Origin: Escherichia phage RB69
Sequence record: NC_004928.1
Direction: 5' to 3' (one strand)
DNA length: 64,000 nucleotides
Numbering within the stretch: position 1 is the stretch's first letter; every line of letters starts with the position of its first letter. Under the pieces are notes generated by a model. The model searched no databases, was not told where the DNA came from, and worked only from the letters and a program-made list of their open reading frames with translations. The position numbers and the translations under genes were made by a program. This document shows, one piece after another, positions 1 through 64,000 of this stretch.

Positions 1-1350
1 AGGACGTTCAGCAACAGCGTTAATATAATCATGCAATGGAGCTACTTTAAACGTTCCTGCTATTGTTTCTGGGCTAATATTCACTTGGCGAATAATACTT
101 GGATATAGAGATGTAAGGTCGAAACTCATTACATATTTGTATCGATTTGGAATAGGTTCCTTAACAAAAGCGCCGGGATAAGGTTGAACCGGGTGAGAAC
201 GACCTTGTGGAATCACCTTGTTCTGCTCTTTAAGGCTATTAAAAATAATAGCATCCCATGTTTTAATTGGGCTAAACACAGATTGAATCTGTATCTTAGC
301 ATAATAACCCATGTCCAAACTCAAGTTGATGAACTGACGCTTAGCATCAATTTGCAATACACGATACACGTCGATAATGTTATAAGAAATATATCGTTGG
401 TGATTGCTTTCACGAAGCTTAGAAATAGGGCCGTCATATTTCAGTTTACCAACGTTCAATTCAAATTCTGAAATGTAATCCAGAGAATACGACGGTTGAT
501 TGGTAAAAGAGAATTTTTTGTAAAGGTCAATGTAATCAAGAACAGAGATACCGAACAATGTAATGATTTCACGAGAACCATACATGTTTTCGATAACTTT
601 AACACGAGTTTTACGATGTGGTGATAAACGTTTCGCAGTTGATTCGCCAAAAATATTCTTGATTCGGTTATACACGTACGGAATATCAAATGACTCAACG
701 TTCCATCCAGTCAAAATGACAGGAGTTTTCTGTTGCCAGAAGTTGAGATATTCCATCAACAATTCTTTTTCGTTATCGAACGGCATATAAATGATTTTAT
801 CAATAATTTCAGATGGAACTTCATCACCACCTTGTTCTTGAAGCTTAGCAGCGATTTCAATAGACCATTCTTCTACATTACCATATGGAGAATTCAATAG
901 ATCAAATACGTAGAACCTGTCGTCAATTGAGTCATAATGGGTGATAGCATCAATCGGATGTTTTGCTTGTGACGGCTCAGGGAACCCATCCGGAGATGTT
1001 ACTTCGATGTCGAAGTTAGCCACACGAATTTTTGTATGGTCGTATTTGATTTCATAGTTATAAGTGTCAGACAAATACGCCAATTTGAAATCGTCCATGC
1101 CAAGTGCTTCAAGTCCGATATCTTCCATGCGTTTAATCCATTGGGAGGCATCACGCATATTAGCGAACAACTTACGAGTACACGGTTTACCGTAGATATC
1201 GAAATATTTCGTAGCCTGACTTTCTGGACAATGAGCAAACAGTGATGGTTTATATTCTACTTCACGAGTACGTTCACGGCCATTAGAATCGATGTAACGT
1301 TCAAAAATTGAATCACCAATCTGTTCAACCGTTAAGTAAAATTCTTTCAT
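1..1350 (-). CDS. 43: DNA polymerase gp43, N-terminal portion (ORF continues beyond window start)
   Basis: Minus-strand ORF from ATG at 1350 with no stop before position 1; translation MKEFYLTVEQIGDSIFERYI matches T4/RB69 family-B polymerase N-terminus; SD AAAGGAAA upstream. Confidence 0.9.
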   Translation of the reverse strand, partial: MKEFYLTVEQIGDSIFERYIDSNGRERTREVEYKPSLFAHCPESQATKYFDIYGKPCTRKLFANMRDASQWIKRMEDIGLEALGMDDFKLAYLSDTYNYEIKYDHTKIRVANFDIEVTSPDGFPEPSQAKHPIDAITHYDSIDDRFYVFDLLNSPYGNVEEWSIEIAAKLQEQGGDEVPSEIIDKIIYMPFDNEKELLMEYLNFWQQKTPVILTGWNVESFDIPYVYNRIKNIFGESTAKRLSPHRKTRVKVIENMYGSREIITLFGISVLDYIDLYKKFSFTNQPSYSLDYISEFELNVGKLKYDGPISKLRESNHQRYISYNIIDVYRVLQIDAKRQFINLSLDMGYYAKIQIQSVFSPIKTWDAIIFNSLKEQNKVIPQGRSHPVQPYPGAFVKEPIPNRYKYVMSFDLTSLYPSIIRQVNISPETIAGTFKVAPLHDYINAVAERP

Positions 1351-1409
1351 TTAATTTCCTTTAGACGAGTTATTGTCTTTTGTTTGTTGATGAACTTATT
1401 ATACTCCAA

Positions 1410-1427
1410 ATGGGACCGAAGTCCCAT
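1410..1427 (-). promoter_or_regulatory. stem-loop between regA stop and gene 43 (AUGGGAC-UUCG-GUCCCAU); terminator or mRNA-stabilising hairpin
   Basis: Perfect inverted repeat with UUCG loop directly after regA stop; TATAAT-like box just downstream on minus strand. Confidence 0.35.
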
Positions 1428-1431
1428 TGCT

Positions 1432-1800
1432 TTAATTACCAATTGTATATTTTGCTTTCAAAGTCCAGTCATCTTTCTGTTTAAAAGAGATAACACGGAA
1501 GTTATTAGTCAGGCCAAACAGATCTTCACGAGCAGAGTCTTCAATAACAATCAATCCCCAGTCTTCAAGCAACTGAGCAATCGAATCACGTCGCTGATAG
1601 TCTTCACCATCAATATCAACCTGACGTCCGTCCATACGCAGCATTTCTTTAAAGTGGACGATGTAATATTTACCTTGCTTTTGGAGGATATGACAGGACT
1701 GATAAAGAACTTTATCCTTGTTATTAGCGATGCCCATACGGGTCAGAGTCTCTTTGACTTTCAGAAAATCTTCAGGGTTCTTCAATTTAATTTCAATCAT
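1432..1800 (-). CDS. regA: RegA translational repressor
   Basis: Track ORF 1432..1809; sequence MIEIKLKNPEDFLKVKETLTRMGIANNKDKVLYQSCHILQK near-identical to T4 RegA; start trimmed to internal ATG. Confidence 0.85.
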   Translation of the reverse strand: MIEIKLKNPEDFLKVKETLTRMGIANNKDKVLYQSCHILQKQGKYYIVHFKEMLRMDGRQVDIDGEDYQRRDSIAQLLEDWGLIVIEDSAREDLFGLTNNFRVISFKQKDDWTLKAKYTIGN

Positions 1801-1802
1801 TT

Positions 1803-2366
1803 TTACCATTCCAATGCTAATTTTTTAAATTGTTTTTGTTCTTTCACATTTTTTGTAACTTCTTTGAGAAACTCATCAGTGACCATGGCCTTCAGTTCTT
1901 TAAGGACTATTGGCAACTTGTTATTTTTTTCAAGGAGCCGTTTATACTCGGTGGCATCATTCATGTTGATTGTGTAATGTTTCATCAACAATTTGATAAC
2001 TAGTAACTCTGAAGTGTCTTCGACTAGTTTAGCCCATTTAGAGAATCGACGACCACGCGGAATTGCCGCCATCATATAGTTGAAGTGCGCTTCATCACTT
2101 AATTCAGAACCGACTAAGTTCATCATGTAAACGGCTGGCATACATTCTGGGAACTGGGATAATGAGTTCTCAACCATAAATTTTGAGTAGTCGACCTGAG
2201 CAATTGACATAGATTTCTTTTCATTAATAGCATTAATGATTTTAAAGAATTCATTCTCAGGTTTTTCTTTAAACATATCAGCACATTTTTGAATCGCATC
2301 AGCGTCATTAGACTTCCATGCAATTTGATGCTCGTTAAGTTGGACGTCATCATCAAATAAGTTCAT
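1803..2366 (-). CDS. 62: clamp loader small subunit gp62
   Basis: 187 aa, same length as T4 gp62 and collinear similarity; synteny regA-62-44-45. Confidence 0.85.
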
Positions 2367-2367
2367 A

Positions 2368-3330
2368 TTATTTCCAAGTCAGTTCGCAGGTCAGTTGAAG
2401 AAGCATATACATAACATGTAATTCAATATTACTTGCTAGTCCATGAAACTTATTATTTTCGCCTGCAATTTCGTAAAGCGAAATAATACTTTTACCAGGT
2501 GCAACTTGGTCATAACATTCTGAAACTAATTTATCGATGAACCATGAATAATCTGCAGCATATTTTGGAGCTAATGCACGAAGTTGTTTGATATCTTTGT
2601 TCTTCATTGCTTCGATAACATCAGAGACTGTGCCACGGTCATTAGTTACGATAGACAGAATACCTGCATCAAGAACACCTTTAGACGAGTACTGGTCTAA
2701 TTGGCCAATTGTACGACGAAAGTCCGGGAAGTTCTTTTTAACCAGAGCTGCAACAACTTTCATATCAGCGATTTCGATATTTTCATTCTTACAGATTTCA
2801 ACCATACGATGAATCATTTTCTTCATCATCGAGATTTTATCTTCTTCGGTTGGACGTCCGAATTCGATAACTCGACAACGACTACGTAACGGTTCAATAA
2901 TTCCATCGATGTTGTTAGCAGTAATAATAATAGAACAGTTACTAGAGAATTCTTCCATAAACGTACGAAGGTGACGTTGTGATTCGGCGAGGCCACTACG
3001 GTCAAATTCATCAATAACAATAACTTTCGGCTTGCCTTCCATTGAGACTGAACGAGCAAATGCAGTTAACGGACCGCGTACAAAATCAATTTTACAATCA
3101 GAACCGTTGACGAACATCATTTCAGCGTTGATATCGTTACATAATGCTTTTGCCACGGTTGTTTTACCGGTACCAGGAGATGGAGAGTGTAAAATAATAT
3201 GAGGAAGTTTTCCTTTAGATACTAAAGACTTGAATGTTTCATGGTCATACGCAGGCAGAATACATTCGTCAATGGAAGAAGGACGATATTTCTGTTCTAG
3301 AATGTGTTCTTTGGAATTGATAGTAATCAT
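2368..3330 (-). CDS. 44: clamp loader large subunit gp44 (AAA+ ATPase)
   Basis: 320 aa; Walker A SPGTGKTT; strong similarity to T4 gp44. Confidence 0.9.
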
Positions 3331-3405
3331 GTAATTTTCCTCATTATCATTAAACTGGAGGATTTCTCCTCCATAATCGTACTACATTAAACGTAAAGCT
3401 TTGAC

Positions 3406-4092
3406 TTAGAAGTCGTGGGTAGAATCGGCTTCCATCGCAATAACATAACTTACTTGAGAGCTTTCAAACTTAGCTGCAACTTTATCACCAGCTCCCCACA
3501 ACATTACTTTATAGTTACCTGGCTGAATTTTCATATTAGCCATATTGATTACGAAGTTAAAGTTGTTAGAACCATCATAATCGGTAAGAGTCAAAGAATA
3601 CTTAGGACGAGTTAGTCCGGAATCTTCAACTTTATTATAGCCATTGATAACAATTTTACCATCTTTATTTGTAATAGCAATTGTATCAATCTGAAGACCA
3701 CGTGAAACTCGAAGCAATTGTTGAAGGTCTTCGGCTTTAATTTCAGTAATCACAGAAGCCACTGGGAATTGAATTGGCTTATTAGGAAAAACAATGGTGC
3801 TCTTGTCAGCGGCAGGCCAATAAACTGTGGAACGTGTATCTGCAATTTTAATATTACCATCAGTGTGCATTGAAATTTCAGCATCGTCAGACACTAGACT
3901 CAAAATGCTTAAGAAGCTATTCAAATCATAAAGTGCTACGTCAAAATCAATTTCATCAGAGATATTTGCTTCCGCATAAGTGGTGCCATTAACTGCACGA
4001 GTCATAATAAATTTACCTTGACTCAGCAGAATGCCTGAGTTAATAGAGGCAAAGTTTTTCAGAATAGCGATAGTATCTTTAGACAGTTTCAT
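3406..4092 (-). CDS. 45: sliding clamp gp45
   Basis: MKLSKDTIAILKNFASINSG matches T4 gp45; start trimmed from track ORF 3406..4107. Confidence 0.9.
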   Translation of the reverse strand: MKLSKDTIAILKNFASINSGILLSQGKFIMTRAVNGTTYAEANISDEIDFDVALYDLNSFLSILSLVSDDAEISMHTDGNIKIADTRSTVYWPAADKSTIVFPNKPIQFPVASVITEIKAEDLQQLLRVSRGLQIDTIAITNKDGKIVINGYNKVEDSGLTRPKYSLTLTDYDGSNNFNFVINMANMKIQPGNYKVMLWGAGDKVAAKFESSQVSYVIAMEADSTHDF

Positions 4093-4134
4093 TTTATTTC
4101 CTTTCAAGACAATTCAAAGTTTATAACAAATTTA

Positions 4135-4551
4135 TTATGCAGCAACCATCTGCTTTTTAATAGCTTCAGGCAGTGATTCAATATATTCTGGAATTTTAGA
4201 AGCAACAATTTCGCCAGCTGCAATTAGTTGTTCGTCGGCATCAACACAATAGAAATCTTCTAGACGCTCAGAACCGTCTTTATCAAGAACGATTTTTCCG
4301 CCAGCTTCAATAGAATCTTTATAGTGCTTACGCATCAGATGAATCCACATATCAGATACATCGTTATCAATAAAACCATAAATCATAAAACGAGTTTCTT
4401 GTGGCAAAGATTGAAGTTTTTTAGCACTTGCGTCATCACAATGCAGGACCCATGCTTTACGAACACGATTATGGTTATGTGGGTTAGCGTCAGTACGGAT
4501 AGAAGTAACTTTCAGATCAGCAGCAGTGAAACCTTTAGCAGTAGTAAACAT
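4135..4551 (-). CDS. hypothetical protein at the rpbA position (possible RNA polymerase-binding protein)
   Basis: 138-aa ORF immediately upstream of gene 45 as rpbA is in T4; assignment by synteny only. Confidence 0.45.
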   Translation of the reverse strand: MFTTAKGFTAADLKVTSIRTDANPHNHNRVRKAWVLHCDDASAKKLQSLPQETRFMIYGFIDNDVSDMWIHLMRKHYKDSIEAGGKIVLDKDGSERLEDFYCVDADEQLIAAGEIVASKIPEYIESLPEAIKKQMVAA

Positions 4552-4563
4552 ATTATTTCTCTC

Positions 4564-4764
4564 TTATTCGTAGAAGTCGGTAACTGTCCATGCGGAATTG
4601 CGATTAGACATTATTTTATTATACTCATCTTTAAAAGCAGATTTGAGCATTTGTTCAGTAACAATATGTTCTTCACCTGAAAACGTATTGGTCAGAACAT
4701 ATTTTTTAATTTCAGGGACAACAAGAAGATGTTGACCGGTTGAATACTCCATGTTGTTCTCCAT
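4564..4764 (-). CDS. hypothetical protein (45.2 position)
   Basis: 66-aa ORF with upstream promoter cassette; synteny. Confidence 0.4.
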   Translation of the reverse strand: MENNMEYSTGQHLLVVPEIKKYVLTNTFSGEEHIVTEQMLKSAFKDEYNKIMSNRNSAWTVTDFYE

Positions 4765-4765
4765 T

Positions 4766-4806
4766 TAATTTGATGTGGTCATTATAACCACATCGTGTTA
4801 AAGCGT
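4766..4806 (-). promoter_or_regulatory. early-type promoter with embedded palindrome (GATGTGGT..TATAAT..CCACATC)
   Basis: -10 TATAAT (minus strand) flanked by 8-bp inverted repeat, about 25 nt upstream of ORF start. Confidence 0.4.
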
Positions 4807-6495
4807 TTATGAAACAGTCATTACAGTAAATCGTCCAACTTTGCTCATTTGAAGATGTTGTCCATAAGCTTGTGGGTCATGGTCTCTGTGACTAATTATA
4901 AACACGTTTGCATCGGTTAGAGAGTTAAGAATTGTTGAAATAGCTTTAATACCTTCAGAATCAGTCGCTGAATCCATGACTTCGTCCATAATTAATGTAT
5001 TGATTCTAACACCAGAGACCTTTTCGGCAATATCTCGCCATGTAAACAACAATGCGATATCGATACGTGCCTTTTCACCTTGACTAAATGAAGCATAACT
5101 AAACTCTTCACGGCCACGTGATTTTATAGATTCATTGAATTCTTCATCAATAGAAAACACGTAATCAGCTTCCATGATTTTAAGGTAATGGTTAATCTGC
5201 TTGTTGAACAGAGGCACATATTTTTTAATGATAGCACCTTTAATACCAGAATCTTTTAACATATCTGTGATAATACCACGATGGTATTTTTCAAGAACGA
5301 TATCCGATTTTGTTTTAATGATTTTATCAAGTTCTTTTTGAAGCAAAGCTATCTCATCGGCATGGTCGATAAATTCCGCCGAGGCTTGTTCTATTGCAGC
5401 TTTAACTTTCTTAGCTTTATCAATAGTGGCAATCATTGCTTGTTTCTTGGTACGAATATCAGATGCAAGGTCCTGTTTAGTCTTAACATTAGCTCTATAT
5501 TCGTCCACTAGGACACTCAGATTATCTCTGTGACAGGTAAGTTGCTCGAATGAGTGATTACATTCATGAAGCTTATCGGTAATCTTAGAGACAATAGGAT
5601 CACCCTGGTGCAACTGTGATGCACAAGTAGGACATGTACCACCATCATGATACATCTTAATAACTTTGTTATATGAGTCAATTTTAGATTTAATCAAGAA
5701 TGCTTCTTGTCCGATCTTGTTGAATGCCTCAGTAGGGTCTTCATCAAGAACGATATTAAGTAGTCGCTCATTAGCTTCTTCGATTTCTGCTTTTAATGAA
5801 CGAGCTTCTTTGGCTAGGTCGTCATACATATTCTGTAGACGCGCTACATTATCACCAGATAATTTCTTTTGACGTTCGATATTCTCATTATAAATCTTAA
5901 TTTGTTGGATAACACCATCTTTCTTGGCATCGAGAACTTGTCCCTGGGAATTAAGTTCTCGAACTTGAGACTTATTGATTTTATCCATTTCAGCGAGTGT
6001 GCCAACTTCTAAAAGGTCTTCGACAAGTTTTCTACGAGCAGGGGTGCTAAGAGCCATGAAAGGGGTATACCCTGCCGTCCCAAGCACAACGATTTGTTTA
6101 AAAGACGCGTATGACATTCCGATGCTACGTTCAAATTCTTCTTGGAAGTCACGACTGCTGGCAGATTCATCAAGACGAACACCGTCAACGGAGATTTCGA
6201 AAATATTGGGCTTTTGGCCACGTTTAATGAAGTATTTTTTATCATCGAATTCCATCCAAAGCTCAACTAAGAGCTCTTTCTTGTTCGTGCTATTAATGAT
6301 TTGTCCTTTCTTAACATCACGAAATGGTTTACCGAAAAGTCCGAAAGTAATGGCTTCTAACATCGTAGATTTACCACCGCCATTTTTACCAGTGATTAAT
6401 GTCTTTTGGACTTTATCTAATTGGATATCAATAGGATTCCCACCTACCGACATGATGTTTTGATAACGAACACGATTTAATTTAAATGATTTCAT
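4807..6495 (-). CDS. 46: recombination endonuclease subunit gp46 (Rad50/SbcC-like ATPase)
   Basis: 562 aa; Walker A GKNGGGKST; similarity to T4 gp46. Confidence 0.9.
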   Translation of the reverse strand: MKSFKLNRVRYQNIMSVGGNPIDIQLDKVQKTLITGKNGGGKSTMLEAITFGLFGKPFRDVKKGQIINSTNKKELLVELWMEFDDKKYFIKRGQKPNIFEISVDGVRLDESASSRDFQEEFERSIGMSYASFKQIVVLGTAGYTPFMALSTPARRKLVEDLLEVGTLAEMDKINKSQVRELNSQGQVLDAKKDGVIQQIKIYNENIERQKKLSGDNVARLQNMYDDLAKEARSLKAEIEEANERLLNIVLDEDPTEAFNKIGQEAFLIKSKIDSYNKVIKMYHDGGTCPTCASQLHQGDPIVSKITDKLHECNHSFEQLTCHRDNLSVLVDEYRANVKTKQDLASDIRTKKQAMIATIDKAKKVKAAIEQASAEFIDHADEIALLQKELDKIIKTKSDIVLEKYHRGIITDMLKDSGIKGAIIKKYVPLFNKQINHYLKIMEADYVFSIDEEFNESIKSRGREEFSYASFSQGEKARIDIALLFTWRDIAEKVSGVRINTLIMDEVMDSATDSEGIKAISTILNSLTDANVFIISHRDHDPQAYGQHLQMSKVGRFTVMTVS

Positions 6496-6740
6496 ATGTA
6501 TTCTCTTCGAATGAAGTCCTCTACATATTTTAACATGTCATCTCTATCAGCAAAATACTCGTCTAGTTCTGCATACATAACAACACCCGGTGCGTACTCA
6601 CAGGTAACATACATTGTTCCAAAGAAACGAGGAGTTGTCTCCTCGTAATTCTCAGTCCATTCAACGATACCAATATAACCGTCACCAATACTAAATTCAT
6701 GACGATGGATTTCATAATCAGTCTTCGTCATTATACGCAT
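6492..6740 (-). CDS. hypothetical protein
   Basis: 82-aa ORF between genes 47 and 46, overlapping stop/start with gene 46. Confidence 0.45.
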   Translation of the reverse strand: MRIMTKTDYEIHRHEFSIGDGYIGIVEWTENYEETTPRFFGTMYVTCEYAPGVVMYAELDEYFADRDDMLKYVEDFIRREYI

Positions 6741-6975
6741 CCTTGATACATGCTTCAGCCATTTTAAGAATAGAGCCAGGAGTATCGTTGTCCATTATAT
6801 TAAAGCTAAATTCAATAGCCCAGTCGGTGCAGACATGAACTGCTTTAACTTCATCGCCTTCAACGCGTAATGGCTCAATCCAATACTTGATAGTGTTCTC
6901 GAATCCATCATCATCTTTAACGTCCATTTCAACTTCAAGCCTGAGTCCAGCATTGTTAAATTCATCTAAAGTCAT
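6718..6975 (-). CDS. hypothetical protein
   Basis: 85-aa ORF between genes 47 and 46. Confidence 0.45.
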   Translation of the reverse strand: MTLDEFNNAGLRLEVEMDVKDDDGFENTIKYWIEPLRVEGDEVKAVHVCTDWAIEFSFNIMDNDTPGSILKMAEACIKDAYNDED

Positions 6976-7991
6976 TGTGTTGCCTCAATATAAAGTTCGT
7001 TGGAATATTTGACCAGCGCTTCTCTGTCTTCGTCTGAGATATCTGGAATCGCGTCAATATATTCTTTAATGATATCTTGAAGTGATTTAATCTCGATTTC
7101 CTGGTCGTCATCAGATTCAACACTGTTATCAACTTTAGAAACCATACGAAGAGAGTGAACTACTTTTTCAAGTTCAGATTCAAACTTAGTCAACTCTGAA
7201 TCAATTTCTGATACTATAACACGTACGGCTAGATTGGTATAATCAGAATAATTGATTTTGCCTTTAAACGGATAAGTGATTCGTCGATGCCATGTTGTTT
7301 CATTAGGAATAAATTCCATACGTTCAACATCAGTGTCAAATACCCAGAATCCGCGCGGGTCGTTCTCATCACCTGCAGTAAGAGTCCATGGTGTCCCAAT
7401 ATATTTGACGTTAGCAGCTTCAGAGATTGTGTGGAAGTGGCCGGACCAGACTTGTTTATAAGTCTTTAAGAAATCAGGTTCAAGCCCATGAGACTTCATC
7501 CCTTTATAGAAATAAAAGCCATTCAGTTCCCAATGACCAACACAATACGCGGCAGAAGAAGTCTTGATGTGCTCTAAGATTTCACCTGTATTTTCTTCAC
7601 ACATCCATGGAACGATATCAATCAGACATCCGTCAAAATCTACAGTAGTTGGATGCTCGTAAATAGTAAAGTTTTCAAATTGAGTTAACAATTCAGAAAC
7701 AGTGTTAGGTGTTATTGTATTCTTAAACGCCATGTCATGGTTTCCTATCGTGACATGAACGTGAATACCTGCTTTAGAAATCATATCAACGATTTCACGA
7801 TTGAATTCCATTGTACGATGTGTTATTGCTTTACGGACATCAAACCAATCGCCGTACTGAATCCAAGTTTTAATCCCGTGTTTCTTAGAGTATTCAATTG
7901 CTTGACGAATACCATCACGTTGAATATCTTGAACCCATGGGTCGTCTTGTTTGACTCCGATATGGAAGTCGCCTAAGTGCAAAATTTTCAT
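6972..7991 (-). CDS. 47: recombination endonuclease subunit gp47 (Mre11/SbcD-like phosphoesterase)
   Basis: 339 aa like T4 gp47; MKILHLGDFHIG calcineurin-like motif. Confidence 0.9.
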   Translation of the reverse strand: MKILHLGDFHIGVKQDDPWVQDIQRDGIRQAIEYSKKHGIKTWIQYGDWFDVRKAITHRTMEFNREIVDMISKAGIHVHVTIGNHDMAFKNTITPNTVSELLTQFENFTIYEHPTTVDFDGCLIDIVPWMCEENTGEILEHIKTSSAAYCVGHWELNGFYFYKGMKSHGLEPDFLKTYKQVWSGHFHTISEAANVKYIGTPWTLTAGDENDPRGFWVFDTDVERMEFIPNETTWHRRITYPFKGKINYSDYTNLAVRVIVSEIDSELTKFESELEKVVHSLRMVSKVDNSVESDDDQEIEIKSLQDIIKEYIDAIPDISDEDREALVKYSNELYIEATQ

Positions 7992-8025
7992 ATTATTTCC
8001 TCATTAGTTAATTCATTTTATCATC

Positions 8026-8051
8026 CGTTTATAAAGCAAAAAAGGAACTCC
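8026..8051 (-). terminator. rho-independent terminator (GGAACUC-UUCG-GAGUUCC followed by U-run on minus strand)
   Basis: 7-bp stem, tetraloop, T-run on transcribed strand, just upstream of gene 47. Confidence 0.55.
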
Positions 8052-8273
8052 GAAGAGTTCCTATCCACATAGTACACCGTACAGAGGCTCATTTGAACTT
8101 TTAAATCGAATGGGCTTGTATGTAATAGTTCCTTCGGCTTTAGCTTTATCATAAGACTCTTTAAAACGTCTCGTTCTTTCTGCTTTGCCTTTACGGATTT
8201 TATCGAAATTTTCAGAGGTCAGGTCGTTCGTCATGCATAATTATCTCTCAGAAAATACCTAAACCGATTTCTC

Positions 8274-8480
8274 TCATCGTTTCCACCATTTCTTAACTTG
8301 AAATGAATCAACCCACACGAGTTGTTTTGGGTCTGCCTTTACAATAGGCGGACAAATTTCTGTAATAGAACCGTCGTGATATTCCTTTTCAGAAATTTTA
8401 ACACAAAGAGGACCTCCCAATTTAAGGGTGAACCCTGCGTTCAGCTTCAGACGTTTAAACTTTGTTTGAACTAGCGCCAT
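8274..8480 (-). CDS. hypothetical protein
   Basis: Track ORF 8274..8495, start trimmed to internal ATG. Confidence 0.35.
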   Translation of the reverse strand: MALVQTKFKRLKLNAGFTLKLGGPLCVKISEKEYHDGSITEICPPIVKADPKQLVWVDSFQVKKWWKR

Positions 8481-8778
8481 TAATGATGTCCTCAATAGCT
8501 TGACGAGTAGTAACCCACTGGATTTTAATTAACTTGTCATTGTATGGTTGTCGTAGAATATCCCGAGATTTCTTAATAGCATATTCGTAAGCTTCGAAGT
8601 TGTTTTGAATTGCTGCTTCTTGAGCATGAGCATAAAGACGGTTTAGTTCAAAACGATTCTTTTTAAGAATCTTTTCGGATTTTTTACGTGCTTCAGCTTC
8701 ATTTTTCTTTTGGATTTCTTGTAGCATTTTAGCTACTGCATCTTCTGCTTCTTTATTTTCAATAATCTCGGTAGTCAT
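8455..8778 (-). CDS. hypothetical protein
   Basis: 107-aa ORF in the 55-47 interval. Confidence 0.45.
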   Translation of the reverse strand: MTTEIIENKEAEDAVAKMLQEIQKKNEAEARKKSEKILKKNRFELNRLYAHAQEAAIQNNFEAYEYAIKKSRDILRQPYNDKLIKIQWVTTRQAIEDIINGASSNKV

Positions 8779-8779
8779 A

Positions 8780-8989
8780 TTATCTCATTAAATTAAAATA
8801 AAAACGTCCATCCTCTTCAATACAGAACTCGTACTCAACTGGAGTCCCATTTATTGAAAATGACACGTCATGCGGGTTCAAAGGGTCGATGTCAAAATTA
8901 ATTTTAAATTCACGACCCAACAGTTTTACCAAATAAGGGATTGCTTCGTCAAAAGGTTCTTCTAAGTAGTTAGAGATGTCAATTGTCAT
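8780..8989 (-). CDS. hypothetical protein
   Basis: Track ORF 8780..9073 trimmed to ATG that abuts gene 55 stop. Confidence 0.35.
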
Positions 8990-9536
8990 CCTCATATAAA
9001 AAATCCAAACTAGGCGAATCGCTAACAACTTCCTTCTTTTCAGCCCCAGGAGCTTTATAAGCGGATTCTTCATAATGCGTCATTTTATCGTAGATGTCTT
9101 GAATAAACGTTTCATCTACCAACGCTACCATATCATCGTCATGACTGTCGTAGACATTATGAACGAAGTAACTATATTTCTTTGCAACTTCCTTACGTTC
9201 TTTTTTGATACGTTGGACAAAAGCATTAAAACAAGCTCGAGTTATGTATGCATGTGGGTTATTGTACTTAGTTTCGTCGAAATTATGAAGTCCCTTAATA
9301 GAGGCTTCAATCCCATCTGCAATCATCTCCTGCTTCCAAGACTGGGTATATCCTGAAAAGTTGAAACGTTTGGACAGGCCTTCGGCGATAAGCATAATTG
9401 CTAAACCGATGGTATCATTCTGACGAATAATTTTGTTTGGGTCTTTATTATTTAAGAGCTCCTTTTTCCACTCGATTATCCCGGCGAGAAGCTCTTTATT
9501 ATTCACATAGTTATTTTTAGGTTTTTGTTCAGTCAT
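8979..9536 (-). CDS. 55: late sigma factor gp55
   Basis: [17 protein letters not shown]...[34 protein letters not shown] near-identical to T4 gp55; track M is a TTG extension. Confidence 0.9.
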
Positions 9537-9555
9537 AAGTACCTCTTGGCTCAAT

Positions 9556-9600
9556 TCATAGGTCTATTATATCATAATATTTAGAGACCTATCTTAAAGC
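9556..9600 (-). promoter_or_regulatory. early-type promoter with inverted repeat (ATAGGTCT...AGACCTAT) upstream of gene 55
   Basis: TATAAT on minus strand between inverted-repeat arms. Confidence 0.4.
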
Positions 9601-9608
9601 ACGAGATA

Positions 9609-9878
9609 CTATCGGAGCAAACAATAAGCCCGAAACACTTTTTCCATTGAACGTTTGAACTCATTGATATCGATATAAAGCTCAGTAAGACCGGCATTAT
9701 AAAGAAAATCTAAAAAGTTCTCATGTGTTTCGTTATAGTCGCCTTCGTTTAATTGAGATACATGAGTTTCCCAAAAACCAACACCTTTAACGAATGGAAA
9801 ATACGTGACTTTCATGTATTCGTCAACATAAAATTCGCCCAGCTTTTCTTCAGTTATACTGATTCGAGTTAATTTCAT
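9609..9878 (-). CDS. hypothetical protein
   Basis: 89-aa ORF, overlapping stop/start with neighbour. Confidence 0.45.
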   Translation of the reverse strand: MKLTRISITEEKLGEFYVDEYMKVTYFPFVKGVGFWETHVSQLNEGDYNETHENFLDFLYNAGLTELYIDINEFKRSMEKVFRAYCLLR

Positions 9879-10102
9879 TCTATTTCCTTTGCTGCTTCAA
9901 GAGCAGCATCCAGCGAATCAAATTGGTCGACGAAATCAATATTCAACGCATCGTCAACCGTAGCATATAACCACCATTGTTTGAATTCATATTCTAGGAT
10001 AAATCCAGGCCCTTCAATCTGAGGAAGACCTAGGCTATTTGTACCAACTTCGTAACCAGCTAGACGCAGGTCATTAATCAAAGTTTCTGTTAATACGCTC
10101 AT
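9875..10102 (-). CDS. hypothetical protein
   Basis: 75-aa acidic ORF. Confidence 0.45.
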   Translation of the reverse strand: MSVLTETLINDLRLAGYEVGTNSLGLPQIEGPGFILEYEFKQWWLYATVDDALNIDFVDQFDSLDAALEAAKEIE

Positions 10103-10434
10103 TTTACCGCCTTAACAATTTTCAAGTCAGCGAATTTTTTCTTACGTTGATTTTTCATACTACGGATAGTCTTTTCAGAGATTTCATGTTTCTGATAAGC
10201 TTTAGATTCAACACCAAATGCAGCACCGTCAAATTCAGAAAGAATATATTGTACTCGAATTTCACGAATAGAATTACGTCCAATTTTCTGGTCCGTGTTT
10301 TTGCATGATTTCCATAAAGACGGAAATTCCCACGCGTCAAGAACTTGAGGAGTAACAATATTGCCAGATTCCAGAAGAGCAACAACTTTATCGAAAGCGA
10401 AAGAATTAACTACGCTTTTGATTTTAGTAGACAT
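10099..10434 (-). CDS. hypothetical protein
   Basis: Track ORF 10099..10482 trimmed to internal ATG (MSTKIKSV). Confidence 0.4.
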   Translation of the reverse strand: MSTKIKSVVNSFAFDKVVALLESGNIVTPQVLDAWEFPSLWKSCKNTDQKIGRNSIREIRVQYILSEFDGAAFGVESKAYQKHEISEKTIRSMKNQRKKKFADLKIVKAVK

Positions 10435-10460
10435 ATTATTTTCCTCGGTTATTTTATTAT

Positions 10461-10501
10461 CCAACGAGAGAATTATACTCATCTCTCGAGAGTTTGTATA
10501 C
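10461..10501 (-). promoter_or_regulatory. early-type promoter cassette (CCAACGAGAG-aattatactc-CTCTCGAGAG-TTTGTATAC)
   Basis: -10 TATAAT within inverted repeat; about 85 percent identical to cassette at 40014..40054. Confidence 0.45.
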
Positions 10502-10740
10502 TATTTTTGAAGCATGGAAAGTAAGTAATTTGTATCACGTGGAGTAATATCAACACCCATATCAAAGATGCCTTTATAGATTGGGTATTTGTTTTCGGTT
10601 GTATGGAAGCTGAAACTATTTCCATCACAACTAACAGTAATAGCATCTGTTAAAATGTCATACTCAATCCTAACAATTGAATCCCCAATTTTAACGTCGA
10701 GGTGTTTTTTGAATTTGATAAAATCTAATTCTTGGGCCAT
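10501..10740 (-). CDS. hypothetical protein
   Basis: 79-aa ORF preceded by palindrome promoter at 10760..10803. Confidence 0.45.
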   Translation of the reverse strand: MAQELDFIKFKKHLDVKIGDSIVRIEYDILTDAITVSCDGNSFSFHTTENKYPIYKGIFDMGVDITPRDTNYLLSMLQK

Positions 10741-11018
10741 GATATTTTCCTCATTTTAAGACGATAGGAAGATAATAACATGTCTTCCCTATCGTTGTAC
10801 ATTATTAACCGAACTTTTTTGGCGCCTTTCCAGCCTTCGTACATAACTGCACAAGTCAGTAGTACAGCGTGCTGGCATTCTTTGTATTTGTAAATCCAGA
10901 ACCAGCGTAAGAAGTCTTCATCCTCAACGCCGGTGGATTTCATATTGGCAAAGAATTCGGCACGTTCTTCACGAAGCTTTTGCGATAACATAGATTCAGG
11001 ATTCATTTTGTGTTCCAC
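10725..11018 (-). CDS. hypothetical protein
   Basis: 97-aa ORF. Confidence 0.4.
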   Translation of the reverse strand: MEHKMNPESMLSQKLREERAEFFANMKSTGVEDEDFLRWFWIYKYKECQHAVLLTCAVMYEGWKGAKKVRLIMYNDREDMLLSSYRLKMRKISWPKN

Positions 11019-11144
11019 ACCCCATTTTCATCGATGAACTTAATCCAGTCATTTACAGACCATTTAGTTGTATCACCCTTTGGATTAACATTTAAAGTAT
11101 ATAATCCCTGCTTAAAAAGCATTCGTTTGATATTCATAATTTCC

Positions 11145-11438
11145 TCAACTGTAACGATAACATTCGTTAGCTTTACGTTTGGCTTCAGTATGAGAAGTAT
11201 TATAATCATAATCTTCTTTACTGTAAACATCTTTTTTCAACTTACGAACTTCTTTGCGGAGTTGTCGATTCATTTCATTCTTGACTTCAGAATCAACGCC
11301 TTTCATACGTTTCCATTTATCTGAGCGGAAAATGTTTTCAACCATGTCTTTGTGGCTAACACCGTCAGGAGCTTTACGTTTACCAATGTAATAAAAATCT
11401 TTAGAAGACAAATCTTTACGACGATACGTTTTACCCAT
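11145..11438 (-). CDS. hypothetical basic protein
   Basis: Track ORF 11145..11489 trimmed to MGKTYRRKD; lysine/arginine-rich. Confidence 0.4.
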   Translation of the reverse strand: MGKTYRRKDLSSKDFYYIGKRKAPDGVSHKDMVENIFRSDKWKRMKGVDSEVKNEMNRQLRKEVRKLKKDVYSKEDYDYNTSHTEAKRKANECYRYS

Positions 11439-11445
11439 AAGTACC

Positions 11446-11694
11446 TCAGAGATTGATTTCAATGATACGTTTGATATACTGCACATCACTTACTGAAAGG
11501 TCTTTAAGACCAATTGATTCTAAACGTTGTGCAAATGTTAACATATGGGTGAAGTCCAATTGCGTTTTAGTCATTTGATAAGTGTGAATGCCATTAGCAA
11601 ATTCAACCTTCAAATCGTTAATGGTGACGAAAATCATTCGTTCATCATTCATGTTAAGAACTAGAACAACTTTCTTTGAGTCTAAACTAATCAT
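11446..11694 (-). CDS. hypothetical protein
   Basis: 82-aa ORF. Confidence 0.4.
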   Translation of the reverse strand: MISLDSKKVVLVLNMNDERMIFVTINDLKVEFANGIHTYQMTKTQLDFTHMLTFAQRLESIGLKDLSVSDVQYIKRIIEINL

Positions 11695-11876
11695 AGTTTA
11701 ATTTCCTTCGCAATTGAACAGAAGATGCCACGGTCACAAATCATTTCACCGATTCCAGGATACTTGATTGAGCGATACCAAACATCTAGAGTTGAAACTT
11801 TGGTTATTATAATAACATTGCCGTTAACGGAATAATACTGATCAACCTTAATTTCTTTATCTTCAATTGTCATTTT
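11691..11876 (-). CDS. hypothetical protein
   Basis: Track ORF 11691..12035 trimmed to MTIEDKEIK; the upstream extension contains a promoter-like element. Confidence 0.35.
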   Translation of the reverse strand, partial: KMTIEDKEIKVDQYYSVNGNVIIITKVSTLDVWYRSIKYPGIGEMICDRGIFCSIAKEIKL

Positions 11877-12088
11877 GTTTTCCTCTGTGGTAGATGATGC
11901 TAATCTTAACATATCTATCGAGGATGTAAACTGTTTTATGAAAATATTTTTGATTTGAGAGGGGCACAAGGAGATAGTGAAGTGAAGATTCCAATGGATT
12001 ATATTAGAAATGAGATAAAGAAGACCAGGCGGCACCTGGTCAATCTTCTATGATATCAGAGTCGTATCCTAATGAAATCAAGGACTTT

Positions 12089-12361
12089 TTAAACTCTGCA
12101 ATATCTTTGTTTCTTATCATTTAAAAATATGACAGGATAACGAATATTAAGTGAAGTGAATCCTGCACGTTTAGCAAGAGATACGATTAAAGGACGGTCA
12201 TATTCAATCTTACCATTATTAGTGAGGACTTTATAAAATGTATAAGGAGCATTGAGCTCCTTTAAAAGTTTTGTAACAGTATAACATCCTGGACAACGTC
12301 CAACTTCTTCAGGGATGCCATATATTTCAATCTTGTTCTTTAAGTTCGAGTTTTGTTCCAC
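12089..12361 (-). CDS. nrdH: glutaredoxin-like protein (NrdH position); start codon uncertain
   Basis: CPGC redox motif (IEIYGIPEEVGRCPGCY); track N-terminal extension overlaps upstream ORF; possible GTG start. Confidence 0.5.
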   Translation of the reverse strand: MEQNSNLKNKIEIYGIPEEVGRCPGCYTVTKLLKELNAPYTFYKVLTNNGKIEYDRPLIVSLAKRAGFTSLNIRYPVIFLNDKKQRYCRV

Positions 12362-12644
12362 GAGAAATAATTCCTTGGTAAGCCCAATAAGGAGGATTAA
12401 CAGAATCCTCACCAGAGTTTTCTTCAGGAAAATAAACCTGGATAACAAATCCAGATGCATCAAAGGTAAAATAAACCGTAGGCAGTTCACCTAACAATTC
12501 GGCACGAGCATTAATTTCTTCGAGATCCCGTTCACGTCCAGCCCAAAAACTAGGATTTAGATTACATTCGTAAAAATAATAGTCATTACCGAACATATCA
12601 AACCCCTTCCAACTCTCTACCACATACCGCTCAAAACTAATCAT
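12327..12644 (-). CDS. hypothetical protein
   Basis: 105-aa ORF with ATG start. Confidence 0.5.
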   Translation of the reverse strand: MISFERYVVESWKGFDMFGNDYYFYECNLNPSFWAGRERDLEEINARAELLGELPTVYFTFDASGFVIQVYFPEENSGEDSVNPPYWAYQGIISRGTKLELKEQD

Positions 12645-12646
12645 AA

Positions 12647-12862
12647 TTAAGCCTTTTTATCAAGAACAGAATTCAGTTTATTAGTAATTTTGTCCAAACG
12701 TTCATTGAATTCGCTGGAGGATAAACCCTTTTCCGGAGAAATTAAACTAATCACGAAAAATACACCAGTAAAAGGAATAAGAAAAATAGCTCCAACTGCC
12801 ATAAACAGAAAGAATGTTACAGTTGTAAGAAAATCAGCTAAACCTTTACGAAATTTATACAT
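12647..12862 (-). CDS. small membrane protein
   Basis: 71 aa with a long hydrophobic segment. Confidence 0.5.
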   Translation of the reverse strand: MYKFRKGLADFLTTVTFFLFMAVGAIFLIPFTGVFFVISLISPEKGLSSSEFNERLDKITNKLNSVLDKKA

Positions 12863-12976
12863 ATTTACCCTTAATTAATTAACCAAACATTGATAAGCAC
12901 TAAACTATATTGCGAATAAAATTCTGGGCCAAAATGAAAAATCATATCATTTATAGTGTCCATAATGTAATTCAAT

Positions 12977-13447
12977 TTAATCATGTTTCCACACCCCATC
13001 GGTATTTGACCAAAGTCGCTGATTATCTGATCCTCGCCATAGCTTTTTGGTCGGAAGATTTTTCTCATACTTCCCATCAATAATAACATCAACATATTTA
13101 AGCATTTCTAGTTGTTTAATATCTTCAAACTTGTATCCTGTCCACAACCAAATGCTTTTATTGGGATAAAGATTTTTTACTGTTTGAGCAATGCAATGAA
13201 TAACATCTCGATTGTCAGGATAGAGAGGGTCACCTCCGGTTATAGTCAATCCTTCTATATAATCGTTATTCAAACATTCAATTAATTGTTCTAGTGTTTC
13301 ACCAGTGAATGGAACACCATTTCTAGCATTCCATGTTGATTTATTATAACACCCTTCACATTTATGCAAACAACCTGTAACGAAAAGAACGACCCTACAA
13401 CCAGGGCCATTCACAAAATCGCAAGGATAAAATCTATCATAATTCAT
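12977..13447 (-). CDS. nrdG: anaerobic ribonucleotide reductase activating protein NrdG (radical SAM)
   Basis: 156 aa; CLHKCEGCYN cysteine cluster; near-identical to T4 NrdG. Confidence 0.9.
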   Translation of the reverse strand: MNYDRFYPCDFVNGPGCRVVLFVTGCLHKCEGCYNKSTWNARNGVPFTGETLEQLIECLNNDYIEGLTITGGDPLYPDNRDVIHCIAQTVKNLYPNKSIWLWTGYKFEDIKQLEMLKYVDVIIDGKYEKNLPTKKLWRGSDNQRLWSNTDGVWKHD

Positions 13448-15261
13448 TGGTGTTTAACCCTATGCATGATTTCTTTATTTTTACCGAGATTAAATCCGCG
13501 TTCGTTCGGATTTCCCAAATAACCGCATGTTCTTCTTATGGTGTTCATCTTTTTAGGATCAGTTTCTCCACAAATAGAACAAACAAATCCGGTTTCAGTA
13601 GGAGTCATTTCATGGGTACTTCCGCATGTAAAACATTTATCTACTGGCATATTAACACCAAAATAATCTAAATGTTGTGCAGCATAATCCCACACGGCCT
13701 CAAGACCTTTTAAGTTATTTTTCATATCAGGAAGTTCAACATAAGAAATGTGACCACCTGTCGCAATGAAATGATATGGCGCTTCACGAGAAATCTTTTC
13801 AAACGGAGTAATATTTTCTTCTACTGAAACATGGAAACTATTAGTGTACCAGCCTTTATCAGTAACATCCTTTACACTTCCATATTTTTCTGTATCAAGT
13901 TTACAGAAGCGATAACAAAGGTTTTCAGCAGGTGTAGAATACAAGCTAAAAGCAAACCCAGTTCTTTCAGTCCATTGTTTAAGAAGAGCATTCATTTTAG
14001 TTAAAATTTCTTGTCCAATATCACGACCGACAAGAATATTCAATTCGTGAATACCAATGTATCCTAGGGACACTGAACTTCTACCATTTTTAAATAACTC
14101 AATTATGTCATCATCAGGTTTAAGACGAACCCCGAATGCACCTTCTTGGTAAAGAATAGGAGCAACAGTAGCTTTAACTCCTTTTAAGGAACTAATTCTA
14201 CACATCAAAGCTTCAAAACACAGGTCCATTCGCTCATCGAACAATTCAGTAAATTTCTGTTCATTGAACTGTGTTCCAATATAAGAATCTAACGCAATAC
14301 GAGGAAGATTCAGTGTTACAACGCCAAGATTATTGCGTCCATCAAGAATTTCATTGCCAGTTGAATCTTTCCATATGCTCAAGAAACTACGGCAACCCAT
14401 TGGAGAAACAGGAACTGAAGAACCGGTAATAGCTTTATTATTCTTAACCGAAATAATGTCAGGATACATTCTTTTGCTTGCGCACTCTAACGCAAGTTGT
14501 TTAATATCATAGTTCGGATCATCTTTATAAAGATTAACACCTTCTTCAACAAACATAACAAGTTTAGGAAAAATAGGAGTTATTCCATCACGACCAAGAC
14601 CTTTAATGCGGTTTTTAAGAATTGCTTTCTGAATCATTCGTTCAGTCCAGTCAGTTCCCGTACCAAATGTAATTGTTACAAAAGGCGTTTGTCCGTTTGA
14701 ACTAAAGAGAGTATTTACTTCATATTCATAAGCTTGGAATGCATCGTATACGTCTTTTTCTGTTTTAGACTGGGCATAATTCAACGCATCAGCGATTTGC
14801 CATTTTTCTGCATCCTCAATATGTTTTGCATAGGTGCGTTTAACATAAGGAGAAAGTACTTTATCTACATTAGCAAAAGTCGTTCCGCCGTATTGATGGG
14901 AAGCAACCTGTGCAGTAATTTGTGCCATAATTGCAGTAGCAACGCCAATAGATTTAGGCGTTTCAATTTGAGCATTGCCTAATTTAAATCCATTCTCAAG
15001 CATCCCCTTTAAATCGACTAAACAGCAATTGGTAAACGGAAGAGCAGGAGAATAATCAATATCATGCATGTGAATGATTCCGCTTTCATGCGCATGCATA
15101 ATAAAAGACGGGACCATATTTTTGGCAATGTGCTTAGACACAATACCAGCCATAAGGTCCCGTTGAGTTGGAAAAACACGAGAATCTTTATTAGCATTCT
15201 CGTTCAAAAGATCTTTATTAGTTTTATAAATTAATCCTTCAATTTCTTTTTCAATTTTCAT
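13444..15261 (-). CDS. nrdD: anaerobic ribonucleoside-triphosphate reductase NrdD (glycyl radical enzyme)
   Basis: 605 aa; C-terminal glycyl radical motif RTCGYLG; uninterrupted ORF. Confidence 0.9.
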   Translation of the reverse strand: MKIEKEIEGLIYKTNKDLLNENANKDSRVFPTQRDLMAGIVSKHIAKNMVPSFIMHAHESGIIHMHDIDYSPALPFTNCCLVDLKGMLENGFKLGNAQIETPKSIGVATAIMAQITAQVASHQYGGTTFANVDKVLSPYVKRTYAKHIEDAEKWQIADALNYAQSKTEKDVYDAFQAYEYEVNTLFSSNGQTPFVTITFGTGTDWTERMIQKAILKNRIKGLGRDGITPIFPKLVMFVEEGVNLYKDDPNYDIKQLALECASKRMYPDIISVKNNKAITGSSVPVSPMGCRSFLSIWKDSTGNEILDGRNNLGVVTLNLPRIALDSYIGTQFNEQKFTELFDERMDLCFEALMCRISSLKGVKATVAPILYQEGAFGVRLKPDDDIIELFKNGRSSVSLGYIGIHELNILVGRDIGQEILTKMNALLKQWTERTGFAFSLYSTPAENLCYRFCKLDTEKYGSVKDVTDKGWYTNSFHVSVEENITPFEKISREAPYHFIATGGHISYVELPDMKNNLKGLEAVWDYAAQHLDYFGVNMPVDKCFTCGSTHEMTPTETGFVCSICGETDPKKMNTIRRTCGYLGNPNERGFNLGKNKEIMHRVKHQ

Positions 15262-15731
15262 TTTAAACTCTTTCTAAGCTGCTTTTTGAATGAAGCTATT
15301 AATTGTGTTTTAGTATCAGATTCATTATATTCAAATCCTCTTTGAAGCATCTCAGCCATCATTTCCTCTTTACCTAGTCTTGAGAACTCTTTAGTTTTGT
15401 CTGGAACAAAATTAGGATGGATATTATTATCAGAATAATCTTGTTTCAAATAAGCAAGAAGAGCTTCAAGCCATTCTAAGTAGTCAACGTTTTGTCCTTT
15501 CAAACCGGAACGGTTGAACTTATGCTTCATTTGACCTTCTGCTGCGTTGCACAGATTACAGAGTAATCCACGAACTCTACCGGCTTTTGGCCCGTTTAAT
15601 TCATGGTCGTGGTCAAGATGGTTACCTTGAACATCAGGGTCTAATTCACGGTGGCAAATAGGACACTTACCGTTCTGTGCATCATAAAATTTTTGTTTTT
15701 CTTCTTTATATTTTGCGCCTGATAATAACAT
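15258..15731 (-). CDS. 49: endonuclease VII (Holliday junction resolvase) gp49
   Basis: 157 aa; MLLSGAKYKEEKQKFYDAQNGKCPIC... near-identical to T4 gp49. Confidence 0.9.
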   Translation of the reverse strand: MLLSGAKYKEEKQKFYDAQNGKCPICHRELDPDVQGNHLDHDHELNGPKAGRVRGLLCNLCNAAEGQMKHKFNRSGLKGQNVDYLEWLEALLAYLKQDYSDNNIHPNFVPDKTKEFSRLGKEEMMAEMLQRGFEYNESDTKTQLIASFKKQLRKSLK

Positions 15732-15744
15732 GATAAACCCTTAC

Positions 15745-15790
15745 CTTAAATAGATAAGGGTATTTATAATTTAGTAAACGTTATAAAAGT
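15745..15790 (-). promoter_or_regulatory. promoter region upstream of gene 49 (late TATAAATA box plus early-like GTTTAC/TATAAA)
   Basis: forward TATTTATA at 15761..15768 gives TATAAATA on minus strand; GTTTAC 17 nt upstream. Confidence 0.4.
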
Positions 15791-15950
15791 CTCGATGAAA
15801 ACGTTTATATTGACGAATCATTTTCTTAGTAGGACGTGTTACTGAAATAATTGAAGTAGTCATAGTCGGATTGTTTGGAGCGCCAGTCATAACAAATTTC
15901 CAGGATTTTTGGCCATTTTTTCTTTCACCATAAAATAATTCAGTTTTCAT
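15771..15950 (-). CDS. small basic protein (59 aa), paralog of the disrupted copy at 16375..16546
   Basis: ATG with SD AAAGG; MKTELFYGERKNGQKSWKF...RPTKKMIRQYKRFHRDFYNVY; below the track length cutoff. Confidence 0.4.
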   Translation of the reverse strand: MKTELFYGERKNGQKSWKFVMTGAPNNPTMTTSIISVTRPTKKMIRQYKRFHRDFYNVY

Positions 15951-15959
15951 AATAAACCT

Positions 15960-16373
15960 TTAACTTAAACGTCTTTCTAAATATTCAATGTATTCCGCTG
16001 CGGCTTGCATCAGATTACCTTCATAACCGTCATTATTTTCTTGGGCGGCTAATTTAGCTAAAGCATAAGAAATACGTTCACCTTCGAATTCGCCAAGTCC
16101 ACCATCACAAACTACTTGGTCAATTTCTTCGAGTTCATCTATTGAATGGGATTCCCAGAAGCACCAAAGAGAAGTATCACGGTCATAGATGCAAAGTTTC
16201 TCACCTGTGTTCAACATCACTTCGATAATGCCATGGTCGCCATAACCATCTTCGGTAGTAGTACCAATTACCTTGATGATTGTTCCTTTCTTTAATTCAG
16301 GAAACTTGACTTGTAGTTCTTCATCTTCTTTAACAATCTTGAACCATTTACCGCGAGTTTCAGAAATATTCAT
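15960..16373 (-). CDS. hypothetical protein (pin position)
   Basis: Track ORF 15960..16511 trimmed to MNISETRGKW; the N-terminal extension is another gene in a different frame. Confidence 0.5.
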   Translation of the reverse strand: MNISETRGKWFKIVKEDEELQVKFPELKKGTIIKVIGTTTEDGYGDHGIIEVMLNTGEKLCIYDRDTSLWCFWESHSIDELEEIDQVVCDGGLGEFEGERISYALAKLAAQENNDGYEGNLMQAAAEYIEYLERRLS

Positions 16374-16374
16374 A

Positions 16375-16546
16375 TCAATATTCTCTATAAAAGTTACGAT
16401 GAGAACGTTTAGCTTTGCGAAGCTGACGTTTAGTAGGACGAACTGTAAATGGTTGTCCAGAGAAAAAATTCGGATCGGTTTTAATAAGCAAATACCAATC
16501 ATGTTTGCCATTTTTTTAATAAACGGTACAATAATTTAACTTGCAT
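16375..16546 (-). pseudogene. frameshifted paralog of the 15771..15950 small basic protein (A7 homopolymer)
   Basis: ATG at 16546 reads MQVKLLYRLLKKWQT-stop; a +1 shift at the A7 run restores NGKHDWYLL...RPTKRQLRKAKRSHRNFYREY, homologous to the intact copy. Confidence 0.35.
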
Positions 16547-17028
16547 AATAATCTCTTCCCATTTCCATATCAATTAATTCATTTATTGAAGGTTCATCAT
16601 AACATGGTTCTTCGTCGTTGTAAACCGTTTCGACGTCTGGCTCGACAGTCTCCCATCGAGCAGAATACCACGGTTTAACCCCGGAGTTTATTGAGCTCTT
16701 CATAATCAATCCAGGATTCTAGCCCTGACGGCAGGTCACATTCAATGTTCCACAGAAGCTCTTCAATGGCTTGCAGGCGATTATATTCTTCAACGGTAAT
16801 GGTAACCATTGGTGCAACCGGTTCTGCCTTTTTAACCATCATATCGTTCATCAGGACGTAAAGGTCATCACGAACGACAGTGTCCGTTCCAACCCCATGA
16901 TTTGGCTTCGTAAGCTAATGATGAAGGGAGCACATTTAAAACTTCAAAAATAGTTGGAGCATCAGGACCAAGTTCATTGGCACAAACTTCGTATACATCT
17001 TGGAAATCTTTAAGATTTAATGAATATG

Positions 17029-17292
17029 TCATTTAAAATATTCTCGCAGTTGGTCAAATCCACCAATGTGACTTCCGTCAGGAGCAAACACTTGAGGCAT
17101 AGTCAATCCGACTTGTGATTCACGTCCAAGCTTAACCAGAAGCTCAGCAATTTTCTCATCATCAAAAACACCTTTTTCTGGCATAACATTAATGAATTCG
17201 AACGGCTGTTTCTTAACAGTCAGCAATCGTTTCGCATTATCACAATAAATGCATTTATGAATAGTAGAGTCATACCCGTACACTTTAAACAT
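17029..17292 (-). CDS. nrdC: thioredoxin/glutaredoxin NrdC
   Basis: MFKVYGYDSTIHKCIYCDNAKRLL near-identical to T4 NrdC; start trimmed. Confidence 0.9.
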   Translation of the reverse strand: MFKVYGYDSTIHKCIYCDNAKRLLTVKKQPFEFINVMPEKGVFDDEKIAELLVKLGRESQVGLTMPQVFAPDGSHIGGFDQLREYFK

Positions 17293-17698
17293 TATTTTTC
17301 CTTTCATCGATTAAATATGCAATGCCAAATACAATACATGTAATAAAACCTGTGATACAGATAGAAACCAACAACACTGTACCAAAGAACCAAATCAAGT
17401 TATCTTTAGTAGTTTGTTTGATATCCATCTCACGAATTTCTATAGCTATCGTATCACCTTTATTCAGAAGCGTATAAAACGATGGTGATACACGCCTGTC
17501 AAAAACTCGTCCTTGCTCATCTTTATAGACTGCAATAAATTCTAATTTAGAATATTTTCCTGTAGATTGGCCTGAGATTAATTCCACTACCTCCACAGGA
17601 ATTACTTTAGTTTCCATGTAAGTATTCTGGCTGTTCCAAATGAATGGAATAATAGCAAAAACTAAAGCTGCGATAAAACAACGAAGGCTATATCTCAT
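17285..17698 (-). CDS. membrane protein
   Basis: 137 aa with N- and C-terminal hydrophobic helices. Confidence 0.5.
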   Translation of the reverse strand: MRYSLRCFIAALVFAIIPFIWNSQNTYMETKVIPVEVVELISGQSTGKYSKLEFIAVYKDEQGRVFDRRVSPSFYTLLNKGDTIAIEIREMDIKQTTKDNLIWFFGTVLLVSICITGFITCIVFGIAYLIDERKNNV

Positions 17699-18003
17699 TA
17701 TAATGTTCTCTCAAATTTGTGGAAGCATTTACGGCATTTCAATTTCAAGTTATCAGTGGTCCAGTTAACCAGTTGGACTTGGATAGTTCCACATTCCGGA
17801 TATGGATGGTTTGATGCCGATTTGGCAGCATTTTCACGTCGTTCAACCATTTTCATTATTTCGTTCCATGCTGGAGGAACGAACTCTTCTTCACCATGAA
17901 TTTTATCTCGCTGAACAAATTCAATCTTTGAACTATCGTCAATAAACTTAACCAAGCCATGATTAGTGCTCATATCAATATCCTCTAAAAGACGTAGTTT
18001 CAT
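17698..18003 (-). CDS. hypothetical protein with C-terminal Cys-rich region
   Basis: 101 aa; C..C..H / CRKC motif suggests a zinc-binding fold. Confidence 0.45.
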   Translation of the reverse strand: MKLRLLEDIDMSTNHGLVKFIDDSSKIEFVQRDKIHGEEEFVPPAWNEIMKMVERRENAAKSASNHPYPECGTIQVQLVNWTTDNLKLKCRKCFHKFERTL

Positions 18004-18947
18004 TATAACACCTCAATGGCATTTCGTAAACCATCCGCTTTCGCATTCAGAGCTTTTAACGATTTAGTTTGTTCTGCAATCTGGGCTTCGACTTCTTTCA
18101 GACGAGATTTGAGATATTCGCGTTCTTCTCTTAAGTTATCAACCTTTTCTGCTTTAGGTTCTTTAATAGGCTTAAACACATTAGGGTTCTTCAGTTTAAT
18201 TTTAATTCGAGAACTGAATAACATTGAACCGTTATCTTCGGTTTCACTGTGCATTTCTACCACGTCCATGATTCTTAACATCATGCGAAGTTTATAAGAC
18301 AGCGAACGAACGGTTTTATTGTGCTTCTTAATTTCTTCAGCTTTCATGGTGCCGAGATTACGTGAGTAATAATAAGGAACCTGAATATCAATTGATAATG
18401 ATGCGGTACCATTACCGGTTGGTTTGAACACTGCAGTAACCCAATCTTTAACATGAACTTTATTTGTACGATCATCGCCGCCAGTGAATAATTTACAAGA
18501 ATGTTTAAAAAGCATATTCACTTGGTTATTGAATTCACAAGCAAATTTATCAGCAAATTTAGTTTCAGGAATGGTAGAGAACCAATCAGCTAAATGAGTC
18601 TTTTTAACATCATTAACAATAGTGAATTCAACCAAATCGGTTTTAGATGTCACAGATTTAATAAAGCTCGGCTTCATAAAGTTTTTGATGTTATCACGAG
18701 CTACAGTAGAAGATAATAAACGAGAACGTTTGAACCATTGAAGCAGTGTCCCTAATGAATGAGAATACGCATTCTGAGTATCTTTACAGATATGATTTTC
18801 TTGGCCCGTGTATGTACCAAAATCGCGAAGAATACCACTTACTACATCTCGGTGTGGAACATCAAATCCTAGTGCACCAACAGCGCGCTGGGCATGAACG
18901 TTAGCGATAAGACCGGCAAAGTATTCAATGTAATGTGAACGTGTCAT
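18003..18947 (-). CDS. hypothetical protein (314 aa) with C-terminal coiled coil
   Basis: Long ORF driven by promoter cassette at 18976..19006. Confidence 0.55.
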   Translation of the reverse strand: MTRSHYIEYFAGLIANVHAQRAVGALGFDVPHRDVVSGILRDFGTYTGQENHICKDTQNAYSHSLGTLLQWFKRSRLLSSTVARDNIKNFMKPSFIKSVTSKTDLVEFTIVNDVKKTHLADWFSTIPETKFADKFACEFNNQVNMLFKHSCKLFTGGDDRTNKVHVKDWVTAVFKPTGNGTASLSIDIQVPYYYSRNLGTMKAEEIKKHNKTVRSLSYKLRMMLRIMDVVEMHSETEDNGSMLFSSRIKIKLKNPNVFKPIKEPKAEKVDNLREEREYLKSRLKEVEAQIAEQTKSLKALNAKADGLRNAIEVL

Positions 18948-18975
18948 AATGTTTTCCTCTCGTTAAGATAGAAAG

Positions 18976-19006
18976 ATTATACTCCAACCATCCTTGGTTG
19001 TAAACT
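18976..19006 (-). promoter_or_regulatory. early promoter cassette (TATAAT; CCAACCA-tcc-TTGGTTG palindrome; GTTTACA -35)
   Basis: minus strand reads GTTTACAACCAAGGATGGTTGGAGTATAAT. Confidence 0.5.
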
Positions 19007-19069
19007 GTTTTTATGATTTTAATGCATTCATTGCGTTAAAAAGTTTAGAATACTGCAACTGGAGATTCG

Positions 19070-19972
19070 TTACAACACTTTGAGCATCACGGAGCTTAGC
19101 TTGTGCCTTGTCCAGTTCAACAGACAGTTGGTCCACGGGGGCTTTGATTTGGTTGTAATGGTAATCTTCGGCCGGAAGAAGGCATTAGAACATTTAGTTT
19201 TACTGCCGACAGTTTGCACACATTTGGCAACCTTTAACATACCAGGTTGTGCCGGAGCTGGAGAATATGCACCTAAGACTTCGGCATTACCAACTGGTGT
19301 TGCAGTAATTGACGCTTCGAACGTTGCATTTTCCTTTTTAAGATTTTGATAGTATTCAGAGTCTTTGTGCCACCATGGCGCAGGAACCTTTTTACCAATA
19401 GATACACGAGCCTGGATAGCAATATGACCCTTATTCTTGATGGGGTCGATAATATTAAGCTCACGAGAATAAATTGCTTTAATCTGGTGGATATTATCAC
19501 CTAACACTTCCAACGCTTGGTGGAATACACGAGCAACGTTATCATTCTTAGGTTTATACGTAAGAGTGAACTCATTCTCACTGATAACCATGATTTCCAA
19601 CTTATCGTAAGTATATTTCAAATGTTTCATGTTAATTGCTTGAGGACGAATACGAGAAGCAATGGCCAACAGATTGTTAAGGTTATTTCTGAACTGTTTA
19701 GCAAAATATTGTCCGTAGCCGCCGATACAAAAATTACGAAGTTTCTGTTTGGCTAATAAACGGCTGAACTCACCATTTTTAATGAACTCTTTAACGGGTG
19801 TGTTAGTAACGCATTCAAATTGAGTAAACTTACGAGAATTAATCCCATAATATGAACAGATTTCCTCAATCTCTTCAGGAGTCTTTACAGGCATACGGAT
19901 AGGATTAGGTCCTGGAGTATATGCGTTCGAGGTAAATTCTTTGATAAGTTCTCTACGTGTAATAGAAGCCAT
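19070..19972 (-). CDS. hypothetical protein (300 aa)
   Basis: Long ORF with its own promoter cassette. Confidence 0.55.
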   Translation of the reverse strand: MASITRRELIKEFTSNAYTPGPNPIRMPVKTPEEIEEICSYYGINSRKFTQFECVTNTPVKEFIKNGEFSRLLAKQKLRNFCIGGYGQYFAKQFRNNLNNLLAIASRIRPQAINMKHLKYTYDKLEIMVISENEFTLTYKPKNDNVARVFHQALEVLGDNIHQIKAIYSRELNIIDPIKNKGHIAIQARVSIGKKVPAPWWHKDSEYYQNLKKENATFEASITATPVGNAEVLGAYSPAPAQPGMLKVAKCVQTVGSKTKCSNAFFRPKITITTKSKPPWTNCLLNWTRHKLSSVMLKVL

Positions 19973-19998
19973 TTTATATTCCTCATGTTGAAAAATTT

Positions 19999-20029
19999 AT
20001 TATACTCCAACCATCCTTGGTTGTACATC
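19999..20029 (-). promoter_or_regulatory. early promoter cassette, near-identical to 18976..19006
   Basis: same CCAACCATCCTTGGTTG palindrome and TATAAT. Confidence 0.5.
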
Positions 20030-21023
20030 ATTCCTTAAGAAGTTTTACTACTTGAATAAGATTAGCTCGTTCTGTTTTATTTTTACCGTTTAAGCCTGCT
20101 AATCGTGAGATTTCATCGTCAGTCTGTTGAATAGTTACATTAAGTTCGTTAATCAAAGCTTCAAAGTATTTGATTTGCTCAGCATGTTTTGATTCAAATT
20201 TCTGAACCGGAATAACGTCTTGGTTTAGTTCGTCAATAAGGTCTTTAAGAGCATCTTCTTGGTTGATATCATATTCAACTTCTTTTATTTCTTCAACGAG
20301 CTCGTCTTTATATCTAACGTCTTTTAGTCCTGGTGCTGGTCCTGAAATCTCTTCTTTAAGAGTACAAACATACCCAATACGGTATCCAATGCCGTCTCGC
20401 TTGATATCAACTTCGTCGATAAATCCACAATGTTTAAGACCAGAGCCGATTAGGTTAAAATATCCTTGACGTCGTCCTTCAAACGTTACACGAACTACTA
20501 AGACGGTTTTGCCACCGACCTTTTGAAGCTCACATTTATAAAAGTCAGTTGAACCTGAATAACGTGGATGAGTTTTAAAGTTCATCTGACGATCTAGGCC
20601 CATTTGTAAACGTGCTGATACGGCCAGAAAACGTGTTTGGTTCTCGTTAAGATGAGCAACAATCTGTTTCAAAGGCATTTTACCCTGTTCACGTCCGAAC
20701 AAATCAGTACGTCCTAGATTACGCAGGATGTTGTTAGAGTTAATCATCGACAGAACGTTAAGTTTATTCAGCGCGCTGAAGATTCCATCAGCCATTGATT
20801 TTCCATAACCTTTACACGCTTTAATAAGTGCTCGCGGCAGATTAGTATAGATTTCAGACGGCATATGAAAATCAAATTTACTAGTCAGTAATTGATGAAC
20901 TTGGATAGCAATTTGCTCATAATTAAGTGCTCTGCGATCGTTATGGTCTTTAAACCACACTTTAATCTGTGAAGCACATAAACCGTTAATTTCATGTTTT
21001 ACCGCATCAGATGTAATGCTCAT
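20028..21023 (-). CDS. hypothetical protein (331 aa) with C-terminal coiled coil
   Basis: Long ORF; promoter-like element upstream at 21059..21085. Confidence 0.55.
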   Translation of the reverse strand: MSITSDAVKHEINGLCASQIKVWFKDHNDRRALNYEQIAIQVHQLLTSKFDFHMPSEIYTNLPRALIKACKGYGKSMADGIFSALNKLNVLSMINSNNILRNLGRTDLFGREQGKMPLKQIVAHLNENQTRFLAVSARLQMGLDRQMNFKTHPRYSGSTDFYKCELQKVGGKTVLVVRVTFEGRRQGYFNLIGSGLKHCGFIDEVDIKRDGIGYRIGYVCTLKEEISGPAPGLKDVRYKDELVEEIKEVEYDINQEDALKDLIDELNQDVIPVQKFESKHAEQIKYFEALINELNVTIQQTDDEISRLAGLNGKNKTERANLIQVVKLLKE

Positions 21024-21085
21024 AACTATTTCCTCAGATTGAATTGGAACTCAAAACCATTATAACCCGTCCTTGGGTAAAGCGT

Positions 21086-21613
21086 TTATGCGTGAACCGT
21101 CTTTAAACGTTCTTCAAATTTCCGAAGAGTACTAATACGTTCTGCTTTCTGTTTTGTATAGTTTGCAATACGTTCTGAAGTGAGAGCGTATCGTTCGTTT
21201 ACTGTTTCTTTCATGAAGTCAGGGATTTCACGAGAATCTCCAATTTCATCAAACTTATCGAGTACTGCCTGGTCTTCAGCAATTAAATTTTCGTACATCT
21301 CGATATCTTTCTTAATAAACTCGATATCTTCCTGGGTTACTTTGGATAAACGAGATGCTTTATCCTTTTTGTGCTGTTCGTTAGTTTCACGAGACCAGAA
21401 TAATGTACGTTTTTTGTTAGTGTTTTTGTAGACTTCCACAATTCCAACTGAATCGATGATAACAATCCAATTCCAGCGAGATTTGAAAATCTGACCTCCG
21501 TCCACGGTAATCTCGTTACCATAAGCAACGTCATTAAAGAACTTGCTTTGTGCTTCAGATTTAAATTTACCGTCGTTATAATTTACCAGGTTGAAAATAT
21601 CTTTAGCGTTCAT
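21086..21613 (-). CDS. hypothetical protein
   Basis: 175-aa ORF preceded by promoter cassette at 21632..21670. Confidence 0.5.
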   Translation of the reverse strand: MNAKDIFNLVNYNDGKFKSEAQSKFFNDVAYGNEITVDGGQIFKSRWNWIVIIDSVGIVEVYKNTNKKRTLFWSRETNEQHKKDKASRLSKVTQEDIEFIKKDIEMYENLIAEDQAVLDKFDEIGDSREIPDFMKETVNERYALTSERIANYTKQKAERISTLRKFEERLKTVHA

Positions 21614-21631
21614 GTTTTACCTCCAGTAGTT

Positions 21632-21670
21632 GATAGGTCTATAATAACATAACCATAGACCTTGTAAACA
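21632..21670 (-). promoter_or_regulatory. early promoter cassette (TAGGTCTA..TAGACCT palindrome, GTTTACA)
   Basis: minus strand GTTTACAAGGTCTATGGTTATGTTATTATAGACCTATCAA. Confidence 0.5.
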
Positions 21671-21671
21671 A

Positions 21672-21947
21672 CTAAAAGAAACTTTTTTCGGTATTTTTTC
21701 CACTGAACCAAACTGACTTCGGGATTTTTTGTAATTTTTCAGATTTAAGTTTCTCTTCCTGTTCTTTCTTATATACACCCTTGTCGTACTGGAGCATCTC
21801 TAGGGCATTCTTTTGCAAACGATCTAAGGTAATTAAGGCTTTAGTTTTTCCTTTCAAGGAAGAGTCTTGGCGAACCTCCTCGCTATATTGTTCTGTTGCA
21901 CTAATCATACGATGGGCATATAATTCACGACGGGCTTGGATATTCAT
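21672..21947 (-). CDS. hypothetical protein
   Basis: 91-aa ORF. Confidence 0.45.
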   Translation of the reverse strand: MNIQARRELYAHRMISATEQYSEEVRQDSSLKGKTKALITLDRLQKNALEMLQYDKGVYKKEQEEKLKSEKLQKIPKSVWFSGKNTEKSFF

Positions 21948-21997
21948 AATTTCCTCATTTCAGTAAAGTAACTTCCGAGATTTCCTCCCAACCATCT

Positions 21998-22948
21998 TTA
22001 TCCAGTTGAAATAAAATCTGCTACATAAAGAGCCGTACGTAATGATACATTGCGAAGACGAGATACGTTAGCCTTCATCCAGGACAATGCTTTGTACGTT
22101 TCTGCATCCGTCAGGCCACGTTTCTGCATCATGTCAGTAGATAATATTACATCTTCAACTCTGACCATAATCTCTTCATTAGAGTGTACTCCAAGGTCCA
22201 AATACACTGAACGAGATACTAAAGCTTGAAGGTGTGGAGCAAGTTTCGAACCGCGTTCTAACTCTTTATCGATATCAACGTTTGTAATGAAAACGATAGT
22301 ACCTTCAAACTCAAATTCTTTATCGATACCCTTATCATCAAGATAAGATGATGCAGTGCTCCAGCAAACTTTGCGTTTATCACCAGTATCTAATGCGGCT
22401 TTAAGAAGGTTCAAGATATCCATATCTGAGAATACGTCAACGTCGTCGATTAAGAGAACACTGTCTGCATCACGGTTGAGCCAAAGTTGTTCGTAAAGGC
22501 CAATACCAGAGATTTTGCCATTAATGCTTTTGTATTTGATGAAACCATTATCATTAGCATTATTAAGCGCTTTATCCAGAGAATACGTCTTACCAATACC
22601 TGCTGCACCTGAAATAATGAGTGAACGAATTTTGCCATCAATAATGCCATTCGTCATCATGTTCATTACTTTAAAGCGTTTGTTGATACGAGTTTTCATA
22701 TCTTCAGCGCTTTCAACAACTGCAACTGGTGATGTCTCAACTCCTTCCATTACGATGTCTGATTTGAAGACCCATACTCCACGTTCAGAACCATCAATCA
22801 TACCGAAAATTTTACCGTCACCTAAGTGGGAACATTCAGGATTAAGCTTTGCCGGGAACCATGTCTTTGTGGCAACATAAGAACCAGAGATTTCGTTATT
22901 ACGATAGATACCTTTTTTGATTTGAACGTTGAACATTTTATTCTCCAA
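21998..22948 (-). CDS. AAA-type P-loop ATPase
   Basis: Walker A GAAGIGKT, Walker B LLIDDVDVF, sensor-like FITN; 316 aa. Confidence 0.6.
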   Translation of the reverse strand: MENKMFNVQIKKGIYRNNEISGSYVATKTWFPAKLNPECSHLGDGKIFGMIDGSERGVWVFKSDIVMEGVETSPVAVVESAEDMKTRINKRFKVMNMMTNGIIDGKIRSLIISGAAGIGKTYSLDKALNNANDNGFIKYKSINGKISGIGLYEQLWLNRDADSVLLIDDVDVFSDMDILNLLKAALDTGDKRKVCWSTASSYLDDKGIDKEFEFEGTIVFITNVDIDKELERGSKLAPHLQALVSRSVYLDLGVHSNEEIMVRVEDVILSTDMMQKRGLTDAETYKALSWMKANVSRLRNVSLRTALYVADFISTG

Positions 22949-23006
22949 ATTTACTCATTTCGTTTCGATAGGTCTATAATAACATGTTTAAAGCAAAAGT
23001 AAACAA

Positions 23007-23225
23007 TTATTTGCGACGAGATTTTTTGGTAAGAGGTTGAAAGAACACTGCTTTACCAGCAGGAGTCAAAGTGACTCGTAATGCATTACCGATTCCCAAG
23101 GATGCTTTAACCAGACCTTTAGATTTCAGTTCACCGAATGCTTGACGTTGGTCTGCATCACGAGTGTTAACCATAAGACCTTTATCACCAGCTTCACGAA
23201 TCATTTCTAACATTTTGGTTTTCAT
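23007..23225 (-). CDS. hypothetical protein
   Basis: Track ORF 23007..23282 trimmed to MKTKMLEMI with SD AAGAGGAG. Confidence 0.45.
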   Translation of the reverse strand: MKTKMLEMIREAGDKGLMVNTRDADQRQAFGELKSKGLVKASLGIGNALRVTLTPAGKAVFFQPLTKKSRRK

Positions 23226-23244
23226 TTTGTTCTCCTCTTGTTTT

Positions 23245-23282
23245 GATAGGTCTATAATAACATATCCTAAAAGCATGTACAC
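23245..23282 (-). promoter_or_regulatory. early promoter cassette (GATAGGTCTATAATAACAT)
   Basis: shares the GATAGGTCTATAAT core with 22967..23005 and 21632..21670. Confidence 0.45.
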
Positions 23283-23290
23283 TACTTTTT

Positions 23291-23327
23291 AAAAATATTT
23301 TGACCCCCTAAAGGGCCCGAAGGCCCT
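23291..23327 (-). terminator. putative terminator hairpin (GGGCC-UUCG-GGCCC)
   Basis: GC stem with tetraloop directly downstream of ORF 23330..24319; weak U-tract. Confidence 0.4.
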
Positions 23328-23329
23328 TA

Positions 23330-24319
23330 TCATTTATAGTACGAATTGTGGTTTTCTAAGTAGACTTGTTCAAGGAAGTCGTCCCAGAAACTCATATCTA
23401 CTTTTTGCTGCATACCGTTCTTAGCAGCTTGTTCTGCCGCATGTTCAACTTGGTCAACGATATCTTCTAAGAATTCCTGTACGGTTTTAAACGTATGTTT
23501 ACCAAGCTTAACATCGAGAATAAATGGAGCATCCTGAAGCGGGTAAACCAGGTCGCCGGTTTTGTAAATTTCTAAGAGCTGAAGTCCACCACGGCATGCA
23601 TGACTCAATGCTTTCCAGTCAATACCTTCGTTAGCTTCTGCCTTACGAGCACGTTCACCATAGTTCTCTTCCAGTTTAACCAGGATGGCATTGAACTCTT
23701 TATTGGTTAACGTATCTTGGAATTTACGGTCTAACAGATTATAGAATGTTTGCTTACCTGTTTTCTCGTTTTCAGTTTCAACCCACGAAGCAAATTCACC
23801 TACAGGCAGAACATTCTTCATATGTGATAAACGAATTACTGCACCATTATCAAAGTATTGTCCCCATTCATTAGAACGTTTAAGGGCTTGACGAAGAACA
23901 GCCAGTCGAGAACCCTTGACACCGTATTTAGAAGCTTGCTTACGGACATACCCTAAATAAGATTTCATGTTAGTGGTATAGAAACGAGACCTGTTATCTT
24001 GAATATACTTCCATACATCAGGCAAATCAGATTTAACTACTAGACTTTGTGGAGTGTGAAGCATATCTAATGCGACGGTTTCACCATCTGCAGCTAGTTT
24101 AAAGAAATATTTGAGACTATACAGCTCATGGTCCACGTCGTCTTTTGTGTTCTTAGAAGCAGTGTTATTCGTGTTCTTGCTCATGTGTTCTTTAACGTTA
24201 CCGGTCAAGATATCACGAGCATGAGGGACATAAATTTCTTTAAAATCAACGTCAGATTCAGGAGTAGACGTTCCATAAAGGTGGCTACCAAAGTAGCCTT
24301 TCATAATTGTTTTCATCAT
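23330..24319 (-). CDS. Pol-beta-superfamily nucleotidyltransferase-like protein
   Basis: N-terminal hG[GS]x(8-10)[DE]h[DE]h signature (YFGSHLYGTSTPESDVDF) followed by about 290 aa largely helical; function unassigned. Confidence 0.5.
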   Translation of the reverse strand: MMKTIMKGYFGSHLYGTSTPESDVDFKEIYVPHARDILTGNVKEHMSKNTNNTASKNTKDDVDHELYSLKYFFKLAADGETVALDMLHTPQSLVVKSDLPDVWKYIQDNRSRFYTTNMKSYLGYVRKQASKYGVKGSRLAVLRQALKRSNEWGQYFDNGAVIRLSHMKNVLPVGEFASWVETENEKTGKQTFYNLLDRKFQDTLTNKEFNAILVKLEENYGERARKAEANEGIDWKALSHACRGGLQLLEIYKTGDLVYPLQDAPFILDVKLGKHTFKTVQEFLEDIVDQVEHAAEQAAKNGMQQKVDMSFWDDFLEQVYLENHNSYYK

Positions 24320-24789
24320 TTAGCCTTATATTCAAGAGTAGGACAGACTTTTTCTTTACGAGCTTTAAGGTATTCACCTATTAATGATTTCTTACGTTCA
24401 ATAGGCTCAAGTCCATTTTTAATTCGTTCTTGGTTTTGTGCAATGAGCTCAATTTCTTTATAATATTTTCTGTCGTTATATTTGTCTAACAACCAAGACG
24501 GACCAATTACCAACCCGGTAGAAATAAAAGCCATGACTGCTACAATTAAAACGCCTACACCAATTGAGGCTGGAACTAATGTCCATAGACTGCTAAAAAC
24601 AAAGAATTTAGTTAAAATTTCATGGCCAATGATTGTGACTGCTGCTAAAATCGCAAATCCAATAATCGAAACAGCCAATACCGGGAGAAATGTTTTCCAA
24701 AAATAAGAACACAACGTTTTCGGGCGATTCCATGTACTATTGAATGCGGCATAAATTTTATAGTGCCAAGAGTTTTCATTGATAATCAT
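24316..24789 (-). CDS. membrane protein with two hydrophobic helices
   Basis: 157 aa; two about 22-residue hydrophobic segments then charged tail; ATGA overlap with downstream nucleotidyltransferase gene. Confidence 0.55.
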   Translation of the reverse strand: MIINENSWHYKIYAAFNSTWNRPKTLCSYFWKTFLPVLAVSIIGFAILAAVTIIGHEILTKFFVFSSLWTLVPASIGVGVLIVAVMAFISTGLVIGPSWLLDKYNDRKYYKEIELIAQNQERIKNGLEPIERKKSLIGEYLKARKEKVCPTLEYKAK

Positions 24790-24798
24790 AATAATTCC

Positions 24799-25341
24799 TT
24801 ATTTCAAAGTCGGGATAATAGAATCAAGATAAGCTTTAAGAGCAACTGCTTCATCTTTGTCTAATGTAATGATATGTTGACGAAGGTCATCAATTTGGCG
24901 AATAACTACGACATCACCGTCTTCATAAGAAGGATTAACGCCTAAGACTGTTGTATAGTCAGGGCGGTCCTGATTTGTAATAAAAGCATTACGGCATTTA
25001 GCCCATTGAAGTTTGGCTTTTTTGACTGTTTCAGATTCCATGAATTCTTTCACCTTAGTGACGAATGTTTTCCAATTATTAATAGAAAAACATTCGTCTT
25101 CAGTTTCGATATTAACCCCACTATAAAGTCCGTGATAAAAACGAACTTGAAGGTCTTCGTCAATGTTAATTACAGATGCATGGCCTGGTGGATTGAGTTT
25201 CAAAATCTTGTCCAGTTCCATAGGAAGAATAGTAACAGCATCATCTTCTTGTGTCAGAACGTAAGCATAACCACGTTTTTCGATACATAAATCGCCAAAC
25301 AACTCGGTTGTTTCAATTACAGTTTTCATATTATTCACCAA
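24799..25341 (-). CDS. hypothetical protein
   Basis: 180-aa ORF, first gene of the three-gene module. Confidence 0.5.
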   Translation of the reverse strand: MVNNMKTVIETTELFGDLCIEKRGYAYVLTQEDDAVTILPMELDKILKLNPPGHASVINIDEDLQVRFYHGLYSGVNIETEDECFSINNWKTFVTKVKEFMESETVKKAKLQWAKCRNAFITNQDRPDYTTVLGVNPSYEDGDVVVIRQIDDLRQHIITLDKDEAVALKAYLDSIIPTLK

Positions 25342-25636
25342 TTAAAGTTTCAACAAAATTCACCAAATCATTCAGACAAGCATCAACCTGATTTTCATAA
25401 AAGTCTTCGTTATCATTTACTGCATGATAAGCTACATCATTCAAATCTGATTCGGCCTCACGTAAGTGAGGGATAAGTTCCATCAATTTATTAGCTTGTT
25501 CACGGGTCATTTTACCATACTCGCTTCAATAAGATTAATTACACCATTTACCATGTTATACGTAAACATCGGATAATTGTATTGTACTATAACATAAGCG
25601 ATAAGCAAAAGTTTCATTTTGTTCTCCATTTGTTTT

Positions 25637-25676
25637 GATAGGACTACTATAACATAGTCCTACCAAGATGTAAACT
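25637..25676 (-). promoter_or_regulatory. early promoter cassette, canonical copy (GTTTACA-n6-TAGGACTA-tgttatag-TAGTCCTA)
   Basis: 8-bp perfect inverted repeat flanking the -10 region; GTTTACA -35. Confidence 0.5.
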
Positions 25677-25908
25677 ACCGATTGTGTTTTAAATGTTGAT
25701 AAAGTTCTTCAACTTGTTTAGGGTCCAAAACAATTAAGTCATTTTCTTGGCGAAGATAATTCCATCCCTTATCCCCAGGGCCATTTTTACAAAACATCAC
25801 CGTCGTCATATCATCATCAGCGCTTTCAGGTAAAAGTTTAAGTACACCGTCTTCAGATTTTCCAGTATAATCGTAAAGCATAATGTCCTCACATAATCTC
25901 GTTAACAT
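25675..25908 (-). CDS. hypothetical protein
   Basis: 77-aa ORF. Confidence 0.45.
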   Translation of the reverse strand: MLTRLCEDIMLYDYTGKSEDGVLKLLPESADDDMTTVMFCKNGPGDKGWNYLRQENDLIVLDPKQVEELYQHLKHNR

Positions 25909-26068
25909 ACATTTGCAATTCGGTGTGGGCGTCGGCCATCTTTTTCATAGCTCTGTTAATGTCGATGTCTCCATCTTCGCAACCATGAGCATTTTCCCAA
26001 TCGGATACAGAATTAGCATACTCTTCAATCAAAAACATCAACTTAGAAATCTTTTCTTTACGTGTCAT
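25889..26068 (-). CDS. hypothetical protein
   Basis: Track ORF 25889..26137 trimmed to MTRKEKISKL with SD GAGGAG. Confidence 0.4.
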   Translation of the reverse strand: MTRKEKISKLMFLIEEYANSVSDWENAHGCEDGDIDINRAMKKMADAHTELQMYVNEIM

Positions 26069-26134
26069 AACGTTCTCCTCTAGTAAGTAAGGACTACTAT
26101 AACACAACCTGAGGAGAAGTAAACTGATAGATGC

Positions 26135-26163
26135 CAAAAAGCCCCAACCTTTCGGAAGGGGCT
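26135..26163 (-). terminator. rho-independent terminator (GCCCC..GAAA..GGGGC then U5)
   Basis: hairpin plus T-run on minus strand downstream of rI; identical 28-nt element at 42081..42108. Confidence 0.55.
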
Positions 26164-26169
26164 AGTAAA

Positions 26170-26472
26170 TTAGATAGATGTAGGCTCTAATTTTATTTTC
26201 ATGAACTCAGCAAATTTTCTGGCAGTTTTTATGCCTTGTTCATGACATTCAAATGCATCATCACAGGGGCTATTTTTGTAATGCTTTGCCATATACTTAT
26301 AAAATTTTTCAGAATTCTCAACATTTTGAATTTCGAACAAAGTATATACGTTTTTAATCCCTGATTCCATAAAGTTATCAAAGTACGGGTCAACATATGC
26401 AGTGCCAACAATAGGAGTCGTTGCTGCAAAAAACCCCAGCATCGCCACAATGGCTATCGCTCTTAAGGCCAT
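26170..26472 (-). CDS. rI: lysis inhibition regulator rI
   Basis: MALRAIAIVAMLGFFAATTPIVGTAYVDPYFDNFMESGI resembles T4 rI (signal-anchor then periplasmic domain); located next to tk. Confidence 0.8.
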   Translation of the reverse strand: MALRAIAIVAMLGFFAATTPIVGTAYVDPYFDNFMESGIKNVYTLFEIQNVENSEKFYKYMAKHYKNSPCDDAFECHEQGIKTARKFAEFMKIKLEPTSI

Positions 26473-26484
26473 ATAGGCCTCCTG

Positions 26485-26697
26485 TTAATTTTGGCCAGTA
26501 TTTATTTTTCGCCTTTGGACGGCCTTAACATCTGCGAGGTATTTTTCCAGCTTACGCTTACGAGTATAATCTGCTTTAGAACCAGTTTGACGGATATCCT
26601 CATTTAAATGAGAAATAGAATGTCCTAATTCTCTTCGGATTTCATCCAATTGGGTTACAGTAAGATTACGAAGTTGTCTTTCGTTTAATTGCTGCAT
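26485..26697 (-). CDS. hypothetical protein
   Basis: 70-aa ORF between tk and rI. Confidence 0.45.
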
Positions 26698-26724
26698 ATA
26701 TACCTCTTGGTTAGATATTAGTAT

Positions 26725-27306
26725 TTATAACAACCCTGTCAAATCGTTCCAATGCTTCCGGCATAATGACACGTATCTATCGGTATCACCAATTTCAATT
26801 TGACTGCCATCTGTAATTGGAAGTCCGTCTTCCGTGACTCTAGCTACCATTGTGGCCTTTTTACCGCAATGACAGACACCTTTAAGTTCAACAAGCTTAT
26901 CGGCAATAGCCATTAATGCTTGAGAACCTTCAAATAGATTACCTTTAAAATCTGTTCGTAGTCCGTATGCCATTACCGGCACATTGTATACGTCAACAAT
27001 ACGACTAAGTTGATACACCTTTTCAGTAGTTAAGAACTGAGCTTCGTCAACAAATACACAGTGAATATCCTTTTGTGCTGCAGCCCATTTATAGAATTCA
27101 AAGATATCCATGTCTTTTGTAATTATATTGGCGTCCTGACGAATACCAATACGAGAGACTATTTCACCTTTTGAATCGCGAGTATCAATAGCCGGTTTAA
27201 GAACTAATACACCCATGCCACGTTCTTTATAGTTATGTGCGGCAGTAAGTAATGAAGCAGACTTACCAGCGTTCATAGCGGCATATGTAAAAATTAAACT
27301 AGCCAT
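26725..27306 (-). CDS. tk: thymidine kinase
   Basis: MASLIFTYAAMNAGKSASLL...VFVDEAQF near-identical to T4 Tk. Confidence 0.9.
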   Translation of the reverse strand: MASLIFTYAAMNAGKSASLLTAAHNYKERGMGVLVLKPAIDTRDSKGEIVSRIGIRQDANIITKDMDIFEFYKWAAAQKDIHCVFVDEAQFLTTEKVYQLSRIVDVYNVPVMAYGLRTDFKGNLFEGSQALMAIADKLVELKGVCHCGKKATMVARVTEDGLPITDGSQIEIGDTDRYVSLCRKHWNDLTGLL

Positions 27307-27315
27307 AAGAGTCCC

Positions 27316-27498
27316 TTATAGTGAATTCACGTAGTCAATGAGTTCTTGTTCTTTCCTGTCAAATGATTCCATCAATGCGTGATATTCTTCATCTGTTAAA
27401 GGAGCATATTCATCGTACGCATTGGTGGCTGCTTGTTCATCCAATAGGTCATGGATAAGTTCGAACAGTTTAGCTTTCTCTTCTTTAGTTAATTTCAT
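27316..27498 (-). CDS. hypothetical protein
   Basis: 60-aa acidic ORF. Confidence 0.4.
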   Translation of the reverse strand: MKLTKEEKAKLFELIHDLLDEQAATNAYDEYAPLTDEEYHALMESFDRKEQELIDYVNSL

Positions 27499-27989
27499 TT
27501 AGGTTCCCAATCAACAATCACAATTTCTAGTTTAGTGGAATACGTATCTAAAATCTCTTCGATGACATCCCAGTTTCCGCCACCGATACCTGCACCAATT
27601 CTTGGCATATAAATTACAGGCTTTGTTATCTTATTCTTTCCGAATTCATTTAATTCTATTATACAATTCATTAAAGCAGAGTACTCAAAATTAGGTCCCG
27701 GCTCAAACTGCGTATAAAGATTAAAGCAATAAGCTTTATGGGTCTTAAAATATTTTTCATAAACCGAATAAGTCCCGAGTTTAGACTCGTCTCCAAATTC
27801 GGTTTGAAGTTTATCGGCTTCCAGAATTTTTGGATAAGCCTTTGCTAATTGTCCTGCCACACCACCGCCCATTGTATGAAAACAATTACATCCATGAGCA
27901 ATATTATTACCTTTAGAAAACAGGGCGACAATATCGCCCTTGATATAGTTTTTAATCACTTGCTGCAAGTCCTCTAGTATAAGAGTCAA
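27495..27989 (-). CDS. macro-domain-like protein (putative ADP-ribose binding/hydrolase)
   Basis: GDIV...HGCNC...GGGVAG and IGAGIGGG motifs typical of macro domains; 164 aa. Confidence 0.5.
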   Translation of the reverse strand: MTLILEDLQQVIKNYIKGDIVALFSKGNNIAHGCNCFHTMGGGVAGQLAKAYPKILEADKLQTEFGDESKLGTYSVYEKYFKTHKAYCFNLYTQFEPGPNFEYSALMNCIIELNEFGKNKITKPVIYMPRIGAGIGGGNWDVIEEILDTYSTKLEIVIVDWEPK

Positions 27990-28299
27990 CTAGACGGTCC
28001 ACCATAGAATTGCATGCTGCCTTATCTTTAGGTTCCGCCACCGAGCATTCTAATATTTGCCATTTTTTATAGTATCTTTTAATTAAGGTAGACGCCTTGA
28101 ACCTACTAGACGCCCCATCTTTTTCTCCGTCTTTATACGCATATAACAATTTTTGTGAAAAATCTACTTTACACTCTTGACTTTTACCGCAATAATCAGA
28201 CGCCGTTCTGTTTGTATACTCCGTTACATCAGTATATGTAGTATTAGCAAGAGCGTTAAATGAAACCAAGCCAACTATTAAAGCCAACATTTTGGTCAT
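27952..28299 (-). CDS. secreted protein (vs position)
   Basis: 115 aa with N-terminal signal peptide; same length as T4 Vs but identity not verified. Confidence 0.4.
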   Translation of the reverse strand: MTKMLALIVGLVSFNALANTTYTDVTEYTNRTASDYCGKSQECKVDFSQKLLYAYKDGEKDGASSRFKASTLIKRYYKKWQILECSVAEPKDKAACNSMVDRLVDSYTRGLAASD

Positions 28300-28838
28300 T
28301 CTTTTATTTCCAGTAGTTTATTTGATTTAAGGTAATTAGCCTTTTCTAGGACTTCAGAAGCATATTTACTTCCAGCACTTGTCTTCCATCCCGCATTATA
28401 TGAGGATATAGCTTTTCTTATATCCCCGTTATGTATATTTAACCAATAAGAAAATTCGATATAAGCCCATCTGGCTGAATTAGACCGCTTAGATAGCATT
28501 TTCTTAATTTGGGCGTCAGTCATATTATAACCAAGCTGGTTAATTCTTGCCCTCATTGTCGGTAGATAATTTTGGAACATTCCATACGCATGGTGACCTT
28601 TCTTATCTTTAAGATTAATACCGGCAGATGATTCCTGCCATAGTATTGCGGCCATTATGTATCCAAGTCCTTTCTTATGCATATTTTCATGCGTTTTAAA
28701 TTTTCCGTCCTTAGAAAACTGTTCCCCAAACTGATAAGCATAATTCAAGTTATCGAGTTGGACATTACTAAAAGTATGCTCGGAGCTATGTGCTGATAAC
28801 GAAAGAGCAAATAGACCAGCGAGTAGTGCTTTTCTCAT
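28296..28838 (-). CDS. secreted lytic-transglycosylase-like protein
   Basis: Signal peptide MRKALLAGLFALSLSA then AILWQESS motif resembling the SLT catalytic Glu-Ser region. Confidence 0.4.
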   Translation of the reverse strand: MRKALLAGLFALSLSAHSSEHTFSNVQLDNLNYAYQFGEQFSKDGKFKTHENMHKKGLGYIMAAILWQESSAGINLKDKKGHHAYGMFQNYLPTMRARINQLGYNMTDAQIKKMLSKRSNSARWAYIEFSYWLNIHNGDIRKAISSYNAGWKTSAGSKYASEVLEKANYLKSNKLLEIKE

Positions 28839-28846
28839 GTTTACCT

Positions 28847-29305
28847 CTAGATTTTAATCACTGCTTTAGAAGCTTTTCCTGGTAGTCGTTTACTGTTAAT
28901 AATAGCCATTCTGCATTGAAGAGTCTTCATTTTGAATGCTGGATTTTCGCGACAAACTGTAAGTCCTAACCAAAGATTTCCATCAGTTATTTCTAAACGG
29001 CCCGGGCGATATTCGACACCTTCGACAAAATCTTCATCAACATCTGGACGTGCCGGCATTGATAAAAATTCTGCAACTTCTTTAACATGATTTTTTACTT
29101 TATGAAATAATTCAAAAACGTAATTCTCATCTATTTCTCTCTGGATGGCACGATCTAAGAGATGTTGAGAATACTTGATATGAAAGCCTGGTAGTCCAAG
29201 AGACTTTGCAGCATCTTTTATACTGGCATTTATTTTGCGGAACTCCGTTTCAAAGATTCGACGGAGTTTATTACGGCGGATAAAAACGTCTGAATTGATA
29301 GTCAT
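28847..29305 (-). CDS. regB: endoribonuclease RegB
   Basis: MTINSDVFIRRNKLRR... resembles T4 RegB; start trimmed to ATG with SD AGAGGAGA. Confidence 0.75.
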   Translation of the reverse strand: MTINSDVFIRRNKLRRIFETEFRKINASIKDAAKSLGLPGFHIKYSQHLLDRAIQREIDENYVFELFHKVKNHVKEVAEFLSMPARPDVDEDFVEGVEYRPGRLEITDGNLWLGLTVCRENPAFKMKTLQCRMAIINSKRLPGKASKAVIKI

Positions 29306-29323
29306 TTTGATTTCTCCTCTAGT

Positions 29324-29363
29324 TGACAGGTCTATAGTAACACAACTAGAGGAGAAGTAAACT
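29324..29363 (-). promoter_or_regulatory. early promoter cassette upstream of regB
   Basis: GTTTAC ... TATAGA/GACAGGTCTATAG element. Confidence 0.45.
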
Positions 29364-29583
29364 ACTTTATTGATAAAATGAGAGTTAAGGCCCAAGATTC
29401 TTTAGATACTATATTGGCGAAGTGCCTCATCTCTTCGATTTGGCGACGACGCTGGTCAGCATAGTCTTCTTCGCCTTCTTCCTTACAATCTTCAAGGTCT
29501 TCTTCAAGATACTTTAAGTATTCACTACAAATTTTGTTGACCTTTTCCTGGAAGTCCAACAACCCAGTAATAGTAGAAGCCAT
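29362..29583 (-). CDS. hypothetical protein
   Basis: 73-aa ORF. Confidence 0.4.
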   Translation of the reverse strand: MASTITGLLDFQEKVNKICSEYLKYLEEDLEDCKEEGEEDYADQRRRQIEEMRHFANIVSKESWALTLILSIK

Positions 29584-29849
29584 TAGTATTTTTCCTCAGG
29601 TCGAAATACTGCACGACATGCCCACATGCTGGCTTCTTTTAGATGTTGCTTAGCATACTTAAGAGCCTGCACTGCATCCATATCTTCTTTGGTTTGTTGC
29701 TCTGTTTCATTTTCTTTCAAGATATATGCTTCTTCAATCAGAGCATCAAACATCAATCCAAGACGGACTTCTGCATCTTTAATAGCGTTCACTTTACCGA
29801 TTTTATCATCGGTATGCGGCTTGTAGCCTTTGATGTCTTCAATCGACAT
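29583..29849 (-). CDS. hypothetical protein
   Basis: Track ORF 29583..30017 trimmed to MSIEDIKGY. Confidence 0.4.
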   Translation of the reverse strand: MSIEDIKGYKPHTDDKIGKVNAIKDAEVRLGLMFDALIEEAYILKENETEQQTKEDMDAVQALKYAKQHLKEASMWACRAVFRPEEKY

Positions 29850-30063
29850 AAGGAATTTCCTCATCGGTGGCAAGGTCATATTCGACCAATTGGATAGGCT
29901 CGTTAATACCATATCCACGTACAGTGATATCGGTTGTCGGATATTTTCCAGTAATATCACCCATTCTAAATGCTTCAGTGAATGATTGCTCGCCTGAGCA
30001 ACTAAACCAGGCGGCAAAACATTTTAAAACATCTTCAGACCCTTCTATAATCAATTTAGCCAT
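29839..30063 (-). CDS. hypothetical protein
   Basis: 74-aa acidic ORF. Confidence 0.4.
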   Translation of the reverse strand: MAKLIIEGSEDVLKCFAAWFSCSGEQSFTEAFRMGDITGKYPTTDITVRGYGINEPIQLVEYDLATDEEIPYVD

Positions 30064-30425
30064 TATAGACTCTCAGTAAAGGTACGAGCGATAACGTCGC
30101 GCTGCTGTTCCGGAGTCAGAGAGTTAAAGCGAACTGCATAACCGGATACACGGATGGTCAGCTGCGGATATTTTTCCGGATGCTTAACTGCATCTTCCAG
30201 AGTTTCGCGACGCAGAATGTTAACGTTCAGGTGTTGACCACCTTCAATTTTAACTTTAGGTTGATGTTCAATTTCAATTTCACGGGCATTCAAACCGTAG
30301 AAAATTTCCGGGTCTACAATAGAGTCTTCTTTAAAAGTCTTAGAGACAATAATCCGGGCTTGAGTACCGTCTTCAAAATAAATAGTGCCTTTATGTGCAC
30401 CTTCAAGAATTTGATATGCTTTCAT
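30063..30425 (-). CDS. grcA: GrcA/YfiD-like autonomous glycyl radical cofactor
   Basis: C-terminal about 60 aa ([60 protein letters not shown]) match enterobacterial GrcA as recalled; glycyl radical motif RVSGY. Confidence 0.8.
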
Positions 30426-30431
30426 ATAACC

Positions 30432-30740
30432 TCAATTAGAAAATAAATTTATCCAAGTTTTTTCTTTAATCAAAAATGGGTCGGAATTAAACGCCATTAA
30501 ACTTTGAGTGATTAATCCCTTAAATGGCCCATCAATAAATTCCATTTTGAAATGCGGAATACTAGTCATCAACCGTGCATTAGGAGCAGTACAAAGAACC
30601 TGCTGCCCTGCGAACGGACCTTTAGTCAAACGGTATCGTTTAGGTTTAAAATGGTAAATCTCGTAATTTTCTACAAGAGCCCTTTTATTGCATACTGGGC
30701 TGTTATAACAATATTCAAAAACTTCAATAGTGGTCATCAT
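30432..30740 (-). CDS. hypothetical protein
   Basis: Track ORF 30432..30803 trimmed to internal ATG. Confidence 0.4.
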   Translation of the reverse strand: MMTTIEVFEYCYNSPVCNKRALVENYEIYHFKPKRYRLTKGPFAGQQVLCTAPNARLMTSIPHFKMEFIDGPFKGLITQSLMAFNSDPFLIKEKTWINLFSN

Positions 30741-31312
30741 TGCATTCCAATCACAAAAAATTGAGGACGAGCAATACCGCCGATGCAATATTTGCTTTTG
30801 CAACAGTGTTGGACTGTTTTAATATGTATGTCGTAAATCTTATCCATATCAGGAGCTTTAATAGGCTCGTCAATTATATACAGAATACGAGAAAGCGTTA
30901 ATCCACGGAATTTAGAACCTTCATTGCCAATAAAACTACGAACAGAATCAGTAAATAAACGGAATCGAATATCGTCGCTAGAATAACGAGAAAATTCTTT
31001 TTCAATGTTGCCAGCAGAAATTTTAGCATAAGCTGAAGTATTAGAAAGAACAATAACTGTTCCACCATCATACAGCCAATTAGCAGCAAAGTTAGTCACA
31101 GCAATTGATTTACCTGATTGTCGGCCGCCGTCTAAACGAAGTGTACAGTACTGCTTGAGTACGTCTTCAAATGGTGGGACATAACCGTTCTTACAAATTT
31201 CTTCTACTCTAGCATCAGAATGGTGTGTAAAAGCATTCATCAGGGATAGATAAGGTCCAGTTAAAAATGTTCTCATATTATTTCTCTTAAGGTTTTGGCC
31301 ATTCCGTGGCAC
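30737..31312 (-). CDS. small P-loop NTPase-like protein
   Basis: Walker A-like GGRQSGKS and Walker B-like ILYIIDEP. Confidence 0.4.
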   Translation of the reverse strand: MPRNGQNLKRNNMRTFLTGPYLSLMNAFTHHSDARVEEICKNGYVPPFEDVLKQYCTLRLDGGRQSGKSIAVTNFAANWLYDGGTVIVLSNTSAYAKISAGNIEKEFSRYSSDDIRFRLFTDSVRSFIGNEGSKFRGLTLSRILYIIDEPIKAPDMDKIYDIHIKTVQHCCKSKYCIGGIARPQFFVIGMQ

Positions 31313-31448
31313 ATGTTAGGTCCTTAGACTCGCTATGTAAACCCATTACCGCATTGCGCTCGACCTTATTACAGGTTGGAAAAGGTACATCACTCAGAGG
31401 ACTCGACGTTCATAAGGAGAGGTTGCGTTTCCCTTTATTAGGCAAGAA

Positions 31449-31778
31449 TTATACTCTAGGCTTTTGAGCTTGTTTGGTATTGGATTCCCATGCGGCTTTG
31501 GTAATTTTGTTAGCGGCATAACCAAAGGCATTAGATAGAACACCTTTAGAGTTGAATACATCCAATCCAATAAGTACACCGGCTGTGTTAAATTTAGGAG
31601 CAAAGTACGCATTAGTTTTAGAAAGAGCTTTTTTCAATTCAGGGTCTTGAACCAAGCCATCAAAAACGCCTTTACTATTTACTTTGTATGTTACTTTGGG
31701 ATTTTTACCTTCTTCGATAGCAGCTTTCTGTTCCGCAGATAATGTAACTGCAGCGATAAACTCCTGATATGTTTTCAT
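31449..31778 (-). CDS. internal-protein-like protein with capsid targeting sequence
   Basis: N-terminus MKTYQEFIAA matches the T4 internal protein leader (MKTYQEFIAE). Confidence 0.6.
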   Translation of the reverse strand: MKTYQEFIAAVTLSAEQKAAIEEGKNPKVTYKVNSKGVFDGLVQDPELKKALSKTNAYFAPKFNTAGVLIGLDVFNSKGVLSNAFGYAANKITKAAWESNTKQAQKPRV

Positions 31779-31846
31779 TTTGTTCCTATTGTTTTAATTT
31801 ATGTTATTCTTTAGGGAAGTTTTTAGAGTATGCATCATAAAGTTTA

Positions 31847-32119
31847 TTACCAATACGACGGAAGACTTTCAGCTGCAAAACGGTTTTCAGGGTTTTTAAT
31901 CATGATTTGCATCATGTAAGTTCCTGCATCCGAAAGAGCTTCTTCATAGTACCCATTAATTTCTTTAAGAGTCCTACGTTTACCGCCAGGACCGTCAACA
32001 GTAATTCTCCATTTACCTGTAGAAGTGCGGCTCGGTGGCTCAACTTGTTCAATCCAAATATAACCACCTTCAACGCGTTGGTTGGCGGATTCTGCAATAA
32101 ATTCTTTATACGTTTTCAT
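31847..32119 (-). CDS. internal-protein-like protein with capsid targeting sequence
   Basis: N-terminus MKTYKEFIAE. Confidence 0.6.
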   Translation of the reverse strand: MKTYKEFIAESANQRVEGGYIWIEQVEPPSRTSTGKWRITVDGPGGKRRTLKEINGYYEEALSDAGTYMMQIMIKNPENRFAAESLPSYW

Positions 32120-32138
32120 TTTTGTTTCCTTGTTTGTT

Positions 32139-32179
32139 TTGATAGAGTAATTATACCATATTAATACTTAAGCGTAAAC
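32139..32179 (-). promoter_or_regulatory. early promoter cassette (degenerate copy)
   Basis: GTTTAC ... TATAAT with GATAGAG core. Confidence 0.4.
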
Positions 32180-32182
32180 CGT

Positions 32183-32443
32183 TTAAGCTTGACCGCCAGA
32201 AATAATTCCGAAGTTGTTAAAATCGTATCCAATATCGTCAACATCTACTTTAGGACTTACTACAACATAAGCAATTTCACTACGTTTTGCATAGGTGTTG
32301 ATTTCTTTACCATCGCCACCTAAGAAAGAATACCCATTACGTTTTAATGAGCCAAAATCTTCCGCATCACCAATGAAAGCTTTAACTTTAAATTTAGGGT
32401 CTTTGGCATCTGCTTCAATGATAAATTCTTGATACATTTTCAT
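32183..32443 (-). CDS. internal-protein-like protein with capsid targeting sequence
   Basis: N-terminus MKMYQEFIIE. Confidence 0.55.
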   Translation of the reverse strand: MKMYQEFIIEADAKDPKFKVKAFIGDAEDFGSLKRNGYSFLGGDGKEINTYAKRSEIAYVVVSPKVDVDDIGYDFNNFGIISGGQA

Positions 32444-32449
32444 TTTTCC

Positions 32450-32863
32450 TTAGTAAATTGATTTACCATAGTATTTGTACCAAGTCGGACGTTGAGCAAT
32501 TTTTTCATCTAAGCGTGCTTGACTTATCGCAATGGACGCTTCGGACGGGACATAATTATTACGAAATTCGGCAGGGATGTCGGAAATATCCTGGACAGTC
32601 GTGTCCTTGATTTTGAAACCACGTTTCAAGCATTCAGCGATTAGTTCGATTTGACGTAAACGTAAAAATTCGAGTTTGTCGTAAAAGAATGTTACGTGAC
32701 CTGTGCCTAAGATAAATGTTGGAGAGATTTTAAAATCCTTTACACGTTTACCGTTTTGAACATGTTTACGGACTGCACCAAATACGCGTGGTAATTCACG
32801 ATACTCAGCCATAAGATGTTGGTCGGTCAGTTCAGAAACAAGTGTTAAATTGATACGAGTCAT
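32450..32863 (-). CDS. denV: endonuclease V (pyrimidine dimer DNA glycosylase) DenV
   Basis: [35 protein letters not shown] near-identical to T4 DenV; start trimmed. Confidence 0.9.
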
Positions 32864-32921
32864 AATTTCCTCCAAGTAGTTGATGAATGTATAGTATCAA
32901 AGTCCTTGGAGGAAGTAAACA

Positions 32922-33218
32922 CTATTTTTCTGAAGCGCCTGAAATATATTTTTCAAGACGTTGTTTCATTAGCGAGCCGTTCTTAGCGATTTCTTCCGGT
33001 TTATCGCACATACGCAACAAGGCTTCAAGCTTAACGATATCACTGGTGCGCTCAAATTTGCGAGTATCTATCTTGCTAGCAAGTTCAGAAATACGTGCTA
33101 ATAGACTTTCAGCTTCAACCAAAGCTGCACCTAGCTTCGTGGCAAATGTGTCAGTAGCTTCGTTAAGAGATAGATTCTGATAAAAATTCATGTATGTTTT
33201 CATATATACGCTTTCCAA
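32922..33218 (-). CDS. hypothetical protein
   Basis: 98-aa ORF between e and denV. Confidence 0.4.
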
Positions 33219-33688
33219 GTTCCTGTTTTAAATGTTGAGATTACGCGTTTCGCGCGATTAGGTGTCTGACGATACCATTTAGATTGGGCTAGATTTACTG
33301 CCGCTTCGTCCCAACGTTTCTGTTGAAGCATACGAAGAGAATTAGTAAAACCGGCGACGCCTGATACACCCATTTGGAAGACCATATTGACCAATGCACA
33401 CCGACGAACTGCATCTAAAGAATCATATACCGGTTTAAGTTTAGCATTACCCAAGATTCCGCGAACGGCTTTATCAACGTCTTCATTAAATAGCTTTTCA
33501 GCCTCATCAAGGGTAATTGTACCGTTGCATTTACGGCCGATCATTCTGTCAAGTTCAGCTTTAGCTACGGCTAAAGACGGGTTCTTTGTTACTAAATGGC
33601 CTATGCCAATCGTCCAAAAGCCTTCAGTGTCTTTGTATAAAGTCAGTCTAAGACCTTCGTCATTACGAAGCATTTCAAATATATTCAT
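33200..33688 (-). CDS. e: lysozyme (endolysin) gp e
   Basis: [32 protein letters not shown] near-identical to T4 lysozyme; start trimmed. Confidence 0.9.
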
Positions 33689-33722
33689 AATACCTCCCAC
33701 GTTTATAGGAGGTATTTATTAC

Positions 33723-34181
33723 TTATAGGAGGGTAGTGAGCACCTTATATAATGATTTGCCCATTACATATTCCCATTGAGAAGGTTTAATTAAAGCGAA
33801 TGCATCAAATTCAGGAATCTGTCGTCCGTCTGGGAATGTATGATAGGAATTACAAACACTGTTTCTGAATTGCTCGTGCTCTACAGGGATGGTATATAGG
33901 AACAGATGAATATTCTTATTGTCTGAGTAATGATGTTCACCTAGGTCTTTCAGGAAGGCAGGGTCATATTGTGTAAACCCAGTTTCTTCTTCGCATTCAC
34001 GAATAGCGGCTTCAATAGGAGATTCGCCAGGTTCGACACGGCCTTTAGGAATATCCCACCGATGAGCTAATGCACCTTTAGGACGAGAACCAGTTACACG
34101 CCCCATGAATAATTCTTTATCTTCGGTAAGGAAAATAATACCGGCTGATAGTTCTTTCACTTTATTTTTCTTACTCATCAT
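33723..34181 (-). CDS. nudE: Nudix hydrolase NudE
   Basis: Nudix box GRVEPGESPIEAAIRECEEETG; position after e as in T4. Confidence 0.8.
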   Translation of the reverse strand: MMSKKNKVKELSAGIIFLTEDKELFMGRVTGSRPKGALAHRWDIPKGRVEPGESPIEAAIRECEEETGFTQYDPAFLKDLGEHHYSDNKNIHLFLYTIPVEHEQFRNSVCNSYHTFPDGRQIPEFDAFALIKPSQWEYVMGKSLYKVLTTLL

Positions 34182-34422
34182 CTCGGTCCCATGATTTGGC
34201 CATTAATTCGGACATAAATTCTTCAATGCGCGTTTCTTTAGATGGACTTTCACTATTAGAGACCGCAAGTTTGTAATCTGCAATAGGACGGAACAAATCA
34301 AGGTCCATATCAAGGTCGTCTTTGATTTGTTCTTCAGGTACATCTGTATCATACGTATACAGATAACTATCAAGTGATTCTGATTTAACGTAAATTGCTA
34401 TACTCATCTCAAATTCCTGCAT
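34171..34422 (-). CDS. hypothetical protein
   Basis: 83-aa acidic ORF. Confidence 0.4.
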   Translation of the reverse strand: MQEFEMSIAIYVKSESLDSYLYTYDTDVPEEQIKDDLDMDLDLFRPIADYKLAVSNSESPSKETRIEEFMSELMAKSWDRDDE

Positions 34423-34901
34423 TCGGTAATAAAACGTTCAACTTCATTATTCTTGGCCTTTATCTTGTCTTTACGTTCCTGTAAACTACTTTTAACAAGA
34501 TTAATAATGATGCCTACAGTACCTCCACCAATAATACCACCAATAATACTTACAATAGTAGATGCTAATAAGATAGCGATAATATCTGGTACAGCAAAGG
34601 CACTTACTTTAGTACTAAAAAACCATACCGACGGTACAAATATAATCCATCCTGTTATCCATTGGCACTTATTGAAAAACTTTTCAAGCTCAGCTTGGGT
34701 TGTTCGTATTACTTCATCGATAGGTTGATATCCATTAATGTATCTGTTCACGATAATACCTGCTGGTTTGTCGATTTTAAATGCTTGACAATGGTGTTTC
34801 ACTAAGTAGGATGGACATCCTGTCCAATCTACTGAATAGTATGAAATACCTTCGTCGCCACCGTCCATGTTTGACCAGTGAATTTTCTGTATCATTACCA
34901 A
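34404..34901 (-). CDS. membrane protein with conserved C-terminal ERFITECR tail
   Basis: 165 aa; C-terminal hydrophobic helices; shares the C-terminal tail family (see findings). Confidence 0.5.
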   Translation of the reverse strand: MVMIQKIHWSNMDGGDEGISYYSVDWTGCPSYLVKHHCQAFKIDKPAGIIVNRYINGYQPIDEVIRTTQAELEKFFNKCQWITGWIIFVPSVWFFSTKVSAFAVPDIIAILLASTIVSIIGGIIGGGTVGIIINLVKSSLQERKDKIKAKNNEVERFITECRNLR

Positions 34902-35581
34902 CCTTCCATAGGGAATTCCAGATAAACTTGAGCGTTGACACGAATTTCATTGGTAATCTTTTTAACTCGGTCCGTATTACGAGATACACGTCCGAACCAA
35001 CGCCATCCATTACTAATTGCACGAGAACCAGTGTGCCATGTTTGCCAATCAAACTGAAGAAGAGTACGGTCTGGAGCTTCCCATTTCTCTAGTTCGCCTT
35101 TTTCGATTTTTTCGAGGACTTCTTTGTGCCACTGGCGATAGATAAGTTCGCCATCAGGAATCTGACTGAACTCTGCAGTTCCTGTTGCAAAATGAGTAGG
35201 ACACACATCAGCGTTAACAAGACCAAGAATATGTTCAGACAAATAGCGAGGATTGTCATAGTCAGGTGGTCCTGCAGTAATAAAGTGTTGACCAACCGGA
35301 ATATCTGGGCGTGGTACATCGTCATGGTGATAACCTGGGATAGCAGGATACCAACCAGGCATCAGCATGTGGACTCGTGAATCAAATACTACATCCGAGT
35401 CTTTCCAATCGTCAGGGAGATTTTGGATAAAGCTACGAGTAATTGGACCGCCGTTATCAAAAGCAAAATTCAAATCGCAATTAAAGAACATAGGCTCGTT
35501 TTTAATCTGGTCGTTTTTAATCGCATGAGCAAAACCACCTACTGCACGAGCTTGACTATTAAACACTTTAGAACTATTCAT
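34895..35581 (-). CDS. hypothetical protein, possible 2OG-Fe(II) oxygenase-like fold
   Basis: candidate HxD (YHHDD), distal His (WHTG) and RxS (RVS) arrangement; weak. Confidence 0.35.
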   Translation of the reverse strand: MNSSKVFNSQARAVGGFAHAIKNDQIKNEPMFFNCDLNFAFDNGGPITRSFIQNLPDDWKDSDVVFDSRVHMLMPGWYPAIPGYHHDDVPRPDIPVGQHFITAGPPDYDNPRYLSEHILGLVNADVCPTHFATGTAEFSQIPDGELIYRQWHKEVLEKIEKGELEKWEAPDRTLLQFDWQTWHTGSRAISNGWRWFGRVSRNTDRVKKITNEIRVNAQVYLEFPMEGW

Positions 35582-35582
35582 A

Positions 35583-35888
35583 TTATTTTCCTCGACATTC
35601 TTTAATGAAATTTTCTAGATTGGTAGATTCAATAGCTTTTTTACGAGCTTCTGCGTGTTCTTCTTCAGACAATTTACGTTTATAATTGACCCAGACATTA
35701 TGGTCGAAACTAGTCGTGGCATATAATAACAATGCTCCAACGAATAGCAAAAACGGCGATAAGAATACAAAACCAGGAACACCATCCATATCGTAAGCCT
35801 TTTGTAATACTGCAACAGAAAGGGCTGCGTAAAAAAGTGATGCAAATATTGTTAAAAGACCAATTCGGTTGGTTTCGCCTAATTTCAT
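35583..35888 (-). CDS. small membrane protein with C-terminal ENFIKECR tail
   Basis: 101 aa, two hydrophobic helices. Confidence 0.5.
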   Translation of the reverse strand: MKLGETNRIGLLTIFASLFYAALSVAVLQKAYDMDGVPGFVFLSPFLLFVGALLLYATTSFDHNVWVNYKRKLSEEEHAEARKKAIESTNLENFIKECRGK

Positions 35889-35907
35889 AATATTCTCCTC
35901 ATGTTTA

Positions 35908-35946
35908 ATAGGACTACTATAATATAGTCCTATAATTGTGTAAACA
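35908..35946 (-). promoter_or_regulatory. early promoter cassette, canonical copy (TAGGACTA/TAGTCCTA)
   Basis: GTTTACA -35, -10 within 8-bp inverted repeat. Confidence 0.5.
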
Positions 35947-35957
35947 GTTTTGCGAAA

Positions 35958-36914
35958 TTATTTGAAAGGTTTTACCATATGGAAATTTTGTTTGAAACGT
36001 TTGACGTAATCGTCATGTCCTAAACTTTGGTACATACTTACTACTTTGCTGTAGTTTTCCCAGGCATACTCACGGAACCAACCAGAGGTGATGCTTGTAC
36101 AGACTTTTTCCAATGCCATCATAAAACTGGCTTCAGGGTTAATTTTAAAGTCATTAGGAATTTGAGAACGTTCTAATGCTAGTACACATGATTCTTCGTA
36201 TACACCAGCCAATTTGACCATTTCTGGTAATGATTCGAACTTCTCGCGTGAGGTCATGACTTCAGAGCCGTCTTTCATATAAAATGTATACGCTGGACGG
36301 TCTGTTAGTGCAATGGCTTCATGAATAGTATCATGGTCATATGTATAGATGTCATCTTTAAAGAACGCACTTTTAGAAGTGTCAAGAACCGGGTGAGCAT
36401 AGTTCAAGGTTTCTTTCTGGCGTTTCAGCATAATTTCAGTAAGTTCATCGTTCAGTGTAACACCTTTACCACGAAGATACTGAATATGGTTCATAGTCTT
36501 TAAAAAGAATGGATTATTTTTCTTGAAACGATGAGACATCTTAATTGCAAGACATATCTCAGGAGTTGCCCAGTAAAACCCGTTCAAACGGTCTTTAGTC
36601 AAATTTTTCTTGGCGTATTTTAAAAGGTCATAAGAAGACGTGAAATCTTCAGGAGTGAGTTCACCGATTAATTCACGGACATTAGTGATTGCCGGAACAA
36701 TATATGCTTCAAAATGAGTTTCGCGTCCATTATGGAAGCATTTGAAAACTTGGACATCAGGGTTATCTTGGTGAACATATACACCCATCATTTGATTTTT
36801 GAATGCATTCCAAGAACATTGGTCCGCAATAAAGTCCCAATCGCTATTTTTGATAGCGCTAGAATCAATAAGACCGTGATAGTGAAGTGCACGAGAACCA
36901 ATAACCAACATCAT
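35958..36914 (-). CDS. hypothetical protein (318 aa); weak nucleotidyltransferase-like or HD-like motifs
   Basis: N-terminal GSRALHYHG...SDWDF and later DHD; assignment tentative. Confidence 0.45.
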   Translation of the reverse strand: MMLVIGSRALHYHGLIDSSAIKNSDWDFIADQCSWNAFKNQMMGVYVHQDNPDVQVFKCFHNGRETHFEAYIVPAITNVRELIGELTPEDFTSSYDLLKYAKKNLTKDRLNGFYWATPEICLAIKMSHRFKKNNPFFLKTMNHIQYLRGKGVTLNDELTEIMLKRQKETLNYAHPVLDTSKSAFFKDDIYTYDHDTIHEAIALTDRPAYTFYMKDGSEVMTSREKFESLPEMVKLAGVYEESCVLALERSQIPNDFKINPEASFMMALEKVCTSITSGWFREYAWENYSKVVSMYQSLGHDDYVKRFKQNFHMVKPFK

Positions 36915-36942
36915 AATATTTTCCTCTGATTAATTCATTAAC

Positions 36943-37194
36943 TTAAATTTCACGACATGCGATATCATATTCATCCCAGAGGTCATCGTGTGAAGCCTCT
37001 ACCAATGGAACGATTGTGCCGTTTATGTCTTCATTATAAGGGCAAATTGTACAGTGCGCATCTTCGAATCGGATGCCTTTGTGTTCAGATTTTTTATAAC
37101 GCATATCGAATATCTTTGCAAACTTTTCACGAGTAATGGTTTTAGCAACCACTTTGGTTCCGATACTTTCGTAATAAATCATTGTGGACTCCAT
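36943..37194 (-). CDS. hypothetical protein
   Basis: 83-aa ORF with CxxC..H motif. Confidence 0.45.
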   Translation of the reverse strand: MESTMIYYESIGTKVVAKTITREKFAKIFDMRYKKSEHKGIRFEDAHCTICPYNEDINGTIVPLVEASHDDLWDEYDIACREI

Positions 37195-37200
37195 TTAATT

Positions 37201-37240
37201 TGATAGGACTACTATAACATAGCCCTATCTTGTTGTAAAC
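37201..37240 (-). promoter_or_regulatory. early promoter cassette (canonical family)
   Basis: GTTTACA..TAGGGCTATGTTATAGTAGTCCTATCA. Confidence 0.5.
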
Positions 37241-37244
37241 TGTT

Positions 37245-37442
37245 TTAGCAAGAATAACTAGATGATACCCAGCCTTGAACAGTAATACTATTATTTGATA
37301 ACGAGATTGCGTCCTGGAGATTCAGACCTGCGTTATCTTCAATCCATAATGTAACTTCTTCGCGTTCTTCTGTTGCAATTTGGAACAGGTTTTCCAGAGC
37401 AGCTACTGCCGTACGTACAGCACAATCTAATTCGCGAGACAT
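37245..37442 (-). CDS. small protein, member of a tandem mosaic trio
   Basis: 65 aa; C-terminus GWVSSSYSC shared with 37452..37724. Confidence 0.45.
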   Translation of the reverse strand: MSRELDCAVRTAVAALENLFQIATEEREEVTLWIEDNAGLNLQDAISLSNNSITVQGWVSSSYSC

Positions 37443-37451
37443 ATTGTTTCC

Positions 37452-37724
37452 TTAGCAAGTGTGAGAAGATGCGACCCAACCACCAGTTTCGAGGCTCAGG
37501 TTGTAGTCGTATTGGTAAACGTCAGCCCATTCAGCATAGCCGTTTTTTGTACAACGTTCAAGATCGGCTTTAAGATGTCCGGGTGAATGATAGGTTCCAC
37601 CCATACCATAAGCTGGGTACAAGTCGAATGTTGTGTTTTGTTTATCAGCAATTTCTTTGGCAGCCTCAATAGCTGCATAGATTTTTGCTACAGCTTCAGT
37701 CAGTTCGGTTTGTTCTTTAGACAT
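37452..37724 (-). CDS. small protein, member of a tandem mosaic trio
   Basis: 90 aa; YGMGGTYHSPG motif shared with 37825..38040 and GWVASSHTC tail shared with 37245..37442. Confidence 0.45.
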   Translation of the reverse strand: MSKEQTELTEAVAKIYAAIEAAKEIADKQNTTFDLYPAYGMGGTYHSPGHLKADLERCTKNGYAEWADVYQYDYNLSLETGGWVASSHTC

Positions 37725-37824
37725 AATGATTCCTTAGCACAACGCAGGAGACGAAACCCAAGCACCTTCAGTAATAACGTAACCATTACCTTCACGCTTA
37801 ACATCGCCACCATTATTTTCAATT

Positions 37825-38040
37825 TCATTTTTCATACCACTGGGATACGATTTCACCCTTAGGATAATAAGTACGACCGCTACCATAATCACCTACAGAA
37901 AATGATACGGCATATTGGTCTGCGATCTTTGTTGCTTCTTCTTCGATACGTTCAGCTTGATTCAGAAGTTTATAAATTGCATCTGAAGCGGATTTGGCAT
38001 CATTAAATTCTGGTACTTTAATTTCGATAATCTTACTCAT
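37825..38040 (-). CDS. small protein, member of a tandem mosaic trio
   Basis: 71 aa; YGSGRTYYPKG motif. Confidence 0.45.
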   Translation of the reverse strand: MSKIIEIKVPEFNDAKSASDAIYKLLNQAERIEEEATKIADQYAVSFSVGDYGSGRTYYPKGEIVSQWYEK

Positions 38041-38396
38041 TTTCTACATTCCTTAATAAAGTTTTCTATTGTTTCATTTTCACGTTTAGCTAGGAGTTCA
38101 TTATAACTAATCATTTGAGAAGCGTAAACCTTTTTATTTTTCTTGTTATGGTTTATAAAATCGTAGTAAAAATAGACTACAGTACAAAATGATGCGATGG
38201 ATGCAAAGGCTTGGGTATACCGTAAGTCCTGCCATTGGTCTGTGAATCCGCCAGTGTTTCCTATAAATCCTAACACAACGCCGTCAATAAGAAATCCAAC
38301 TAATCCAAAGGCAAATCCCATGCCAATACTCATAATAAAAATTAGAATGTTCTCACCAAGAGAAGGCCATACGGTTAAGAGTTGAGGCTTTTGCAT
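38037..38396 (-). CDS. membrane protein with C-terminal ENFIKECRK tail
   Basis: 119 aa, glycine-rich TM helices. Confidence 0.5.
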   Translation of the reverse strand: MQKPQLLTVWPSLGENILIFIMSIGMGFAFGLVGFLIDGVVLGFIGNTGGFTDQWQDLRYTQAFASIASFCTVVYFYYDFINHNKKNKKVYASQMISYNELLAKRENETIENFIKECRK

Positions 38397-38770
38397 CTTA
38401 TTTCCTTAACGAATTCCATAGCTTCTTCATATTCATACTTTTTAACAGCTTCATCATACTGAGCTTGGGCTTTTGCGCACTGAACTTTCCACTCACGAAC
38501 TCGAGCTCTGTGATGACGGCCTTGGTGCCAATATCCTACCCAATTAATAGGCATTAATAAAAACGGTACAATAAGTGGTGCGACGAACATTAATGAAAAT
38601 GCTGCATCAGACGATATAACTTCACTAGAATCTAAAACAGCTCCTATAATCATAAAGATTAAAAATGCTAAAGCTAAAATAGGGCCAAATAGTACTTCAT
38701 TAGGAATTAATTTACGTTTGTATTCGTATGCCCAGGGCTTACTTGGCATGTATAGGGTTGGCTTTGACAT
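38375..38770 (-). CDS. membrane protein with C-terminal EFVKEIRCK tail
   Basis: Track ORF 38375..38800 trimmed to MSKPTLY. Confidence 0.45.
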   Translation of the reverse strand: MSKPTLYMPSKPWAYEYKRKLIPNEVLFGPILALAFLIFMIIGAVLDSSEVISSDAAFSLMFVAPLIVPFLLMPINWVGYWHQGRHHRARVREWKVQCAKAQAQYDEAVKKYEYEEAMEFVKEIRCKSLNS

Positions 38771-39362
38771 ATTCTCTACATTCCATAATAAATTGCTCAA
38801 GGATTAAATTGTTAGTGAAATTAGGACTAACAACCATAGTTTCATAAAGCGCATCAATAGCACTTAAAGCATCAACTCTTTTAAGCAAAGGCTTGCCTTC
38901 ATACATAGTTTCAGAATCGATGATTAACGTAAAGTAATATTTTTTATTATCGACTAGAACTTCTGTATCGATATAAAACATATTAGACCTCAGAAGCTTA
39001 TCTCTAAAACCATAATAATCTTCAGAGCGTTCGCTGATATATTCCCATTCAGTGTTTAAACAACAAACAGACCATGTAGGAGCAACGAAATCAGTGAATC
39101 TAATATCATGGTCTGCAACTAGTTTAGCAATAGCTCCGATATCATGAATCATAATACCTGGGGCTAATAAAGATTTTCTGCTATGGCTAGCCGTTTTCTC
39201 GGTGGTCTCATAAGAAGACGACCAGTACCATTTACGTCCGGTTGCAACATATCGTAATGAATCAACTAAAGACGTAGGTGGATTTACCTTATCTCGGAAC
39301 TCTTCAAACATTGAGTCAATATCATTATTTTGGTTTCGCATGTTAACTCCTTTATTATCCAA
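38739..39362 (-). CDS. hypothetical protein with C-terminal EQFIMECREY tail
   Basis: 207-aa ORF. Confidence 0.5.
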   Translation of the reverse strand: MDNKGVNMRNQNNDIDSMFEEFRDKVNPPTSLVDSLRYVATGRKWYWSSSYETTEKTASHSRKSLLAPGIMIHDIGAIAKLVADHDIRFTDFVAPTWSVCCLNTEWEYISERSEDYYGFRDKLLRSNMFYIDTEVLVDNKKYYFTLIIDSETMYEGKPLLKRVDALSAIDALYETMVVSPNFTNNLILEQFIMECREYVKANPIHAK

Positions 39363-39390
39363 AAGGAGGACCGGAGTCCTCCGTATTATT

Positions 39391-39999
39391 TTATTTCAAA
39401 GAGTTAATATATTCTTGTACATCAGCAGAAGTGGTTTCGACACCAGCTGGAGTGCCATTGAACGTTTCAACACGAGTCAGAGTGTCTTCGATATCAACCT
39501 TAGTCAGTGCAGCGATTTCAATTACATCATCGGCCGTAGAGATACCAAGGGCATTGGCTGCTCGAGTTTCACGAATGTATTCGAGTTTGATTGCCAGATT
39601 CTGACGAGCATCATCAAGTTCAACCACCTTACGAGCAATTTCAATTCGCATAGCGGCATACCCGTCAGCTTTTGTATTAAGTTGTTCGGCAGTTCGACGA
39701 TACAGAAGACCAAGCTTAGCATGCATGGTAACATCTTGTCCTTCAGCCAAGAGCTTACGAATTTCACGTTCCTTAGAAGCGGCTTGCTTGTTCTTTTCAT
39801 TAACAAGTTCGCGAATACGTTTTTCTTCATTAATAGATTTAACAGAAGCCGTTTTTAGTTCTTTGATTTGGGTAATCAACTTATCTGCAGCTGCGTTATA
39901 CTGTTCTTCGACAGTCAGATTTTTAGCCATAGCAGTACCCAGTTTAGTGCGGATGAATTCAACAAGTTTCTTCAGTGTGTTCATATTATTACCTTTCAA
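39391..39999 (-). CDS. coiled-coil protein, possibly PspA/IM30-like
   Basis: about 200 aa, predominantly helical heptad-rich sequence; similarity to PspA is impressionistic. Confidence 0.45.
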
Positions 40000-40013
40000 T
40001 TGGTGGTTTATTA

Positions 40014-40054
40014 TCCAACGAGAGCATTATACTCTGCTCTCAAGAGTTTGTAAA
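40014..40054 (-). promoter_or_regulatory. early promoter cassette, near-duplicate of 10461..10501
   Basis: CCAACGAGAGCATTATACTCTGCTCTCAAGAGTTTGTAAAT. Confidence 0.45.
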
Positions 40055-40282
40055 TTATTTTTTAATCAAATTGACATAAAACTTGGCGTCTTCGGGGTGC
40101 ATGCCTTCGCAGTATTCTTCAACCATGAACTTCTTAACAGCTTCATAAGGACCACTCAGATTAAGCTCAGTTGTCCAGAACTTGGAATCTTGGACTGAAT
40201 CGATACGAACTTCAGGGTGTCGGTTGCGAATAACTTCTTCGGTGTATTCATAATCAACGACATCAATACTAACTTTAGCCAT
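40055..40282 (-). CDS. hypothetical protein
   Basis: 75-aa ORF. Confidence 0.45.
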   Translation of the reverse strand: MAKVSIDVVDYEYTEEVIRNRHPEVRIDSVQDSKFWTTELNLSGPYEAVKKFMVEEYCEGMHPEDAKFYVNLIKK

Positions 40283-40300
40283 TTTGTATTCCTCGTGTTT

Positions 40301-40340
40301 TGATAGGACTACTATAACATAAACTTACTTAGATGTAAAT
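40301..40340 (-). promoter_or_regulatory. early promoter cassette (canonical family)
   Basis: TGATAGGACTACTATAACAT core. Confidence 0.45.
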
Positions 40341-40511
40341 TATTTCAACGTCACCTTTAGCTGCTTTATAACCTTCAGCCCAAGATACAACAGAGTTTTT
40401 ATCTGAGGATTCAAATTCAGGCATTGGACTTTCACCAATATTCACACAGTATGTTTCTTCATTTTCATCGAACCAAATAATTAAAGTAGTCATTTTGTTT
40501 ACTCCTCTGTA

Positions 40512-40553
40512 GTTGATAAGTCTATAGTATCACCATCCTTGGTGCTTGTACAT
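40512..40553 (-). promoter_or_regulatory. early promoter cassette (hybrid of the GATAAGTCTATAG and CCATCCTTGGT variants)
   Basis: ATGTACA -35, TATAGT -10-like. Confidence 0.4.
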
Positions 40554-40561
40554 CATTATTT

Positions 40562-40894
40562 TTAATTTTTCCAACTTAACAACTTGTAGTGTCCTTCATT
40601 CATACGTGGTTTATCCCAAGAAATACTAATATATGATTCACTGTCAATAGAAGTCGCCGGGTTTTTCTCTACCGTAAGACCTTCACTTTCCAGCCATTCA
40701 ATAGTATTTGCGCATAAATCAGAAGAACACCTAATCGGAAACCGGCAAGATTTTTCACCTTTAGCTGCAGCGTTATACATCTTTTCTAAAATACGCTTTT
40801 GCACGTTTTTAAAAATAGTTTCAGCAGATTCTTCAGATTTTTTATTCAGTTCAGTATAAAGACTCATAACATTCTTCTCATTAATAGGGCTCAT
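40562..40894 (-). CDS. hypothetical protein
   Basis: 110-aa ORF. Confidence 0.45.
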   Translation of the reverse strand: MSPINEKNVMSLYTELNKKSEESAETIFKNVQKRILEKMYNAAAKGEKSCRFPIRCSSDLCANTIEWLESEGLTVEKNPATSIDSESYISISWDKPRMNEGHYKLLSWKN

Positions 40895-40924
40895 AATATC
40901 TCAATCATAAGCCCATGTACGCGT

Positions 40925-41200
40925 TTATTTCATATTATCGAAATATTCTTCAGCGATTTCGACATTATTATGGTAAACTTTAGAAGACAGTTTAACATAA
41001 CCTTCAGCAGTGAACATGTTAATCACAACCTTTACAGTATACCACTGACCATCTTCATTACCCATTACTGCGTAAGTTTCAAACATCGGATGGTCAGGTC
41101 CAATAACTTTAATATCATTCACCGTACGACCGAAATCTTCTGGAACGCATTTCATAAAGAAGTTGAACAGTTCACCATAATTATCCATTTCATTCTCCAA
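40925..41200 (-). CDS. hypothetical protein
   Basis: 91-aa ORF. Confidence 0.45.
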   Translation of the reverse strand: MENEMDNYGELFNFFMKCVPEDFGRTVNDIKVIGPDHPMFETYAVMGNEDGQWYTVKVVINMFTAEGYVKLSSKVYHNNVEIAEEYFDNMK

Positions 41201-41390
41201 GTTTTTTCTGTATCGGTAGTTGATAGTTGTATAGTACCACGGAAGAACAGGGATGTAAACAGTTTTGTGAAAAAAATTTTTAAAAAGTTTTGTGGAATTC
41301 TAGGGCAGGGAGAGGAAATTAAAAGGTAGGATAATATATTATAAAGGGTATAAACTAAATGATGCCTAGAGAGGCCCGGAAAGGCCTAGA

Positions 41391-41420
41391 TACAAAAAAG
41401 CCCTATCATTTAGATAGGGA
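41391..41420 (-). terminator. rho-independent terminator (CCCUAUC..GAUAGGG then U6)
   Basis: hairpin followed by CTTTTTTGT on minus strand immediately after ORF ending at 41428. Confidence 0.55.
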
Positions 41421-41549
41421 TTTAAAATTATTTACCTAGTTTAGTTATTATAGCTTCGGCAGCAGCTTTTAGCTTAGATGCAGTGTTAATACGATTTTTA
41501 ATTTCGGTATACGCATCGCCAAGAACATCAAGGCTATCAGAATAAACAC

Positions 41550-41990
41550 TTACACTATTGCGTTCGCTATTTTGAATAGAACCTTTAGTTTTACGATCAA
41601 AATCAGTGTACACGTCTTGAAGACACGGGCTGCCTTCTTTGCATCATCCAATGCATCAAGAGCTTTATTCAAAGCATTGACATATTTTTTAGTGTCAAAC
41701 ATATTCTTAGAAATTTTAACAGGTGCACGTTCAGGAGTAGCTAAGGCGGATTTAGGAACCTGCGTGCCAGATGCCAGTTTCTTAGAAATTTTGAAAAACG
41801 CTTTATTGAAACTATTTTCTTGACTCATCGTAAAAGAACTAGTATCGATGTTATACATTTCAATAGCTTTAGCTTTCCACTTAAGAAAATCGCCACGGTC
41901 TTTTGGATCCAAGTGGAAGAATACTTTAGTAAGATCTGCTTCAGATGGTAATTTTGCTGCTTCGGTTAAAAATTCGGCATAGGTTTTCAT
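41550..41990 (-). CDS. internal-protein-like protein with capsid targeting sequence; 3' end uncertain
   Basis: N-terminus MKTYAEFLTEA; a second frame (41428..41613) stays open to the terminator. Confidence 0.5.
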   Translation of the reverse strand: MKTYAEFLTEAAKLPSEADLTKVFFHLDPKDRGDFLKWKAKAIEMYNIDTSSFTMSQENSFNKAFFKISKKLASGTQVPKSALATPERAPVKISKNMFDTKKYVNALNKALDALDDAKKAARVFKTCTLILIVKLKVLFKIANAIV

Positions 41991-42080
41991 TTAAAATCCT
42001 TGAAATAATTTATCGGTTGGTTATTAATTATTTATTACTTTGTTATTATCAGTAACAGCATTCTCTGAGTGATTCAAACT

Positions 42081-42108
42081 AAAAAGCCCCAACCTTTCGG
42101 AAGGGGCT
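42081..42108 (-). terminator. rho-independent terminator, identical copy of 26135..26163
   Basis: GCCCCTTCCGAAAGGTTGGGGC then T5 on minus strand. Confidence 0.55.
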
Positions 42109-42159
42109 AAGCCTCGCGGCAACCTTGTCGGGGTTCCACCTGCTAAGGCAAGTGTTTGT

Positions 42160-42262
42160 ACGAAACGCCGGGATTCGAACCCGGTTATTAAGCAGTTGAC
42201 GCTACTCAATATTTTTAAAAGGCCATATCTCGACCATATCCGAACGTTCCGTCAAAAACGCT
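42160..42262 (-). ncRNA. tRNA-like structured RNA (canonical T-arm CCGGG-UUCGAAU-CCCGG with paired acceptor-like stem)
   Basis: GGTTCGAATCC T-arm motif on minus strand; about 90 nt between acceptor-like strands; does not fold into a standard cloverleaf by eye. Confidence 0.3.
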
Positions 42263-42419
42263 ACTCGACTTACGGCAAAGATATTTCCTCGAATCGATAA
42301 TTCGGTGCGCCGTTTCTGCTGTGATGTAAGGGGATATTAACGAATCATAAAGATTTATTAAGACCAGTCCTTACTCAGGGAACATCAGTCCGACGACTTA
42401 CCGGTAGCGACCCGGCTTC

Positions 42420-42764
42420 TTATTTTGACATATTATCAATTTGCTCTCGACGCCGTCGCCATAGATTAATCGCTTCATTAACACATTCGGCGTTTGGTAT
42501 ATGACGGCAATAATATAATGATTCGCGTTTCTGGAACCGATGTTGCAATGGGATTTCGTTTAAAAGGTCTTTACGGTCAAAGTATTCAAAACTAGTTAAC
42601 CCGGAACGGTTTTTAAGAAACTTCCAATGTCCGAATTCATTTTGAAAATAAACATAATCAGCATGTTGATATAATGAATTAATTAACCTATCGGAAATAA
42701 CTGTTTCACGTTCGTTAAAATAAAATGTTAAATCATGAACTACTAAGTAAACATTGCCTTTCAT
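42420..42764 (-). CDS. hypothetical protein embedded between tRNA-like genes
   Basis: Track ORF 42420..42812 trimmed to MKGNVYLVV with SD GAGGAAAA; positionally analogous to segB in the T4 tRNA cluster but no endonuclease motif recognised. Confidence 0.45.
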   Translation of the reverse strand: MKGNVYLVVHDLTFYFNERETVISDRLINSLYQHADYVYFQNEFGHWKFLKNRSGLTSFEYFDRKDLLNEIPLQHRFQKRESLYYCRHIPNAECVNEAINLWRRRREQIDNMSK

Positions 42765-42782
42765 ATTTTCCTCACTTAAAGT

Positions 42783-42861
42783 TGGTCGAGACAGAAGGAT
42801 TCTAACCTTCAACCTACGGATTAGAAGTCCCCGTTGCTCTATACAATTGAGCTATGCCTCG
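42783..42861 (-). tRNA. tRNA-like gene, Arg(UCU)-like anticodon context with non-canonical loop
   Basis: 7-bp acceptor stem, D-stem GCUC/GAGC, T-arm GAAGG-UUAGAAU-CCUUC, encoded CCA; anticodon arm only folds with a 9-nt loop. Confidence 0.4.
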
Positions 42862-42867
42862 AATATA

Positions 42868-42941
42868 TGACCCAGACCAGATTCGAACTGGTAACCTTTC
42901 CCTTATGAGGGGACTGCTGCTAACCGTTGAGCTACAGGGCC
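42868..42941 (-). tRNA. tRNA-like gene, CAU anticodon context (Met/Ile), imperfect D-arm
   Basis: T-arm ACCAG-UUCGAAU-CUGGU, acceptor stem with one U-U mismatch, loop CUCAUAA. Confidence 0.35.
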
Positions 42942-43020
42942 TAAATAACTTTCTATTATGAAAGGCACTTTAGAGTACCTTTGGTAATAGAGGGTATGAA
43001 TTAATAATAACACATAATTC

Positions 43021-43536
43021 TTAAAGCAAATCAATCATTTTAACAGTTGGCAAAACGATTTCTTCTTCAATATAAGCAAATTCAACACATTCAACTACAC
43101 GCAAGAAATCATAATCATAATATTCAGAAGCATGACCAAGAATACCAATGAGACCTTCTGATACCAAATATCCATTCTCACGAAACAGGTCGAATACACA
43201 CGATTCGTCTTCTTCAGATTTATTACCAAGGTCGACTTCAATATCAAAGACCTTTTTAATGAATTCTGGATAAAGCTGGTCTGAGAACAGTCCTTCAACC
43301 AAGTATTCATAGATTAAAAGCGAGCAATCACTGAATGGTGTATTACCGCAATAACGTTCGGCTTTGGTGCTAGAATGACGGCTCTTAAATTTCTTCAAGA
43401 GATATTTAAACTGTTGGAGCTCATGCTCTTCCACTTCAAACAATGTTTTGGTTTTATAGTTGTCACCATCATTTTCATAGGTAGTGACATCAATTACGTA
43501 ACCCTTAGGAATTGTACTGCCTAAACAAATATTCAT
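43021..43536 (-). CDS. hypothetical protein
   Basis: 171-aa acidic ORF. Confidence 0.5.
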   Translation of the reverse strand: MNICLGSTIPKGYVIDVTTYENDGDNYKTKTLFEVEEHELQQFKYLLKKFKSRHSSTKAERYCGNTPFSDCSLLIYEYLVEGLFSDQLYPEFIKKVFDIEVDLGNKSEEDESCVFDLFRENGYLVSEGLIGILGHASEYYDYDFLRVVECVEFAYIEEEIVLPTVKMIDLL

Positions 43537-43540
43537 TTAC

Positions 43541-43831
43541 TCACCGTACCATATTAATGTAATTATATTCAATGCAACGTAATTTCAAAGGATTCTTGAA
43601 AATATCATATTCAAGAGGGCCTTTTTCTGTTTCAATAAAGAAATCAAAGTTAACTGTGTTAAATTTATCGTCTTCACAGAGTAATTTAACTTGCGAAGAC
43701 GAACGGTCGATATAAACCTTTTCAACCTCAAAGTTAGTCAGAATACCATAGTCATTAACTAGTGCTTTAGCTGCACGTTGGTCGCTTTCATATCCGTTCT
43801 CAATGGACGATACTTTAGCATAAAGAATCAT
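43541..43831 (-). CDS. hypothetical protein
   Basis: 96-aa ORF. Confidence 0.45.
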   Translation of the reverse strand: MILYAKVSSIENGYESDQRAAKALVNDYGILTNFEVEKVYIDRSSSQVKLLCEDDKFNTVNFDFFIETEKGPLEYDIFKNPLKLRCIEYNYINMVR

Positions 43832-44190
43832 GAATGTTCCACCACTTCAAAGGTATGAGCATCAACAATATGATACCAGTCAAAATTTTCTTCTGCGTTT
43901 TTATAAATTTCGCGAAGAGCTTCAACAGTTTTTCCTGTAGCAACAAGATCGTCAATACCGCCAAGAGGATAACAGTCGTAACCAGCAAACAGAAGGAAAT
44001 TAATAGTTTCTGTAGGTTCTGGATGCAGTGTACCATTGTCATCGACTACTTCAAAGAACATATAACCAGGCGATTTAGATTTAATCCAAGCCCATGCTTG
44101 AGCTGCTGAATCAAATGGTTTGCGTATCAAACGACAATCAGGGTCTTTAGAAGGATTTGCTTCAAAATCCGCATATACGTGATATTTCAT
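43828..44190 (-). CDS. hypothetical protein
   Basis: Track ORF 43828..44223 trimmed to MKYHVYADF. Confidence 0.45.
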   Translation of the reverse strand: MKYHVYADFEANPSKDPDCRLIRKPFDSAAQAWAWIKSKSPGYMFFEVVDDNGTLHPEPTETINFLLFAGYDCYPLGGIDDLVATGKTVEALREIYKNAEENFDWYHIVDAHTFEVVEHS

Positions 44191-44191
44191 T

Positions 44192-44398
44192 TTACTCACC
44201 TTTTGCAATTTTATCCATAACAATAGCGATTAAACCGATTAGAAATGCTACTACCAATGAGATAGAGTTTTCAGTTGTTGTCAGTAGTCCACAAATGAAT
44301 CCTACAAACATCGAAAAACTAAAAGCCATTGAAGCAATTACTACAGCAACATTACGAATCAGTTCAGCGCGTTTCATTTTATTTCTCCATTTACTCAT
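44192..44398 (-). CDS. small membrane protein
   Basis: 68 aa, two hydrophobic helices. Confidence 0.45.
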   Translation of the reverse strand: MSKWRNKMKRAELIRNVAVVIASMAFSFSMFVGFICGLLTTTENSISLVVAFLIGLIAIVMDKIAKGE

Positions 44399-44405
44399 TT
44401 TGTTT

Positions 44406-44445
44406 TGATAGGACTACTATAACATAGTCTTATCAGCATGTAAAC
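44406..44445 (-). promoter_or_regulatory. early promoter cassette (canonical family)
   Basis: GTTTACATGCTGATAAGACTATGTTATAGTAGTCCTATCA. Confidence 0.5.
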
Positions 44446-44448
44446 TAC

Positions 44449-44736
44449 TTACAGAAGAGTTTTTGCAATAATTTTAAGCTGAGCTACAGAAATATGCTTA
44501 GCTTTAAACAGTGCAGTCTCTTCAGCCGGAGAGATAACAATAGTAGCGCCATCTTTCTTAGCAGACCATCCATCCCCTAAGTAAACAGTACCTTTTACTT
44601 CTTCGCCGTCAACCAGACTAATCATTGGTTTACCCTCACGTCCTTTATTTGCTTTAATAACTTCGGAAGTAAGGGTTGCTTCGGTCAGAGTAGAAACGTT
44701 AGCAACAGGTGATATAAATTCTTTATAGGTTTTCAT
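44449..44736 (-). CDS. internal-protein-like protein with capsid targeting sequence
   Basis: MKTYKEFISP leader; start trimmed. Confidence 0.55.
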   Translation of the reverse strand: MKTYKEFISPVANVSTLTEATLTSEVIKANKGREGKPMISLVDGEEVKGTVYLGDGWSAKKDGATIVISPAEETALFKAKHISVAQLKIIAKTLL

Positions 44737-44758
44737 TTTAGGTTCCATTTTGTTGTTT

Positions 44759-44798
44759 TGATAGGACTACTATAACATAGTCCTATCGTGTTGTAAAA
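44759..44798 (-). promoter_or_regulatory. early promoter cassette (canonical family)
   Basis: TAGGACTA-tgttatag-TAGTCCTA with -35 TTTTACA. Confidence 0.5.
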
Positions 44799-45109
44799 TA
44801 TTTTATGCCTTTAGATGAAATAGTATTCTGGCGTTTGACCCCTGTTTGTGAAAAATCATGGTTATCAATTTGGTCAACTCGCATAACACCAAATGCAGAT
44901 TTAATTTTAGCCTTTGAACCTTTTTTGATACTAATTACCATATAAGTATCATTTTTCTTATATTCGAAATTTGTTACTTCAACGCCTTGATTAGAAATTG
45001 ACTTAATAATAGCATTAGCGTATTCATCATCTAACGGACCGTTAGTGTTAATAACAAAATTTTTATCTGCTTTAGTAGCTTCCGCGATGAATTCTTGATA
45101 GGTTTTCAT
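44783..45109 (-). CDS. internal-protein-like protein with capsid targeting sequence (ipI position)
   Basis: MKTYQEFIAEA leader; located directly before 57B as ipI is in T4. Confidence 0.55.
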   Translation of the reverse strand: MKTYQEFIAEATKADKNFVINTNGPLDDEYANAIIKSISNQGVEVTNFEYKKNDTYMVISIKKGSKAKIKSAFGVMRVDQIDNHDFSQTGVKRQNTISSKGIKYFTTR

Positions 45110-45133
45110 TTTATTTCCTTGAGGTTGTTTATT

Positions 45134-45173
45134 TGATAGGATGATAGTAACACACCATCATCCTTATGTAAAC
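45134..45173 (-). promoter_or_regulatory. early promoter cassette (AGGATGAT..ATCATCCT palindrome variant)
   Basis: GTTTACA ... TATCATCCTATCAAA. Confidence 0.45.
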
Positions 45174-45186
45174 TGTTTTGTGAAAA

Positions 45187-45872
<686 letters not shown>

Positions 45873-45876
45873 TTTA

Positions 45877-46611
45877 TTACCTTAAGATTTTTTCAATTTT
45901 AGAATAAAGCTCTTCTAACGAGCCGTCGTTTGTAATAACTAAGTCGCCTTCTTCAATAGGCAACCCAGCTTCTGTAATATGTTTATCAGTGGATTCCGTA
46001 CCAGAGCGAACCACATGAATAACTGTAGCACCCATCGCTCTAGCGGTTTCCATTTCATGGACTTGGCGTGTATCGGTCACAACGTAGTAATCGAAATCAC
46101 TTCCAATATAATCCATATAGTTTAATGCAAAAAGCTTAACCCAATACATACGGTCAAATAAATTAACGACAACATCCGTACCGAGGGCTTGCATAAGACG
46201 GCGGATTGACCATGTGTCGTTGATATTATTTATAGCTTCACGCAGGGCTTCATATGGTTTAATATCTAGATATGAATACCCACCTTCTAATGATGATAAT
46301 ATGTTAACACCATTAATTGGCAGGTATTGTCGTTGTAAATAAATTAGCGTTTCTTCCATTAATTCAATAACATCCAATTTATTGAGATTTAATGGTGTTT
46401 CACGGTCGTATCCAATGCCTTCAAAGTATTCATATTTCAACTCGGTGAATACATCAGGGTTTTCGGCATGTTTACGCTCCCAAGCTATTGCTAGAGCGTC
46501 TTTAATTGGATATGCTAATTGATATTTTATGGATTTAAAGTTTGAATTGATGTAATCAGCAGTAGTGTCTTTACCACTACGTTTGATGCCGCTTAAAAAG
46601 ATTAGCTCCAT
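45877..46611 (-). CDS. 1: deoxynucleoside monophosphate kinase gp1
   Basis: 244 aa; P-loop GIKRSGKDT at N-terminus; synteny 57A-1-3-2-4. Confidence 0.85.
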   Translation of the reverse strand: MELIFLSGIKRSGKDTTADYINSNFKSIKYQLAYPIKDALAIAWERKHAENPDVFTELKYEYFEGIGYDRETPLNLNKLDVIELMEETLIYLQRQYLPINGVNILSSLEGGYSYLDIKPYEALREAINNINDTWSIRRLMQALGTDVVVNLFDRMYWVKLFALNYMDYIGSDFDYYVVTDTRQVHEMETARAMGATVIHVVRSGTESTDKHITEAGLPIEEGDLVITNDGSLEELYSKIEKILR

Positions 46612-46665
46612 AGGTTTTTCCTCATATAATTTATGAACGATTATAACATATGGAGCTAGAAGCGA

Positions 46666-47250
46666 TTAGCGCAAGGAAGGGTGTCTAGAAATGGATTTAG
46701 ATTCGACCGCTTGACGCGGTTGTTGAGATACAATGACTTCACCATCCTTTTCTATCGTCATATACGCATAGTGAATAGTTGCTACGCACGTAACGGCAGG
46801 GTCGGAGTCTTCAGTGTAACTAAATTCAATTTCGCTCAAATCGGAAATCCATGGTTTATAGAAATTTGCCGTCAAAACCACTTCAGTCTTATTGTTGTTT
46901 AAAATGTGCAAAGTAACAAACTCAGGACCATCGGCATGGGCTGTATTATGACCAGTTATATAGTTATTAGTGCTGAGCATCCATTTATACATGTTCATCC
47001 AGGACGTCATGTCTTCATCAACTATAAATCGTACAATAAAAGGGTCATATTCAAATGTAGTGCCTGCACGCATTGCACGTCCTAACCCCATTGTGCCTGT
47101 CACAGTTTCAACAACAGGAATTCTCACACCTGGCAATGGTGCCGTTTGGGCATTGAGCACAAAACCTGAAGTTCGTGTACTATCTGGGATATCCACAACA
47201 AAGTTTGTTATATTTGTTTGGTTAAAAATCTGTCTCGTTGGACGAGTCAT
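46666..47250 (-). CDS. 3: tail completion / sheath stabiliser protein gp3
   Basis: Position between genes 1 and 2; start trimmed to MTRPTRQ; identity by synteny. Confidence 0.55.
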   Translation of the reverse strand: MTRPTRQIFNQTNITNFVVDIPDSTRTSGFVLNAQTAPLPGVRIPVVETVTGTMGLGRAMRAGTTFEYDPFIVRFIVDEDMTSWMNMYKWMLSTNNYITGHNTAHADGPEFVTLHILNNNKTEVVLTANFYKPWISDLSEIEFSYTEDSDPAVTCVATIHYAYMTIEKDGEVIVSQQPRQAVESKSISRHPSLR

Positions 47251-47352
47251 AAGCACCTCAAAAACGCTTTAATAAAAATGCAGTATAATGGTTTTAGGTC
47301 TCTTCCATTAATCTGGTTCAACAGAATATCAGAAGAACGGAAGAGAATAGAA

Positions 47353-48174
47353 TTAAGATTTCCAAACAGTATTCGCAGAGAAACGTTTTCCTTTTGACAT
47401 AAACTGCTGAGTAGGTAACATGATTATGTTAGCCCAGTCTTTAGGAGCTATTTCTGTTATTGTTCCTCTAATGTGGCCTGGCAAGTATGCTTTAATCATT
47501 TTGTCCGCACCTTGAAATCCTTTCACCTTGCTCCAGTCTATCTTCAACTTTGTGTTATTAGTAATAGTAGTTGTGCTAGCATATTGCTTCAGCAATTCTT
47601 CAAGAAACTGTTGTCGTGCTTTAGGTGGGATATAGTGCAAGTTTAACCCGTACATCAAATTATGTTTACCTAATCCTAAATAAATAATCAAAGGATATCG
47701 GTCCCAGTATGGCAGAGTATCTTTATGTTTAGCATCATACACGTAAGTATAAATTTTGCCTGGCGCAGGCTTGACTACTTTATGACCTTTTACACTTTTC
47801 TTAATTGTTTCAACAAACCACTTAGATGATTTGTTGTTTACTGCTGCGCCTTCATTTCTAATCTTTTCTCGTATTGAACTGCGAAACGAGTTTATCATCA
47901 GAAGTTGACGTTCTTGCTTATTGAGTTTATTTTTAGGTTTAGATTCAAGCGTTTCAATTTTCTGTGCAGTCTTAATAGATGATGCATATCTAGACATTGC
48001 AGATGTAAACGACGAGTATTTTATTCCTTTTGATTCTGCAAATGCTTTTGCAGTGATTCCTTTCTCTTTAGCTTTCTTGTATTCTAATCCTATCTCAATC
48101 CATTTTCTTTCATTCATAGACTGAGCAATCTTAGGGGCTTGTACGCCTTCAGATATAATTTGGAATATGCTCAT
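47353..48174 (-). CDS. 2: DNA end protector protein gp2
   Basis: 273 aa (T4 gp2 about 274 aa); position between genes 3 and 4. Confidence 0.6.
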
Positions 48175-48176
48175 AA

Positions 48177-48626
48177 TTACCCCTTGTATCCGAGTTTCCT
48201 AAGTCCGTCTTCGGTTAGAACTCGAAATTTTATATTTCTCTTTTCAGCAACAGCTGAGGCAGCTTTCCATTTGTCACAGTTCACAGACCACACGTAGATC
48301 TCATTCATATAACGTTTCTTTGCTGCGGTAGTAAGATTTGCAGGCTTAATAGGTGGTTGAGTTTCTTTCTTTGGTTTTATTTCTACAAAGAACTCTTGAC
48401 CTGATGCATCTTTCATCCATATATCCATAAAGTATCGACGTTTTTTACCTTCTGCGTTACAGAAATATGGAATTACTGCTGTTTCGCTGCCCCATGCAAT
48501 AATTTCTGGATTTTTATCTAACCATTCGAAAAAGAATTTTTCCCAGTTTGAACGATACGTTATTTTGGTATGGTCTCCACGGTATTTTTTTAAATTTTTT
48601 GGGACCCATTTACCAGAGTAGGCCAT
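48177..48626 (-). CDS. 4: head completion protein gp4
   Basis: Track ORF trimmed to MAYSGKW with SD GGAGGA; 149 aa (T4 gp4 about 150 aa). Confidence 0.65.
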
Positions 48627-48637
48627 GTTGTCCTCCT

Positions 48638-48645
48638 TATAAATA
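48638..48645 (+). promoter_or_regulatory. late promoter TATAAATA (plus strand) for gene 53
   Basis: exact T4 late-promoter octamer about 40 nt upstream of gene 53 start. Confidence 0.5.
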
Positions 48646-48652
48646 GTATTAT

Positions 48653-48660
48653 TATTTATA
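48653..48660 (-). promoter_or_regulatory. late promoter TATAAATA (minus strand) for gene 4
   Basis: forward TATTTATA; about 20 nt upstream of gene 4 SD. Confidence 0.5.
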
Positions 48661-48687
48661 CCAATTTCATATTGGAAGGAGACTATT

Positions 48688-49263
48688 TTGTTATTTACAT
48701 TCTTCGACCCAATAGGATATAGTGCTAAAACCATTAATAAGAATGCACCTACTATTCCTATGACAGACATATTTCGTAACTATAAAGAGTACTTTAAACG
48801 TGTTGCGACCAACTATAGATTACAAACTTATTATATTAAAGGTTCTCCGCGTCCTGAAGAACTAGCAAACATAATTTATGGCAACCCTCAATTATACTGG
48901 GTCCTTTTGATGTGTAATGATAACTATGATCCGTATTATGGTTGGATCACATCTCAGGAAGCAGCGTATCAAGCTTCTATTCAGAAATATGCAAATGCCG
49001 GCGGAGACCAAATTCTTTATCATATTAACGAAAAACGCGAGAAATTTTATAACTTAGTTTCATATCCAGATGAGCCATTAGTATGGTATGATAAAGGCGA
49101 CAAAGCTCGTAAGTATCCGCAATATAAAGGACCTTTAGCTGCAGTAGATACTTATGAAGCGGCTGTACTAGATAACGAAAAACTTCGTAAAATAAAAATT
49201 GTTGCAAAGGAAGATATAAACTCGTTTATCACTGATTTGATTCGTGAGATGGAGATTGCATAA
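48688..49263 (+). CDS. 53: baseplate wedge protein gp53 (TTG start)
   Basis: MLFTFFDPIGYSAKTINKNAPTIPMTDIFRNY matches T4 gp53; first codon is TTG preceded by SD GGAGA. Confidence 0.85.
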   Translation: MLFTFFDPIGYSAKTINKNAPTIPMTDIFRNYKEYFKRVATNYRLQTYYIKGSPRPEELANIIYGNPQLYWVLLMCNDNYDPYYGWITSQEAAYQASIQKYANAGGDQILYHINEKREKFYNLVSYPDEPLVWYDKGDKARKYPQYKGPLAAVDTYEAAVLDNEKLRKIKIVAKEDINSFITDLIREMEIA

Positions 49264-50996
49264 TGGAAATGATTAGTAGTAGCCTTAATTGGTTCGTTGG
49301 TGTTGTTGAAGACAGAATGGACCCATTGAAACAAGGGCGTGTTCGAGTACGAGTCGTAGGCCTGCATCCAGCACAGAGAGCACAAGGTGATGTACAAGGT
49401 ATTCCTACAGAAAAACTTCCATGGATGACTGTTATTCAACCTATTACATCTGCATCAATGTCGGGTATTGGTGGTTCTGTTACAGGCCCTGTTGAAGGAA
49501 CTCGAGTATATGGTCATTTCTTAGACAAATGGAAAACAAACGGTATTGTACTCGGTACATATGGTGGAATTGTACGCGAAAAGCCTAATAGACTCGAAGG
49601 TTTTTCCGACCCGACAGGTCAGTATCCGCGACGTTTAGGTAATGATACGAACGTATTAAACCAAGGTGGTGAAGCTGGCTATTATTCGAACTCTAACGTA
49701 ATTCAAGATAACAACTTAGATTATGGTATAAACCCAGATGATACAGATTTAGCAAATATTCCTGAAGATGATGACCCTAATTTTACAATAACAGAAATGT
49801 TACGTCGTGACGAAGGTCTTCGCGATAAAGTATATTGGGACCATCTAGGGTATCCTACAGTAGGTATTGGACACCTTATCGTAATGGAAAAGACCCGAGA
49901 CATGTCTCGAATTAATAAATTGTTATCCGATCAAGTAGGGCGTGAAGTAACAGGAAATCCCGGGACTATTACATTAGAAGAAGCAACAGCTCTATTTGAG
50001 AAGGACCTTGCTAAGATGCAGAAAGACATTCGTTCTAATTCTAAAGTAGGTCCTGTTTATGCTAAAATGAACAGGTCTCGCCAAATGGCATTAGAAAACA
50101 TGTGCTTCCAAATGGGCGTTGGCGGTGTAGCAAAATTCAATACTATGCTTAAAGCAATGGCCACAGGCGATTGGAAAACTGCATACAAATCTGGACGCGA
50201 TTCGTTATGGTTCCAACAGACTAAAGGGCGTGCTTCACGTGTAACAACAATTATTTTAACTGGTAACATGGAATCATATGGCGTTCCTGTTAAAACACCA
50301 CCTTCACCAGGAGTCGGTGCCGATTTAGTTACTAGAAATACCGATCCAGAAGACCCGGCTGGTCCTCCTGTTCCATTAGATTCACGTATCCTTTTTAAAG
50401 AACCGGAATCAAGTTATCGTGGTGAATACCCATATGTTCATGCTATGGAAACAGAAAGCGGTCATATCCAAGAGTTTGACGACACTCCAGGTAACGAACG
50501 TTATCGCTTAGTTCATCCAACAGGGTCATATGAGGAAGTTTCTCCGTCTGGTCGTCGCACTCGTAAAACTGTAGAAGACCTTTTTGACATCACTAATGGC
50601 GATGGGAATTTCCTGGTTTCTGGTGATAAACTTGTTAACGTTGGTGCTAACGAAATATATTATAACATGGCGGACCGCCTCCATCAAATAGATGGCAGCG
50701 ACACAATCTTTATTCGTGGCAACCAAGTTAAAACTGTTGAAGGTGATGGAACTCTTTACGTTAAGGGCAATATCAAAATAGTCGTTGACGGGAATGCAGA
50801 TATTCTTGTTAAAGGTGATGCTAAGTCTCAAGTTGAAGGGAATCATGACTATACTGTCAATGGTAATGTTAAATGGACTGTCAATGGTAATGTTGATATG
50901 ACTGTTGCTGGCAATTGGTCGGAGACAATGACTACAATGAGCTCAATAGCTTCAGGACAATATACTGTTGACGGATCTCGTATTGATATTGGGTAA
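49263..50996 (+). CDS. 5: baseplate hub and tail lysozyme gp5
   Basis: 577 aa; lysozyme domain (EGLRDKVYWDHLGYPTVGIGHL) and C-terminal VxGN beta-helix repeats. Confidence 0.9.
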   Translation: MEMISSSLNWFVGVVEDRMDPLKQGRVRVRVVGLHPAQRAQGDVQGIPTEKLPWMTVIQPITSASMSGIGGSVTGPVEGTRVYGHFLDKWKTNGIVLGTYGGIVREKPNRLEGFSDPTGQYPRRLGNDTNVLNQGGEAGYYSNSNVIQDNNLDYGINPDDTDLANIPEDDDPNFTITEMLRRDEGLRDKVYWDHLGYPTVGIGHLIVMEKTRDMSRINKLLSDQVGREVTGNPGTITLEEATALFEKDLAKMQKDIRSNSKVGPVYAKMNRSRQMALENMCFQMGVGGVAKFNTMLKAMATGDWKTAYKSGRDSLWFQQTKGRASRVTTIILTGNMESYGVPVKTPPSPGVGADLVTRNTDPEDPAGPPVPLDSRILFKEPESSYRGEYPYVHAMETESGHIQEFDDTPGNERYRLVHPTGSYEEVSPSGRRTRKTVEDLFDITNGDGNFLVSGDKLVNVGANEIYYNMADRLHQIDGSDTIFIRGNQVKTVEGDGTLYVKGNIKIVVDGNADILVKGDAKSQVEGNHDYTVNGNVKWTVNGNVDMTVAGNWSETMTTMSSIASGQYTVDGSRIDIG

Positions 50997-50999
50997 TAT

Positions 51000-51515
51000 A
51001 TGGCACAAATACTTCCTTTAAATACCGACTTAGGAGAAGACATGGAAGGGGCGTCTATTGACGTCCTTTTTACTCCACAGTTAGAAACTACCGAAACTTT
51101 GGTGTCAATAAATATAATAGATTATGAACCAACACAAGGCATTACAGTTGACGGTAATCACTTATATGGAACATATGAAAGCGTATTTAGCTTTTCTTCA
51201 GATGCATTGAAATATCGATTAAACGATGATTTTAAAACTGCATCTTCATGGGAAGATTTACCGCAAGACCAAAGCACTCAACTATATTTGTGGAGAGCTC
51301 CTCAGAACCTCCGTAAAGTATTTAGTTATACGGTTGAAATGATTTATAACTACCAAGAAGAAGGTTCATCAGGCGGCTCAAGAAGTGACTCTAGTACAGA
51401 ACCTCCGCCGGCTCCGGTACAAAAAACTCTTACTAAGGTTTATACAAAAACTATAGTAGGAAATTGGAGCAAATGGGCTCAACAATTACGAAACTATGTT
51501 TATGCGAGGCCATAA
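51000..51515 (+). CDS. hypothetical baseplate-region protein (5.1 position)
   Basis: 171-aa ORF between genes 5 and 5.4. Confidence 0.5.
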
Positions 51516-51517
51516 AA

Positions 51518-51811
51518 ATGTCTGGCTTAAGTTACGACCAGTGCGTTACAACAGGTCATGAAGCATGGCCTCCTACAATAATTAATGCTTCTCAATCTAA
51601 AGTATTCACCGGCGGTATTCCTGTTCTTGTAGCAGGAGACCAAATAACACCTCATACAGAAATTAAAAAACCGTACGAGACTCATGGAGGTGTTACTGAA
51701 CCTCGTACATCTAAAGTATATGTCACAGGTAAAAAGGCCGTTCAAATGGCTGACCCAATTTCATGCGGGGATACTGTTTCTCAGGCCTCGTCAAAAGTCT
51801 TTATAAAATAG
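51518..51811 (+). CDS. 5.4: PAAR-repeat spike tip protein gp5.4
   Basis: [41 protein letters not shown] matches T4 gp5.4; start trimmed. Confidence 0.75.
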
Positions 51812-51819
51812 GAATTAAA

Positions 51820-53790
51820 ATGGCAAACACTCCTGTAAATTATCAGTTAGTCAGAACGGCGAATGCTATTCCCGAAATTTTTATCGGGGGCACATTTGCC
51901 GAAATTAAAACAAATATAATAGAATGGCTCAATGGACAGAACGAATTTCTTGATTATGATTTTGAAGGTTCGCGTTTAAACGTATTGTGTGACCTTTTAG
52001 CATATAATACTCTTTATATCCAACAGTTCAGTAATAGTGCAGTGTATGAAAGCTTTATGCGTACTGCTAACTTGCGCAGTTCCGTTGTACAAGCGGCTCA
52101 GGATAATGGATATCTGCCTGCATCTAAATCAGCAGCACAAACAGAAATTATGCTCACATGTACGGATGCATTAAATAGAAACTATATCACTATTCCACGT
52201 GGTACTCGTTTCCTGGCGTATGCTAAAGGTACTTCTGTAAATCCATATAACTTTGTTTCCACCGAAGACGTCATTGTAGTTAAAGACAAAAATAATCAAT
52301 ATTTCCCACGTCTTAGGTTAGCTCAGGGACGTATTGTTCGTACTGAATTAACATTTGATAAATTAAAACCTATCATTATTCGTGATAAGAACATCGACCG
52401 TAATTTGGTTAAATTGTATGTTGACGGAGCAGAATGGATTAACTGGACTCGCAAATCGATGGTTCATGCTGGTTCTACTTCGACCATTTATTATATGCGA
52501 GAAACTGTTGACGGGAACACTGAATTTTATTTTGGTGAAGGTGAAATCTCTATTAGCACATCAGAAGGTGCTTTAACATCCAACTACATTGGTGGCCTTA
52601 AACCTGTCCAGGGTTCTAAAATCGTAATTGAATATATTTCTACTAATGGTGCTGAAGCAAATGGTGCAGTAGGATTCTCTTATGCTGATACATTAGCTAA
52701 TATCACAGTTATTGGAATTAATGAAAACCCAAGTAATAACCCTGACTTCGTTGGTGCGGATGGCGGTGGCGACCCTGAAGATATTGAACGTATCCGTGAA
52801 TTAGGTACAATTAAACGTGAAACTCAACAACGATGTGTGACTGCGACAGATTACGACACATTCGTCTCTGAACGATTTGGTTCTATTATTCAAGCGGTTC
52901 AGACATTTACGGATTCATCTAAGCCTGGGTACGCATTTATTGCTGCTAAACCTAAGTCTGGGTTATATTTGACTTCCGTCCAACGAGATGATATTAAAAA
53001 TTATCTTAATGAGTATAACTTAGGGACGATAACTCCTGTTGTTATTTCTCCTGATTATTTGTTTATTAAAATGAATATTCGCGTTACGTATGCATTGAAC
53101 AAATTACAAGAATCTGAACAATGGTTAGAAGGCCAAATTATTAATAAAATCGACCGGTATTATATTGAAGACGTGGAAATTTTTAACTCGTCATTCGCAA
53201 AATCTAAAATGCTAACGTATGTCGATGACGCAGATATTTCTATCATTGGTTCGTCTGCGACTATTCAAATGGTTCGCGAGGTACAGAACTTCTACAAAAC
53301 ACCTGAAACAGGTATTAAATACAATAACCAGATTAAAGATAGAACATTAGAATCTAACGTGTTTTCATTTGATAGTTTACGCGTTGACCCTGAAACGGAA
53401 GCTACTATTAAATATGACGTTCGCATTGTAGGTTCAGATAGAAATGACCGTGGCATTGGACAAGTTATCATTGGTCCGTTTGCAGATGGCGACGTTATAG
53501 AAAATGCTTATATTCAACCATATACTGGTGACGATTTTAATAAACTTCATGTTACGGACGGAAGAAACAAATATTACTCTATAGGTGAAGTAAATTATCC
53601 GGCTGATTCAATTTATTGGAATATAGCTAAAATTGATTTAACTTCTGATAGGTTTGAAGTTCAAACTATTGAACTCTATTCAGACCCAGCTGATGATGTT
53701 ATCTTTACTAAAGACGGGTCATTAATTGTATTTGAAAATGACTTACGTCCGCAATATTTAACCATAGATTTGGAGCCTATTTCACAATGA
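51820..53790 (+). CDS. 6: baseplate wedge protein gp6
   Basis: MANTPVNYQLVRTANAIPEIFIGGTFAEIK matches T4 gp6; track start is an upstream non-ATG extension. Confidence 0.9.
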   Translation: MANTPVNYQLVRTANAIPEIFIGGTFAEIKTNIIEWLNGQNEFLDYDFEGSRLNVLCDLLAYNTLYIQQFSNSAVYESFMRTANLRSSVVQAAQDNGYLPASKSAAQTEIMLTCTDALNRNYITIPRGTRFLAYAKGTSVNPYNFVSTEDVIVVKDKNNQYFPRLRLAQGRIVRTELTFDKLKPIIIRDKNIDRNLVKLYVDGAEWINWTRKSMVHAGSTSTIYYMRETVDGNTEFYFGEGEISISTSEGALTSNYIGGLKPVQGSKIVIEYISTNGAEANGAVGFSYADTLANITVIGINENPSNNPDFVGADGGGDPEDIERIRELGTIKRETQQRCVTATDYDTFVSERFGSIIQAVQTFTDSSKPGYAFIAAKPKSGLYLTSVQRDDIKNYLNEYNLGTITPVVISPDYLFIKMNIRVTYALNKLQESEQWLEGQIINKIDRYYIEDVEIFNSSFAKSKMLTYVDDADISIIGSSATIQMVREVQNFYKTPETGIKYNNQIKDRTLESNVFSFDSLRVDPETEATIKYDVRIVGSDRNDRGIGQVIIGPFADGDVIENAYIQPYTGDDFNKLHVTDGRNKYYSIGEVNYPADSIYWNIAKIDLTSDRFEVQTIELYSDPADDVIFTKDGSLIVFENDLRPQYLTIDLEPISQ

Positions 53791-56700
53791 CAGTAAAAGC
53801 GCCAGCAGTCACGAGTCTCAGATTATCTAAATTGTCCGCAAACCAAGTTCAAATTCGCTGGGATGAGGTTGGCGCTAATTTCTACTATTTTGTGGAAATA
53901 GCTGAGACCAAAACAGCTAATGGGGAAGCAATTCCCCGTAATAGCTATAGATGGACTAATTTAGGATATACCGCTGATAACAATTTCTTTGAGTCTGGTT
54001 TAAATTCATTAACAACATATATGATGCGTGTGGCTACAGCAGCGGAGGGATTTGAGCAGTCTGATTGGAGATACACCGAAGAGTTTGAAACATTTGAAAT
54101 AAACGCTTACACATTCCAACATATGATTGAAATGCAATTAGCTAACGAGTTTATTTCTGAAAAATTTACAAAAAATAATACAAACTACGTTGATTTTAAT
54201 AATGACACGATCATGGCAGCACTGATGAGCGAGTCGTTCCAATTTAGTCCTGCATACACCGATGTGTCATCGATTAGAAATTTTATAATTGGTGAAAATC
54301 AGTATCATGAAATCCAGGGGCATATCCAGGACGTATGTAAAGATATAAATCGAGTATATCTAATGGAATCTGAAGGAATTCTTTACCTTTTTGAAAGATT
54401 CCAACCTATTGTAAAAGTGTCTAATGATAAAGGCCAAACATGGAAAGCGGTTAAATTGCTTAATGACCGTGTAGGATATCCACTTTCACGAACTGTATAT
54501 TACCAATCAGAATATACGACGTATTTGCTCGGCTATGATAAGATTTTTTACGGGCGTAAATCATCCGATATTCGTTGGTCTGCTGATGATGTTCGTTTCA
54601 GTTCACAAGATGTAACATTTGCTAAAATCGGGGACCGATTAAATTTAGGTTTTGATGTAGAGATTTTCGGTACATACGCGTCATTACCAGGAAACGTATC
54701 ACGTATTGCAGAAGCTATTACTTGTAATGATGACTATGTTTATATTGCGGCCAGAGATAAAGTTCGCTTCGTTAAAACCAGTAACGCTCCTATTGATTCA
54801 GATCCATTATCTCCGACCTATTCCGAACGGTTGTTTGAACCTGAGACGTTTACAATAACAGGCAACCCTAAAGCAGTTTGTTATAAAATGGATTCTGTTG
54901 GTGGAAGAATATTCGCTCTTATTATTGGTGAAGTCGAAAACGTTAATGACGACCCAAGAACAAAGCCTATTTTAGATTCCGTTGATAAAGGTGTATACGT
55001 TTTAGACCATGACGCTGGAACATTTAAAAGGATATTTGGTAATACCGAAGAAGAACGCCGTCGTATAGAACCGGCTTTCACCAATATGTCTACTGATGGT
55101 GTTGAGCTTTATATCTCTTCTAGTAATTTTAAATTTTTAGAATCTGATATTGTTGACGACCCAGAAACGCAATCTAAGTATGGACTTTTAGGAGCAGTTA
55201 AGTATGAATATCCTAGAGAATGGCTCGCAGATAAACATTACCATATGATGATTTTCGCATCAAACGAAGAAAGTAATTGGGAAACTTTTTCACCAACTCC
55301 TATGCAGTATTATGCAGAACCTTTCTTTAGTTATTCTAGAAAATCAGGCACACGTTCTTGGATTAATAACTCTGATAGAGCGGTAGTGATTTATTCTGAT
55401 TTGCTTTACACAAAGGTAGTGGAAAGCCACCCTAGCACTTCACCTGATCGTAAAGTTCATGAATACTGGAATGATGGTGATTGTAAGATTGTTATGCCGA
55501 ATATAGAATTCACTGGATTTAAAAAATACGCATCTGGTATGTTGTTTTATAAATCATCAGGTGAAATAATTTCATATTACGATTTTAGTTATCGTGTTAG
55601 AGATAACGTTTCTATAATTTGGAAGCCCACTAACGTATTTTTGACCTCCTCATTACAAAACCAAGAAAAAGAAACTTCTTGGGTTCCTGTTGAAGAGACA
55701 GGTCTAGCTGACCCGGATTTACGCCCATTACTCACTACAATGATGCCAGAGTCTTATCTGTTGGATAATACAAACTTTGAAGCATTTTGTGAAGCGTACA
55801 TTCAATATCTTTCTGATGGATACGGGACTCATTATAATAACTTATTGAATTTGATTAAAAATAAATACCCACGAGAAGAACACGCATGGGAATATCTTTG
55901 GTCTGAAATTTATAAACGGAACATTTATTTGAATGCTGAGAAACGTGATTTAGTTTCTAGGTTCTTTGAGTCCAGAAGTTACGATTTTTATTCTACTAAA
56001 GGAACTGAAGCGTCGTATAAGTTTTTGTTTAAAGTTCTTTATAACGAAGACGTTGAAGTGGAAATTGAGTCATCTGCTGGAACAGAGTACGATATCATAA
56101 TTCAATCCGATTCTATAAGTGAAGATTTGGTTGGACAAACTATATACACTGCTACAGGTAGATGTAATGTTACATATTTAGAAAGAAGCTATTCTAAAGG
56201 TAAATTACAATGGACTGTGACTATTCATAACCTTTTAGGTAGGCTTTTAGTCGGTCAAGAAGTAAAAGCCGAAAGACTAGCAGATTTTGAAGGTGAAATA
56301 GTTCGCGGTATTAAAGGTAAAGAACTTGCCCAAAACACTATCGATTATTTTAATCGTGGTAGAGCTTATTACGTCATGAAAATAAAGTCAAATCTTCCGT
56401 CCTCTCGTTGGAAATCTGACGTACTACGTTTTGTACATCCGGTAGGATTTGGATTTATTGCAATAACCTTATTAACAATGTTTATTAATACAGGATTAAC
56501 GCTTAAACATGTTGAAACTATTATTAATAAATATAAAAATTATAAGTGGGATTCCGGACTGCCTACGGAATATGCAGACCGCGTCGCTCGTTTAGACCCT
56601 CAAGGTAATGTAGAATTCAATCCTGCTACAGGTGAAGTAATTTATGATGCCGGTCCTTATGCTGGTATCGAATACCCTTTACCTGCAAATTATAACGAAG

Positions 56701-56885
56701 AAAATGATAACTCTATTTTCCAAGGACAATTACCGTCCGAACGACGCAAGCCAATGAGCCCATTATTTGATGCATCAGGTACAACGTTCTCTAGATTTAG
56801 AGAGCTTGTTAATGAAAGATTGTTAGATAACGTGGGAAATCCTAGAGACCCGATTAATCCACCACAGGTTAAATTAGATGAATGA
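53787..56885 (+). CDS. 7: baseplate wedge protein gp7
   Basis: 1032 aa, same length as T4 gp7; synteny. Confidence 0.9.
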   Translation: MTVKAPAVTSLRLSKLSANQVQIRWDEVGANFYYFVEIAETKTANGEAIPRNSYRWTNLGYTADNNFFESGLNSLTTYMMRVATAAEGFEQSDWRYTEEFETFEINAYTFQHMIEMQLANEFISEKFTKNNTNYVDFNNDTIMAALMSESFQFSPAYTDVSSIRNFIIGENQYHEIQGHIQDVCKDINRVYLMESEGILYLFERFQPIVKVSNDKGQTWKAVKLLNDRVGYPLSRTVYYQSEYTTYLLGYDKIFYGRKSSDIRWSADDVRFSSQDVTFAKIGDRLNLGFDVEIFGTYASLPGNVSRIAEAITCNDDYVYIAARDKVRFVKTSNAPIDSDPLSPTYSERLFEPETFTITGNPKAVCYKMDSVGGRIFALIIGEVENVNDDPRTKPILDSVDKGVYVLDHDAGTFKRIFGNTEEERRRIEPAFTNMSTDGVELYISSSNFKFLESDIVDDPETQSKYGLLGAVKYEYPREWLADKHYHMMIFASNEESNWETFSPTPMQYYAEPFFSYSRKSGTRSWINNSDRAVVIYSDLLYTKVVESHPSTSPDRKVHEYWNDGDCKIVMPNIEFTGFKKYASGMLFYKSSGEIISYYDFSYRVRDNVSIIWKPTNVFLTSSLQNQEKETSWVPVEETGLADPDLRPLLTTMMPESYLLDNTNFEAFCEAYIQYLSDGYGTHYNNLLNLIKNKYPREEHAWEYLWSEIYKRNIYLNAEKRDLVSRFFESRSYDFYSTKGTEASYKFLFKVLYNEDVEVEIESSAGTEYDIIIQSDSISEDLVGQTIYTATGRCNVTYLERSYSKGKLQWTVTIHNLLGRLLVGQEVKAERLADFEGEIVRGIKGKELAQNTIDYFNRGRAYYVMKIKSNLPSSRWKSDVLRFVHPVGFGFIAITLLTMFINTGLTLKHVETIINKYKNYKWDSGLPTEYADRVARLDPQGNVEFNPATGEVIYDAGPYAGIEYPLPANYNEENDNSIFQGQLPSERRKPMSPLFDASGTTFSRFRELVNERLLDNVGNPRDPINPPQVKLDE

Positions 56886-57882
56886 TTCAAGTGTTGTCTA
56901 TCGTTCGATAGTTACTTCAAAATTTAGAACTGAAAAAATGTTGAATTTCTACAATTCAATAGGTGATGGTGATAATAAAAACACCATCTTTATAACGTTT
57001 GGTCGGTCTGAACCATGGGCTGCTAATGAAAATGAGGTGGGCTTCGCCCCACCGTATCCAACAGACTCGGTTTTAGGTGTAACAGATATGTGGACTAACA
57101 TGATGGGTTTAGTTAAAGTTATCCCATCTATGTTAGACTCGGTTATTCCTAGACGTGACTGGGGAGATATTCGTTATCCGGACCCTTATACATTCAAAAT
57201 AAATGATATAGTCGTATGTAATACAGCCCCATATAATGCCACTGAAGTCGGAGCTGGATGGTTAGTATACCGTTGCGTAGATGTTCCTGATGTTGGGATG
57301 TGTTCTATTGAGTCTCTCGACAACAAAGAAGAATGTCTTAAATTAGGCGGTAAATGGACTCCATCTGTTAGGTCTTTAACCCCTCCTGAAGGCCGTGGAG
57401 ATGCTGAAGGGATTATCGAAGTTGGTGATGGATATATATGGGAGTATCTTTATGAGATTCCACCTGATGTGTCTATAAACCGATGTACTAATGAATATAT
57501 AGTCGTTCCATGGCCGGAAGAAGTTAAAGAAGACCCTGCTCGTTGGGGATATGAAAACAATCTAACCTGGCAACAAGATGATTTTGGCCTTGTGTATAGA
57601 GTTAAAGCAAACATAATTCGTTTTAAAGCCTATTTAGACTCAGTTTATTTCCCTAATGCAGCACTGCCTGGTAATAAAGGATTTAGACAAATTTCTATTA
57701 TCACAAACCCCTTGGAAGCTAAACTCCGTCCTAATGACCCTAATATAAAGGCTGAAAAGGATTATTATGACCCCAGAGATTTACAGCGTCATTCTGGTGA
57801 AATGATTTATATGGAAAACCGTCCACCTATTATTATGGCAATGGACCAAACCGAAGAGATCAATATTTTGTTTATGTTCTAA
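56878..57882 (+). CDS. 8: baseplate wedge protein gp8
   Basis: 334 aa; MNDSSVVYRSIVTSKFRTEKMLNFYNSIG near-identical to T4 gp8. Confidence 0.9.
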   Translation: MNDSSVVYRSIVTSKFRTEKMLNFYNSIGDGDNKNTIFITFGRSEPWAANENEVGFAPPYPTDSVLGVTDMWTNMMGLVKVIPSMLDSVIPRRDWGDIRYPDPYTFKINDIVVCNTAPYNATEVGAGWLVYRCVDVPDVGMCSIESLDNKEECLKLGGKWTPSVRSLTPPEGRGDAEGIIEVGDGYIWEYLYEIPPDVSINRCTNEYIVVPWPEEVKEDPARWGYENNLTWQQDDFGLVYRVKANIIRFKAYLDSVYFPNAALPGNKGFRQISIITNPLEAKLRPNDPNIKAEKDYYDPRDLQRHSGEMIYMENRPPIIMAMDQTEEINILFMF

Positions 57883-57911
57883 TTTAGGGAGACTTCGGTC
57901 TCCCTTTCGTG

Positions 57912-57919
57912 TATAAATA
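57912..57919 (+). promoter_or_regulatory. late promoter TATAAATA upstream of gene 9
   Basis: exact octamer 26 nt upstream of ATG. Confidence 0.5.
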
Positions 57920-57944
57920 GTATAAACTATTAAGGATTAGCCAC

Positions 57945-58808
57945 ATGTATATTCAAACTCCAAAACAATTGATTGACGTTGGCGAAATTGGTAACGCTTC
58001 TACAGGCGATATCCTTTTTGACGGCGGTGTTAAAATAAACAATGATATAAATGCTATTTACAATGCGTTTGGTGACCAACGAAAAATGGCAACTGCTAAT
58101 GGGACAGGACCAAATGGACAAATAATCCATGCCACTGGATACTACCAAAAAGGAGGCCCTACTGATTATTTCACCCCTGTTCCAGTAGGAAGTAGACACG
58201 ACATAGATGCTTCTACCGGTGGTGTTATTGTTACTGTTGCTAGAGGTGAACTCGGCGATTCCGTGGAATTTATAAATTCAAACGGGTCAATTTCGGTAAA
58301 CAACCCATTAAGTATCCAAGCATTAGATTCTATTAAAGGTGTTGCAGGTAATTTAGTTATAACCACACCTTATACTAAAGTTACTCTTCGTTGTATTTCT
58401 TCTGGTGCAGGTGGTTCAATATGGGATTATTCTACAGAAAGTATGTTTAGTCATACCGAAATTCCTGTAGACGGGACATGGAATATTATTTCAGACTATG
58501 TCAATATTCCTCTATTTTATAAAACTGAATATAATGCTGCTAAACTTTTGGTTACATGCCAATCTGCCAACGGCAGAAAAATTAAATCATGCGAAATAAA
58601 TATTCTAATAGATACAATTAATTCAAGAGTTATTTCAACCGAATACGCAGTGATGCGCGTTGGTAATGATAACGAAGAAGATGAAATTGCGAATATTAGT
58701 TTTTCGATAATTAACAATTTTGCCACTATGACAGTTTCTTCACATATAAATGGTCTTCGAGTGGCAGCTAAAGTTATTTCAACTCAGAAAATTAGGGTCG
58801 CTCAATAA
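57945..58808 (+). CDS. 9: baseplate wedge / long tail fiber socket protein gp9
   Basis: 287 aa; synteny and similarity to T4 gp9. Confidence 0.9.
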   Translation: MYIQTPKQLIDVGEIGNASTGDILFDGGVKINNDINAIYNAFGDQRKMATANGTGPNGQIIHATGYYQKGGPTDYFTPVPVGSRHDIDASTGGVIVTVARGELGDSVEFINSNGSISVNNPLSIQALDSIKGVAGNLVITTPYTKVTLRCISSGAGGSIWDYSTESMFSHTEIPVDGTWNIISDYVNIPLFYKTEYNAAKLLVTCQSANGRKIKSCEINILIDTINSRVISTEYAVMRVGNDNEEDEIANISFSIINNFATMTVSSHINGLRVAAKVISTQKIRVAQ

Positions 58809-60622
58809 TGAAACAAAATATTAAAATTGGGAACGTCGTTGATGACGGACAAGGCGATTACCTTCGTCGTGGTGGTGCAAAAATTAATGAAAACTTTGAT
58901 GAGTTGTATTATGAATTAGGCGATGGCGAAGTTCCATATTCCGCTGGTGCCTGGAAAACATACCATTCTTCAGATGGACTTAATTTAGCTGCTGAATGGG
59001 GTAAATCATACGCAATTGATACTTCAACAGGGCGTGTTTCTATAAATTTACCTAAAGGAACAGTGGAAGATTATAATAAAGTAATTAGAGCCCGTGATGT
59101 ATTCGCCACATGGAATATTAACCCTGTAACATTAATTGCTGCCAGTGGTGATACTATTAAAGGTTCTTCTAGCCCAGTAGAAATCAATGTGCAGTTTTCA
59201 GACTTAGAATTAGTTTACTGTTCTCCTGGGCGCTGGGAATACGTTAAAAATAAACAAATAGACAAAATTACTAGTTCTGATATTAGTAGTGTAGCTCGTA
59301 AAGAATTTTTAGTCGAAGTTCAAGGTCAAACTGATTTTCTTGATGTATTTGGGTCTGTTTCTTATAATGTGAATAATATCCGTGTAAAACATCGTGGTAA
59401 CGAATTATACTACGGTGATGCGTTCAGTGACAATAGTGACTTTGGTTCTCCAGGAGCTAATCCTGGAGAAATCGTTGCATTAGATGGTAAAAACATCCGT
59501 TTAAGACAACCATGTAATATTGGCGACACCGTACAAATTGAAACCTTTTTGGATGGGATTACACAATTACGCAGTTCTTATTCTCGCCGCCAAATACGTA
59601 TTTTAGATTCGAAATTAACAACCCGTCCTTCCTTAGAAGGAAGTGTATATGTCGCTGATTTGTCAACTTTGAAATCTATTCCTTTTTCGGCATTTGGAGT
59701 TAATCCTTCAGAACCGGTCAATACTAATTCTTTAGAAGTTCGTTTTAATGGTATTCTTCAAGAATTAGCCGGTACTGTTGGTTTACCTATGTTCAGATGT
59801 GAAGGTGCTGATGCAGAAACTTCTACCGAGTGTTCAGCTTTAGGTGGGACTTGGGTTACATCTAACACCGATTATTCTATTGAATATGATGATAACGATG
59901 CAACTATTGCACGTGCTTTAGTCTTTGACCGTAAGTTTGAAGACCAAGACATTATTGATATTACATGGTTTAATAACGATTTAGGCGCTTTATTAAGTAT
60001 CGATGACATTTTAGATACAACTGATGAAAGGTATGTCGCACAAGGTGCAACCGTAAATGTGACCGGCGATGTGGCTTTGACCGATTTCAATAATATCGGA
60101 TGGCCTAATGTAGAATCTGTTCCGGCATATAGCAGGGAATTCTCATCTATTGCAAATATTTTTAACACTATTTACCCTGTCGGTACTATTTACGAAAATG
60201 CAGTGAACCCTAATAACCCAGCCACGTATTTAGGATTTGGTTCTTGGAAATTATGGGGACAAGGAAAAGTATTAGTTGGATGGAACGACGATATTAGCGA
60301 TCCTAATTTTGCATTAAATAATAACGACCTTGATTCTAGCGGGAATCCTACACATACCGCCGGTGGAACAGTCGGAACAACGTCTAACACACTAACTAAT
60401 TCTGATTTACCTCCTACTCAAACTGACGAGAAAGTTCTTATTTCCGATGAGAACGGTACAATTATTATTGGTGGTTGTCAATACGACCCTGATGCAGAAG
60501 GTCCTATATACACCAAATACCGTGAAGGCCACGCCACAACGAATAGTACACACGTACCGCCTCAAGCCGTAAATAATATTCAACCGTCAATTACCGTATA
60601 CCGTTGGGTAAGGATTGCATAA
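58808..60622 (+). CDS. 10: baseplate wedge protein gp10
   Basis: 604 aa; synteny. Confidence 0.9.
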
Positions 60623-61281
60623 TGACCATACTTAATACTAAAGCGGGAGTAATATCCCGCGAAGCAGATTTTTTAGGATTTAGAAAAAATCCTACTCAAA
60701 TTGATATTTTAAACAACCAAGGCGTAGGTTCTGTAACCATTTCTCAATTGGCAAAAGGATTCTACGATGATAACGTAGAATCTGCAATAAACGATGTTCA
60801 TAATATTGCTAGAGCAGATGTAGGAACAGTTACAATTAACACCTCAGGTGTATCTCCTGAAGGAACTTCACAGGTAGATTATTGGTCCTTTAGTGGAAGT
60901 GTAACTGACCCTAGTTTGCCCGATGGAAGCCCTGTTATTGTAAAAGTTTACGGGCTTCCTGTTAATGCTACTGTAGGTATGACAGCCGACGAATTTGTTG
61001 TACAATTACGTACTACTCTCCGGAATGCGATTTCCGACCAATTGGCTATTGCAGAGTATAAAGATGACCCTACTGTTGGGACTAAATTACAAATAACATA
61101 TTTAGATAACCAAAGACACGTACTCCCAACGTATTCCTCTTATGGTATCACGGTTTCTCAAGAAATAGTGTCTCAGGCTAAGTCCGGGTACGGCACTTGG
61201 AATTTACTAGGTGCGCAAACCATTACTCTTGACAGCCATACTTCACCTACAACCTTTTATTATTTTGTGAGAACCGCATGA
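60622..61281 (+). CDS. 11: baseplate wedge protein gp11 (short tail fiber attachment)
   Basis: [21 protein letters not shown] matches T4 gp11; ATG overlaps gene 10 stop. Confidence 0.9.
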
Positions 61282-62828
61282 GTAACAATACATATCAACA
61301 CGTTTCGAACGAATCAGTATATGTTGAATTTGACCCTACCGGGTCAAATTTTGATAGTTCAATAACCAATGTCCAGGCAGCCTTAGCCTCAATTAGCGCA
61401 TATGGTGTTAAAGGTGTTCCGGACGCAAGCGAAGCAGAAAAAGGTGTAATTCAATTAGCGACAGAACAAGAAGTTCTTGATGGATTTAATAGTACTAAAG
61501 CCGTTACACCCGCCACATTAAATGCAAGACTTCAGTATCCGAACGCGTCAGAAACACAGTACGGCGTAACTAAATATGCAACACAAGAGGAGGCCATTGC
61601 TGGCACTTTAGACACTGTTTCTATTACTCCGCTTAAATTAAACCAAACTATTGATAACACGTTCTCTACTCGTTATTCAACAGAAACAACTAACGGTGTT
61701 ATTAAAATTGCAACTCAAACCGCTGCACTTGCCGGGTCTGATGACACCACAGCAATGACTCCGCTTAAAACGCAGCAATTAGCAATAAAATTAATTTCTC
61801 AAATAGCTCCTAATAACGACCCGGCTTCAGAATCTATTACCGGTGTTGTGCGTTTAGCTACTGTGGCTCAAACACGTCAAGGAACTCTTCGCGAAGGATA
61901 TGCAATTTCCCCGTATACCTTTATGAATTCTGTTGCAACACAAGAATATAAAGGTGTTATACGTCTAGGAACACAAGCGGAAATTAATAGTAATTTGGGA
62001 GATGTTGCTGTAACAGGTGAAACGCTAAATGGTAGAGGAGCTACAGGTTCTATGCGTGGAGTCGTAAAATTAACGACGCAGGCCGGTGTTGCACCCGAAG
62101 GCGATAGCTCTGGAGCATTAGCATGGAACGCAGATGTAATTAATACACGCGGTGGGCAAACTATTAATGGTTCTTTAAATTTAGATCACCTCACAGCAAA
62201 TGGAATTTGGTCGCGTGGTGGAATGTGGAAAAACGGTGACCAGCCAGTTGCAACAGAGAGATATGCATCTGAACGTGTTCCTGTTGGAACAATTCAAATG
62301 TTCGCAGGTGATAGCGCTCCTCCAGGTTGGGTTTTATGTCATGGTGGGACCATTTCTGGAGACCAATTTCCGGACTATCGAAATGTGGTTGGAACAAGAT
62401 TTGGCGGTGATTGGAATAATCCTGGAATTCCGGATATGCGCGGCCTTTTTGTTAGAGGAGCTGGTACTGGCAGTCATATTTTAAATAATCGTGGCCAAGA
62501 CGGATATGGAAAGGATAGATTAGGTGTAGGATGTGACGGCATGCATGTTGGTGGTGTCCAAGCACAACAAATGTCATATCATAAACATGCCGGTGGATGG
62601 GGCGAATTTCAACGTCATGAGGCACCGTTCGGAGCATCCGTATATCAAGGTTATTTGGGTACTAGAAAATACTCTGATTGGGATAACGCATCATATTTCA
62701 CAAATGACGGCTTCGAATTAGGTGGTCACCGCGACGCAACAGGCACTCTTAACCGTGAAGGACTTATCGGATATGAGACTCGTCCATGGAATATATCTTT
62801 AAATTATATTATTAAAGTCCATTACTAA
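61278..62828 (+). CDS. 12: short tail fiber protein gp12
   Basis: 516 aa; synteny and similarity to T4 gp12. Confidence 0.9.
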
Positions 62829-62837
62829 GGGTAAAAA

Positions 62838-64000
62838 ATGATCGAATTAAAAAGTCTACCATATGTTGATGGCCCTCCTGACGAGGGTCAAAAACGTTTA
62901 AACTGGATTAAAAATTCAGAAGAAATAACTGGCGCTGATACGTTATACGGTTCTGAAGGAGTAATGAACCGTCCAATAACAGAAGTTCAACGAAATGTAG
63001 AAACAATTAACGATAACGTTAAGACTATCGCAGAATCTTTAGATACCGCTAATGCTGATATTGTCACAATTAAAAGTATCTTGGATGTTTCTGGTGACGT
63101 GGATGCTTTAGCACAAATTGGACATAACACTGATGATATTGAAGTATTAAAACACACTGTAAATTCACACGGTGTTGATATTTTAAACACTGAAGAAAAA
63201 CTAGATGATACTATTGCTAATATCGGAGTAGTTAATCCAGAAACAGATTCGGTGTATCGTACGGTGCGTAACGACCTTCTTTGGATTAAAACCGAATTAG
63301 GGCAATATACTGGACAAGATATTAACGGTGTCCCAACCGAAGGTAATGAAAGCACCGGGATGAAACGACGTATTATTACTAACAGTTCAGTGTTGGTTGA
63401 CCAAGGCGTTCGTTTAACCGAGTTAGAAAATAAATTTGCCGATTCTGATGTTGGGGCTCTGACAACCGAAGTTGAAAACCTCCGTCAAGAAATAGGTCCT
63501 AGACCATCGTTAACAGTACCGGTTTACACTCGTTTATCCGGTATTGATTCATCCATTTCTATCCAAACTAGAGATATTGCGGCATTAAAAGATTTTGTTG
63601 GATATCCTAATTCAACCGCTATTAAAACTCAAGTCGAGGCCAATCGTCTTTCTATATCAACAATAAATTCAGACATTAACTCGCCTGGCGGTATTAAACC
63701 ACGTTTGACAACGTTAGAAACTACTATAGGCTCTCCAGATTTACCAACTACTCTTCAGGGTAAGATCAAATTAAATACCGATTCCATTTCAGGTATTAAC
63801 ACAGTTTTAGGTGTTGATTCTTCTAGTGGTTTACGTTTTAACGTAGCATGGCTTAATCAGGTGGTTGGCGTTGATTCAAATGGTGGACAACCTGAACCGG
63901 CTGGTTCACTTTTATATAGGACTCGTATTCTTGAAACTGGTGTTACTGACCTAGGCAATAACATTCAAAACGTTCAAACCGAATTGGGAACTAATTCGTC
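62838..64000 (+). CDS. wac: fibritin (whisker) Wac, N-terminal portion (ORF runs off window end)
   Basis: ATG at 62838; MIELKSLPYVDGPPDEGQKRLNWIKN resembles T4 Wac N-terminus; open to position 64000. Confidence 0.85.
   Translation, partial: MIELKSLPYVDGPPDEGQKRLNWIKNSEEITGADTLYGSEGVMNRPITEVQRNVETINDNVKTIAESLDTANADIVTIKSILDVSGDVDALAQIGHNTDDIEVLKHTVNSHGVDILNTEEKLDDTIANIGVVNPETDSVYRTVRNDLLWIKTELGQYTGQDINGVPTEGNESTGMKRRIITNSSVLVDQGVRLTELENKFADSDVGALTTEVENLRQEIGPRPSLTVPVYTRLSGIDSSISIQTRDIAALKDFVGYPNSTAIKTQVEANRLSISTINSDINSPGGIKPRLTTLETTIGSPDLPTTLQGKIKLNTDSISGINTVLGVDSSSGLRFNVAWLNQVVGVDSNGGQPEPAGSLLYRTRILETGVTDLGNNIQNVQTELGTNS

Follow-up and report, generated by a model that had tools for sequence, protein, structure and literature searches.

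Results

Promoter cassettes on the minus strand

The 64-kb window analysed in this study is the early region of a Mosigvirus (RB69-like) T4-type phage, and its minus strand carries about 25 early promoters of the form GTTTAC-N17/18-TAnnnT and one middle promoter, with a Shine-Dalgarno (SD) sequence and an ATG downstream of each. The cassette, present in about 26 copies, consists in order of a GTTTAC(A) -35 box, 17–18 nt, a TATAGT/TATAAT/TACTAT hexamer, ..CCTATCAAAAC.., the SD and the ATG, and a position-weight scan returned 23 matches on the minus strand and 0 on the plus strand. The GTTTACA -35-like box, TATAAT/TATAGT-like hexamer and SD+ATG described in the initial annotation were all located, at 17–18 nt spacing, and the more than 20 copies that it reported hold for the promoter cassette. 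The accompanying palindrome was overcounted, so that this observation is partly confirmed: in 15 of 26 promoters the -10 is enclosed by a hairpin at least as stable as -10 kcal/mol (range -10 to -22), in a further 2 (P19005 and P40553) the hairpin lies wholly within the spacer, and only 3 copies are perfect 8-bp palindromes. As the remaining 9 promoters are hairpin-free, the cassette does not depend on a hairpin. The statement that cassettes delimit almost every small gene was also overstated, since a cassette is found at 25 of the 95 minus-strand gene junctions.

The main-family arms, TAGGACTA-N8-TAGTCCTA, occur on this strand exactly at 25639–25662, 35909–35932 and 44762–44785 and with one mismatch at 37204–37227 and 44409–44432, against 0 expected by chance (100 shuffles). 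These agree with the sites previously listed as canonical or near-canonical, except that the copy at about 40301 (P40340) is a 3' half only. Counting wobble pairs, the stems are 11–13 bp with the 6-nt loop GUUAUA, and the main-class hairpin lies 13–20 nt past the upstream stop codon and 5–20 nt ahead of the next SD. P44798 (44760–44798; TTTTACA-N-TATAGT), located 5' of ipI, has the hairpin GAUAGGACUAU-GUUAUA-GUAGUCCUAUC at 44787–44760 (-16.6 kcal/mol, z -6.7; energies below are in the same unit), while P25675 (25635–25675) has a 13-bp hairpin, UUGGUAGGACUAU/GUAGUCCUAUCAA (-18.0), and P35945 (35908–35945) pairs AUAGGACUAU with GUAGUCCUAU (-12.3). The hairpin of P37240 (37202–37240; -16.0) includes a G.U pair (GAUAGGGCUAU) common to all relatives' cassettes examined, and that of P44445 (44406–44445; -11.1) includes one A.C mismatch (GAUAAGACUAU), which is lacking from the perfect hairpin of its orthologs in other phages. 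P21669 (21635–21669; AGGUCUAUGGU/AUUAUAGACCU; -13.4) shows a compensated difference from the main family, GGTCT/AGACC versus GGACT/AGTCC.

Across the copies the arms vary (TAGGACTA, AGGTCTAT, AGGATGAT, GAGAGC, GATGTGGT and anti-SD arms), with at least 8 unrelated arm pairs, loops of 3–30 nt and several registers. In the main-family register, P40055 (40020–40055) forms GAGAGCA/UGCUCUC (-11.7), with which CGAGAGA/UCUCUCG of P10501 (10465–10501; -9.2, weak, z -1.9) covaries. P45173 (45138–45173), 5' of a second ipI-like gene, has AGGAUGAUGGUG/UACUAUCAUCCU, in which one G.U pair is fixed (-15.4), and P10802 (10761–10802; ATGTAC -35) has ACGAUAGG(G)AAGA/UCUUCCUAUCGU, where one G is bulged in the window (-12.9), a stem that is perfect and 12–13 bp long in relatives. 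The hairpin GAUGUGGUUA/UGACCACAUC at 4794–4772 (-13.3) belongs to the middle promoter 5' of gene 45.2/rpbA (4772–4809; MotA box GCTTTA-N12-TATAAT), the one exception to the earlier assignment of all copies to early promoters. Variant arms noted previously were located as AGGATGAT (45164), GATGTGGT/ACCACATC (4794/4779), CGATAGG(G)AAGA/TCTTCCTATCG (10795/10772) and CAACCA/TGGTTG (spacer of 19005). The last corresponds to the spacer-only hairpin CAACCA-AGGA-UGGUUG of P19005 (18985–19005), and P40553 (40531–40553; CACCA-AGGA-UGGUG) is of the same type.

No hairpin was found at P40340 (40282–40340), where the TATAGTAGTCCTATCAAAAC half is kept and the 5' arm is degenerate, or at P32179 and P31342 (31276–32179), P18031 (17973–18031), P38129 (38040–38129, within the upstream ORF) and P41260 (41188–41260), which has a canonical terminator (41419–41401) about 140 nt upstream. 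The tandem promoters P23282 and P23004 (22936–23282), on either side of a 72-aa ORF, are of the TATTATAGACCTATC type with no significant hairpin.

Copies pairing with the Shine-Dalgarno sequence

In four copies, those of regB, denV and two small ORFs (P26124 and P11931), the spacer pairs with the SD. The regB promoter P29362 (29312–29362) has a 14-bp helix, UUCUCCUCUAGUUG/CAACUAGAGGAGAA, whose 3' arm is the SD and whose loop holds the -10 (-21.6); within the genus this stem shows one wobble in 28 stem nt versus four loop changes, and compared with its Tequatrovirus counterpart, TCCTCTTGACT/AGTTAAGAGGA, it shows covariation. The 10-bp helix sequestering the SD at the denV promoter P32920 (32867–32920; UUCCUCCAAG/CUUGGAGGAA; -17.8) is invariant in 7 relatives and the window, and its loop varies. 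P26124 (26073–26124) has UUCUCCUC/GAGGAGAA sequestering the SD of a 59-aa ORF (-13.2, z -1.1, weak), and its hairpin energy, like that of P10501, is not clearly better than those of shuffles. At P11931 (11881–11931), a CCUC(G)...GAGG pairing around the -10 with an extra inner stem masks the SD (-13.8); this pairing is stronger in relatives than in the RB69 window.

Excess of inverted repeats and covariation

In 10 of 22 promoters the -10 is spanned by an inverted repeat that is perfect over at least 7 bp, versus 0.91 expected, and 0 of 2000 shuffles reached 10, which bears out the excess over shuffled sequence; the genomic background for such repeats is 3.8%. When partners were swapped among promoters, the mean was 2.5 and the maximum 8. 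Among 146 unique cassettes from relatives, 38 have the dominant register, centred on the first -10 bases. In 99 aligned cassettes, 63.7% of the cells pair, compared with 32–53% with partners slid, and the covariation score was 0.247 against at most 0.188, with 0 of 500 shuffles reaching the observed value. Arm 1 has 1.09 changes per column, versus 4.2 in the adjacent 5' spacer and 2.2 in the UTR, and is thus about four times more conserved than that spacer. Among P25675 orthologs one pair appears as G-C, G.U and A-U, and in other orthologs the stem is lengthened by newly created pairs.

The non-Watson-Crick stem positions on the mRNA-sense strand are overwhelmingly G.T/T.G, with about 13 events of which several are fixed across genomes, whereas A.C inside stems accounts for 2 events, both singletons. 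The G.U and A.C cells number 29 versus 12 (p=0.012) overall and 27 versus 2 in the main family, i.e., about 13 versus 2 independent events, a bias that comprises about 15 events, some possibly shared among paralogous cassettes through gene conversion, in a family whose members had to match the arm consensus at 7 or more of 11 positions, a selection that restricts the visible variation. As such strand asymmetry is not expected of duplex DNA sites or cruciforms, these data argue against a DNA-level element and point to selection of the repeat as a sense-strand RNA hairpin in read-through transcripts rather than as a protein-binding site on DNA. G.T pairs are tolerated in single-stranded DNA too, and a hairpin of the sense DNA strand is formally possible.

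Recombination at the cassettes

Indels between relatives have 14 of 58 breakpoints inside cassettes versus 3.2 expected, and a breakpoint is found at 12 of 25 junctions with a cassette compared with 17 of 70 without (p=0.04, odds ratio 2.9), in agreement with the suggested association of cassettes with indels. Three chimeric cassettes derive from deletions between tandem cassettes; their crossover intervals lie once in the -10/discriminator and twice in the SD-ATG-first codons, and not at the dyad. At the P23282/P23004 locus, relatives have one chimeric cassette and the 72-aa ORF is missing. The shared 15–30 nt blocks of the cassettes may act as patches for ordinary homologous recombination, and because of them the intervening small ORFs would be deleted or inserted.

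Discussion

The cassettes belong to the known PeSL promoter/stem-loop type, as the initial annotation had proposed. PeSL stem-loops lie mostly between the -35 box and the -10 box or overlap the latter (PMC2839356), and our scan of RB49 found matching geometry, e.g., GGGGATAT-agcata-ATATCCCC; the cassettes of the RB69 window match the RB49 subclass in which the stem-loop overlaps the -10. A promoter within an SD-masking helix also has a precedent on record (PMC3014915). The SD-pairing copies resemble those of T4 e, soc, 49 and I-TevI, for which such masking of read-through RNA has been demonstrated by experiment.

The scan of 25400–45300 gave only 2 clear intergenic terminator-like sites on the minus strand, and these stems all lack a following T-tract. 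With almost no canonical terminators between cassettes and no T-tracts, read-through RNA across the cassettes from tandem upstream promoters is plausible. The initial interpretation of the palindrome as a DNA-level element overlooked such RNA and agrees poorly with the diverse arms and registers, the G.T excess on the sense strand and the crossovers off the dyad; this part is not supported. The promoter geometry, the PeSL link and the association with indels are supported, so that the initial interpretation as a whole is partly supported.

If the palindrome were a dimeric phage or host regulator site on the -10 controlling the early promoters, the 5–6 copies with nearly identical TAGGACTA/TAGTCCTA arms centred on the -10 and the preferred register of the dyad would be expected, and the shut-off of T4-type early promoters is described as incompletely understood (PMC3014915). 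However, a single sequence-specific dimer is hard to reconcile with so many unrelated arms, loop lengths and registers, the main-family arm 2 is a conserved discriminator/+1 sequence present also without arm 1 (P40340, P23004), compensatory changes keep the pairing and not the sequence, and a duplex site does not predict mismatches that differ by strand, so that an operator appears highly improbable. The near-identity of the main family over 5–6 sites may instead be a frozen accident, in which pairing without function descends from one ancestral cassette copied to other sites by duplication and gene conversion; cassettes demonstrably recombine with one another, making concerted evolution plausible. 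This is nevertheless very unlikely in view of the unrelated, independent arm pairs elsewhere, including the middle promoter and the Tequatrovirus and RB49 promoters, of the partner-swap values, which stay below the 10 observed, and of the compensatory and wobble-only changes in orthologs together with the conservation of arm 1.

The breakpoint enrichment and the three deletions between tandem cassettes could also reflect a repeat extruded in cruciform or hairpin form and either cleaved, e.g., by endonuclease VII, or else recognised by a recombinase, making it a hotspot of module shuffling; a protein targeting the stem-loop has been speculated upon, and one RB49 crossover was mapped to the loop (Arbiol 2010, PMC2839356). 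We consider this quite unlikely, since the chimera crossovers correspond to shared linear homology, two of the partner cassettes (P23004 and P23282) are hairpin-free, a cruciform uses both strands and should show no one-strand bias, and breakpoints are only modestly more frequent than at plain gene junctions. True termination, by which the hairpin would end upstream transcripts and make each small gene its own unit (a literal promoter-terminator PeSL), accords with stable hairpins (-11 to -18 kcal/mol) directly past upstream stop codons, with the hairpin-free state of P41260, the sole promoter preceded by a canonical terminator, and with an RB49 PeSL stem-loop that reduced lacZ expression downstream to the same extent as rrnB T1 (PMC2839356). 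In that assay, however, a change in RNA stability or translation would look the same as termination, and the stems are AT-rich with 3–4 G-C pairs, are followed by AUCAAAACAAA with no T/U tract and were not caught by the terminator scan; as the SD-masking versions make sense only with read-through RNA, termination seems unlikely.

The reading that we favour as probable is that of PeSL-type cassettes whose pairing is an RNA hairpin telling read-through from locally initiated RNA; transcription start positions, read-through RNA and all functional consequences are what we infer from the sequence. The composite cassette comprises an A-rich UP region, the GTTTACA -35, the 17/18-nt spacer, the TAnnnT -10, the CCTATCAA start region, the SD and the ATG. 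The spacer, otherwise free, has evolved complementarity to a downstream segment in about 60% of the promoters; this segment is usually the conserved discriminator/+1 region, leaving the -10 in the 6-nt loop. By sigma-70 promoter geometry, arm 2 extends from the final two -10 bases to about +3; a locally started transcript would therefore begin inside or past the 3' arm and could not form the full hairpin, as had been suggested, and the hairpin would form in RNA made by polymerases coming from upstream early promoters of the same tandem gene array. Being present in read-through RNA only, it would distinguish that RNA from the locally initiated one.

Where the spacer pairs with the SD (at regB, at denV and at the ORFs of P26124 and P11931), the ribosome-binding site would be masked in the read-through RNA, and in the regB helix the RegB GGAG cleavage site may be masked as well. 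For the main-class hairpin, possible roles are attenuation, stabilisation and some influence on translation; by analogy with the RB49 PeSL stem-loop, also without a T-tract, which lowered downstream lacZ expression (PMC2839356), it most likely attenuates read-through expression and/or serves as a 3' barrier stabilising the upstream cistron.

Structure and Distribution of the Promoter Cassettes

The core motif TAGGACTA-N8-TAGTCCTA, whose halves are the two arms of an inverted repeat around the -10 box, was found in the window in three exact copies and two copies with one mismatch, while none is expected, so that the canonical element described in the initial annotation was recovered at the stated places. 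A promoter scan with GTTTAC (at most one mismatch)-N16-18-TAnnnT, then a position-weight scan, predicted approximately 25 early promoters of the form GTTTAC(A)-N17/18-TAnnnT with an A-rich -40 region, all on the minus strand, downstream of which ..CTATCAA.. is followed by a Shine-Dalgarno (SD) sequence and an ATG. An SD and ATG match lies within 60 nt downstream of every copy but P40055 (cassettes are named by their minus-strand coordinates), where the SD regular expression found none. The annotated early-promoter identity holds for these copies and fails for the minus-strand copy at 4794 (P4806), a middle promoter with the MotA box GCTTTA-N12-TATAAT. Likewise, the annotated number of over 20 copies is right for the promoter cassette (approximately 25 early and one middle) and too high for the palindrome, of which there are approximately 15, with only three copies having perfect 8-bp arms.

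By comparison with an annotated relative, the early/middle gene array occupies the minus strand at approximately 130-48,600, in the order 43, regA, 62, 44, 45, rpbA, 46, 47, 55, nrdH/G/D, 49, pin, nrdC ... tk, vs, regB ... ipII/III-like, denV, e, nudE ... two tRNAs, ipI, 57B, 1, 3, 2, 4. Cassettes are present at 25 of the 95 gene junctions, most densely at 40-45 kb, and the core genes regB, denV, and ipI lie downstream of some copies. An Rfam scan gave no match at the cassettes and returned only the two tRNA genes (42786-42941, minus strand), which a relative's annotation names tRNA-Arg and tRNA-Ile/Met.

In 10 of 22 clear promoters, the -10 box is spanned by a perfect inverted repeat 7 bp or longer. 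Repeats of that kind occur at 3.8% of random genomic positions, and shuffling the spacer and downstream sequence yielded a mean of 0.91, with none of 2000 shuffles reaching 10. Since swapping the downstream halves between promoters yielded a mean of 2.5 and a maximum of 8 against the 10 observed, the complementarity between spacer and downstream sequence is largely promoter-specific. The observation is thus real and highly non-random, although the palindromes had been overcounted.

When the sequence from the -35 box to the ATG was folded, a hairpin enclosing the -10 box at -10 kcal/mol or below was obtained in 15 of 26 promoters, a hairpin confined to the spacer in two, and no hairpin in nine. 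As RNA, the stems of the main family, which has TAGGACTA and TAGTCCTA arms, comprise 11-13 bp with wobbles and a GUUAUA loop (-11 to -18 kcal/mol, z -4 to -6.7). Most of the -10 hexamer is in the loop; arm 2, the 3' half, opens with the final two bases of the hexamer and runs on through the discriminator to approximately +3 (GTAGTCCTATC). The arm-2 sequence is a conserved promoter part that is also found in copies without arm 1 (P40340 and the P23004-type AGACCTATC), and arm 1, the 5' half, covers the 3' two-thirds of the spacer, where no sequence requirement is known. Other promoters carry arms with other partners, namely AGGATGAT/ATCATCCT, AGGTCTAT/ATAGACCT, GATGTGGT/ACCACATC, GAGAGC(A)/(T)GCTCTC, (C)GAGAGA/TCTCTC(G), and CGATAGG(G)AAGA/TCTTCCTATCG. 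The main-family stem ends 5-20 nt upstream of the SD, which lies outside it.

Two further arrangements were observed near promoters. A second hairpin type with an AAGGA-type loop, wholly within the promoter spacer, recurs at three minus-strand sites, CAACCA-AGGA-TGGTTG (18985-19000), CACCA-AGGA-TGGTG (40531-40544), and CCC-AAGGAC-GGG (approximately 21060-21083, at a MotA-box middle promoter), and was also seen in Tequatrovirus (CACC-aaggac-GGTG). Upstream of gene 4 (head completion), the late-promoter motif TATAAATA doubles as the 5' arm in the inverted repeat TATAAATA-ataatac-TATTTATA (8 bp; 48638-48660, minus strand), whose 3' arm adjoins the SD (aggagg); here a late promoter may likewise lie in a hairpin.

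Evolution of the Stems and the Level of Selection

The window shares 95-97% identity over most of its length with the Mosigvirus (RB69-like, Tevenvirinae) coliphages, for example ChristianSchoenbein, ST2, and PhAPEC2. The comparison set consisted of seven Mosigvirus loci, one Tequatrovirus locus, and the IMG/VR and metagenome loci containing the 3' half, amounting to 146 unique cassettes; the IMG/VR scan for the 18-mer gave six loci, and 51 came from the metagenome scan, about half of them unrelated chance or other-phage matches that lacked a -35 box and were left out. The commonest repeat register, centred on the first bases of the -10 box, was present in 38 of the 146 cassettes. A gap-free alignment of 99 spacer-18 cassettes, hairpin-less ones included, was examined for pairing of columns 10-22 with 29-41, and 63.7% of cells were paired, compared with 32-53% for slid partners. 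The covariation score of this alignment was 0.247, compared with at most 0.188, and none of 500 shuffles reached 0.247. Among the orthologs of the cassette P25675, one pair runs through the compensatory series G-C, G.U, and A-U, and in other orthologs the base of the stem has gained extra pairs. The changes per column within ortholog groups numbered 1.09 in arm 1, 4.2 in the adjacent 5' spacer, and 2.2 in the UTR.

A G.T mismatch on one strand is an A.C mismatch on the other, and therefore a bias between them indicates selection on a single strand, here the mRNA-sense strand. When cassettes having 7 or more of 12 Watson-Crick pairs were examined, the internal non-Watson-Crick cells were G.T/T.G in 29 cases and A.C/C.A in 12 (binomial p=0.012). 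Most of the A.C cells lay at the end of the stem or belonged to cassettes that had come through the filter by chance, and the main family alone had 27 G.T/T.G and 2 A.C cells. When independent events within ortholog groups were counted, the internal positions of the main family had approximately 13 wobble and 2 A.C events, and all classes and positions together approximately 13 and 5. Several wobbles are fixed across genomes, in all relatives' cassettes examined at P37240 and in nearly all at P45173, while both internal A.C events are singletons. This test is conservative because AT-biased mutation favors G-to-A changes. Separately, the ortholog of P25675 in one relative (locus L008) has the -10 box TATAGC instead of TATAGT, which loses the conserved -7 T and makes an A.C mismatch in the stem, and this copy may be decaying.

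The initial annotation had preferred a DNA-level element to an RNA stem-loop, and this preference finds no support in the sense-strand wobble bias, the compensatory changes, and the presence of at least eight arm sequences. An operator for a dimeric regulator would have a common half-site at fixed spacing and no strand bias, but the arm sequences number at least eight, the loops range from 3 to 30 nt in several registers, and G.T outnumbers A.C both overall (p=0.012) and in the main family. An intrinsic (rho-independent) terminator would have a GC-rich stem and a U-tract, but the stems are followed by AUCAAAACAAA with no T-tract, and no promoter hairpin was flagged in a terminator scan of 25400-45300. 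If the hairpin were read on the antisense strand, the UP element would supply a U-rich tail, but it is on the sense strand that the wobbles are biased, and the terminator scan passed no site. With regard to a RegA operator, UGUUAU in the loop resembles the SELEX motif AAUUGUUAUGUAA; this likeness was judged coincidental because UGUUAU is the extended -10. Taken together, the compensatory changes, the wobble bias, and the conservation of arm 1, all drawn from sequence comparison, favor a role in RNA over the suggested DNA-level roles.

Exchange at the Cassettes

Compared with seven relatives, 58 distinct indel or replacement ends were located in 4700-45400, and 14 of them fall inside cassettes, which make up 5.6% of the region (3.2 under a uniform null; 0 of 5000 trials reached 14). 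Under a fairer null based on junctions, a breakpoint was present at 12 of the 25 junctions with a cassette and at 17 of the 70 without one (odds ratio 2.9, p=0.04). In addition, three deletions in relatives, corresponding to 22986-23239, 40306-40486, and 44741-45086, each fuse two tandem window cassettes into one chimera. The annotated link to gene shuffling is borne out by these data. The crossovers fall within ATGTTATTATAGACCTATC, which comprises the -10 and discriminator, within the SD..AAAATG region, and within AAAATGAAAACCTAT, made up of the SD, the ATG, and the N-terminus common to internal-protein genes, and the chimeras are the product of ordinary exchange between short blocks that are repeated. 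This exchange does not require the dyad, and the cassettes P23282 and P23004 have no hairpin. In practical terms, the window's cassettes mark the sites at which therapeutic T4-type coliphages gain and lose small accessory genes.

Several other variable sites were noted in the region. The adjacent ipI and a gene for a 108-aa paralog (44449-45109) have the SD, ATG, and first codons (MKTY...) in common, and several relatives lack one ipI-like copy through exchange in a 27-nt shared block. Among relatives, the tRNA flanks at 40.9-42.1 kb are the most rearranged stretch of the region. Relatives also have 650-720 bp inserted between genes 2 and 4, annotated as a putative homing endonuclease, and the window lacks this insertion (48174-48205).

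Relation to Known T4-Type Promoters

The promoter-early stem-loop (PeSL) cassettes were defined in RB49 and phi1 by Arbiol et al. 2010 (PMC2839356) with five positional stem-loop subclasses, most commonly in the stretch that separates the -35 box from the -10 box or in overlap with the latter, and were extended by Comeau et al. 2014 (PMC4122927) to PST/T4 and nt-1/KVP40, middle-promoter versions included. The window's cassettes have the same order of parts, namely an AT-rich upstream region, a strong sigma-70-type early promoter, a stem-loop, an SD, and the ATG of a small ORF, and they share the enrichment beside indels between close relatives and the presence of chimeric cassettes; the middle-promoter version P4806 resembles the nt-1 PmSLs. 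They differ in the -35 box, which is GTTTACA (T4/RB69 type) instead of TTGACA, and in the stems, which have 11-13 bp including wobbles and are AT-rich, as in TAGGACTA and others, instead of G(n)/C(n). The published PST/T4 stem-loops lie just upstream of the promoter, unlike those of the window (PMC4122927).

In a 50-kb scan of RB49 with TTGACA-N16-18-TATAAT, 24 promoters were found, and 16 of them had a repeat of at least 5 bp. Six of these 16 repeats straddle the -10 box, and in them arm 2 begins within the hexamer's last bases and is followed by AUAC/AUCGAAAC, as in GGGGATAT-agcata-ATATCCCC followed by atcgaaac, so that the likeness to PeSL that had been annotated extends to the geometry. 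At the Tequatrovirus locus, three of nine early promoters have a repeat of at least 7 bp (0.28 expected), the SD being the pairing partner in two of these cases. Nolan et al. 2006 (PMC1524935) presented 57 RB69 early promoters as linear logos, and the window's promoters agree with that RB69/T4 consensus in GTTTAC at -36 to -31, an A-rich UP element, TAnnnT at -12 to -7, a GT-rich stretch 5' of the -10 box, and a preference for C at -3 to -1, which matches the CC in AGTCCTA; that paper does not mention that the spacer is complementary to the discriminator/+1 region.

From the comparison with RB49, PST/T4, nt-1/KVP40, and Tequatrovirus, therefore, the element of the window is, at the level of sequence, a PeSL-type cassette of a phage group beyond the PeSL papers found, in which the Mosigvirus/RB69 group is not covered. 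This extends PeSL cassettes to that group with a distinct and well-defined stem family. Useful additions are the covariation evidence, which is specific to one strand, and, at regB and denV, the early-promoter helices that mask the SD. The wobble-bias evidence for RNA-level selection and an SD-pairing subclass are unreported in the published PeSL papers.

Hairpins and the Origin of the Transcript

In four copies only, the helix includes the SD, all on the minus strand: regB (29312-29362; TTCTCCTCTAGTTG/CAACTAGAGGAGAA, 14 bp, -21.6 kcal/mol), denV (TTCCTCCAAG/CTTGGAGGAA, 10 bp, -17.8 kcal/mol), P26124 (TTCTCCTC/GAGGAGAA, 8 bp), and P11931 (CCTC/GAGG, 5 bp plus an inner stem). Among relatives, the loops of the regB and denV helices vary while their stems either stay invariant or differ only by wobbles, and the regB stem covaries with its counterpart TCCTCTTGACT/AGTTAAGAGGA, which has a G.U pair, in the regB upstream region of Tequatrovirus. 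The 5' arm of these helices lies in the interval from the -35 box to the -10 box, upstream of the predicted start sites.

Concerning such helices, the long transcripts of T4 e, soc, 49, and I-TevI are known to fold with the SD masked, and a promoter in the 5' strand of the helix gives a translatable RNA (PMC3014915, section 29, Uzan and Miller 2010). The SD-pairing copies of the window share this layout, with the 5' arm upstream of the predicted start and the SD in the 3' arm, and by analogy long transcripts would be masked and locally initiated ones open. The T4 promoters are late (or middle) and delay translation till late infection, whereas the window's internal promoters are early, so that transcripts of a single time class would be told apart by their promoter of origin. 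The main-family stem, unlike the T4 cases, does not contain the SD. The regB helix would also hide the GGAG in regB's own SD, the site of RegB autocleavage, and protection against RegB by secondary structure is known.

The local transcript should start at approximately the A of CCTATCAA, as predicted from sigma-70 geometry, and should thus be without arm 1, and transcripts from upstream promoters would carry both arms. Read-through is plausible: the promoters follow one another in tandem at distances of 0.3-3 kb, and the terminator scan of 25400-45300 gave only two clear terminator-like sites that are intergenic and on the minus strand, the clearest canonical terminators of the early array, namely GGAGGACTCCGGTCCTCC+TTTT (39365-39382, called on both strands) and CCCTATCTAAATGATAGGG+CTTTTTT (41401-41419, minus strand). 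P41260, the sole promoter after a canonical terminator, has no hairpin, which is a single anecdote.

The main-class hairpin in read-through RNA might act in any of three ways. It might attenuate read-through expression, as was reported for one RB49 PeSL stem-loop (PMC2839356); the experimentally tested RB49 stem-loop also lacks a T-tract. It might be a 3' barrier stabilizing the upstream cistron, or, at 5-20 nt upstream of the SD, it might hinder ribosome loading. REP elements are intercistronic stabilizer hairpins, and lambda sib retroregulation depends on an RNA structure found only in read-through RNA. The window's hairpins resemble the former in being stable and without a U-tract between cistrons and would resemble the latter in being present only in the longer transcript, but the hairpins of REP and sib are not built around the -10 box of a promoter.

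The regB and denV early promoters, which lie in SD-masking helices conserved or covarying across genera, are testable cases of expression control by the promoter of origin. That hairpins embedded in promoters generally filter transcripts by origin in T-even-type early regions is a bolder proposal, which we consider rather unlikely. Under it, each internal early or middle promoter would lie inside a helix formed only in RNA from upstream, and cistron translation, cleavage by RegB or RNase E, or stabilization would vary with the promoter of origin. If true, the principle of e, soc, 49, and I-TevI would reach beyond a few late genes into much of the early transcriptome, and the PeSL stem-loops would have an RNA-level role other than termination.

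Follow-up and report, generated by a model that had tools for sequence, protein, structure and literature searches.

The window analysed here is a 64,000-nucleotide stretch of the genome of Escherichia phage RB69 (NC_004928.1), corresponding approximately to RB69 positions 32001-96000, and within it two closely similar elements 29.5 kb apart, predicted to be early promoters and named here P(55.2) and P(e.6), each lie between a small accessory ORF and a larger downstream gene:

10099..10434 (-): gene 55.2 homologue, 111 aa, phrog_1475, downstream of the 10500 promoter
10453..10514 (-): P(55.2), RB69 Pe:42515; -35 TATACA 10500-10495, -10 TATAAT 10477-10472; stem arms CGAGAGA 10488-10482 and TCTCTCG 10471-10465, either side of the -10
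10501..10740 (-): accessory 79-aa ORF, phrog_11314, between promoters 10801 and 10500
39391..39984 (-): gene e.6, 197 aa, phrog_1203, downstream of the 40054 promoter
40007..40068 (-): P(e.6), RB69 Pe:72069; -35 TTTACA 40054-40049, -10 TATAAT 40031-40026; stem arms GAGAGCA 40041-40035 and TGCTCTC 40026-40020
40055..40282 (-): accessory 75-aa ORF, RB69p144-like, phrog_1764, between promoters 40339 and 40054

A family of predicted early promoters and its most similar pair

P(55.2) and P(e.6) are the first and second elements of a sequence-only reading of this DNA, which took them for near-identical promoter cassettes beside unrelated genes. The 41-nt element is exact at 10461-10501, and its sole other copy in the window, at 40015-40055 (one base from the 40014 originally given), has 6 mismatches (85% identity) and is not picked up by a search at up to 3 mismatches. 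A repeat search extends the match to 62 nt, 10453-10514 against 40007-40068, at 87% identity; with 52/62 positions alike overall, it is the most similar of the 253 promoter pairs in the window. The likeness, about 50-60 nt, takes in spacer and leader positions absent from other equally good early promoters, ends downstream within the leader, and ends upstream at a stop codon (TAG at 10503-10501, directly adjoining the -35 of P(55.2), and TAA at 40057-40055). Both belong to a single promoter subtype, GAGTATAAT and then kCTCTCrTTGGATAATAAA, of which they are two copies ahead of two unrelated genes that are fixed in position.

The pair belongs to a larger family of 26 early promoters in the window, all on the minus strand across the early region and situated in short intergenic gaps, with a common order of parts: the A-rich end of the upstream gene with its stop codon, a -35 box ((G)TTTACA or TGTACA), a spacer of 16-18 nt, a -10 box (TAnnnT), and a Shine-Dalgarno sequence and ATG about 30-60 nt past the -10. 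This anatomy agrees with the promoter-cassette description, and we regard the repeated elements as putative sigma70-type early promoters. A family weight matrix (PWM) gives 23 strong matches, which lie from 10.5 to 45.2 kb and are confined to the minus strand. Each of them, and each of three weaker sites, falls on an early promoter that Nolan et al. (2006) predicted for RB69, with one and the same coordinate offset, 32015, for all 26. Besides the main pair and the three promoters with spacer hairpins listed further below, the family comprises:

10746..10816 (-): Pe:42816, predicted to drive ORF 10501-10740; stem GATAGGGAAGA / TCTTCCTATC around -10
11172..11242 (-): Pe:43242, weak early promoter
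11875..11945 (-): Pe:43945, early promoter without clear stem
16569..16639 (-): Pe:48639, early promoter without clear stem
21613..21683 (-): Pe:53683, early promoter; stem AGGTCTAT / ATAGACCT around -10
22948..23018 (-): Pe:55018, downstream member of a promoter-ORF-promoter cassette
23226..23296 (-): Pe:55296, upstream member of the cassette shared with Pe:55018
25619..25689 (-): Pe:57689, main type; stem TAGGACTA / TAGTCCTA
26068..26138 (-): Pe:58138, early promoter
29306..29376 (-): Pe:61376; homology to two relatives breaks at 29366
32123..32193 (-): Pe:64193, right end of a 729-bp KAW3E185 deletion (31452/32182)
32864..32934 (-): Pe:64934, early promoter
35889..35959 (-): Pe:67959; stem ATAGGACTA / TAGTCCTAT
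37184..37254 (-): Pe:69254, main type; stem with one mismatch
38073..38143 (-): Pe:70143, weak early promoter
40284..40354 (-): Pe:72354, predicted to drive ORF 40055-40282; left stem arm degraded
40866..40936 (-): Pe:72936; stem GGGCTTAT / ATGAGCCC around -10
41204..41274 (-): Pe:73274, early promoter (e.8 homologue)
44389..44459 (-): Pe:76459, chimera of the two promoters flanking an extra KAW3E185 ORF
44742..44812 (-): Pe:76812; 10-bp stem GATAGGACTA / TAGTCCTATC
45117..45187 (-): Pe:77187; stem AGGATGAT / ATCATCCT

Could such a match reflect the generic promoter consensus, or chance? A generic sigma70 scan does find 76 sites where 72 are expected in shuffled sequence, but only about 5e-10 chance copies of the 41-mer with up to 6 mismatches are expected, ten Markov-simulated windows held no match to it within 14 mismatches, 32 of 38 positions outside both hexamers are identical between the two promoters, and the family PWM has zero strong matches on the plus strand and zero in five Markov simulations. 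The chance expectation, the 32/38 identity and the one-strand matches refute this explanation, whose probability we consider negligible, and the similarity goes far past the -35/-10 consensus.

A second motif, CCAACCATCCTTGGTTG, occurs without mismatch at 18984-19000 and at 20007-20023 (0.12 expected by chance), with a partial copy, CACCATCCTTGGTG, at 40531-40544; the recurrences previously placed at 18976 and 19999 mark where the neighbouring -10 hexamers end and are therefore consistent with these positions. The features concerned, with "driven by" denoting a prediction, are:

18003-18947: gene in the T4 nrdC.3 position, driven by Pe:51019
18949..19019 (-): Pe:51019; -35 TTTACA 19004-18999, -10 TATAAT 18981-18976; hairpin CAACCA-agga-TGGTTG 19000-18985, covering the last two -35 bases and extending into the spacer
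19070-19972: gene in the T4 nrdC.4 position, driven by Pe:52042
19972..20042 (-): Pe:52042; -35 TGTACA 20027-20022, -10 TATAAT 20004-19999; same hairpin as in Pe:51019, at 20023-20008
40497..40567 (-): Pe:72567, promoter of the 54-aa ORF 40329-40493; -35 TGTACA 40552-40547, -10 TACTAT 40529-40524; spacer hairpin CACCA-agga-TGGTG 40544-40531, the partial copy already reported

Since promoters 19004 and 20027 are adjacent, 1023 bp apart, one might suppose a simple duplication of gene plus promoter, tandem or dispersed, but BLASTP detects no significant similarity among the three nrdC-region genes, between the downstream genes of the 10500/40054 pair or between its upstream genes, and all the flanking genes compared belong to different PHROG families, in keeping with their reported unrelatedness. 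The distance between the members of the main pair and the points at which their homology ends also speak against duplication; as the flanks share no homology, this explanation is refuted, and we rate it as very improbable.

Stems within the promoters

Many family promoters contain an inverted repeat in one of two placements: within the spacer in 19004, 20027 and 40552, and around the -10 box in 10500, in 40054 and in the main type, GATAGGACTA..TAGTCCTATC. A perfect stem of at least 6 bp surrounds the -10 in 9 of 23 promoters, with six different stem sequences, and arms taken from different promoters pair less well than the two arms of one promoter do (permutation test: p < 0.0002 with all promoters, p = 0.004 when the main family is left out). 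RNA-fold z-scores are -1.55 for 10500, -2.89 for 40054 and -2.9 to -6.7 for the -10-bracketing stems of six other window promoters; the 6-bp spacer hairpins reach z = -0.6 and -1.5, not significant on folding energy alone, and the T4 P(nrdC.4) hairpin reads CCACA-agga-TGTGG as against CAACCA-agga-TGGTTG in RB69.

In a set of 13 P(55.2)/P(e.6) orthologues and paralogues, pairing holds in 93.9% of cells but in no more than 58% once the partner is slid, and both sides change in 3 of the 8 pairs; the VR5 P(55.2) stem is GGGACCA..TGGTCC (z = -2.2). Stem sequences differ between promoters and change in a compensatory way; whatever role the stem may have is inferred from sequence. There is no U-tract after the stems, which are therefore unlike classical intrinsic terminators. 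Templated quasipalindrome mutation, classically described in T4, could yield perfect inverted repeats without selection for structure. A mixed P(55.2) allele, GAGAGCA..TCTCTC, in KAW3E185, EP02SG and TH58 allows two readings: it may have arisen by exchange with P(e.6), or it may be one step in a course of compensatory change.

A rival reading is that the 55.2/e.6 likeness is kept not by exchange but by shared function, such as strength, timing or factor contact, with the inverted repeat at the -10 serving as a regulatory site (for a protein, or as a DNA or RNA structure) and recombination being incidental. In its favour, compensatory changes conserve stems across genera, arguing for selection on the structure itself, and the right arm shares bases with the CCTATC start-site region conserved in most promoters. 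We consider both parts of this proposal, the functional retention and the regulatory site, rather unlikely; the shared spacer and leader positions that equally good promoters do without argue against it, as does the comparison with relatives that follows.

Junctions and promoter types in related phages

In related genomes it is the small ORFs that come and go, and the joints repeatedly fall inside promoters. ORF 10501-10740 is absent from JM17, T4 and VR5, and in JM17 promoter 10801 is missing with it, the joint lying at the -35 of P(55.2); JN02, TH58 and the IMG/VR contig L016 have one more ORF, together with a promoter of its own, inserted at the -35 of P(e.6), where the joint shares about 15 nt. 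T2 lacks ORF 40055-40282, its homology breaking at 40060 and resuming at 40334 (Pe:72354), with further edges at 40561 and at 40916, where it resumes (Pe:72936), each of the four at a promoter edge. LH01 homology breaks at 40319, within Pe:72354, and that of five relatives at 40873-40881, within Pe:72936.

Single chimeric promoters are found as well. In five relatives one replaces the pair 23003 + 23281, while promoters 35944 and 44444 are single in the window and relatives carry promoter-ORF-promoter cassettes there (inserted at 35939 and 44426); the shared junctions (23003/23281 and 44444) measure 13-27 nt, the 27 nt being those that Pe:76459 (44444) shares with the promoters flanking the extra KAW3E185 ORF. 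At Pe:67959 the KAW3E185 cassette has a 66-aa ORF and 274 bp extra, and MRostami-2023e has a 262-bp insertion with two promoter matches at the same site.

The promoter types differ too: P(e.6) is GAGTATAAT-CTCTC in Mosigvirus and T2, of the main type in VR5 and of a third type in T4, and at the 55.2 site a terminator replaces the promoter in PTE-Eco15 and T4 has no promoter. Which type is present does not depend on the gene. Against shared function, then, the e.6 promoter varies freely among T4, T2, VR5 and RB69 and the 55.2 site holds a promoter, a terminator or nothing, so no particular type is required by either gene.

How general is the coincidence of junctions with promoters? Among 80 indel endpoints, 15 lie inside promoter intervals that cover 4.9% of the region (p = 6e-6), but with intergenic endpoints only the excess is modest (12/29 in promoter intervals against 26% of intergenic bases), so part of the coincidence arises because an indel has to end between genes to be viable. 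Of 42 structural differences between the window and six relatives, only 12 (about 30%) touch a promoter, and indels are also mediated by other repeats, namely copies of terminators and the N-terminal coding sequence conserved in a family of small ORFs.

The proposal of cassette-mediated recombination moving genes between loci consequently stands in part: junctions inside promoters and differing P(e.6) types support the recombination, but not the movement. Gene 55.2 is syntenic in T4 and VR5, e.6 is so in T4, T2 and VR5, and neither has moved; no gene was seen moving from one main-pair locus to the other, and ORF 10501-10740, present in 133 phage records (among the matches listed, essentially Mosigvirus-type E. 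coli and Shigella phages), always occupies one place per genome. What is gained or lost is the small ORFs upstream of the promoters rather than 55.2 or e.6, as the comparison of gene content at these junctions indicates.

Very probably, in our judgment, the elements are RB69 sigma70-type early promoters of the composite promoter-plus-stem-loop (PeSL) kind that recombine between copies, the recombination being deduced from genome comparisons and the direction and enzymology of the exchanges likewise a matter of inference. The substrate would be the roughly 26 elements of 60 nt in one orientation across the early region, and the phage's very active homologous recombination could cross over between different copies, whether these lie in one genome or in relatives that infect the same cell. 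If two copies exchanged unequally, the small ORF between them would be deleted or inserted and one chimeric, intact promoter would be left; exchange at one copy would swap the upstream ORF or the promoter itself; and the 55.2/e.6 subtype would have come to be placed before two unrelated fixed genes.

Comparison with known systems

PeSLs (promoter-early stem-loops) were defined, and shown experimentally to have promoter activity, terminator activity and mini-circles, in coliphages RB49 and phi1 (Arbiol et al., 2010, PMC2839356; see also PMC4122927). Like the RB69 elements, they include the upstream stop within an AT-rich stretch, end 3' in a Shine-Dalgarno sequence plus ATG, are concentrated in hyperplastic regions beside small ORFs of unknown function, and in close relatives show indels that cross over inside the element and leave one chimera (PMC2839356). 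RB49 promoters, however, are near-perfect TTGACA-N17-TATAAT, in contrast to the RB69 -35 of (G)TTTACA or TGTACA, and RB49 stems typically pair G-runs with C-runs whereas RB69 stems are AT-richer and varied; the RB49/phi1 elements are known from experiment and those of RB69, here, from sequence (PMC2839356).

The T4/PST PeSLs (Comeau et al., 2014, PMC4122927) come from the same phage subgroup as RB69, have the same consensus TTTACW-N17-TAYWAT and adjoin indels and replaced ORFs in the same early regions; the pattern of their stems is AGNA..TCNT, and AGGA..TCCT is contained in the main RB69 stem, TAGGACTA..TAGTCCTA, although the T4/PST stems lie just upstream of the promoter (figure legend, PMC4122927) and those of RB69 around the -10 or in the spacer. 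That analysis left out RB69 and Mosigvirus. The very same RB69 sites, among them Pe:42515, Pe:72069, Pe:51019, Pe:52042 and Pe:72567, were listed by Nolan et al. (2006, PMC1524935, Additional file 3) as predicted early promoters only, in a paper whose text does not contain "stem-loop" or "palindrom" and whose promoter passages do not discuss subfamilies or recombination.

Two further systems resemble RB69 in part. At the hyperplastic T-even internal-protein locus (Repoila et al., 1994, as cited in PMC4122927) genes of the same region are shuffled as short repeated motifs recombine with one another, according to Comeau et al. without a detailed mechanism having been described, and the RB69 parallel is the small-ORF family, in which conserved N-terminal coding repeats flank an indel. 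Lambdoid-phage morons are likewise single accessory genes with their own promoter and, on the moron model, a terminator too, but that model does not make the regulatory sequences recombination sites, whereas the RB69 joints lie inside promoters (PMC2839356). Given the match to the PeSL phenomenon (Arbiol et al., 2010; Comeau et al., 2014), the gain, loss and swap of small genes by recombination within promoters is an already known mechanism, which the sequence-only reading rediscovered in RB69.

Repeated promoter elements in the early region

The 41-nt element that a sequence-only reading had picked out is real, being exact at 10461-10501 and returning at 40015-40055 with 6 mismatches (85% identity), so the second copy stands although its start had been placed one base off, at 40014. 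A search allowing 3 mismatches is blind to this copy and a dedicated scan was needed to see it. Chance can be ruled out as the source of the main-pair match, with ~5e-10 such copies of a 41-mer expected in the window, and ten Markov-simulated windows held no 41-mer match within 14 mismatches. Furthermore, a repeat search (family D14) stretches the homology to 62 nt at 87% identity. The variant motif and its partial copy were likewise confirmed, the positions 18976 and 19999 first given for the variant marking where the neighboring -10 hexamers end. The five elements, with their entries in the list of RB69 early promoters predicted by Nolan et al. (2006), are:

10453-10514, minus strand: P(55.2), or promoter 10500 (Pe:42515), reading AAAAATAG-TATACA-aactctCGAGAGAtgag-TATAAT-TCTCTCGttggataataaaataaccGAGGaaaataatATG
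40007-40068, minus strand: P(e.6), or promoter 40054 (Pe:72069)
18984-19000, minus strand: exact copy of CCAACCATCCTTGGTTG in promoter 19004 (Pe:51019)
20007-20023, minus strand: exact copy of CCAACCATCCTTGGTTG in promoter 20027 (Pe:52042)
40531-40544, minus strand: partial copy, CACCATCCTTGGTG, in promoter 40552 (Pe:72567)

This part of the window has its genes on the minus strand, and the first element runs from the upstream stop codon through the -35 box, a 17-nt spacer, the -10 box and the leader to the Shine-Dalgarno sequence and start codon; the second has the identical layout, with TTTACA as its -35 and GAGAGCA..TGCTCTC as its inverted repeat. The -10 box of either element lies between the arms of the inverted repeat, while in the CCAAGGATGG variant a hairpin, CAACCA-agga-TGGTTG, takes in the final two bases of the -35 and extends into the spacer. 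The stops TAG (10503-10501) and TAA (40057-40055) adjoin the -35 boxes, with A-runs upstream of both, and promoter 10500 has the weaker -35 TATACA and a Nolan score of 8.9.

Behind these elements is a larger family, collected in repeat families D1 (11 copies) and D2 (9 copies), and a position-weight matrix made from its copies finds 23 strong sites, all minus-strand, all within 10.5-45.2 kb and each followed by a Shine-Dalgarno sequence and ATG, with zero sites on the plus strand and zero in simulated sequence. A generic sigma70 scan of the window was uninformative (76 sites vs 72 expected). All five elements, and the 23 strong sites overall, have sigma70-like -35 and -10 boxes with a 16-18-nt spacer, directed toward the downstream gene. 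The sites were already known, since the 23 strong and three weaker ones are the RB69 early promoters of the 2006 list (Additional file 3) at a constant offset of 32015, which puts the window at about 32001-96000 of RB69, and their early promoter activity is predicted, both here and by Nolan et al. In the passages of PMC1524935 that describe such promoters, the T4 type has GTTTAC at -36 to -31, an A-rich stretch at -40 to -44 and a TAnnnT -10, and those of RB69 are C-rich at -3 to -1; these features are all found in the window sites. A promoter-core scan of IMG/VR returned 4 loci only.

For the majority of the 23 promoters, the stop codon of the preceding gene is 0-5 nt from the -35 (e.g., 10501-10503, 40055-40057 and 25675-25677), and the G of a TAG stop often doubles as the first base of GTTTAC. 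This makes the A-rich, UP-like stretch part of a coding sequence, a possible reason for lysine-rich C-termini such as ..LQK* and ..LIKK*. A third, weaker relative of the repeated element was also observed at 31445-31481 on the minus strand (70% identity; TAGAGTATAATTCT), where a good -35 is absent; in KAW3E185, a 729-bp deletion extends from this site on the left to promoter 32178 on the right.

Flanking genes and probable recombination joints

The window is collinear with T4 36-78 kb (gene 55, nrdC.x, tk, vs, e.x, tRNA, ip, genes 57, 1 and 3), is ~95% identical to the Mosigvirus phages, and comprises the hyperplastic 55.x, nrdC.x, e.x, tRNA and ip regions of T4. Promoter 10500 is predicted to drive the 55.2 homologue (111 aa) and promoter 40054 to drive e.6 (197 aa), their upstream neighbors being a 79-aa and a 75-aa ORF, respectively. 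As had been claimed, the downstream genes are unrelated: the four proteins flanking the main pair are mutually dissimilar and all in different PHROG families, the genes around 19004 and 20027 likewise lack relatedness, and the PHROG families of all flanking ORFs are of unknown function. Tandem or segmental duplication, which would explain repeated promoters by copying them together with their genes, is thus excluded, the flanking coding sequences having no homology at either pair.

The further proposal, that recombination at these cassettes moves genes between loci, holds in one part: comparison with relatives places joints inside promoters, and small ORFs and promoters come and go, but 55.2 and e.6 are fixed in position in T4 and VR5 (a Dhakavirus), and e.6 also in T2. 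The mobile items are the small ORFs and promoters, not 55.2 or e.6. In the Mosigvirus phage JM17, the 79-aa ORF and its promoter 10801 are missing and the stop of the 55.3 homologue directly adjoins P(55.2), which puts the two -35 boxes at the ends of the indel. In JN02, TH58 and an IMG/VR contig (L016), the -35 of P(e.6) is the exact insertion point of an additional 82-aa ORF that brings along a CCAAGGATGG-type promoter, and ~15 nt are common to both joints. Versus T2, homology ends at 40060 and restarts at 40334-40561 and once more at 40916, every point being a promoter edge. Where the window has promoter 23281, an ORF and promoter 23003, five relatives have a single chimeric promoter, with a 24-nt junction in the -10 region in four and a variant joint with 13 nt in common in phiEC1; promoter 44444 of the window is itself a chimera of the two promoters flanking an extra ORF of KAW3E185, with a 27-nt common junction. 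Insertions in relatives at 35939 and 44426 are bounded by two promoter matches, and KAW3E185 holds the full promoter-ORF-promoter cassette at both. At the 55.2 junction of PTE-Eco15 (L011 1760-1790, matching window 10461-10505), a terminator hairpin, GGGCTTCGGCCC-TTTTT, replaces the promoter core and homology to the window resumes at TTGGATAATAAAAT, and in T4 this junction has no promoter. A tblastn search for relocation of the 79-aa ORF put it at a single site per genome in 133 records, and hence gave no sign that this ORF relocates.

Against six Mosigvirus relatives, 42 structural differences were counted, 12 of which touch a promoter. In the 8-46 kb region, 15 of 80 endpoints lie within promoter intervals that make up 4.9% of it (p = 6e-6), whereas among intergenic endpoints only, 12 of 29 are in promoters vs 26% of intergenic bases. 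The enrichment is strong relative to a uniform null and only modest relative to the intergenic one, meaning that much of the coincidence between promoters and indels is expected of any viable indel, and the case is not rested on it.

Joints of other kinds are also present, at terminator copies and at N-terminal coding sequence conserved within a family of small ORFs, and homing-endonuclease and intron insertions are behind further differences from relatives. Five small ORFs share N-terminal coding for MKTYQEFI... (31744-31784, 32085-32125, 32409-32449, 44702-44742 and 45075-45115), which resembles the capsid-targeting sequence encoded by T4 internal-protein genes. In three relatives a 349-bp indel lies between the copies at 44740 and 45090, with 24 nt common to its joint, so that this repeat is a further type of recombination joint alongside the promoters. 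Three copies exist of a terminator-like hairpin, AAAAAGCCCC..GGGGCT (26125-26164, 41384-41423 and 42070-42109), the latter two flanking a 718-bp segment absent from phiEC1 (break 41403/42122). Within the nrdD homologue, at 14723 (14723-14726), KAW3E185, TH58 and T4 have ~1.04 kb that the window is without, at the place of the T4 nrdD intron with I-TevII, and at 13447 the same three have 0.6-0.9 kb extra, which in T4 is the homing endonuclease gene mobC and in KAW3E185 an annotated group I intron endonuclease. The 192-bp segment at 15767-15960 (59-aa ORF, 15771-15950) finds no aligned counterpart in KAW3E185, phiEC1, mar005p1 or TH58, and MRostami-2023e has a same-length, non-aligning segment in its place (192 vs 193 nt); its joints are without a promoter, and a 55-nt repeat lies nearby (15782-15836/16386-16440, 75% identity). 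At 27502-27506, four relatives have insertions of 243-416 bp at the exact point, encoding a 70-aa ORF, and TH58 has a larger replacement with the same end (27314/27502); with no promoter and hardly any common sequence at the joint, these insertions came by a route other than promoter cassettes.

Stems around the -10 box

The stem around the -10 box is 7 bp at promoter 10500 and 7-8 bp at 40054, and covariation supports it. In 9 of the 23 promoters the -10 is enclosed by a perfect stem of 6 bp or more, in the other 14 the stem is absent or degraded, and six stem sequences occur:

CGAGAGA
GAGAGCA
GGAAGA
AGGTCTAT
(GA)TAGGACTA
AGGATGAT

A fixed-register test caught two stem types only and was replaced by a free-register test, in which arms pair better with their own partners than when swapped among promoters (permutation p <0.0002 for all and 0.004 once the main family is left out). 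When 13 sequences of P(55.2) and P(e.6), taken from nine phages (RB69 included) and an IMG/VR contig, are aligned, pairing holds in 93.9% of cells vs at most 58% with the partner column slid, and three of the eight stem pairs have changed on both sides. RNA-fold z scores are -2.9 to -6.7 for the -10-bracketing stems of other family members (six window promoters), -2.9 for 40054, -2.2 for P(55.2) of VR5, where the stem is GGGACCA..TGGTCC, and -1.55 for 10500. The 5-6-bp spacer hairpins of 19004, 20027 and 40552 (-6.2 to -6.9 kcal/mol, z -0.3 to -1.5) are not significant alone, and the orthologous T4 nrdC.4 promoter has a compensatory CCACA-agga-TGTGG in place of CAACCA-agga-TGGTTG. The type of P(e.6) also differs among lineages: Mosigvirus and T2 have GAGTATAAT-CTCTC, VR5 has the main TACTATAGACCTATCAAAAC type and T4 a third. 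P(55.2) has three alleles:

GAGAGAT..TCTCTC, allele 1: window, phiEC1, MRostami-2023e and mar005p1
GAGAGCA..TCTCTC, mixed allele 2: KAW3E185, EP02SG and TH58
GAGAGCA..GCTCTC, full e.6-type allele 3: CEV1, JM17 and one IMG/VR contig

This pattern fits exchange with P(e.6), and fits a stepwise compensatory path equally well, for which reason the mixed allele was withdrawn as proof of exchange. Templated quasipalindrome mutation, a process known from T4, could be another source of the pattern. We consider it improbable that the -10-bracketing repeat is a selected, non-terminator structure with its own role and that, in addition, P(55.2) and P(e.6) are kept alike by ongoing gene conversion.

As for function, no U-tract was found 3' of the stems, which makes them unlike intrinsic terminators, and a terminator or attenuator role is doubtful as judged by sequence alone. 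An Rfam scan of the window placed no family over the stems, only two tRNAs reaching the gathering score. Since the right arm occupies about -7 to +3, the anatomy suggests that the hairpin would be confined to read-through RNA or DNA and could not arise in the promoter's own transcript. On the improbable reading of a selected structure, such a hairpin, in read-through RNA or melted DNA, could couple upstream transcription to promoter use, or the stem could be a target that directs recombination preferentially to early promoters.

Relation to published stem-loop promoters

Promoter-early stem-loops (PeSLs) were defined in RB49 and phi1 by Arbiol et al. (2010; PMC2839356) as strong sigma70-like early promoters with a stem-loop mostly between the -35 and -10, or over the -10, located between stop and start codons in hyperplastic regions, where they mediate ORFan indels by crossing-over within the element; experiments on these RB49/phi1 elements demonstrated promoter activity, terminator activity and mini-circles (PMC2839356). 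Comeau et al. (2014; PMC4122927) extended PeSLs to T4/PST, with TTTACW-N17-TAYWAT and AGNA..TCNT stems, and also to nt-1/KVP40. The middle-promoter stem-loops (PmSLs) that the same paper gives only for nt-1 are what a side site at 4749-4811 on the minus strand looks like, being promoter-like with a MotA-box-like CGCTTTA, 12 nt and TATAAT, its -10 within an 8-bp stem (GATGTGGT..ACCACATC); it coincides with Nolan RB69 middle promoter 36773-36813.

The repeated promoter cassettes would act as portable joints for remodeling the accessory early genes of T4-type phages, and small genes could therefore be gained, lost and swapped without breaking the expression of their neighbors. This mechanism, as first proposed for the window, is essentially the published PeSL model of 2010 and 2014, and the finding is in that sense already known; its value here is confirmation in the RB69/Mosigvirus lineage, with the added detail of six -10-bracketing stems that show compensatory changes, of P(55.2) in three allelic forms and of one junction that holds a promoter, a terminator or nothing. 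At the level of sequence, at which they are known here, the window elements have the defining features of PeSLs, with the spacer hairpins of 19004, 20027 and 40552 as candidate stem-loops, and they differ from PeSLs in minor ways, in that the RB69 stems have other sequences and positions and lack the U-tract.

Follow-up and report, generated by a model that had tools for sequence, protein, structure and literature searches.

Tracts of six adenines are documented frameshift hot spots in T-even phages, and in T2, T4 and T6 most homopolymers of at least six bases show variants one base longer or shorter in deep sequencing (bioRxiv 10.1101/2025.10.21.683753). In the same work, reversion of an engineered A6-to-A7 allele of T4 rIIA was found to outpace that of a point mutation by a factor of about 10,000 (bioRxiv 10.1101/2025.10.21.683753). 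A comparable tract is found in Escherichia phage RB69, in the upstream of two genes (copies A and B) for small proteins of the DUF7279 family. Copy B resembles the A6 hot spots of T4 rII and the contingency loci T2 agt and T4 rIIA (Gomez, Barrick and Waters 2025): the phages belong to the same subfamily, the A6 lies in an open reading frame, one added A would be expected to give a null allele, and ready reversion is expected. Unlike those loci, the RB69 allele is known from consensus sequence, and at that level it is fixed in RB69 stocks.

Three other kinds of system invite comparison. Programmed −1 sites on A_AAA_AAG/A, such as those of E. coli dnaX, IS elements and pDEST17 attB1, share the heptamer A_AAA_AAA with the RB69 zero frame; in RB69, however, a −1 shift leaves the gene unrestored, and neither a stimulator nor conservation was found, so copy B is not a member of this group. 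Rescue by transcriptional slippage, described for Citrobacter rodentium tssM, endosymbiont poly(A) tracts, Shigella mxiE and A9 IS elements, likewise involves a homopolymer exactly at the break in the reading frame. The runs in those systems are at least 8–11 bases long and are either conserved among homologs or accompanied by experimentally demonstrated rescue, whereas the RB69 run comprises seven A's in one strain. A unitary frameshift pseudogene with an intact paralog provides a further parallel, with intact orthologs under selection, a single indel and an intact paralog 600 nt away; copy B of RB69 differs in that it has no secondary decay and is therefore extremely young.

The window analysed here is a stretch of 64,000 nucleotides of RB69 (NC_004928.1), whose closest non-RB69 genomes are Mosigvirus phages with 96–97% DNA identity to it. 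Several products private to the window, namely the 300-aa NrdC.5 (AAP75999.1), RB69ORF091c, RB69ORF092c and RB69ORF089c, match exactly proteins that occur in RB69 alone. Two replication proteins proved less telling: gp45 is identical in every residue to PDB chain 1B77, the RB69 clamp, and the gp43 N-terminus scores highest against 1CLQ, but at least two relatives share both sequences. Every gene between 13.4 and 19 kb lies on the minus strand. The genes nrdD (13444-15261) and 49, which encodes endonuclease VII (15258-15731), are followed in order of increasing coordinate by a terminator-like hairpin (15733..15760, minus strand) in the gap between gene 49 and copy A. The records of ATK47 and WFbE185 annotate such a hairpin at the corresponding place, and our own terminator scan left it uncalled because its loop is too long; the promoter and terminator scan of the locus gave nothing above shuffle expectation. 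Copy A (15771..15950; RB69ORF087c, exact protein match to AAP75989.1) is an intact open reading frame for a basic protein of 59 aa. The next gene is pin (15960..16373; AAP75990.1), which encodes the 137-aa inhibitor of the host Lon protease (PF10465 Inhibitor_I24, E=1e-48; phrog_2167; exact match to RB69 Pin). Copy B (16375..16546) is frameshifted in RB69 and is an intact 56-aa gene in relatives. Its start is overlapped by 11 nt by the 3' end of a gp49.1-like gene (16536..16703; 55 aa from its ATG; phrog_2382, E=4e-28; exact match to AAP75992.1; named gp49.1 in ATK47), beyond which lie a split 118-aa gene and nrdC.

The original prediction, made from sequence alone, described an intact 59-aa open reading frame at 15771..15950 with a disrupted paralog upstream of pin, and both parts of this description are borne out. 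Copy A matches PF23945 (DUF7279) with 58.1 bits and copy B, restored by removal of one A, with 54.5 bits, against a curated cutoff of 24.5; the corresponding E-values for phrog_3272 are 2e-30 and 6e-27. The restored copy B protein aligns with copy A over its full length at 36% identity (BLASTP, E=2e-11). The paralogy is therefore real and not a chance resemblance. In both paralogs Lys-Asn-Gly is encoded with the same AAAAAATGGC at the same position, which indicates that the A6 tract is ancestral.

Copy B breaks at an A7 run of the coding strand (16511..16517, minus strand; T7 on the plus strand). Translation from the ATG at 16546 reads MQVKLLYRLLKKWQT in the zero frame and stops at a TGA (16499-16501), so that the truncated frame (16499..16546) has 15 codons before the stop. 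The frame was originally thought to break after 12 codons. The break itself is confirmed, and the homology to copy A is one codon shorter: the zero frame matches copy A for 11 codons, codon 12 is altered (K for N), and three more codons precede the TGA, which shares bases with an ATG in another frame (ATGA). Skipping one base leads into a frame that, from 16515 down to 16375, reads KNGKHDWYLLIKTDPNFFSGQPFTVRPTKRQLRKAKRSHRNFYREY and then stops, and that does restore a homologous C-terminal part, as had been proposed. This +1-frame segment (16375..16515) holds ancestral residues 11-56 (KNGKHDW...NFYREY and stop) and is undecayed. Deletion of one A from the A7 run gives a 56-aa copy B protein with the junction ...LLKNGKHDWYLLIK; where the restored protein spans ...LLKNGKHDW..., the truncated product ends ...LLKKWQT. 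The current annotation of this region is RB69ORF089c (16375..16491; exact match to AAP75991.1 / NP_861779.1), a remnant of copy B called as a 38-aa protein with a TTG start, for which an exact match was found on one contig only.

The alignment with related phages that had been called for earlier gives a uniform picture, in which relatives carry A6, or in one case A5G, with an uninterrupted reading frame. In the three records closest to RB69 the tract is A6 and the 56-aa frame runs through without a break. A 91-nt probe centred on the run had no exact match among 143 matching phage records in a collection searched without RB69's own records (NC_004928, AY303349), and among the matches listed all 60 rows span 90 nt, which corresponds to A6. 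In IMG/VR, two matches to the A6 form and none to the A7 form were found. Among 36 fetched loci with copy B, the tract is A6 in 29, A5G in one and A7 in six, the last all being RB69-identical. At 80% identity or above, tblastn finds restored copy B intact in 144 records, 71 of which encode the identical protein, and the exact restored 56-aa sequence occurs on 261 public contigs. Because dN/dS is about 0.16 across 15 distinct ortholog alleles, copy B is maintained by selection outside RB69. RB69 copy B shows no change other than the extra A: without it, the RB69 allele equals that of Mosigvirus mar005p1 (OZ035759) base for base over 168 nt, and the break must therefore be very young.

A sequencing or assembly error, with true RB69 carrying A6 and an intact gene, was among the readings first offered for this run, and the reference record gives grounds for suspicion. 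The window contains many single-base indels that are private in comparison with four relatives. Of the 105 genes annotated in WFbE185, six are frame-broken in the window, against zero, one and two in three relatives. Private indels at 16884, 19165-19275 and 22002 are shared with no other database record, and most of the private indels lie outside homopolymers, several being an extra C after T that has the look of a base-calling artefact. An error at the copy B run was accordingly our first working conclusion, drawn from this excess of private frameshifts; it was rejected in view of independent assemblies. Logan de novo assemblies of SRR16629523, -24, -26 and -27, which are 99.85-99.93% identical to the window, were used for this comparison. 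In all four, the 118-aa gene is whole again because the extra base at 16884 is gone, and the two nucleotides missing at 12104/5 are back; these corrections show that the assemblies are independent of the reference. Since they correct neighbouring indels yet keep A7, the extra A is real. The assembler does not lengthen the run, since other Mosigviruses come out as A6 in Logan assemblies. The SRR16629523 contig, found identically in nine samples, also agrees against the reference with contigs of SRR29299745, a different series, the agreement having been read at 22002 and at the four one-base deletions in 19182-19235. Resequencing thus lacks the indels at 16884, 12104/5, 22002 and 19182-19235 and retains A7 at copy B, where an A6 result would have spoken for an error. 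The four confirming runs form one SRA series, probably from one laboratory stock, and as the assemblies report a consensus, a mixture of A6 and A7 within the population is compatible with the A7 read from them. The extra A is physically present in RB69 DNA, whereas the private frameshifts nearby are either mistakes in the reference record or peculiar to the stock behind that record; an error at this particular site is highly improbable.

Copy B of RB69 is probably a recent replication-slippage insertion at an A6 hot spot, which makes it a null and possibly revertible allele. One A would have been added in the RB69 lineage to the ancestral A6 (codons AAA-AAT, Lys-Asn) of the upstream DUF7279 paralog, most likely through slipped-strand mispairing during DNA replication. 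Ribosomes that start at the copy B ATG would yield a 15-residue peptide and terminate at the TGA, leaving the 56-aa protein essentially absent. The orthologs are intact and under purifying selection, and the disruption is reproduced in the four Logan assemblies; of the readings originally proposed, that of a pseudogene is thus supported in the form of a strain-specific frameshift null allele. The insertion would also uncouple translation of copy B from that of pin. In relatives the copy B stop lies two nucleotides ahead of the pin ATG (TGATATG); zero-frame termination in RB69 lies about 125 nt upstream of pin. Because the allele sits in a homopolymer, it should return to A6 at high frequency, and it can also be seen as a hypermutable tract in its OFF state. 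The copy B allele may never have been free of selection for long.

The original prediction also allowed for a slippage-dependent gene. Functional amounts of full-length DUF7279-B would then be made through a +1 ribosomal frameshift or through an RNA polymerase that drops one A. The wholly undecayed downstream frame would fit such a gene, as would the zero-frame stop just three codons past the run, and homopolymeric A runs are known slippage sites (PMC1088944, PMC5009743). The absence of decay is explained equally well by a very recent mutation, however, and relatives encode the protein in one frame: the A7 run with its two-frame layout was found nowhere outside RB69 among the records, IMG/VR contigs and fetched loci compared. 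The motif also points in the wrong direction. In the zero frame the run reads UUA_AAA_AAA_UGG, a heptamer of the −1 type that favours −1, whereas restoration needs +1; frame analysis places the −1 frame from A_AAA_AAA in the pin frame and not in the restoring frame. No significant stimulatory RNA structure was found in a 131-nt fold around and downstream of the run (z = -0.84, with 37 of 200 shuffles folding as well). Seven A's fall below the length at which selection against slippage, and productive slippage, become evident in bacteria, which is about nine A/T and eight in some organisms (PMC1088944). Some unprogrammed slippage on seven A's surely occurs, and a full-length product from polymerase or ribosome slippage would be incidental and of low abundance rather than programmed expression. 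That RB69 depends on slippage for this protein is very unlikely.

The A6/A7 tract could alternatively be a selected contingency locus, kept as a reversible ON/OFF switch with the RB69 population in the OFF state. As a homopolymer of at least six bases in an open reading frame, the tract falls within the operational definition used for T2, T4 and T6 (Gomez et al. 2025), where such tracts vary at about 1e-4 to 1e-3 per genome and revert quickly, and the common coding of Lys-Asn-Gly in the two paralogs would also suit such a locus. Against selection for the tract itself, the length variant occurs in one lineage among about 180 genomes and contigs, and a divergent ortholog in RPN187 has an interrupted tract (AAAAAG) and retains the gene, which shows that the run as such is unconserved. 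Runs of six are moreover common in an AT-rich genome, the 64 kb of the window holding 57 A or T runs with a length of exactly six and four with a length of seven, and the tract has no known phenotype; a selected switch is accordingly an unlikely reading. A bolder version, in which A6/A7 is a selected phase-variation switch of Mosigvirus with RB69 in the OFF state, and in which the heptamer and the ATGA overlap redirect some ribosomes into the pin frame, is very unlikely as a whole; if it were true, a single base would switch the small basic protein on or off and at the same time change which form of the Lon inhibitor is made, or how much of it. Its second element can also be taken alone, as a rewiring of pin by the insertion, with a −1 slip or reinitiation at the ATGA giving an extended Pin of 195 or 180 aa. 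In RB69 the pin frame indeed stays open for 54 codons ahead of the pin ATG, a 183-aa open reading frame (15960-16511) is present, and in an E. coli expression vector C-AAA-AAA led to −1 frameshifting at a level of 25-60% (PMC1851650). The product of a −1 shift would consist of 12 copy B residues, a linker of 46 residues read out of frame, and Pin, with the junction ...LLKKMANMIGICLLK. The extension is unconserved as coding sequence, however: in RPN187 it lacks an ATG altogether, and ATK47 and p000y are each missing one or the other. Pfam Inhibitor_I24 spans only the 137-aa Pin, and the extension is merely the alternative frame of copy B, all of which makes a rewired pin extremely improbable. 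A young null allele at an A6 hot spot consequently stands as the preferred reading of copy B.

The annotation of pin itself varies between records. Several GenBank entries call a protease inhibitor of 183 or 180 aa (e.g. locus L001, 1761-2312) from ATGs that lie inside copy B, and these are probably over-extended start calls. The extended 183/180-aa Pin of these records was considered as a gene product and rejected, as it has no conserved start and is an alternative frame of copy B. In Gaprivervirus VR20 (locus L012, 459-901) pin is annotated as two abutting open reading frames of 57 aa and 89 aa, which suggests that it is frameshifted or misread in that record.

The neighbourhood of pin is plastic among relatives. 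The order B-pin-A is the layout in most Mosigviruses. Copy A is missing and B-pin retained in RPN187 and in contigs L018, L019 and L021, while pin-A without copy B is found in six contigs (L023, L032, L033, L036, L037, L039). Tequatrovirus PP01 and Gaprivervirus VR20 also have pin-A without B, with a single DUF7279 copy after pin. In ECO111 5-P (L007, 33387-33570) and phiE142 (L009), pin is deleted and a B/A hybrid DUF7279 gene remains, which follows copy B up to ...AACTTTTATA and continues with the 3' end of copy A. The two parts of the hybrid meet within ACTTTTATA, which both paralogs have near their 3' ends. The hybrid indicates that the paralogs served as short direct repeats whose recombination removed pin. 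Since relatives show every combination of layouts, losing one DUF7279 copy is commonplace. Loss of copy B from RB69 would likewise be tolerated because copy A is intact and the pin neighbourhood is variable and dispensable among relatives.

The DUF7279 family is narrow. Both an exhaustive HMMER profile search of 1.84 billion representatives and a word-indexed search returned two clusters, those of the profile search being defined at 50% identity. An AlphaFold model of copy A (pLDDT 87) has three strands and a C-terminal basic helix. The model had no significant fold match in the PDB, the best Foldseek hit (E = 0.49) being a weak resemblance to PUR repeats, and a literature search returned no paper mentioning DUF7279. 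From the charge of the protein, nucleic-acid binding may be guessed.

Several other features of the RB69 reference deserve note. RB69ORF091c (58 aa) and RB69ORF092c (54 aa), at 16675-17032 of the window, together make up a single 118-aa gene (phrog_11244), which an extra C at 16884 divides in two (GTGTCCGTT vs GTGTCGTT). This C occurs in 0 of 94 phage records and is absent from the four RB69-identical SRA assemblies, and it looks like an error of the reference record. The C-terminal half of the 118-aa gene product also matches phrog_3402 ('antitoxin'), with a weak hit (E=0.0027) to the RecBCD inhibitor family of T7 gp5.9. NrdC.5 (AAP75999.1, 300 aa, 19011-19972) has four one-base deletions (19182, 19188, 19230, 19235) relative to all relatives; assemblies from two SRA series lack these deletions and encode 321 aa, and the annotated NrdC.5 C-terminus and an adjacent 41-aa open reading frame look like artefacts. 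An extra C at 22002 shifts the last 19 residues of a 326-aa gene (21958-22936); neither the RB69-identical SRA assemblies nor 129 other records have it. A 107-aa gene (12043-12361) has its C-terminus shifted by the 2-nt deletion at 12104/5, a change private to the window that the SRA assemblies put right. An extra A at 37836, private in comparison with four relatives, shifts the C-terminal third of a 101-aa gene (37737-38040). Further single-base indels private against the same four relatives are found at 10293, 10312, 10324, 10787, 10821, 29381 and 33169/33191, with three insertions within 31 nt at 10293-10324 summing to +3. Single-base differences between the reference and the RB69-identical SRA assemblies at 17801-17814, 16948, 11601, 21237-21241, 21373, 22803 and 19139 could be reference errors or true differences between stocks.

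The value of these findings is mainly practical. RB69ORF089c is a frameshifted DUF7279 remnant and not a 38-aa gene of its own. Because the frameshift is real, the appropriate annotation for copy B is that of a disrupted gene, without any "correction". Resequencing removes the reference errors behind RB69ORF091c/092c, the 300-aa NrdC.5 and the shifted C-termini of the 326-aa and 107-aa genes. The event seen in copy B opens no new mechanism. For the biology of these phages, the genes around pin are individually dispensable, and copy B adds a naturally occurring case to the A6 frameshift hot spots of T-even-type phages.

Follow-up and report, generated by a model that had tools for sequence, protein, structure and literature searches.

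Three accessory genes in the hyperplastic region of RB69

The window analyzed here is a stretch of 64,000 nucleotides from Escherichia phage RB69 (NC_004928.1), corresponding to genome positions ~32001-96000. On its minus strand lie three consecutive open reading frames (Table 1) that are already annotated in RB69 as nrdC.3, nrdC.5 and nrdC.6 and that, judged by sequence comparison, are the orthologues of the T4 accessory genes of the same names. Their location is the hyperplastic region that separates nrdC from mobD, and they are presumed to be non-essential. Specifically, RB69 nrdC.3 is 56% identical to its T4 counterpart over the full length of the protein (314 aa, E 3e-119, BLASTP) and matches PHROG 1435 across residues 1-314 (E 6e-103); the product of the second gene, which is 100% identical to RB69 NP_861787 ('NrdC.5'), belongs to Pfam family DUF7235 (PF23882; 290.4 bits vs a cut-off of 30, E 2.4e-86); and nrdC.6 is 30% identical to T4 nrdC.6 over 270 aa (E 1e-19, BLASTP) and matches PHROG 2257 (E 1.8e-126). 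For the T4 nrdC.3, nrdC.4 and nrdC.6 ORFs, which fall into PHROGs 1435 and 2257, precomputed tables give Pfam PF26897 and PF26899, and two remarks in phage records, 'similar to RB69 nrdC.3' (Shf125875) and 'similar to RB69 nrdC.6', point the same way. An earlier note, written from the sequence alone, had proposed that these genes are independently acquired early effectors and had named clear homology to T4 nrdC.x proteins as something that would refute this; such homology is evident for all three. With the genes annotated and two of their promoters predicted in 2006, the three-gene finding as it was first stated adds little.

Table 1. Features of the nrdC.3-nrdC.6 locus (window coordinates)
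Feature	Position	Strand	Remarks
nrdC.3 (gene 1)	18003-18947	minus	314 aa; RB69 record annotation
Predicted early promoter of nrdC.3	18976-19004	minus	TTTACA-N17-TATAAT, sigma-70 type; 11/12 consensus matches
nrdC.5 (gene 2), annotated ORF	19070-19972	minus	300 aa; RB69 record annotation
nrdC.5, full coding span	19011-19972	minus	962 nt, not divisible by 3
True C-terminal coiled coil of nrdC.5 (…DQLSVELDKAQAKLRDAQSVVTNLQLQYSKLFNAMNALKS)	19011-19136	minus	In a frame other than that of the annotated ORF
Four 1-nt deletions in nrdC.5	19183-19238	minus	~19238, 19231, 19191, 19183; gaps vs all relatives compared
Predicted early promoter of nrdC.5	19999-20027	minus	TGTACA-N17-TATAAT; same spacer hairpin
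nrdC.6 (gene 3)	20028-21023	minus	331 aa; RB69 record annotation
Putative nrdC.6 promoter	21059-21084	minus	MotA-box-like CGCTTTA (21084-21078), 13-nt spacer, TATAAT (21064-21059)

The surroundings of the three genes also resemble those in T4. The nrdC.2 homologue (17698-18003), next in transcription order, overlaps nrdC.3 by 1 base (ATGA), as in T4, and the upstream neighbor of nrdC.6 (21086-21613) is 82% identical to T4 nrdC.8. The same gene order beside nrdC.2 and nrdC.8 occurs in Tequatro-, Mosig-, Gapriver- and Dhakavirus, and the three genes are kept in 580-740 phage records, with dN/dS values against relatives of 0.14-0.23 (0.20-0.23 for nrdC.3, 0.14 for nrdC.6) that indicate purifying selection. 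Unlike T4, RB69 lacks nrdC.4 and carries an nrdC.7-like membrane gene at another place (17285-17698); phages RZ and QL01 lack nrdC.3. An exhaustive representative search of 1.84 billion proteins placed the relatives of nrdC.6 in six representative clusters, all T-even, and a scan of viral contigs for more diverse relatives returned two near-identical loci. The genes had been described as unusually large; they are large, but only relatively, because the nearby nrdC.10 (316 aa) and nrdC.11 (329 aa) equal them in size.

DUF7235 excepted, none of the three proteins has a significant Pfam, NCBIfam or PDB-sequence match. Profiles of the three families searched against PDB sequences yielded nothing at E <= 1 but two coiled-coil-type chance matches, NCBIfam gave sub-threshold coiled-coil matches only, and a Foldseek search of the PDB with the NrdC.6 model reached a best E of 0.046, its recurring weak matches to H-NOX proteins and de novo designs being non-significant. 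The absence of recognizable catalytic motifs claimed in the earlier note is thus borne out in Pfam, NCBIfam and the PDB, by sequence and by fold. Many GenBank records name these genes 'thioredoxin', a label that is wrong: no thioredoxin or glutaredoxin Pfam match was found, and none of the three sequences contains CxxC. The same searches bear on whether the genes could be homing endonucleases or other mobile-element genes. In T4 the region does hold mob genes, and genes of this kind (mobC, mobD, I-TevII) are common there, but no HNH, GIY-YIG or LAGLIDADG domain was detected with Pfam, NCBIfam or PHROGs, the PDB fold search gave no match, and the position of the three genes is fixed and syntenic across genera, so we consider such an identity extremely improbable.

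Promoters and a hairpin in the promoter spacer

The predicted early promoters of nrdC.3 and nrdC.5 correspond to the published predictions Pe:51019 and Pe:52042, respectively (Nolan 2006), and the records of NBG1 and SA79RD annotate a promoter at the same place 5′ of nrdC.3. Both promoters contain an identical 27-nt cassette, TACAACCAAGGATGGTTGGAGTATAAT (18976-19002 and 19999-20025); a 25-mer of this cassette, the length tested, occurs twice vs 0 expected occurrences. In the nrdC.3 cassette, the inverted repeat CAACCA-AGGA-TGGTTG (19000-18985) lies within the spacer, with GGAG coming after it; the corresponding hairpin has a predicted stability of -6.9 kcal/mol (z about -1). The -35 element of the nrdC.5 promoter overlaps the nrdC.6 stop codon. 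A CCA-AGGA-TGG promoter cassette is present 5′ of family members in all phages compared; across these phages the hairpin arms covary, the AGGA loop is constant and GGAG usually comes next. T4 nrdC.5 directly follows nrdC.6 without a promoter cassette of its own. We rejected the hairpin as an intrinsic terminator, as it has no U tract and a terminator scan makes no call. Together with the GGAG-UAUAAU that usually follows, the hairpin resembles a RegB/S1 site.

The element upstream of nrdC.6 is related to these cassettes but different. It begins immediately after the nrdC.8 stop codon, its spacer holds the degenerate palindrome ACCC-AAGGAC-GGGT, and it does not fit a sigma-70 -35/-10 pair. Measured against the MotA box criterion, (a/t)(a/t)(a/t)TGCTTtA located 11-13 bp upstream of TAnnnT, the sequence aaaCGCTTTA has six of the seven core bases at a 13-nt spacing; the published Pm list for RB69 does not include the element, nor is it among the published early promoters of this phage. 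The arrangement CGCTTTA-TACCAAGGATGG-TATAAT also occurs 5′ of nrdC.7 in T4 and IsaacDaniel and 5′ of nrdC.6 in RZ and QL01. Because the nrdC.7-like gene of RB69 is located elsewhere, an nrdC.7-type promoter would lie directly 5′ of nrdC.6. The proposal that each gene has its own palindrome promoter therefore applies to nrdC.3 and nrdC.5, and for nrdC.6 it has to be replaced by a MotA-box-like element with a degenerate palindrome.

The closest described counterparts of these cassettes are the PeSLs (promoter-early stem-loops) of T4-type phages (Arbiol 2010, PMC2839356; Comeau 2014, PMC4122927). Like PeSLs, the RB69 elements are short and repeated and combine a strong early promoter with an inverted repeat between accessory genes of the hyperplastic region, giving autonomous units, and they are associated with the presence or absence of gene modules. 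In PeSLs, however, the stem-loop is positioned 5′ of the -35 element and is a terminator, whereas the weak RB69 stem-loop lies inside the -35/-10 spacer and lacks the U tract; the constant AGGA loop, usually with GGAG next to it, is likewise a feature of the RB69-type hairpin and not of PeSLs. Two circumstantial observations touch on recombination through PeSL-like cassettes: nrdC.4 is missing in RB69 and nrdC.3 in RZ and QL01, and the two RB69 cassettes that flank nrdC.5 are identical.

The deposited nrdC.5 is disrupted 5′ of its coiled coil

The annotated nrdC.5 ORF is right only for residues ~1-244; the last ~60 residues are out of frame. PF23882 covers positions 1-232 of 307 in this ORF, vs 1-307 in the intact NBG1_091 and in T4 nrdC.5, and NBG1_091 is 95% identical to RB69 NrdC.5 over the first 237 residues. 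Global alignments with NBG1, LH01, SA79RD and Shf125875 each place the same four single-nucleotide gaps in the RB69 sequence (Table 1), three of them in T3 runs, with a net frame shift of -1. When the four bases are put back, the gene encodes a 321-aa protein identical to P0036 at 310 of 321 positions. Downstream of the gaps, the frame that encodes the true coiled coil is stop-free, has a dN/dS of 0.06-0.10 and translates to a sequence identical to the NrdC.5 C-termini of relatives; all heptad a/d positions (100%) are hydrophobic in the restored coil vs 42% in the annotated tail. It had been noted that two of the three proteins end in coiled coils, which is correct for those two, but NrdC.5 does so as well, in the other frame.

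We conclude that the four deletions are probably sequencing errors. An alternative, which we regard as unlikely but worth weighing, is that in the laboratory strain of RB69 nrdC.5 is a genuine pseudogene or encodes a protein rewired at its C-terminus, in which case its function would be lost. The deletions are, after all, present in the deposited sequence, and the repaired 321-aa protein has no exact match in a collection of 15 billion proteins, a look-up that does not separate artefact from pseudogene. In addition, the T4 reference nrdC.6 has a comparable frame disruption just 5′ of its coiled coil, which makes loss of the coil during laboratory passage on defense-poor hosts conceivable. Against this, four separate 1-nt deletions fall within 56 nt, mostly in T runs, between flanks that are otherwise well conserved; the pattern looks like miscalled bases in a Sanger assembly of 2003; and the coil frame downstream has remained open and constrained. 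The 300-aa form stands alone as a single-sequence cluster, drawn from a single record, and appears in no independent assembly, and the intact forms of 309-319 aa make up clusters of 234, 43, 45 and more members. Programmed frameshifting was ruled out, as it would need four separate indels. One practical consequence is that the reference RB69 nrdC.5 and T4 nrdC.6 are both mis-framed 5′ of their coiled coils, and clones designed from the annotation would give truncated or scrambled proteins.

Probable partial paralogy of the three proteins

BLASTP detects no pairwise match among the three RB69 proteins, and when single sequences were aligned to profiles with HHalign, cross-family scores were no higher than those of unrelated ORFs from the window. 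Profile-profile comparison with HHalign clearly links nrdC.3 to nrdC.4 (about 97-97.5%, E 7e-12 to 4.5e-11), moderately links nrdC.4 to nrdC.5 with the coil removed (72-79%, E about 2e-5, or 1.6e-5 at 79%, resting on the T4-type nrdC.5 subfamily only), and links combined nrdC.3 and nrdC.4 to nrdC.5 (87.5%, E 3.6e-6); the RB69-type and T4-type nrdC.5 subfamilies match at 94.5%. A weak link joins nrdC.3, nrdC.4 and nrdC.5 taken together to nrdC.6 (43%, E 2.6e-4). Reversed-profile controls gave E values of 0.08-0.6. An hmmsearch match of the nrdC.5 profile to gene 1 (E 1e-5) was not counted, as the single-sequence HHalign alignment indicates that it probably reflects the coiled coil only.

Structure prediction with AF2 suggests a common plan. 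NrdC.3 is predicted to have an N-terminal five-helix domain (pLDDT 82-91 for residues 1-86), an alpha/beta region in the middle and a coiled coil at the C-terminus (about residues 273-313, pLDDT about 70-83); the mean pLDDT of this model is 55.6 and its middle domain is poor, so its use was restricted to secondary structure and a single BFVD search. NrdC.6 (mean pLDDT 67, pTM 0.55) is predicted to be helical in its N-terminal half, with a beta-hairpin and helix next, then a linker (209-277) that is acidic and of low confidence, and at the C-terminus a helical hairpin or coiled coil (281-330). The order of secondary-structure elements is the same in both models, which are of low confidence in their central parts, and both match BFVD entry E5EYP0 (E 4e-5 and 1.5e-3); cross-family Foldseek matches have low TM-scores of 0.2-0.5. 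NrdC.3, NrdC.5 (restored frame) and NrdC.6 all terminate in heptad coiled coils, which themselves end in a shared L..A(L/I)..LK-like motif.

These comparisons suggest that nrdC.3, nrdC.5 and nrdC.6 are at least partly paralogous. The most fitting reading of nrdC.3/.4/.5 is a gene family that diversifies locally, not a set of separate imports, and nrdC.6 is probably a member too. Independent acquisition, as the earlier note had it, would mean three unrelated genes captured one by one, each with its own promoter, in the manner of morons. The blank BLASTP comparison and the three different Pfam and PHROG assignments would fit this, as would the divergence of nrdC.5, ~25% identical to T4 where its neighbors reach 56-82%; because the RB69 nrdC.5 cassette is not found at T4 nrdC.5, replacement of that one module is also in keeping with the data. 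Yet gene order and position are constant in four genera, profile-profile links connect the families, length, secondary-structure order and the C-terminal coil with its motif are held in common, and the CCA-AGGA-TGG cassette recurs throughout. We therefore think separate capture improbable.

Counter-defense as the likely role

The one relative with a tested role is T4 nrdC.5: when it is supplied from a plasmid, a T4 deletion mutant regains plating on dsr1-carrying E. coli (Srikant, Guegler and Laub 2022, eLife, PMC9391042). Dsr1 is a SIR2-NADase (sirtuin) defense protein whose TPR sensor recognizes capsid protein of the phage (PMC12803255), and this offers a plausible surface to block; no published mechanism of NrdC.5 against Dsr1 was found in the literature searched. 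RB69 gene 2 shares with T4 NrdC.5 its family, length class, locus and, in the restored frame, the C-terminal coiled coil, and differs from it in being only ~25% identical, in having its own early promoter and in being frame-disrupted as deposited. The RB69 orthologue of nrdC.3, gene 1, shows detectable similarity to nrdC.4 as well.

With modest confidence, we favor the view that nrdC.3, nrdC.5 and nrdC.6 are T4 orthologues from a diversifying family of coiled-coil proteins that most likely act in counter-defense by binding. All three are proteins of ~310-330 aa with no enzyme domain and a shared layout, in which a helical domain at the N-terminus leads into a central alpha/beta part, a variable linker and finally a coiled coil. 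A promoter for each unit would ensure expression at the start of infection whatever the neighbors; oligomerization would be the task of the coiled coil, and the variable region before it, N-terminal and central, may attach to an immune protein of the host and block it. Dsr1 would be that protein for the nrdC.5 family, as reported for T4. We infer that the RB69 allele neutralizes Dsr1 as T4 NrdC.5 does, and that NrdC.5 acts on it by direct binding. It is reasonable to regard nrdC.3 and nrdC.6 as putative anti-defense genes as well; homology supports the earlier suggestion of early anti-defense effectors for one gene of the three, nrdC.5. Several findings count against this reading. The deposited RB69 NrdC.5 is without its coiled coil, and its divergence from the T4 protein is such that tblastn with the T4 query did not recover it at E 1e-3; the activity against Dsr1 may thus not extend to RB69. 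The weakness of the nrdC.6 link, the dependence of the nrdC.4-nrdC.5 link on T4-type sequences, the low confidence of both AF2 models in their central parts and the low cross-family TM-scores also speak against it.

A functional analogue may be DSAD1, a protein of SPbeta-group phages that binds directly to the sirtuin defense protein DSR2 and inhibits it (PMC10973363, PMC11087589). In both cases a non-enzymatic phage protein would act against a SIR2-NADase abortive-infection protein. Unlike DSAD1, NrdC.5 is directed at Dsr1 and not DSR2 and comes from another phage group; no sequence or fold relation between the two was detected, and binding is predicted for NrdC.5.

Alternatively, the three genes could be early modulators of host takeover or housekeeping, acting on transcription, the nucleoid, the membrane or nucleotide metabolism, with immune evasion confined to T4 nrdC.5. 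Their early-type promoters are like those of many T4 host-shutoff genes, genes of nucleotide metabolism, nrdD and nrdC among them, lie around them, and the one anti-defense result on record concerns nrdC.5. We nevertheless find this rather unlikely: the genes are T-even-restricted, fast-evolving and variably present, which is typical of arms-race genes and not of conserved takeover functions, and the sole relative tested is a counter-defense gene.

A more far-reaching version of the counter-defense reading, which we put forward as speculative and doubtful, is that nrdC.3-.6 form one fast-diversifying coiled-coil family in which each paralogue meets a different immune sensor, that the corresponding locus of distant T4-like phages (Acinetobacter phage Acj9, for example) holds counterparts similar in structure but unrecognizable by sequence, and that the promoter hairpin is functional. 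The covarying CCA-AGGA-TGG hairpin could then act as an insulator of each module on read-through transcripts or favor the exchange of modules by recombination. At the sequence level, Acj9 p122 showed no link to any of these families. If nrdC.3, nrdC.4 and nrdC.6 are indeed paralogous to the anti-Dsr1 gene nrdC.5, they are candidates for new counter-defense genes and hence a lead to the defense systems that they target.

Three conserved genes homologous to T4 nrdC.3, nrdC.5 and nrdC.6

The three consecutive reading frames of 300–331 aa have exactly the coordinates that the earlier note gave them, and all lie on the minus strand (Table). They are genes rather than chance ORFs, because the 4.1-kb stretch that holds them is matched in 635 phage records (in a collection without RB69 itself, where the best identity is 96.5%), gene 3 is matched in 740 records by tblastn, and dN/dS against relatives is 0.14–0.23 for the three. 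Gene 1 is 56% identical to T4 nrdC.3 over its full length (BLASTP E 3e-119), and gene 3 is 30% identical to T4 nrdC.6 over 270 aa (E 1e-19). Gene 2 matches T4 nrdC.5 weakly by BLASTP (E 1e-6) and belongs to Pfam family DUF7235 (E 2.4e-86), of which T4 nrdC.5 is a member over its full length (E 5e-126); it is 100% identical to the deposited 'NrdC.5 conserved hypothetical protein [Escherichia phage RB69]'. The neighbours of the stretch are homologous to nrdC.2, nrdC.8, nrdC.10 and nrdC.11, and the record of a related phage explicitly equates its genes with RB69 nrdC.3, nrdC.5 and nrdC.6.

By the earlier note's own criterion, homology to T4 nrdC.x proteins or to homing endonucleases would speak against independently acquired effectors. 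The former is clear for all three genes; as to the latter, Pfam, PHROG and NCBIfam searches found no homing-endonuclease, thioredoxin or other enzyme domain in the three proteins. The observation is real, but the genes were already annotated and the promoters of two of them already predicted. The modest additions of this analysis are the probable partial paralogy of nrdC.3, nrdC.4, nrdC.5 and possibly nrdC.6, the coiled-coil architecture common to the three proteins, a covarying promoter-embedded hairpin and a frame error in RB69 nrdC.5.

Many GenBank phage records give the label 'thioredoxin' to nrdC.3, nrdC.5, nrdC.6 and the genes beside them. Neither a thioredoxin domain nor a CxxC motif occurs in the three or in the neighbours so labelled, and the label is apparently inherited from the 'nrdC.x' gene names.

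Features of the RB69 stretch (window positions)
Feature	Position	Strand	Remark
Gene 1, nrdC.3	18003–18947	minus	314 aa
Gene 2, nrdC.5 (annotated ORF)	19070–19972	minus	300 aa
Gene 3, nrdC.6	20028–21023	minus	331 aa
ORF with conserved nrdC.5 tail	19011–19136		41 aa
Single-base deletions in nrdC.5	~19238, 19231, 19191, 19183
Promoter-like sites	19004, 20027, 21668, 23003, 23281
Genes labelled 'thioredoxin'	18003–21613
nrdC.7-like gene	17285–17698		137 aa
nrdD	13444–15261		605 aa
Fourth spacer hairpin	40524–40552		CACCA-AGGA-TGGTG
−10-bracketing repeats	21641–21668, 22976–23003, 23254–23281, 25630–25676, 35900–35946, 37195–37241, 40295–40341, 44400–44446, 44753–44799		families D1–D4, D8
MKTYQEFI… gene starts	31744–31784, 32085–32125, 32409–32449, 44702–44742, 45075–45115	minus	family D5

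Promoters and an embedded hairpin

The claim that each gene has its own palindrome promoter holds for genes 1 and 2, which share an identical upstream 27-nt cassette (TACAACCAAGGATGGTTGGAGTATAAT), and not for gene 3, which has a different element. The cassette promoters consist of TTTACA or TGTACA, 17 nt and TATAAT, with the palindrome CAACCA-AGGA-TGGTTG inside the −35/−10 spacer; the tested 25-mer of the cassette has 2 copies in 64 kb, against 0 expected. These promoters are not new, because Nolan et al. 2006 predicted them as Pe:51019 and Pe:52042, among RB69 early promoters that also include Pe:53683, 55018 and 55296. The spacings between the promoter-like sites in the window (1023, 1641, 1335 and 278 nt) agree exactly with those of the five predictions, which places the window at about 32001–96000 of the RB69 genome.

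The gene 3 element (CGCTTTA, 13 nt with ACCC-AAGGAC-GGGT, TATAAT) resembles a middle promoter whose MotA box has one mismatch. An element of this type is kept ahead of T4 nrdC.7 and of nrdC.6 in phages RZ and QL01, and the gene 3 copy is not in the published RB69 promoter lists. Because a terminator scan called no terminator between this element and nrdC.8, read-through from Pe:53683 probably also serves gene 3. The nrdC.7-like gene of RB69, whose product is a putative membrane protein with 41% identity to T4 nrdC.7, lies between nrdC and nrdC.2, and not between nrdC.8 and nrdC.6 as in T4; a nrdC.7-type promoter therefore directly precedes nrdC.6 in RB69.

Wherever a member of the gene group in T4, IsaacDaniel, RZ, QL01 or RB69 has a promoter, the spacer contains the motif xxxCCA-AGGA-TGGxxx. 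The loop and inner pairs of this motif are constant and its outer pairs covary: 89.6% of cells are paired, four of the six pairs show double changes, and the covariation score is 0.60, as compared with 0.15 in shuffles (0/500 reach 0.60) and 0.05–0.13 in slid controls. Covariation of the arms speaks for a structure and not for a palindrome bound by protein. As RNA, however, the hairpin is weak (−6.9 kcal/mol, z ~−1) and would occur on read-through transcripts only. GGAG+TATAAT usually comes after the motif, in RNA GGAGUAUAAU, whose resemblance to the RegB/S1 consensus GGAGRAYARAA (PMC1702504) we regard as a lead only. The RB69 nrdC cassettes resemble PeSLs, the promoter-early stem-loop cassettes of T4-type phages, in role, but they match neither the defining stem-loop position nor the terminator function. 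Well away from the nrdC cluster, an early promoter ahead of an unrelated gene has a fourth CCA-AGGA-TGG spacer hairpin.

Frame disruption of RB69 nrdC.5

In all relatives nrdC.5 is 309–319 aa long and ends in a conserved coiled coil. The RB69 ORF agrees with them for ~244 residues and diverges beyond, and the conserved tail is found in another frame. Alignment with four relatives locates four single-base deletions, three of them in T3 runs; putting the four bases back gives a 321-aa protein that shares 310/321 positions with the intact P0036, and NBG1_091, the intact orthologue of a close relative, spans the entire DUF7235 profile. Such deletions could mark a true pseudogene or a sequencing error in the 2003 assembly. 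The tail in its own frame has a dN/dS of 0.06–0.10, the 300-aa form is limited to the one GenBank record, and the exact repaired protein has no copy in the protein collection. We consider a sequencing error the probable cause, and a true pseudogene the less likely one.

The T4 reference nrdC.6 (275 aa, NC_000866) is likewise frame-disrupted at its 3′ end, right before the coiled coil (~9997–10110). Its relatives have the C-terminus …IEELNISIQQYDDEIFRLSGLSSKAKSEREKLIKIVDLLKS; in T4 the same tail is intact in another frame and stops 10 nt short of the nrdC.5 start codon.

Shared architecture and probable partial paralogy

The coiled coils that the earlier note assigned to two of the proteins are borne out as heptad-patterned terminal helices, and they belong to all three, the nrdC.5 coil being out of frame. 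Hydrophobic residues occupy 83%, 100% and 67% of a/d heptad positions in the three C-terminal helices, and 42% in the spurious annotated nrdC.5 tail. Overall, AF2 modelled gene 1 poorly (pLDDT 55.6), with confidence in a five-helix N-terminal domain (1–86) and in the C-terminal helix (273–313). For gene 3 the model is better (pLDDT 67, pTM 0.55) and has a helical N-terminal half, a beta-hairpin and helix, an acidic low-confidence linker (209–277) and a C-terminal helical hairpin. Secondary-structure elements come in almost identical order in both models.

Independent acquisition, as had been proposed, is unsupported. BLASTP found no match among the three RB69 proteins. With family alignments widened by T4, IsaacDaniel, RZ (Gaprivervirus) and QL01 (Dhakavirus) sequences, HHalign linked nrdC.3 to nrdC.4 (97%, E 4.5e-11), nrdC.4 to nrdC.5 (72–79%, E ~2e-5 over 154 columns, the same without the coil and carried by the T4-type subfamily), nrdC.3+4 to nrdC.5 (87.5%, E 3.6e-6) and RB69-type to T4-type nrdC.5 (94.5%, E 7.5e-8). 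The match of nrdC.3+4+5 to nrdC.6 (43%, E 2.6e-4) is colinear, with two motifs visible by eye: FK.SRLLS....L.NF versus LNK.G.LSRINA..ILRNY, and FR.N...ILK.ASR versus NQRRLLALGARL. Reversed-profile controls gave E 0.08–0.6. Single sequences scored no higher against family profiles than unrelated window ORFs did, and the match that hmmsearch gave between gene 1 and the nrdC.5 profile probably reflects the coil only.

In structure searches of BFVD the two AF2 models both matched entry E5EYP0 (E 4e-5 and 1.5e-3), and the gene 3 model matched uncharacterised proteins of 300–335 aa (E 1e-6 to 7e-5) from T4-like phages of Acinetobacter, Klebsiella, Pectobacterium and Enterobacter. One of its Foldseek matches, p122 of Acinetobacter phage Acj9 (325 aa, E5EPQ6; 36836–37813 of that genome; E 7e-6), is flanked by gene 49 and nrdC.10 and has a C-terminal coiled coil; its sequence has no detectable similarity to any nrdC.3–.6 family. 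Taken together, nrdC.3 and nrdC.5 are reasonably likely to share an ancestor; nrdC.6 might also belong to this group, although we lean slightly against it.

Function

The anti-defence role that had been suggested for these genes has support from homology in one case, nrdC.5. A T4 mutant without nrdC.5 is unable to plate on E. coli that carries dsr1, and plasmid-borne T4 nrdC.5 restores plating (PMC9391042); this is the sole experimental anchor for the function of the three genes. The SIR2 NADase Dsr1 has a TPR sensor that reportedly recognises the phage major capsid protein (PMC12803255). The literature searched contained no published account of the mechanism of T4 NrdC.5. Because the three proteins have a coiled coil and no catalytic domain, evolve rapidly and occur in T-even phages only, with a presence that varies among these, we infer that they would act stoichiometrically by binding host proteins, and that the nrdC.5 family would bind Dsr1. 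Counter-defence by nrdC.3 is a plausible but tentative extrapolation, and for nrdC.6 we hold it with the same reserve.

Other features of the window

RB69 nrdD is a single uninterrupted ORF, unlike T4 nrdD, which is split by a group I intron carrying I-TevII; no mobC-like gene was found in the RB69 stretch examined. Many other RB69 early promoters have a different conserved inverted repeat around the −10 hexamer, with arms AGGTCTAT…ATAGACCT or ATAGGACTA…TAGTCCTAT, followed by TATCAA(CTAC). The first codons of at least five small genes are nearly identical (MKTYQEFI…), suggesting that these are paralogous early genes of one family.
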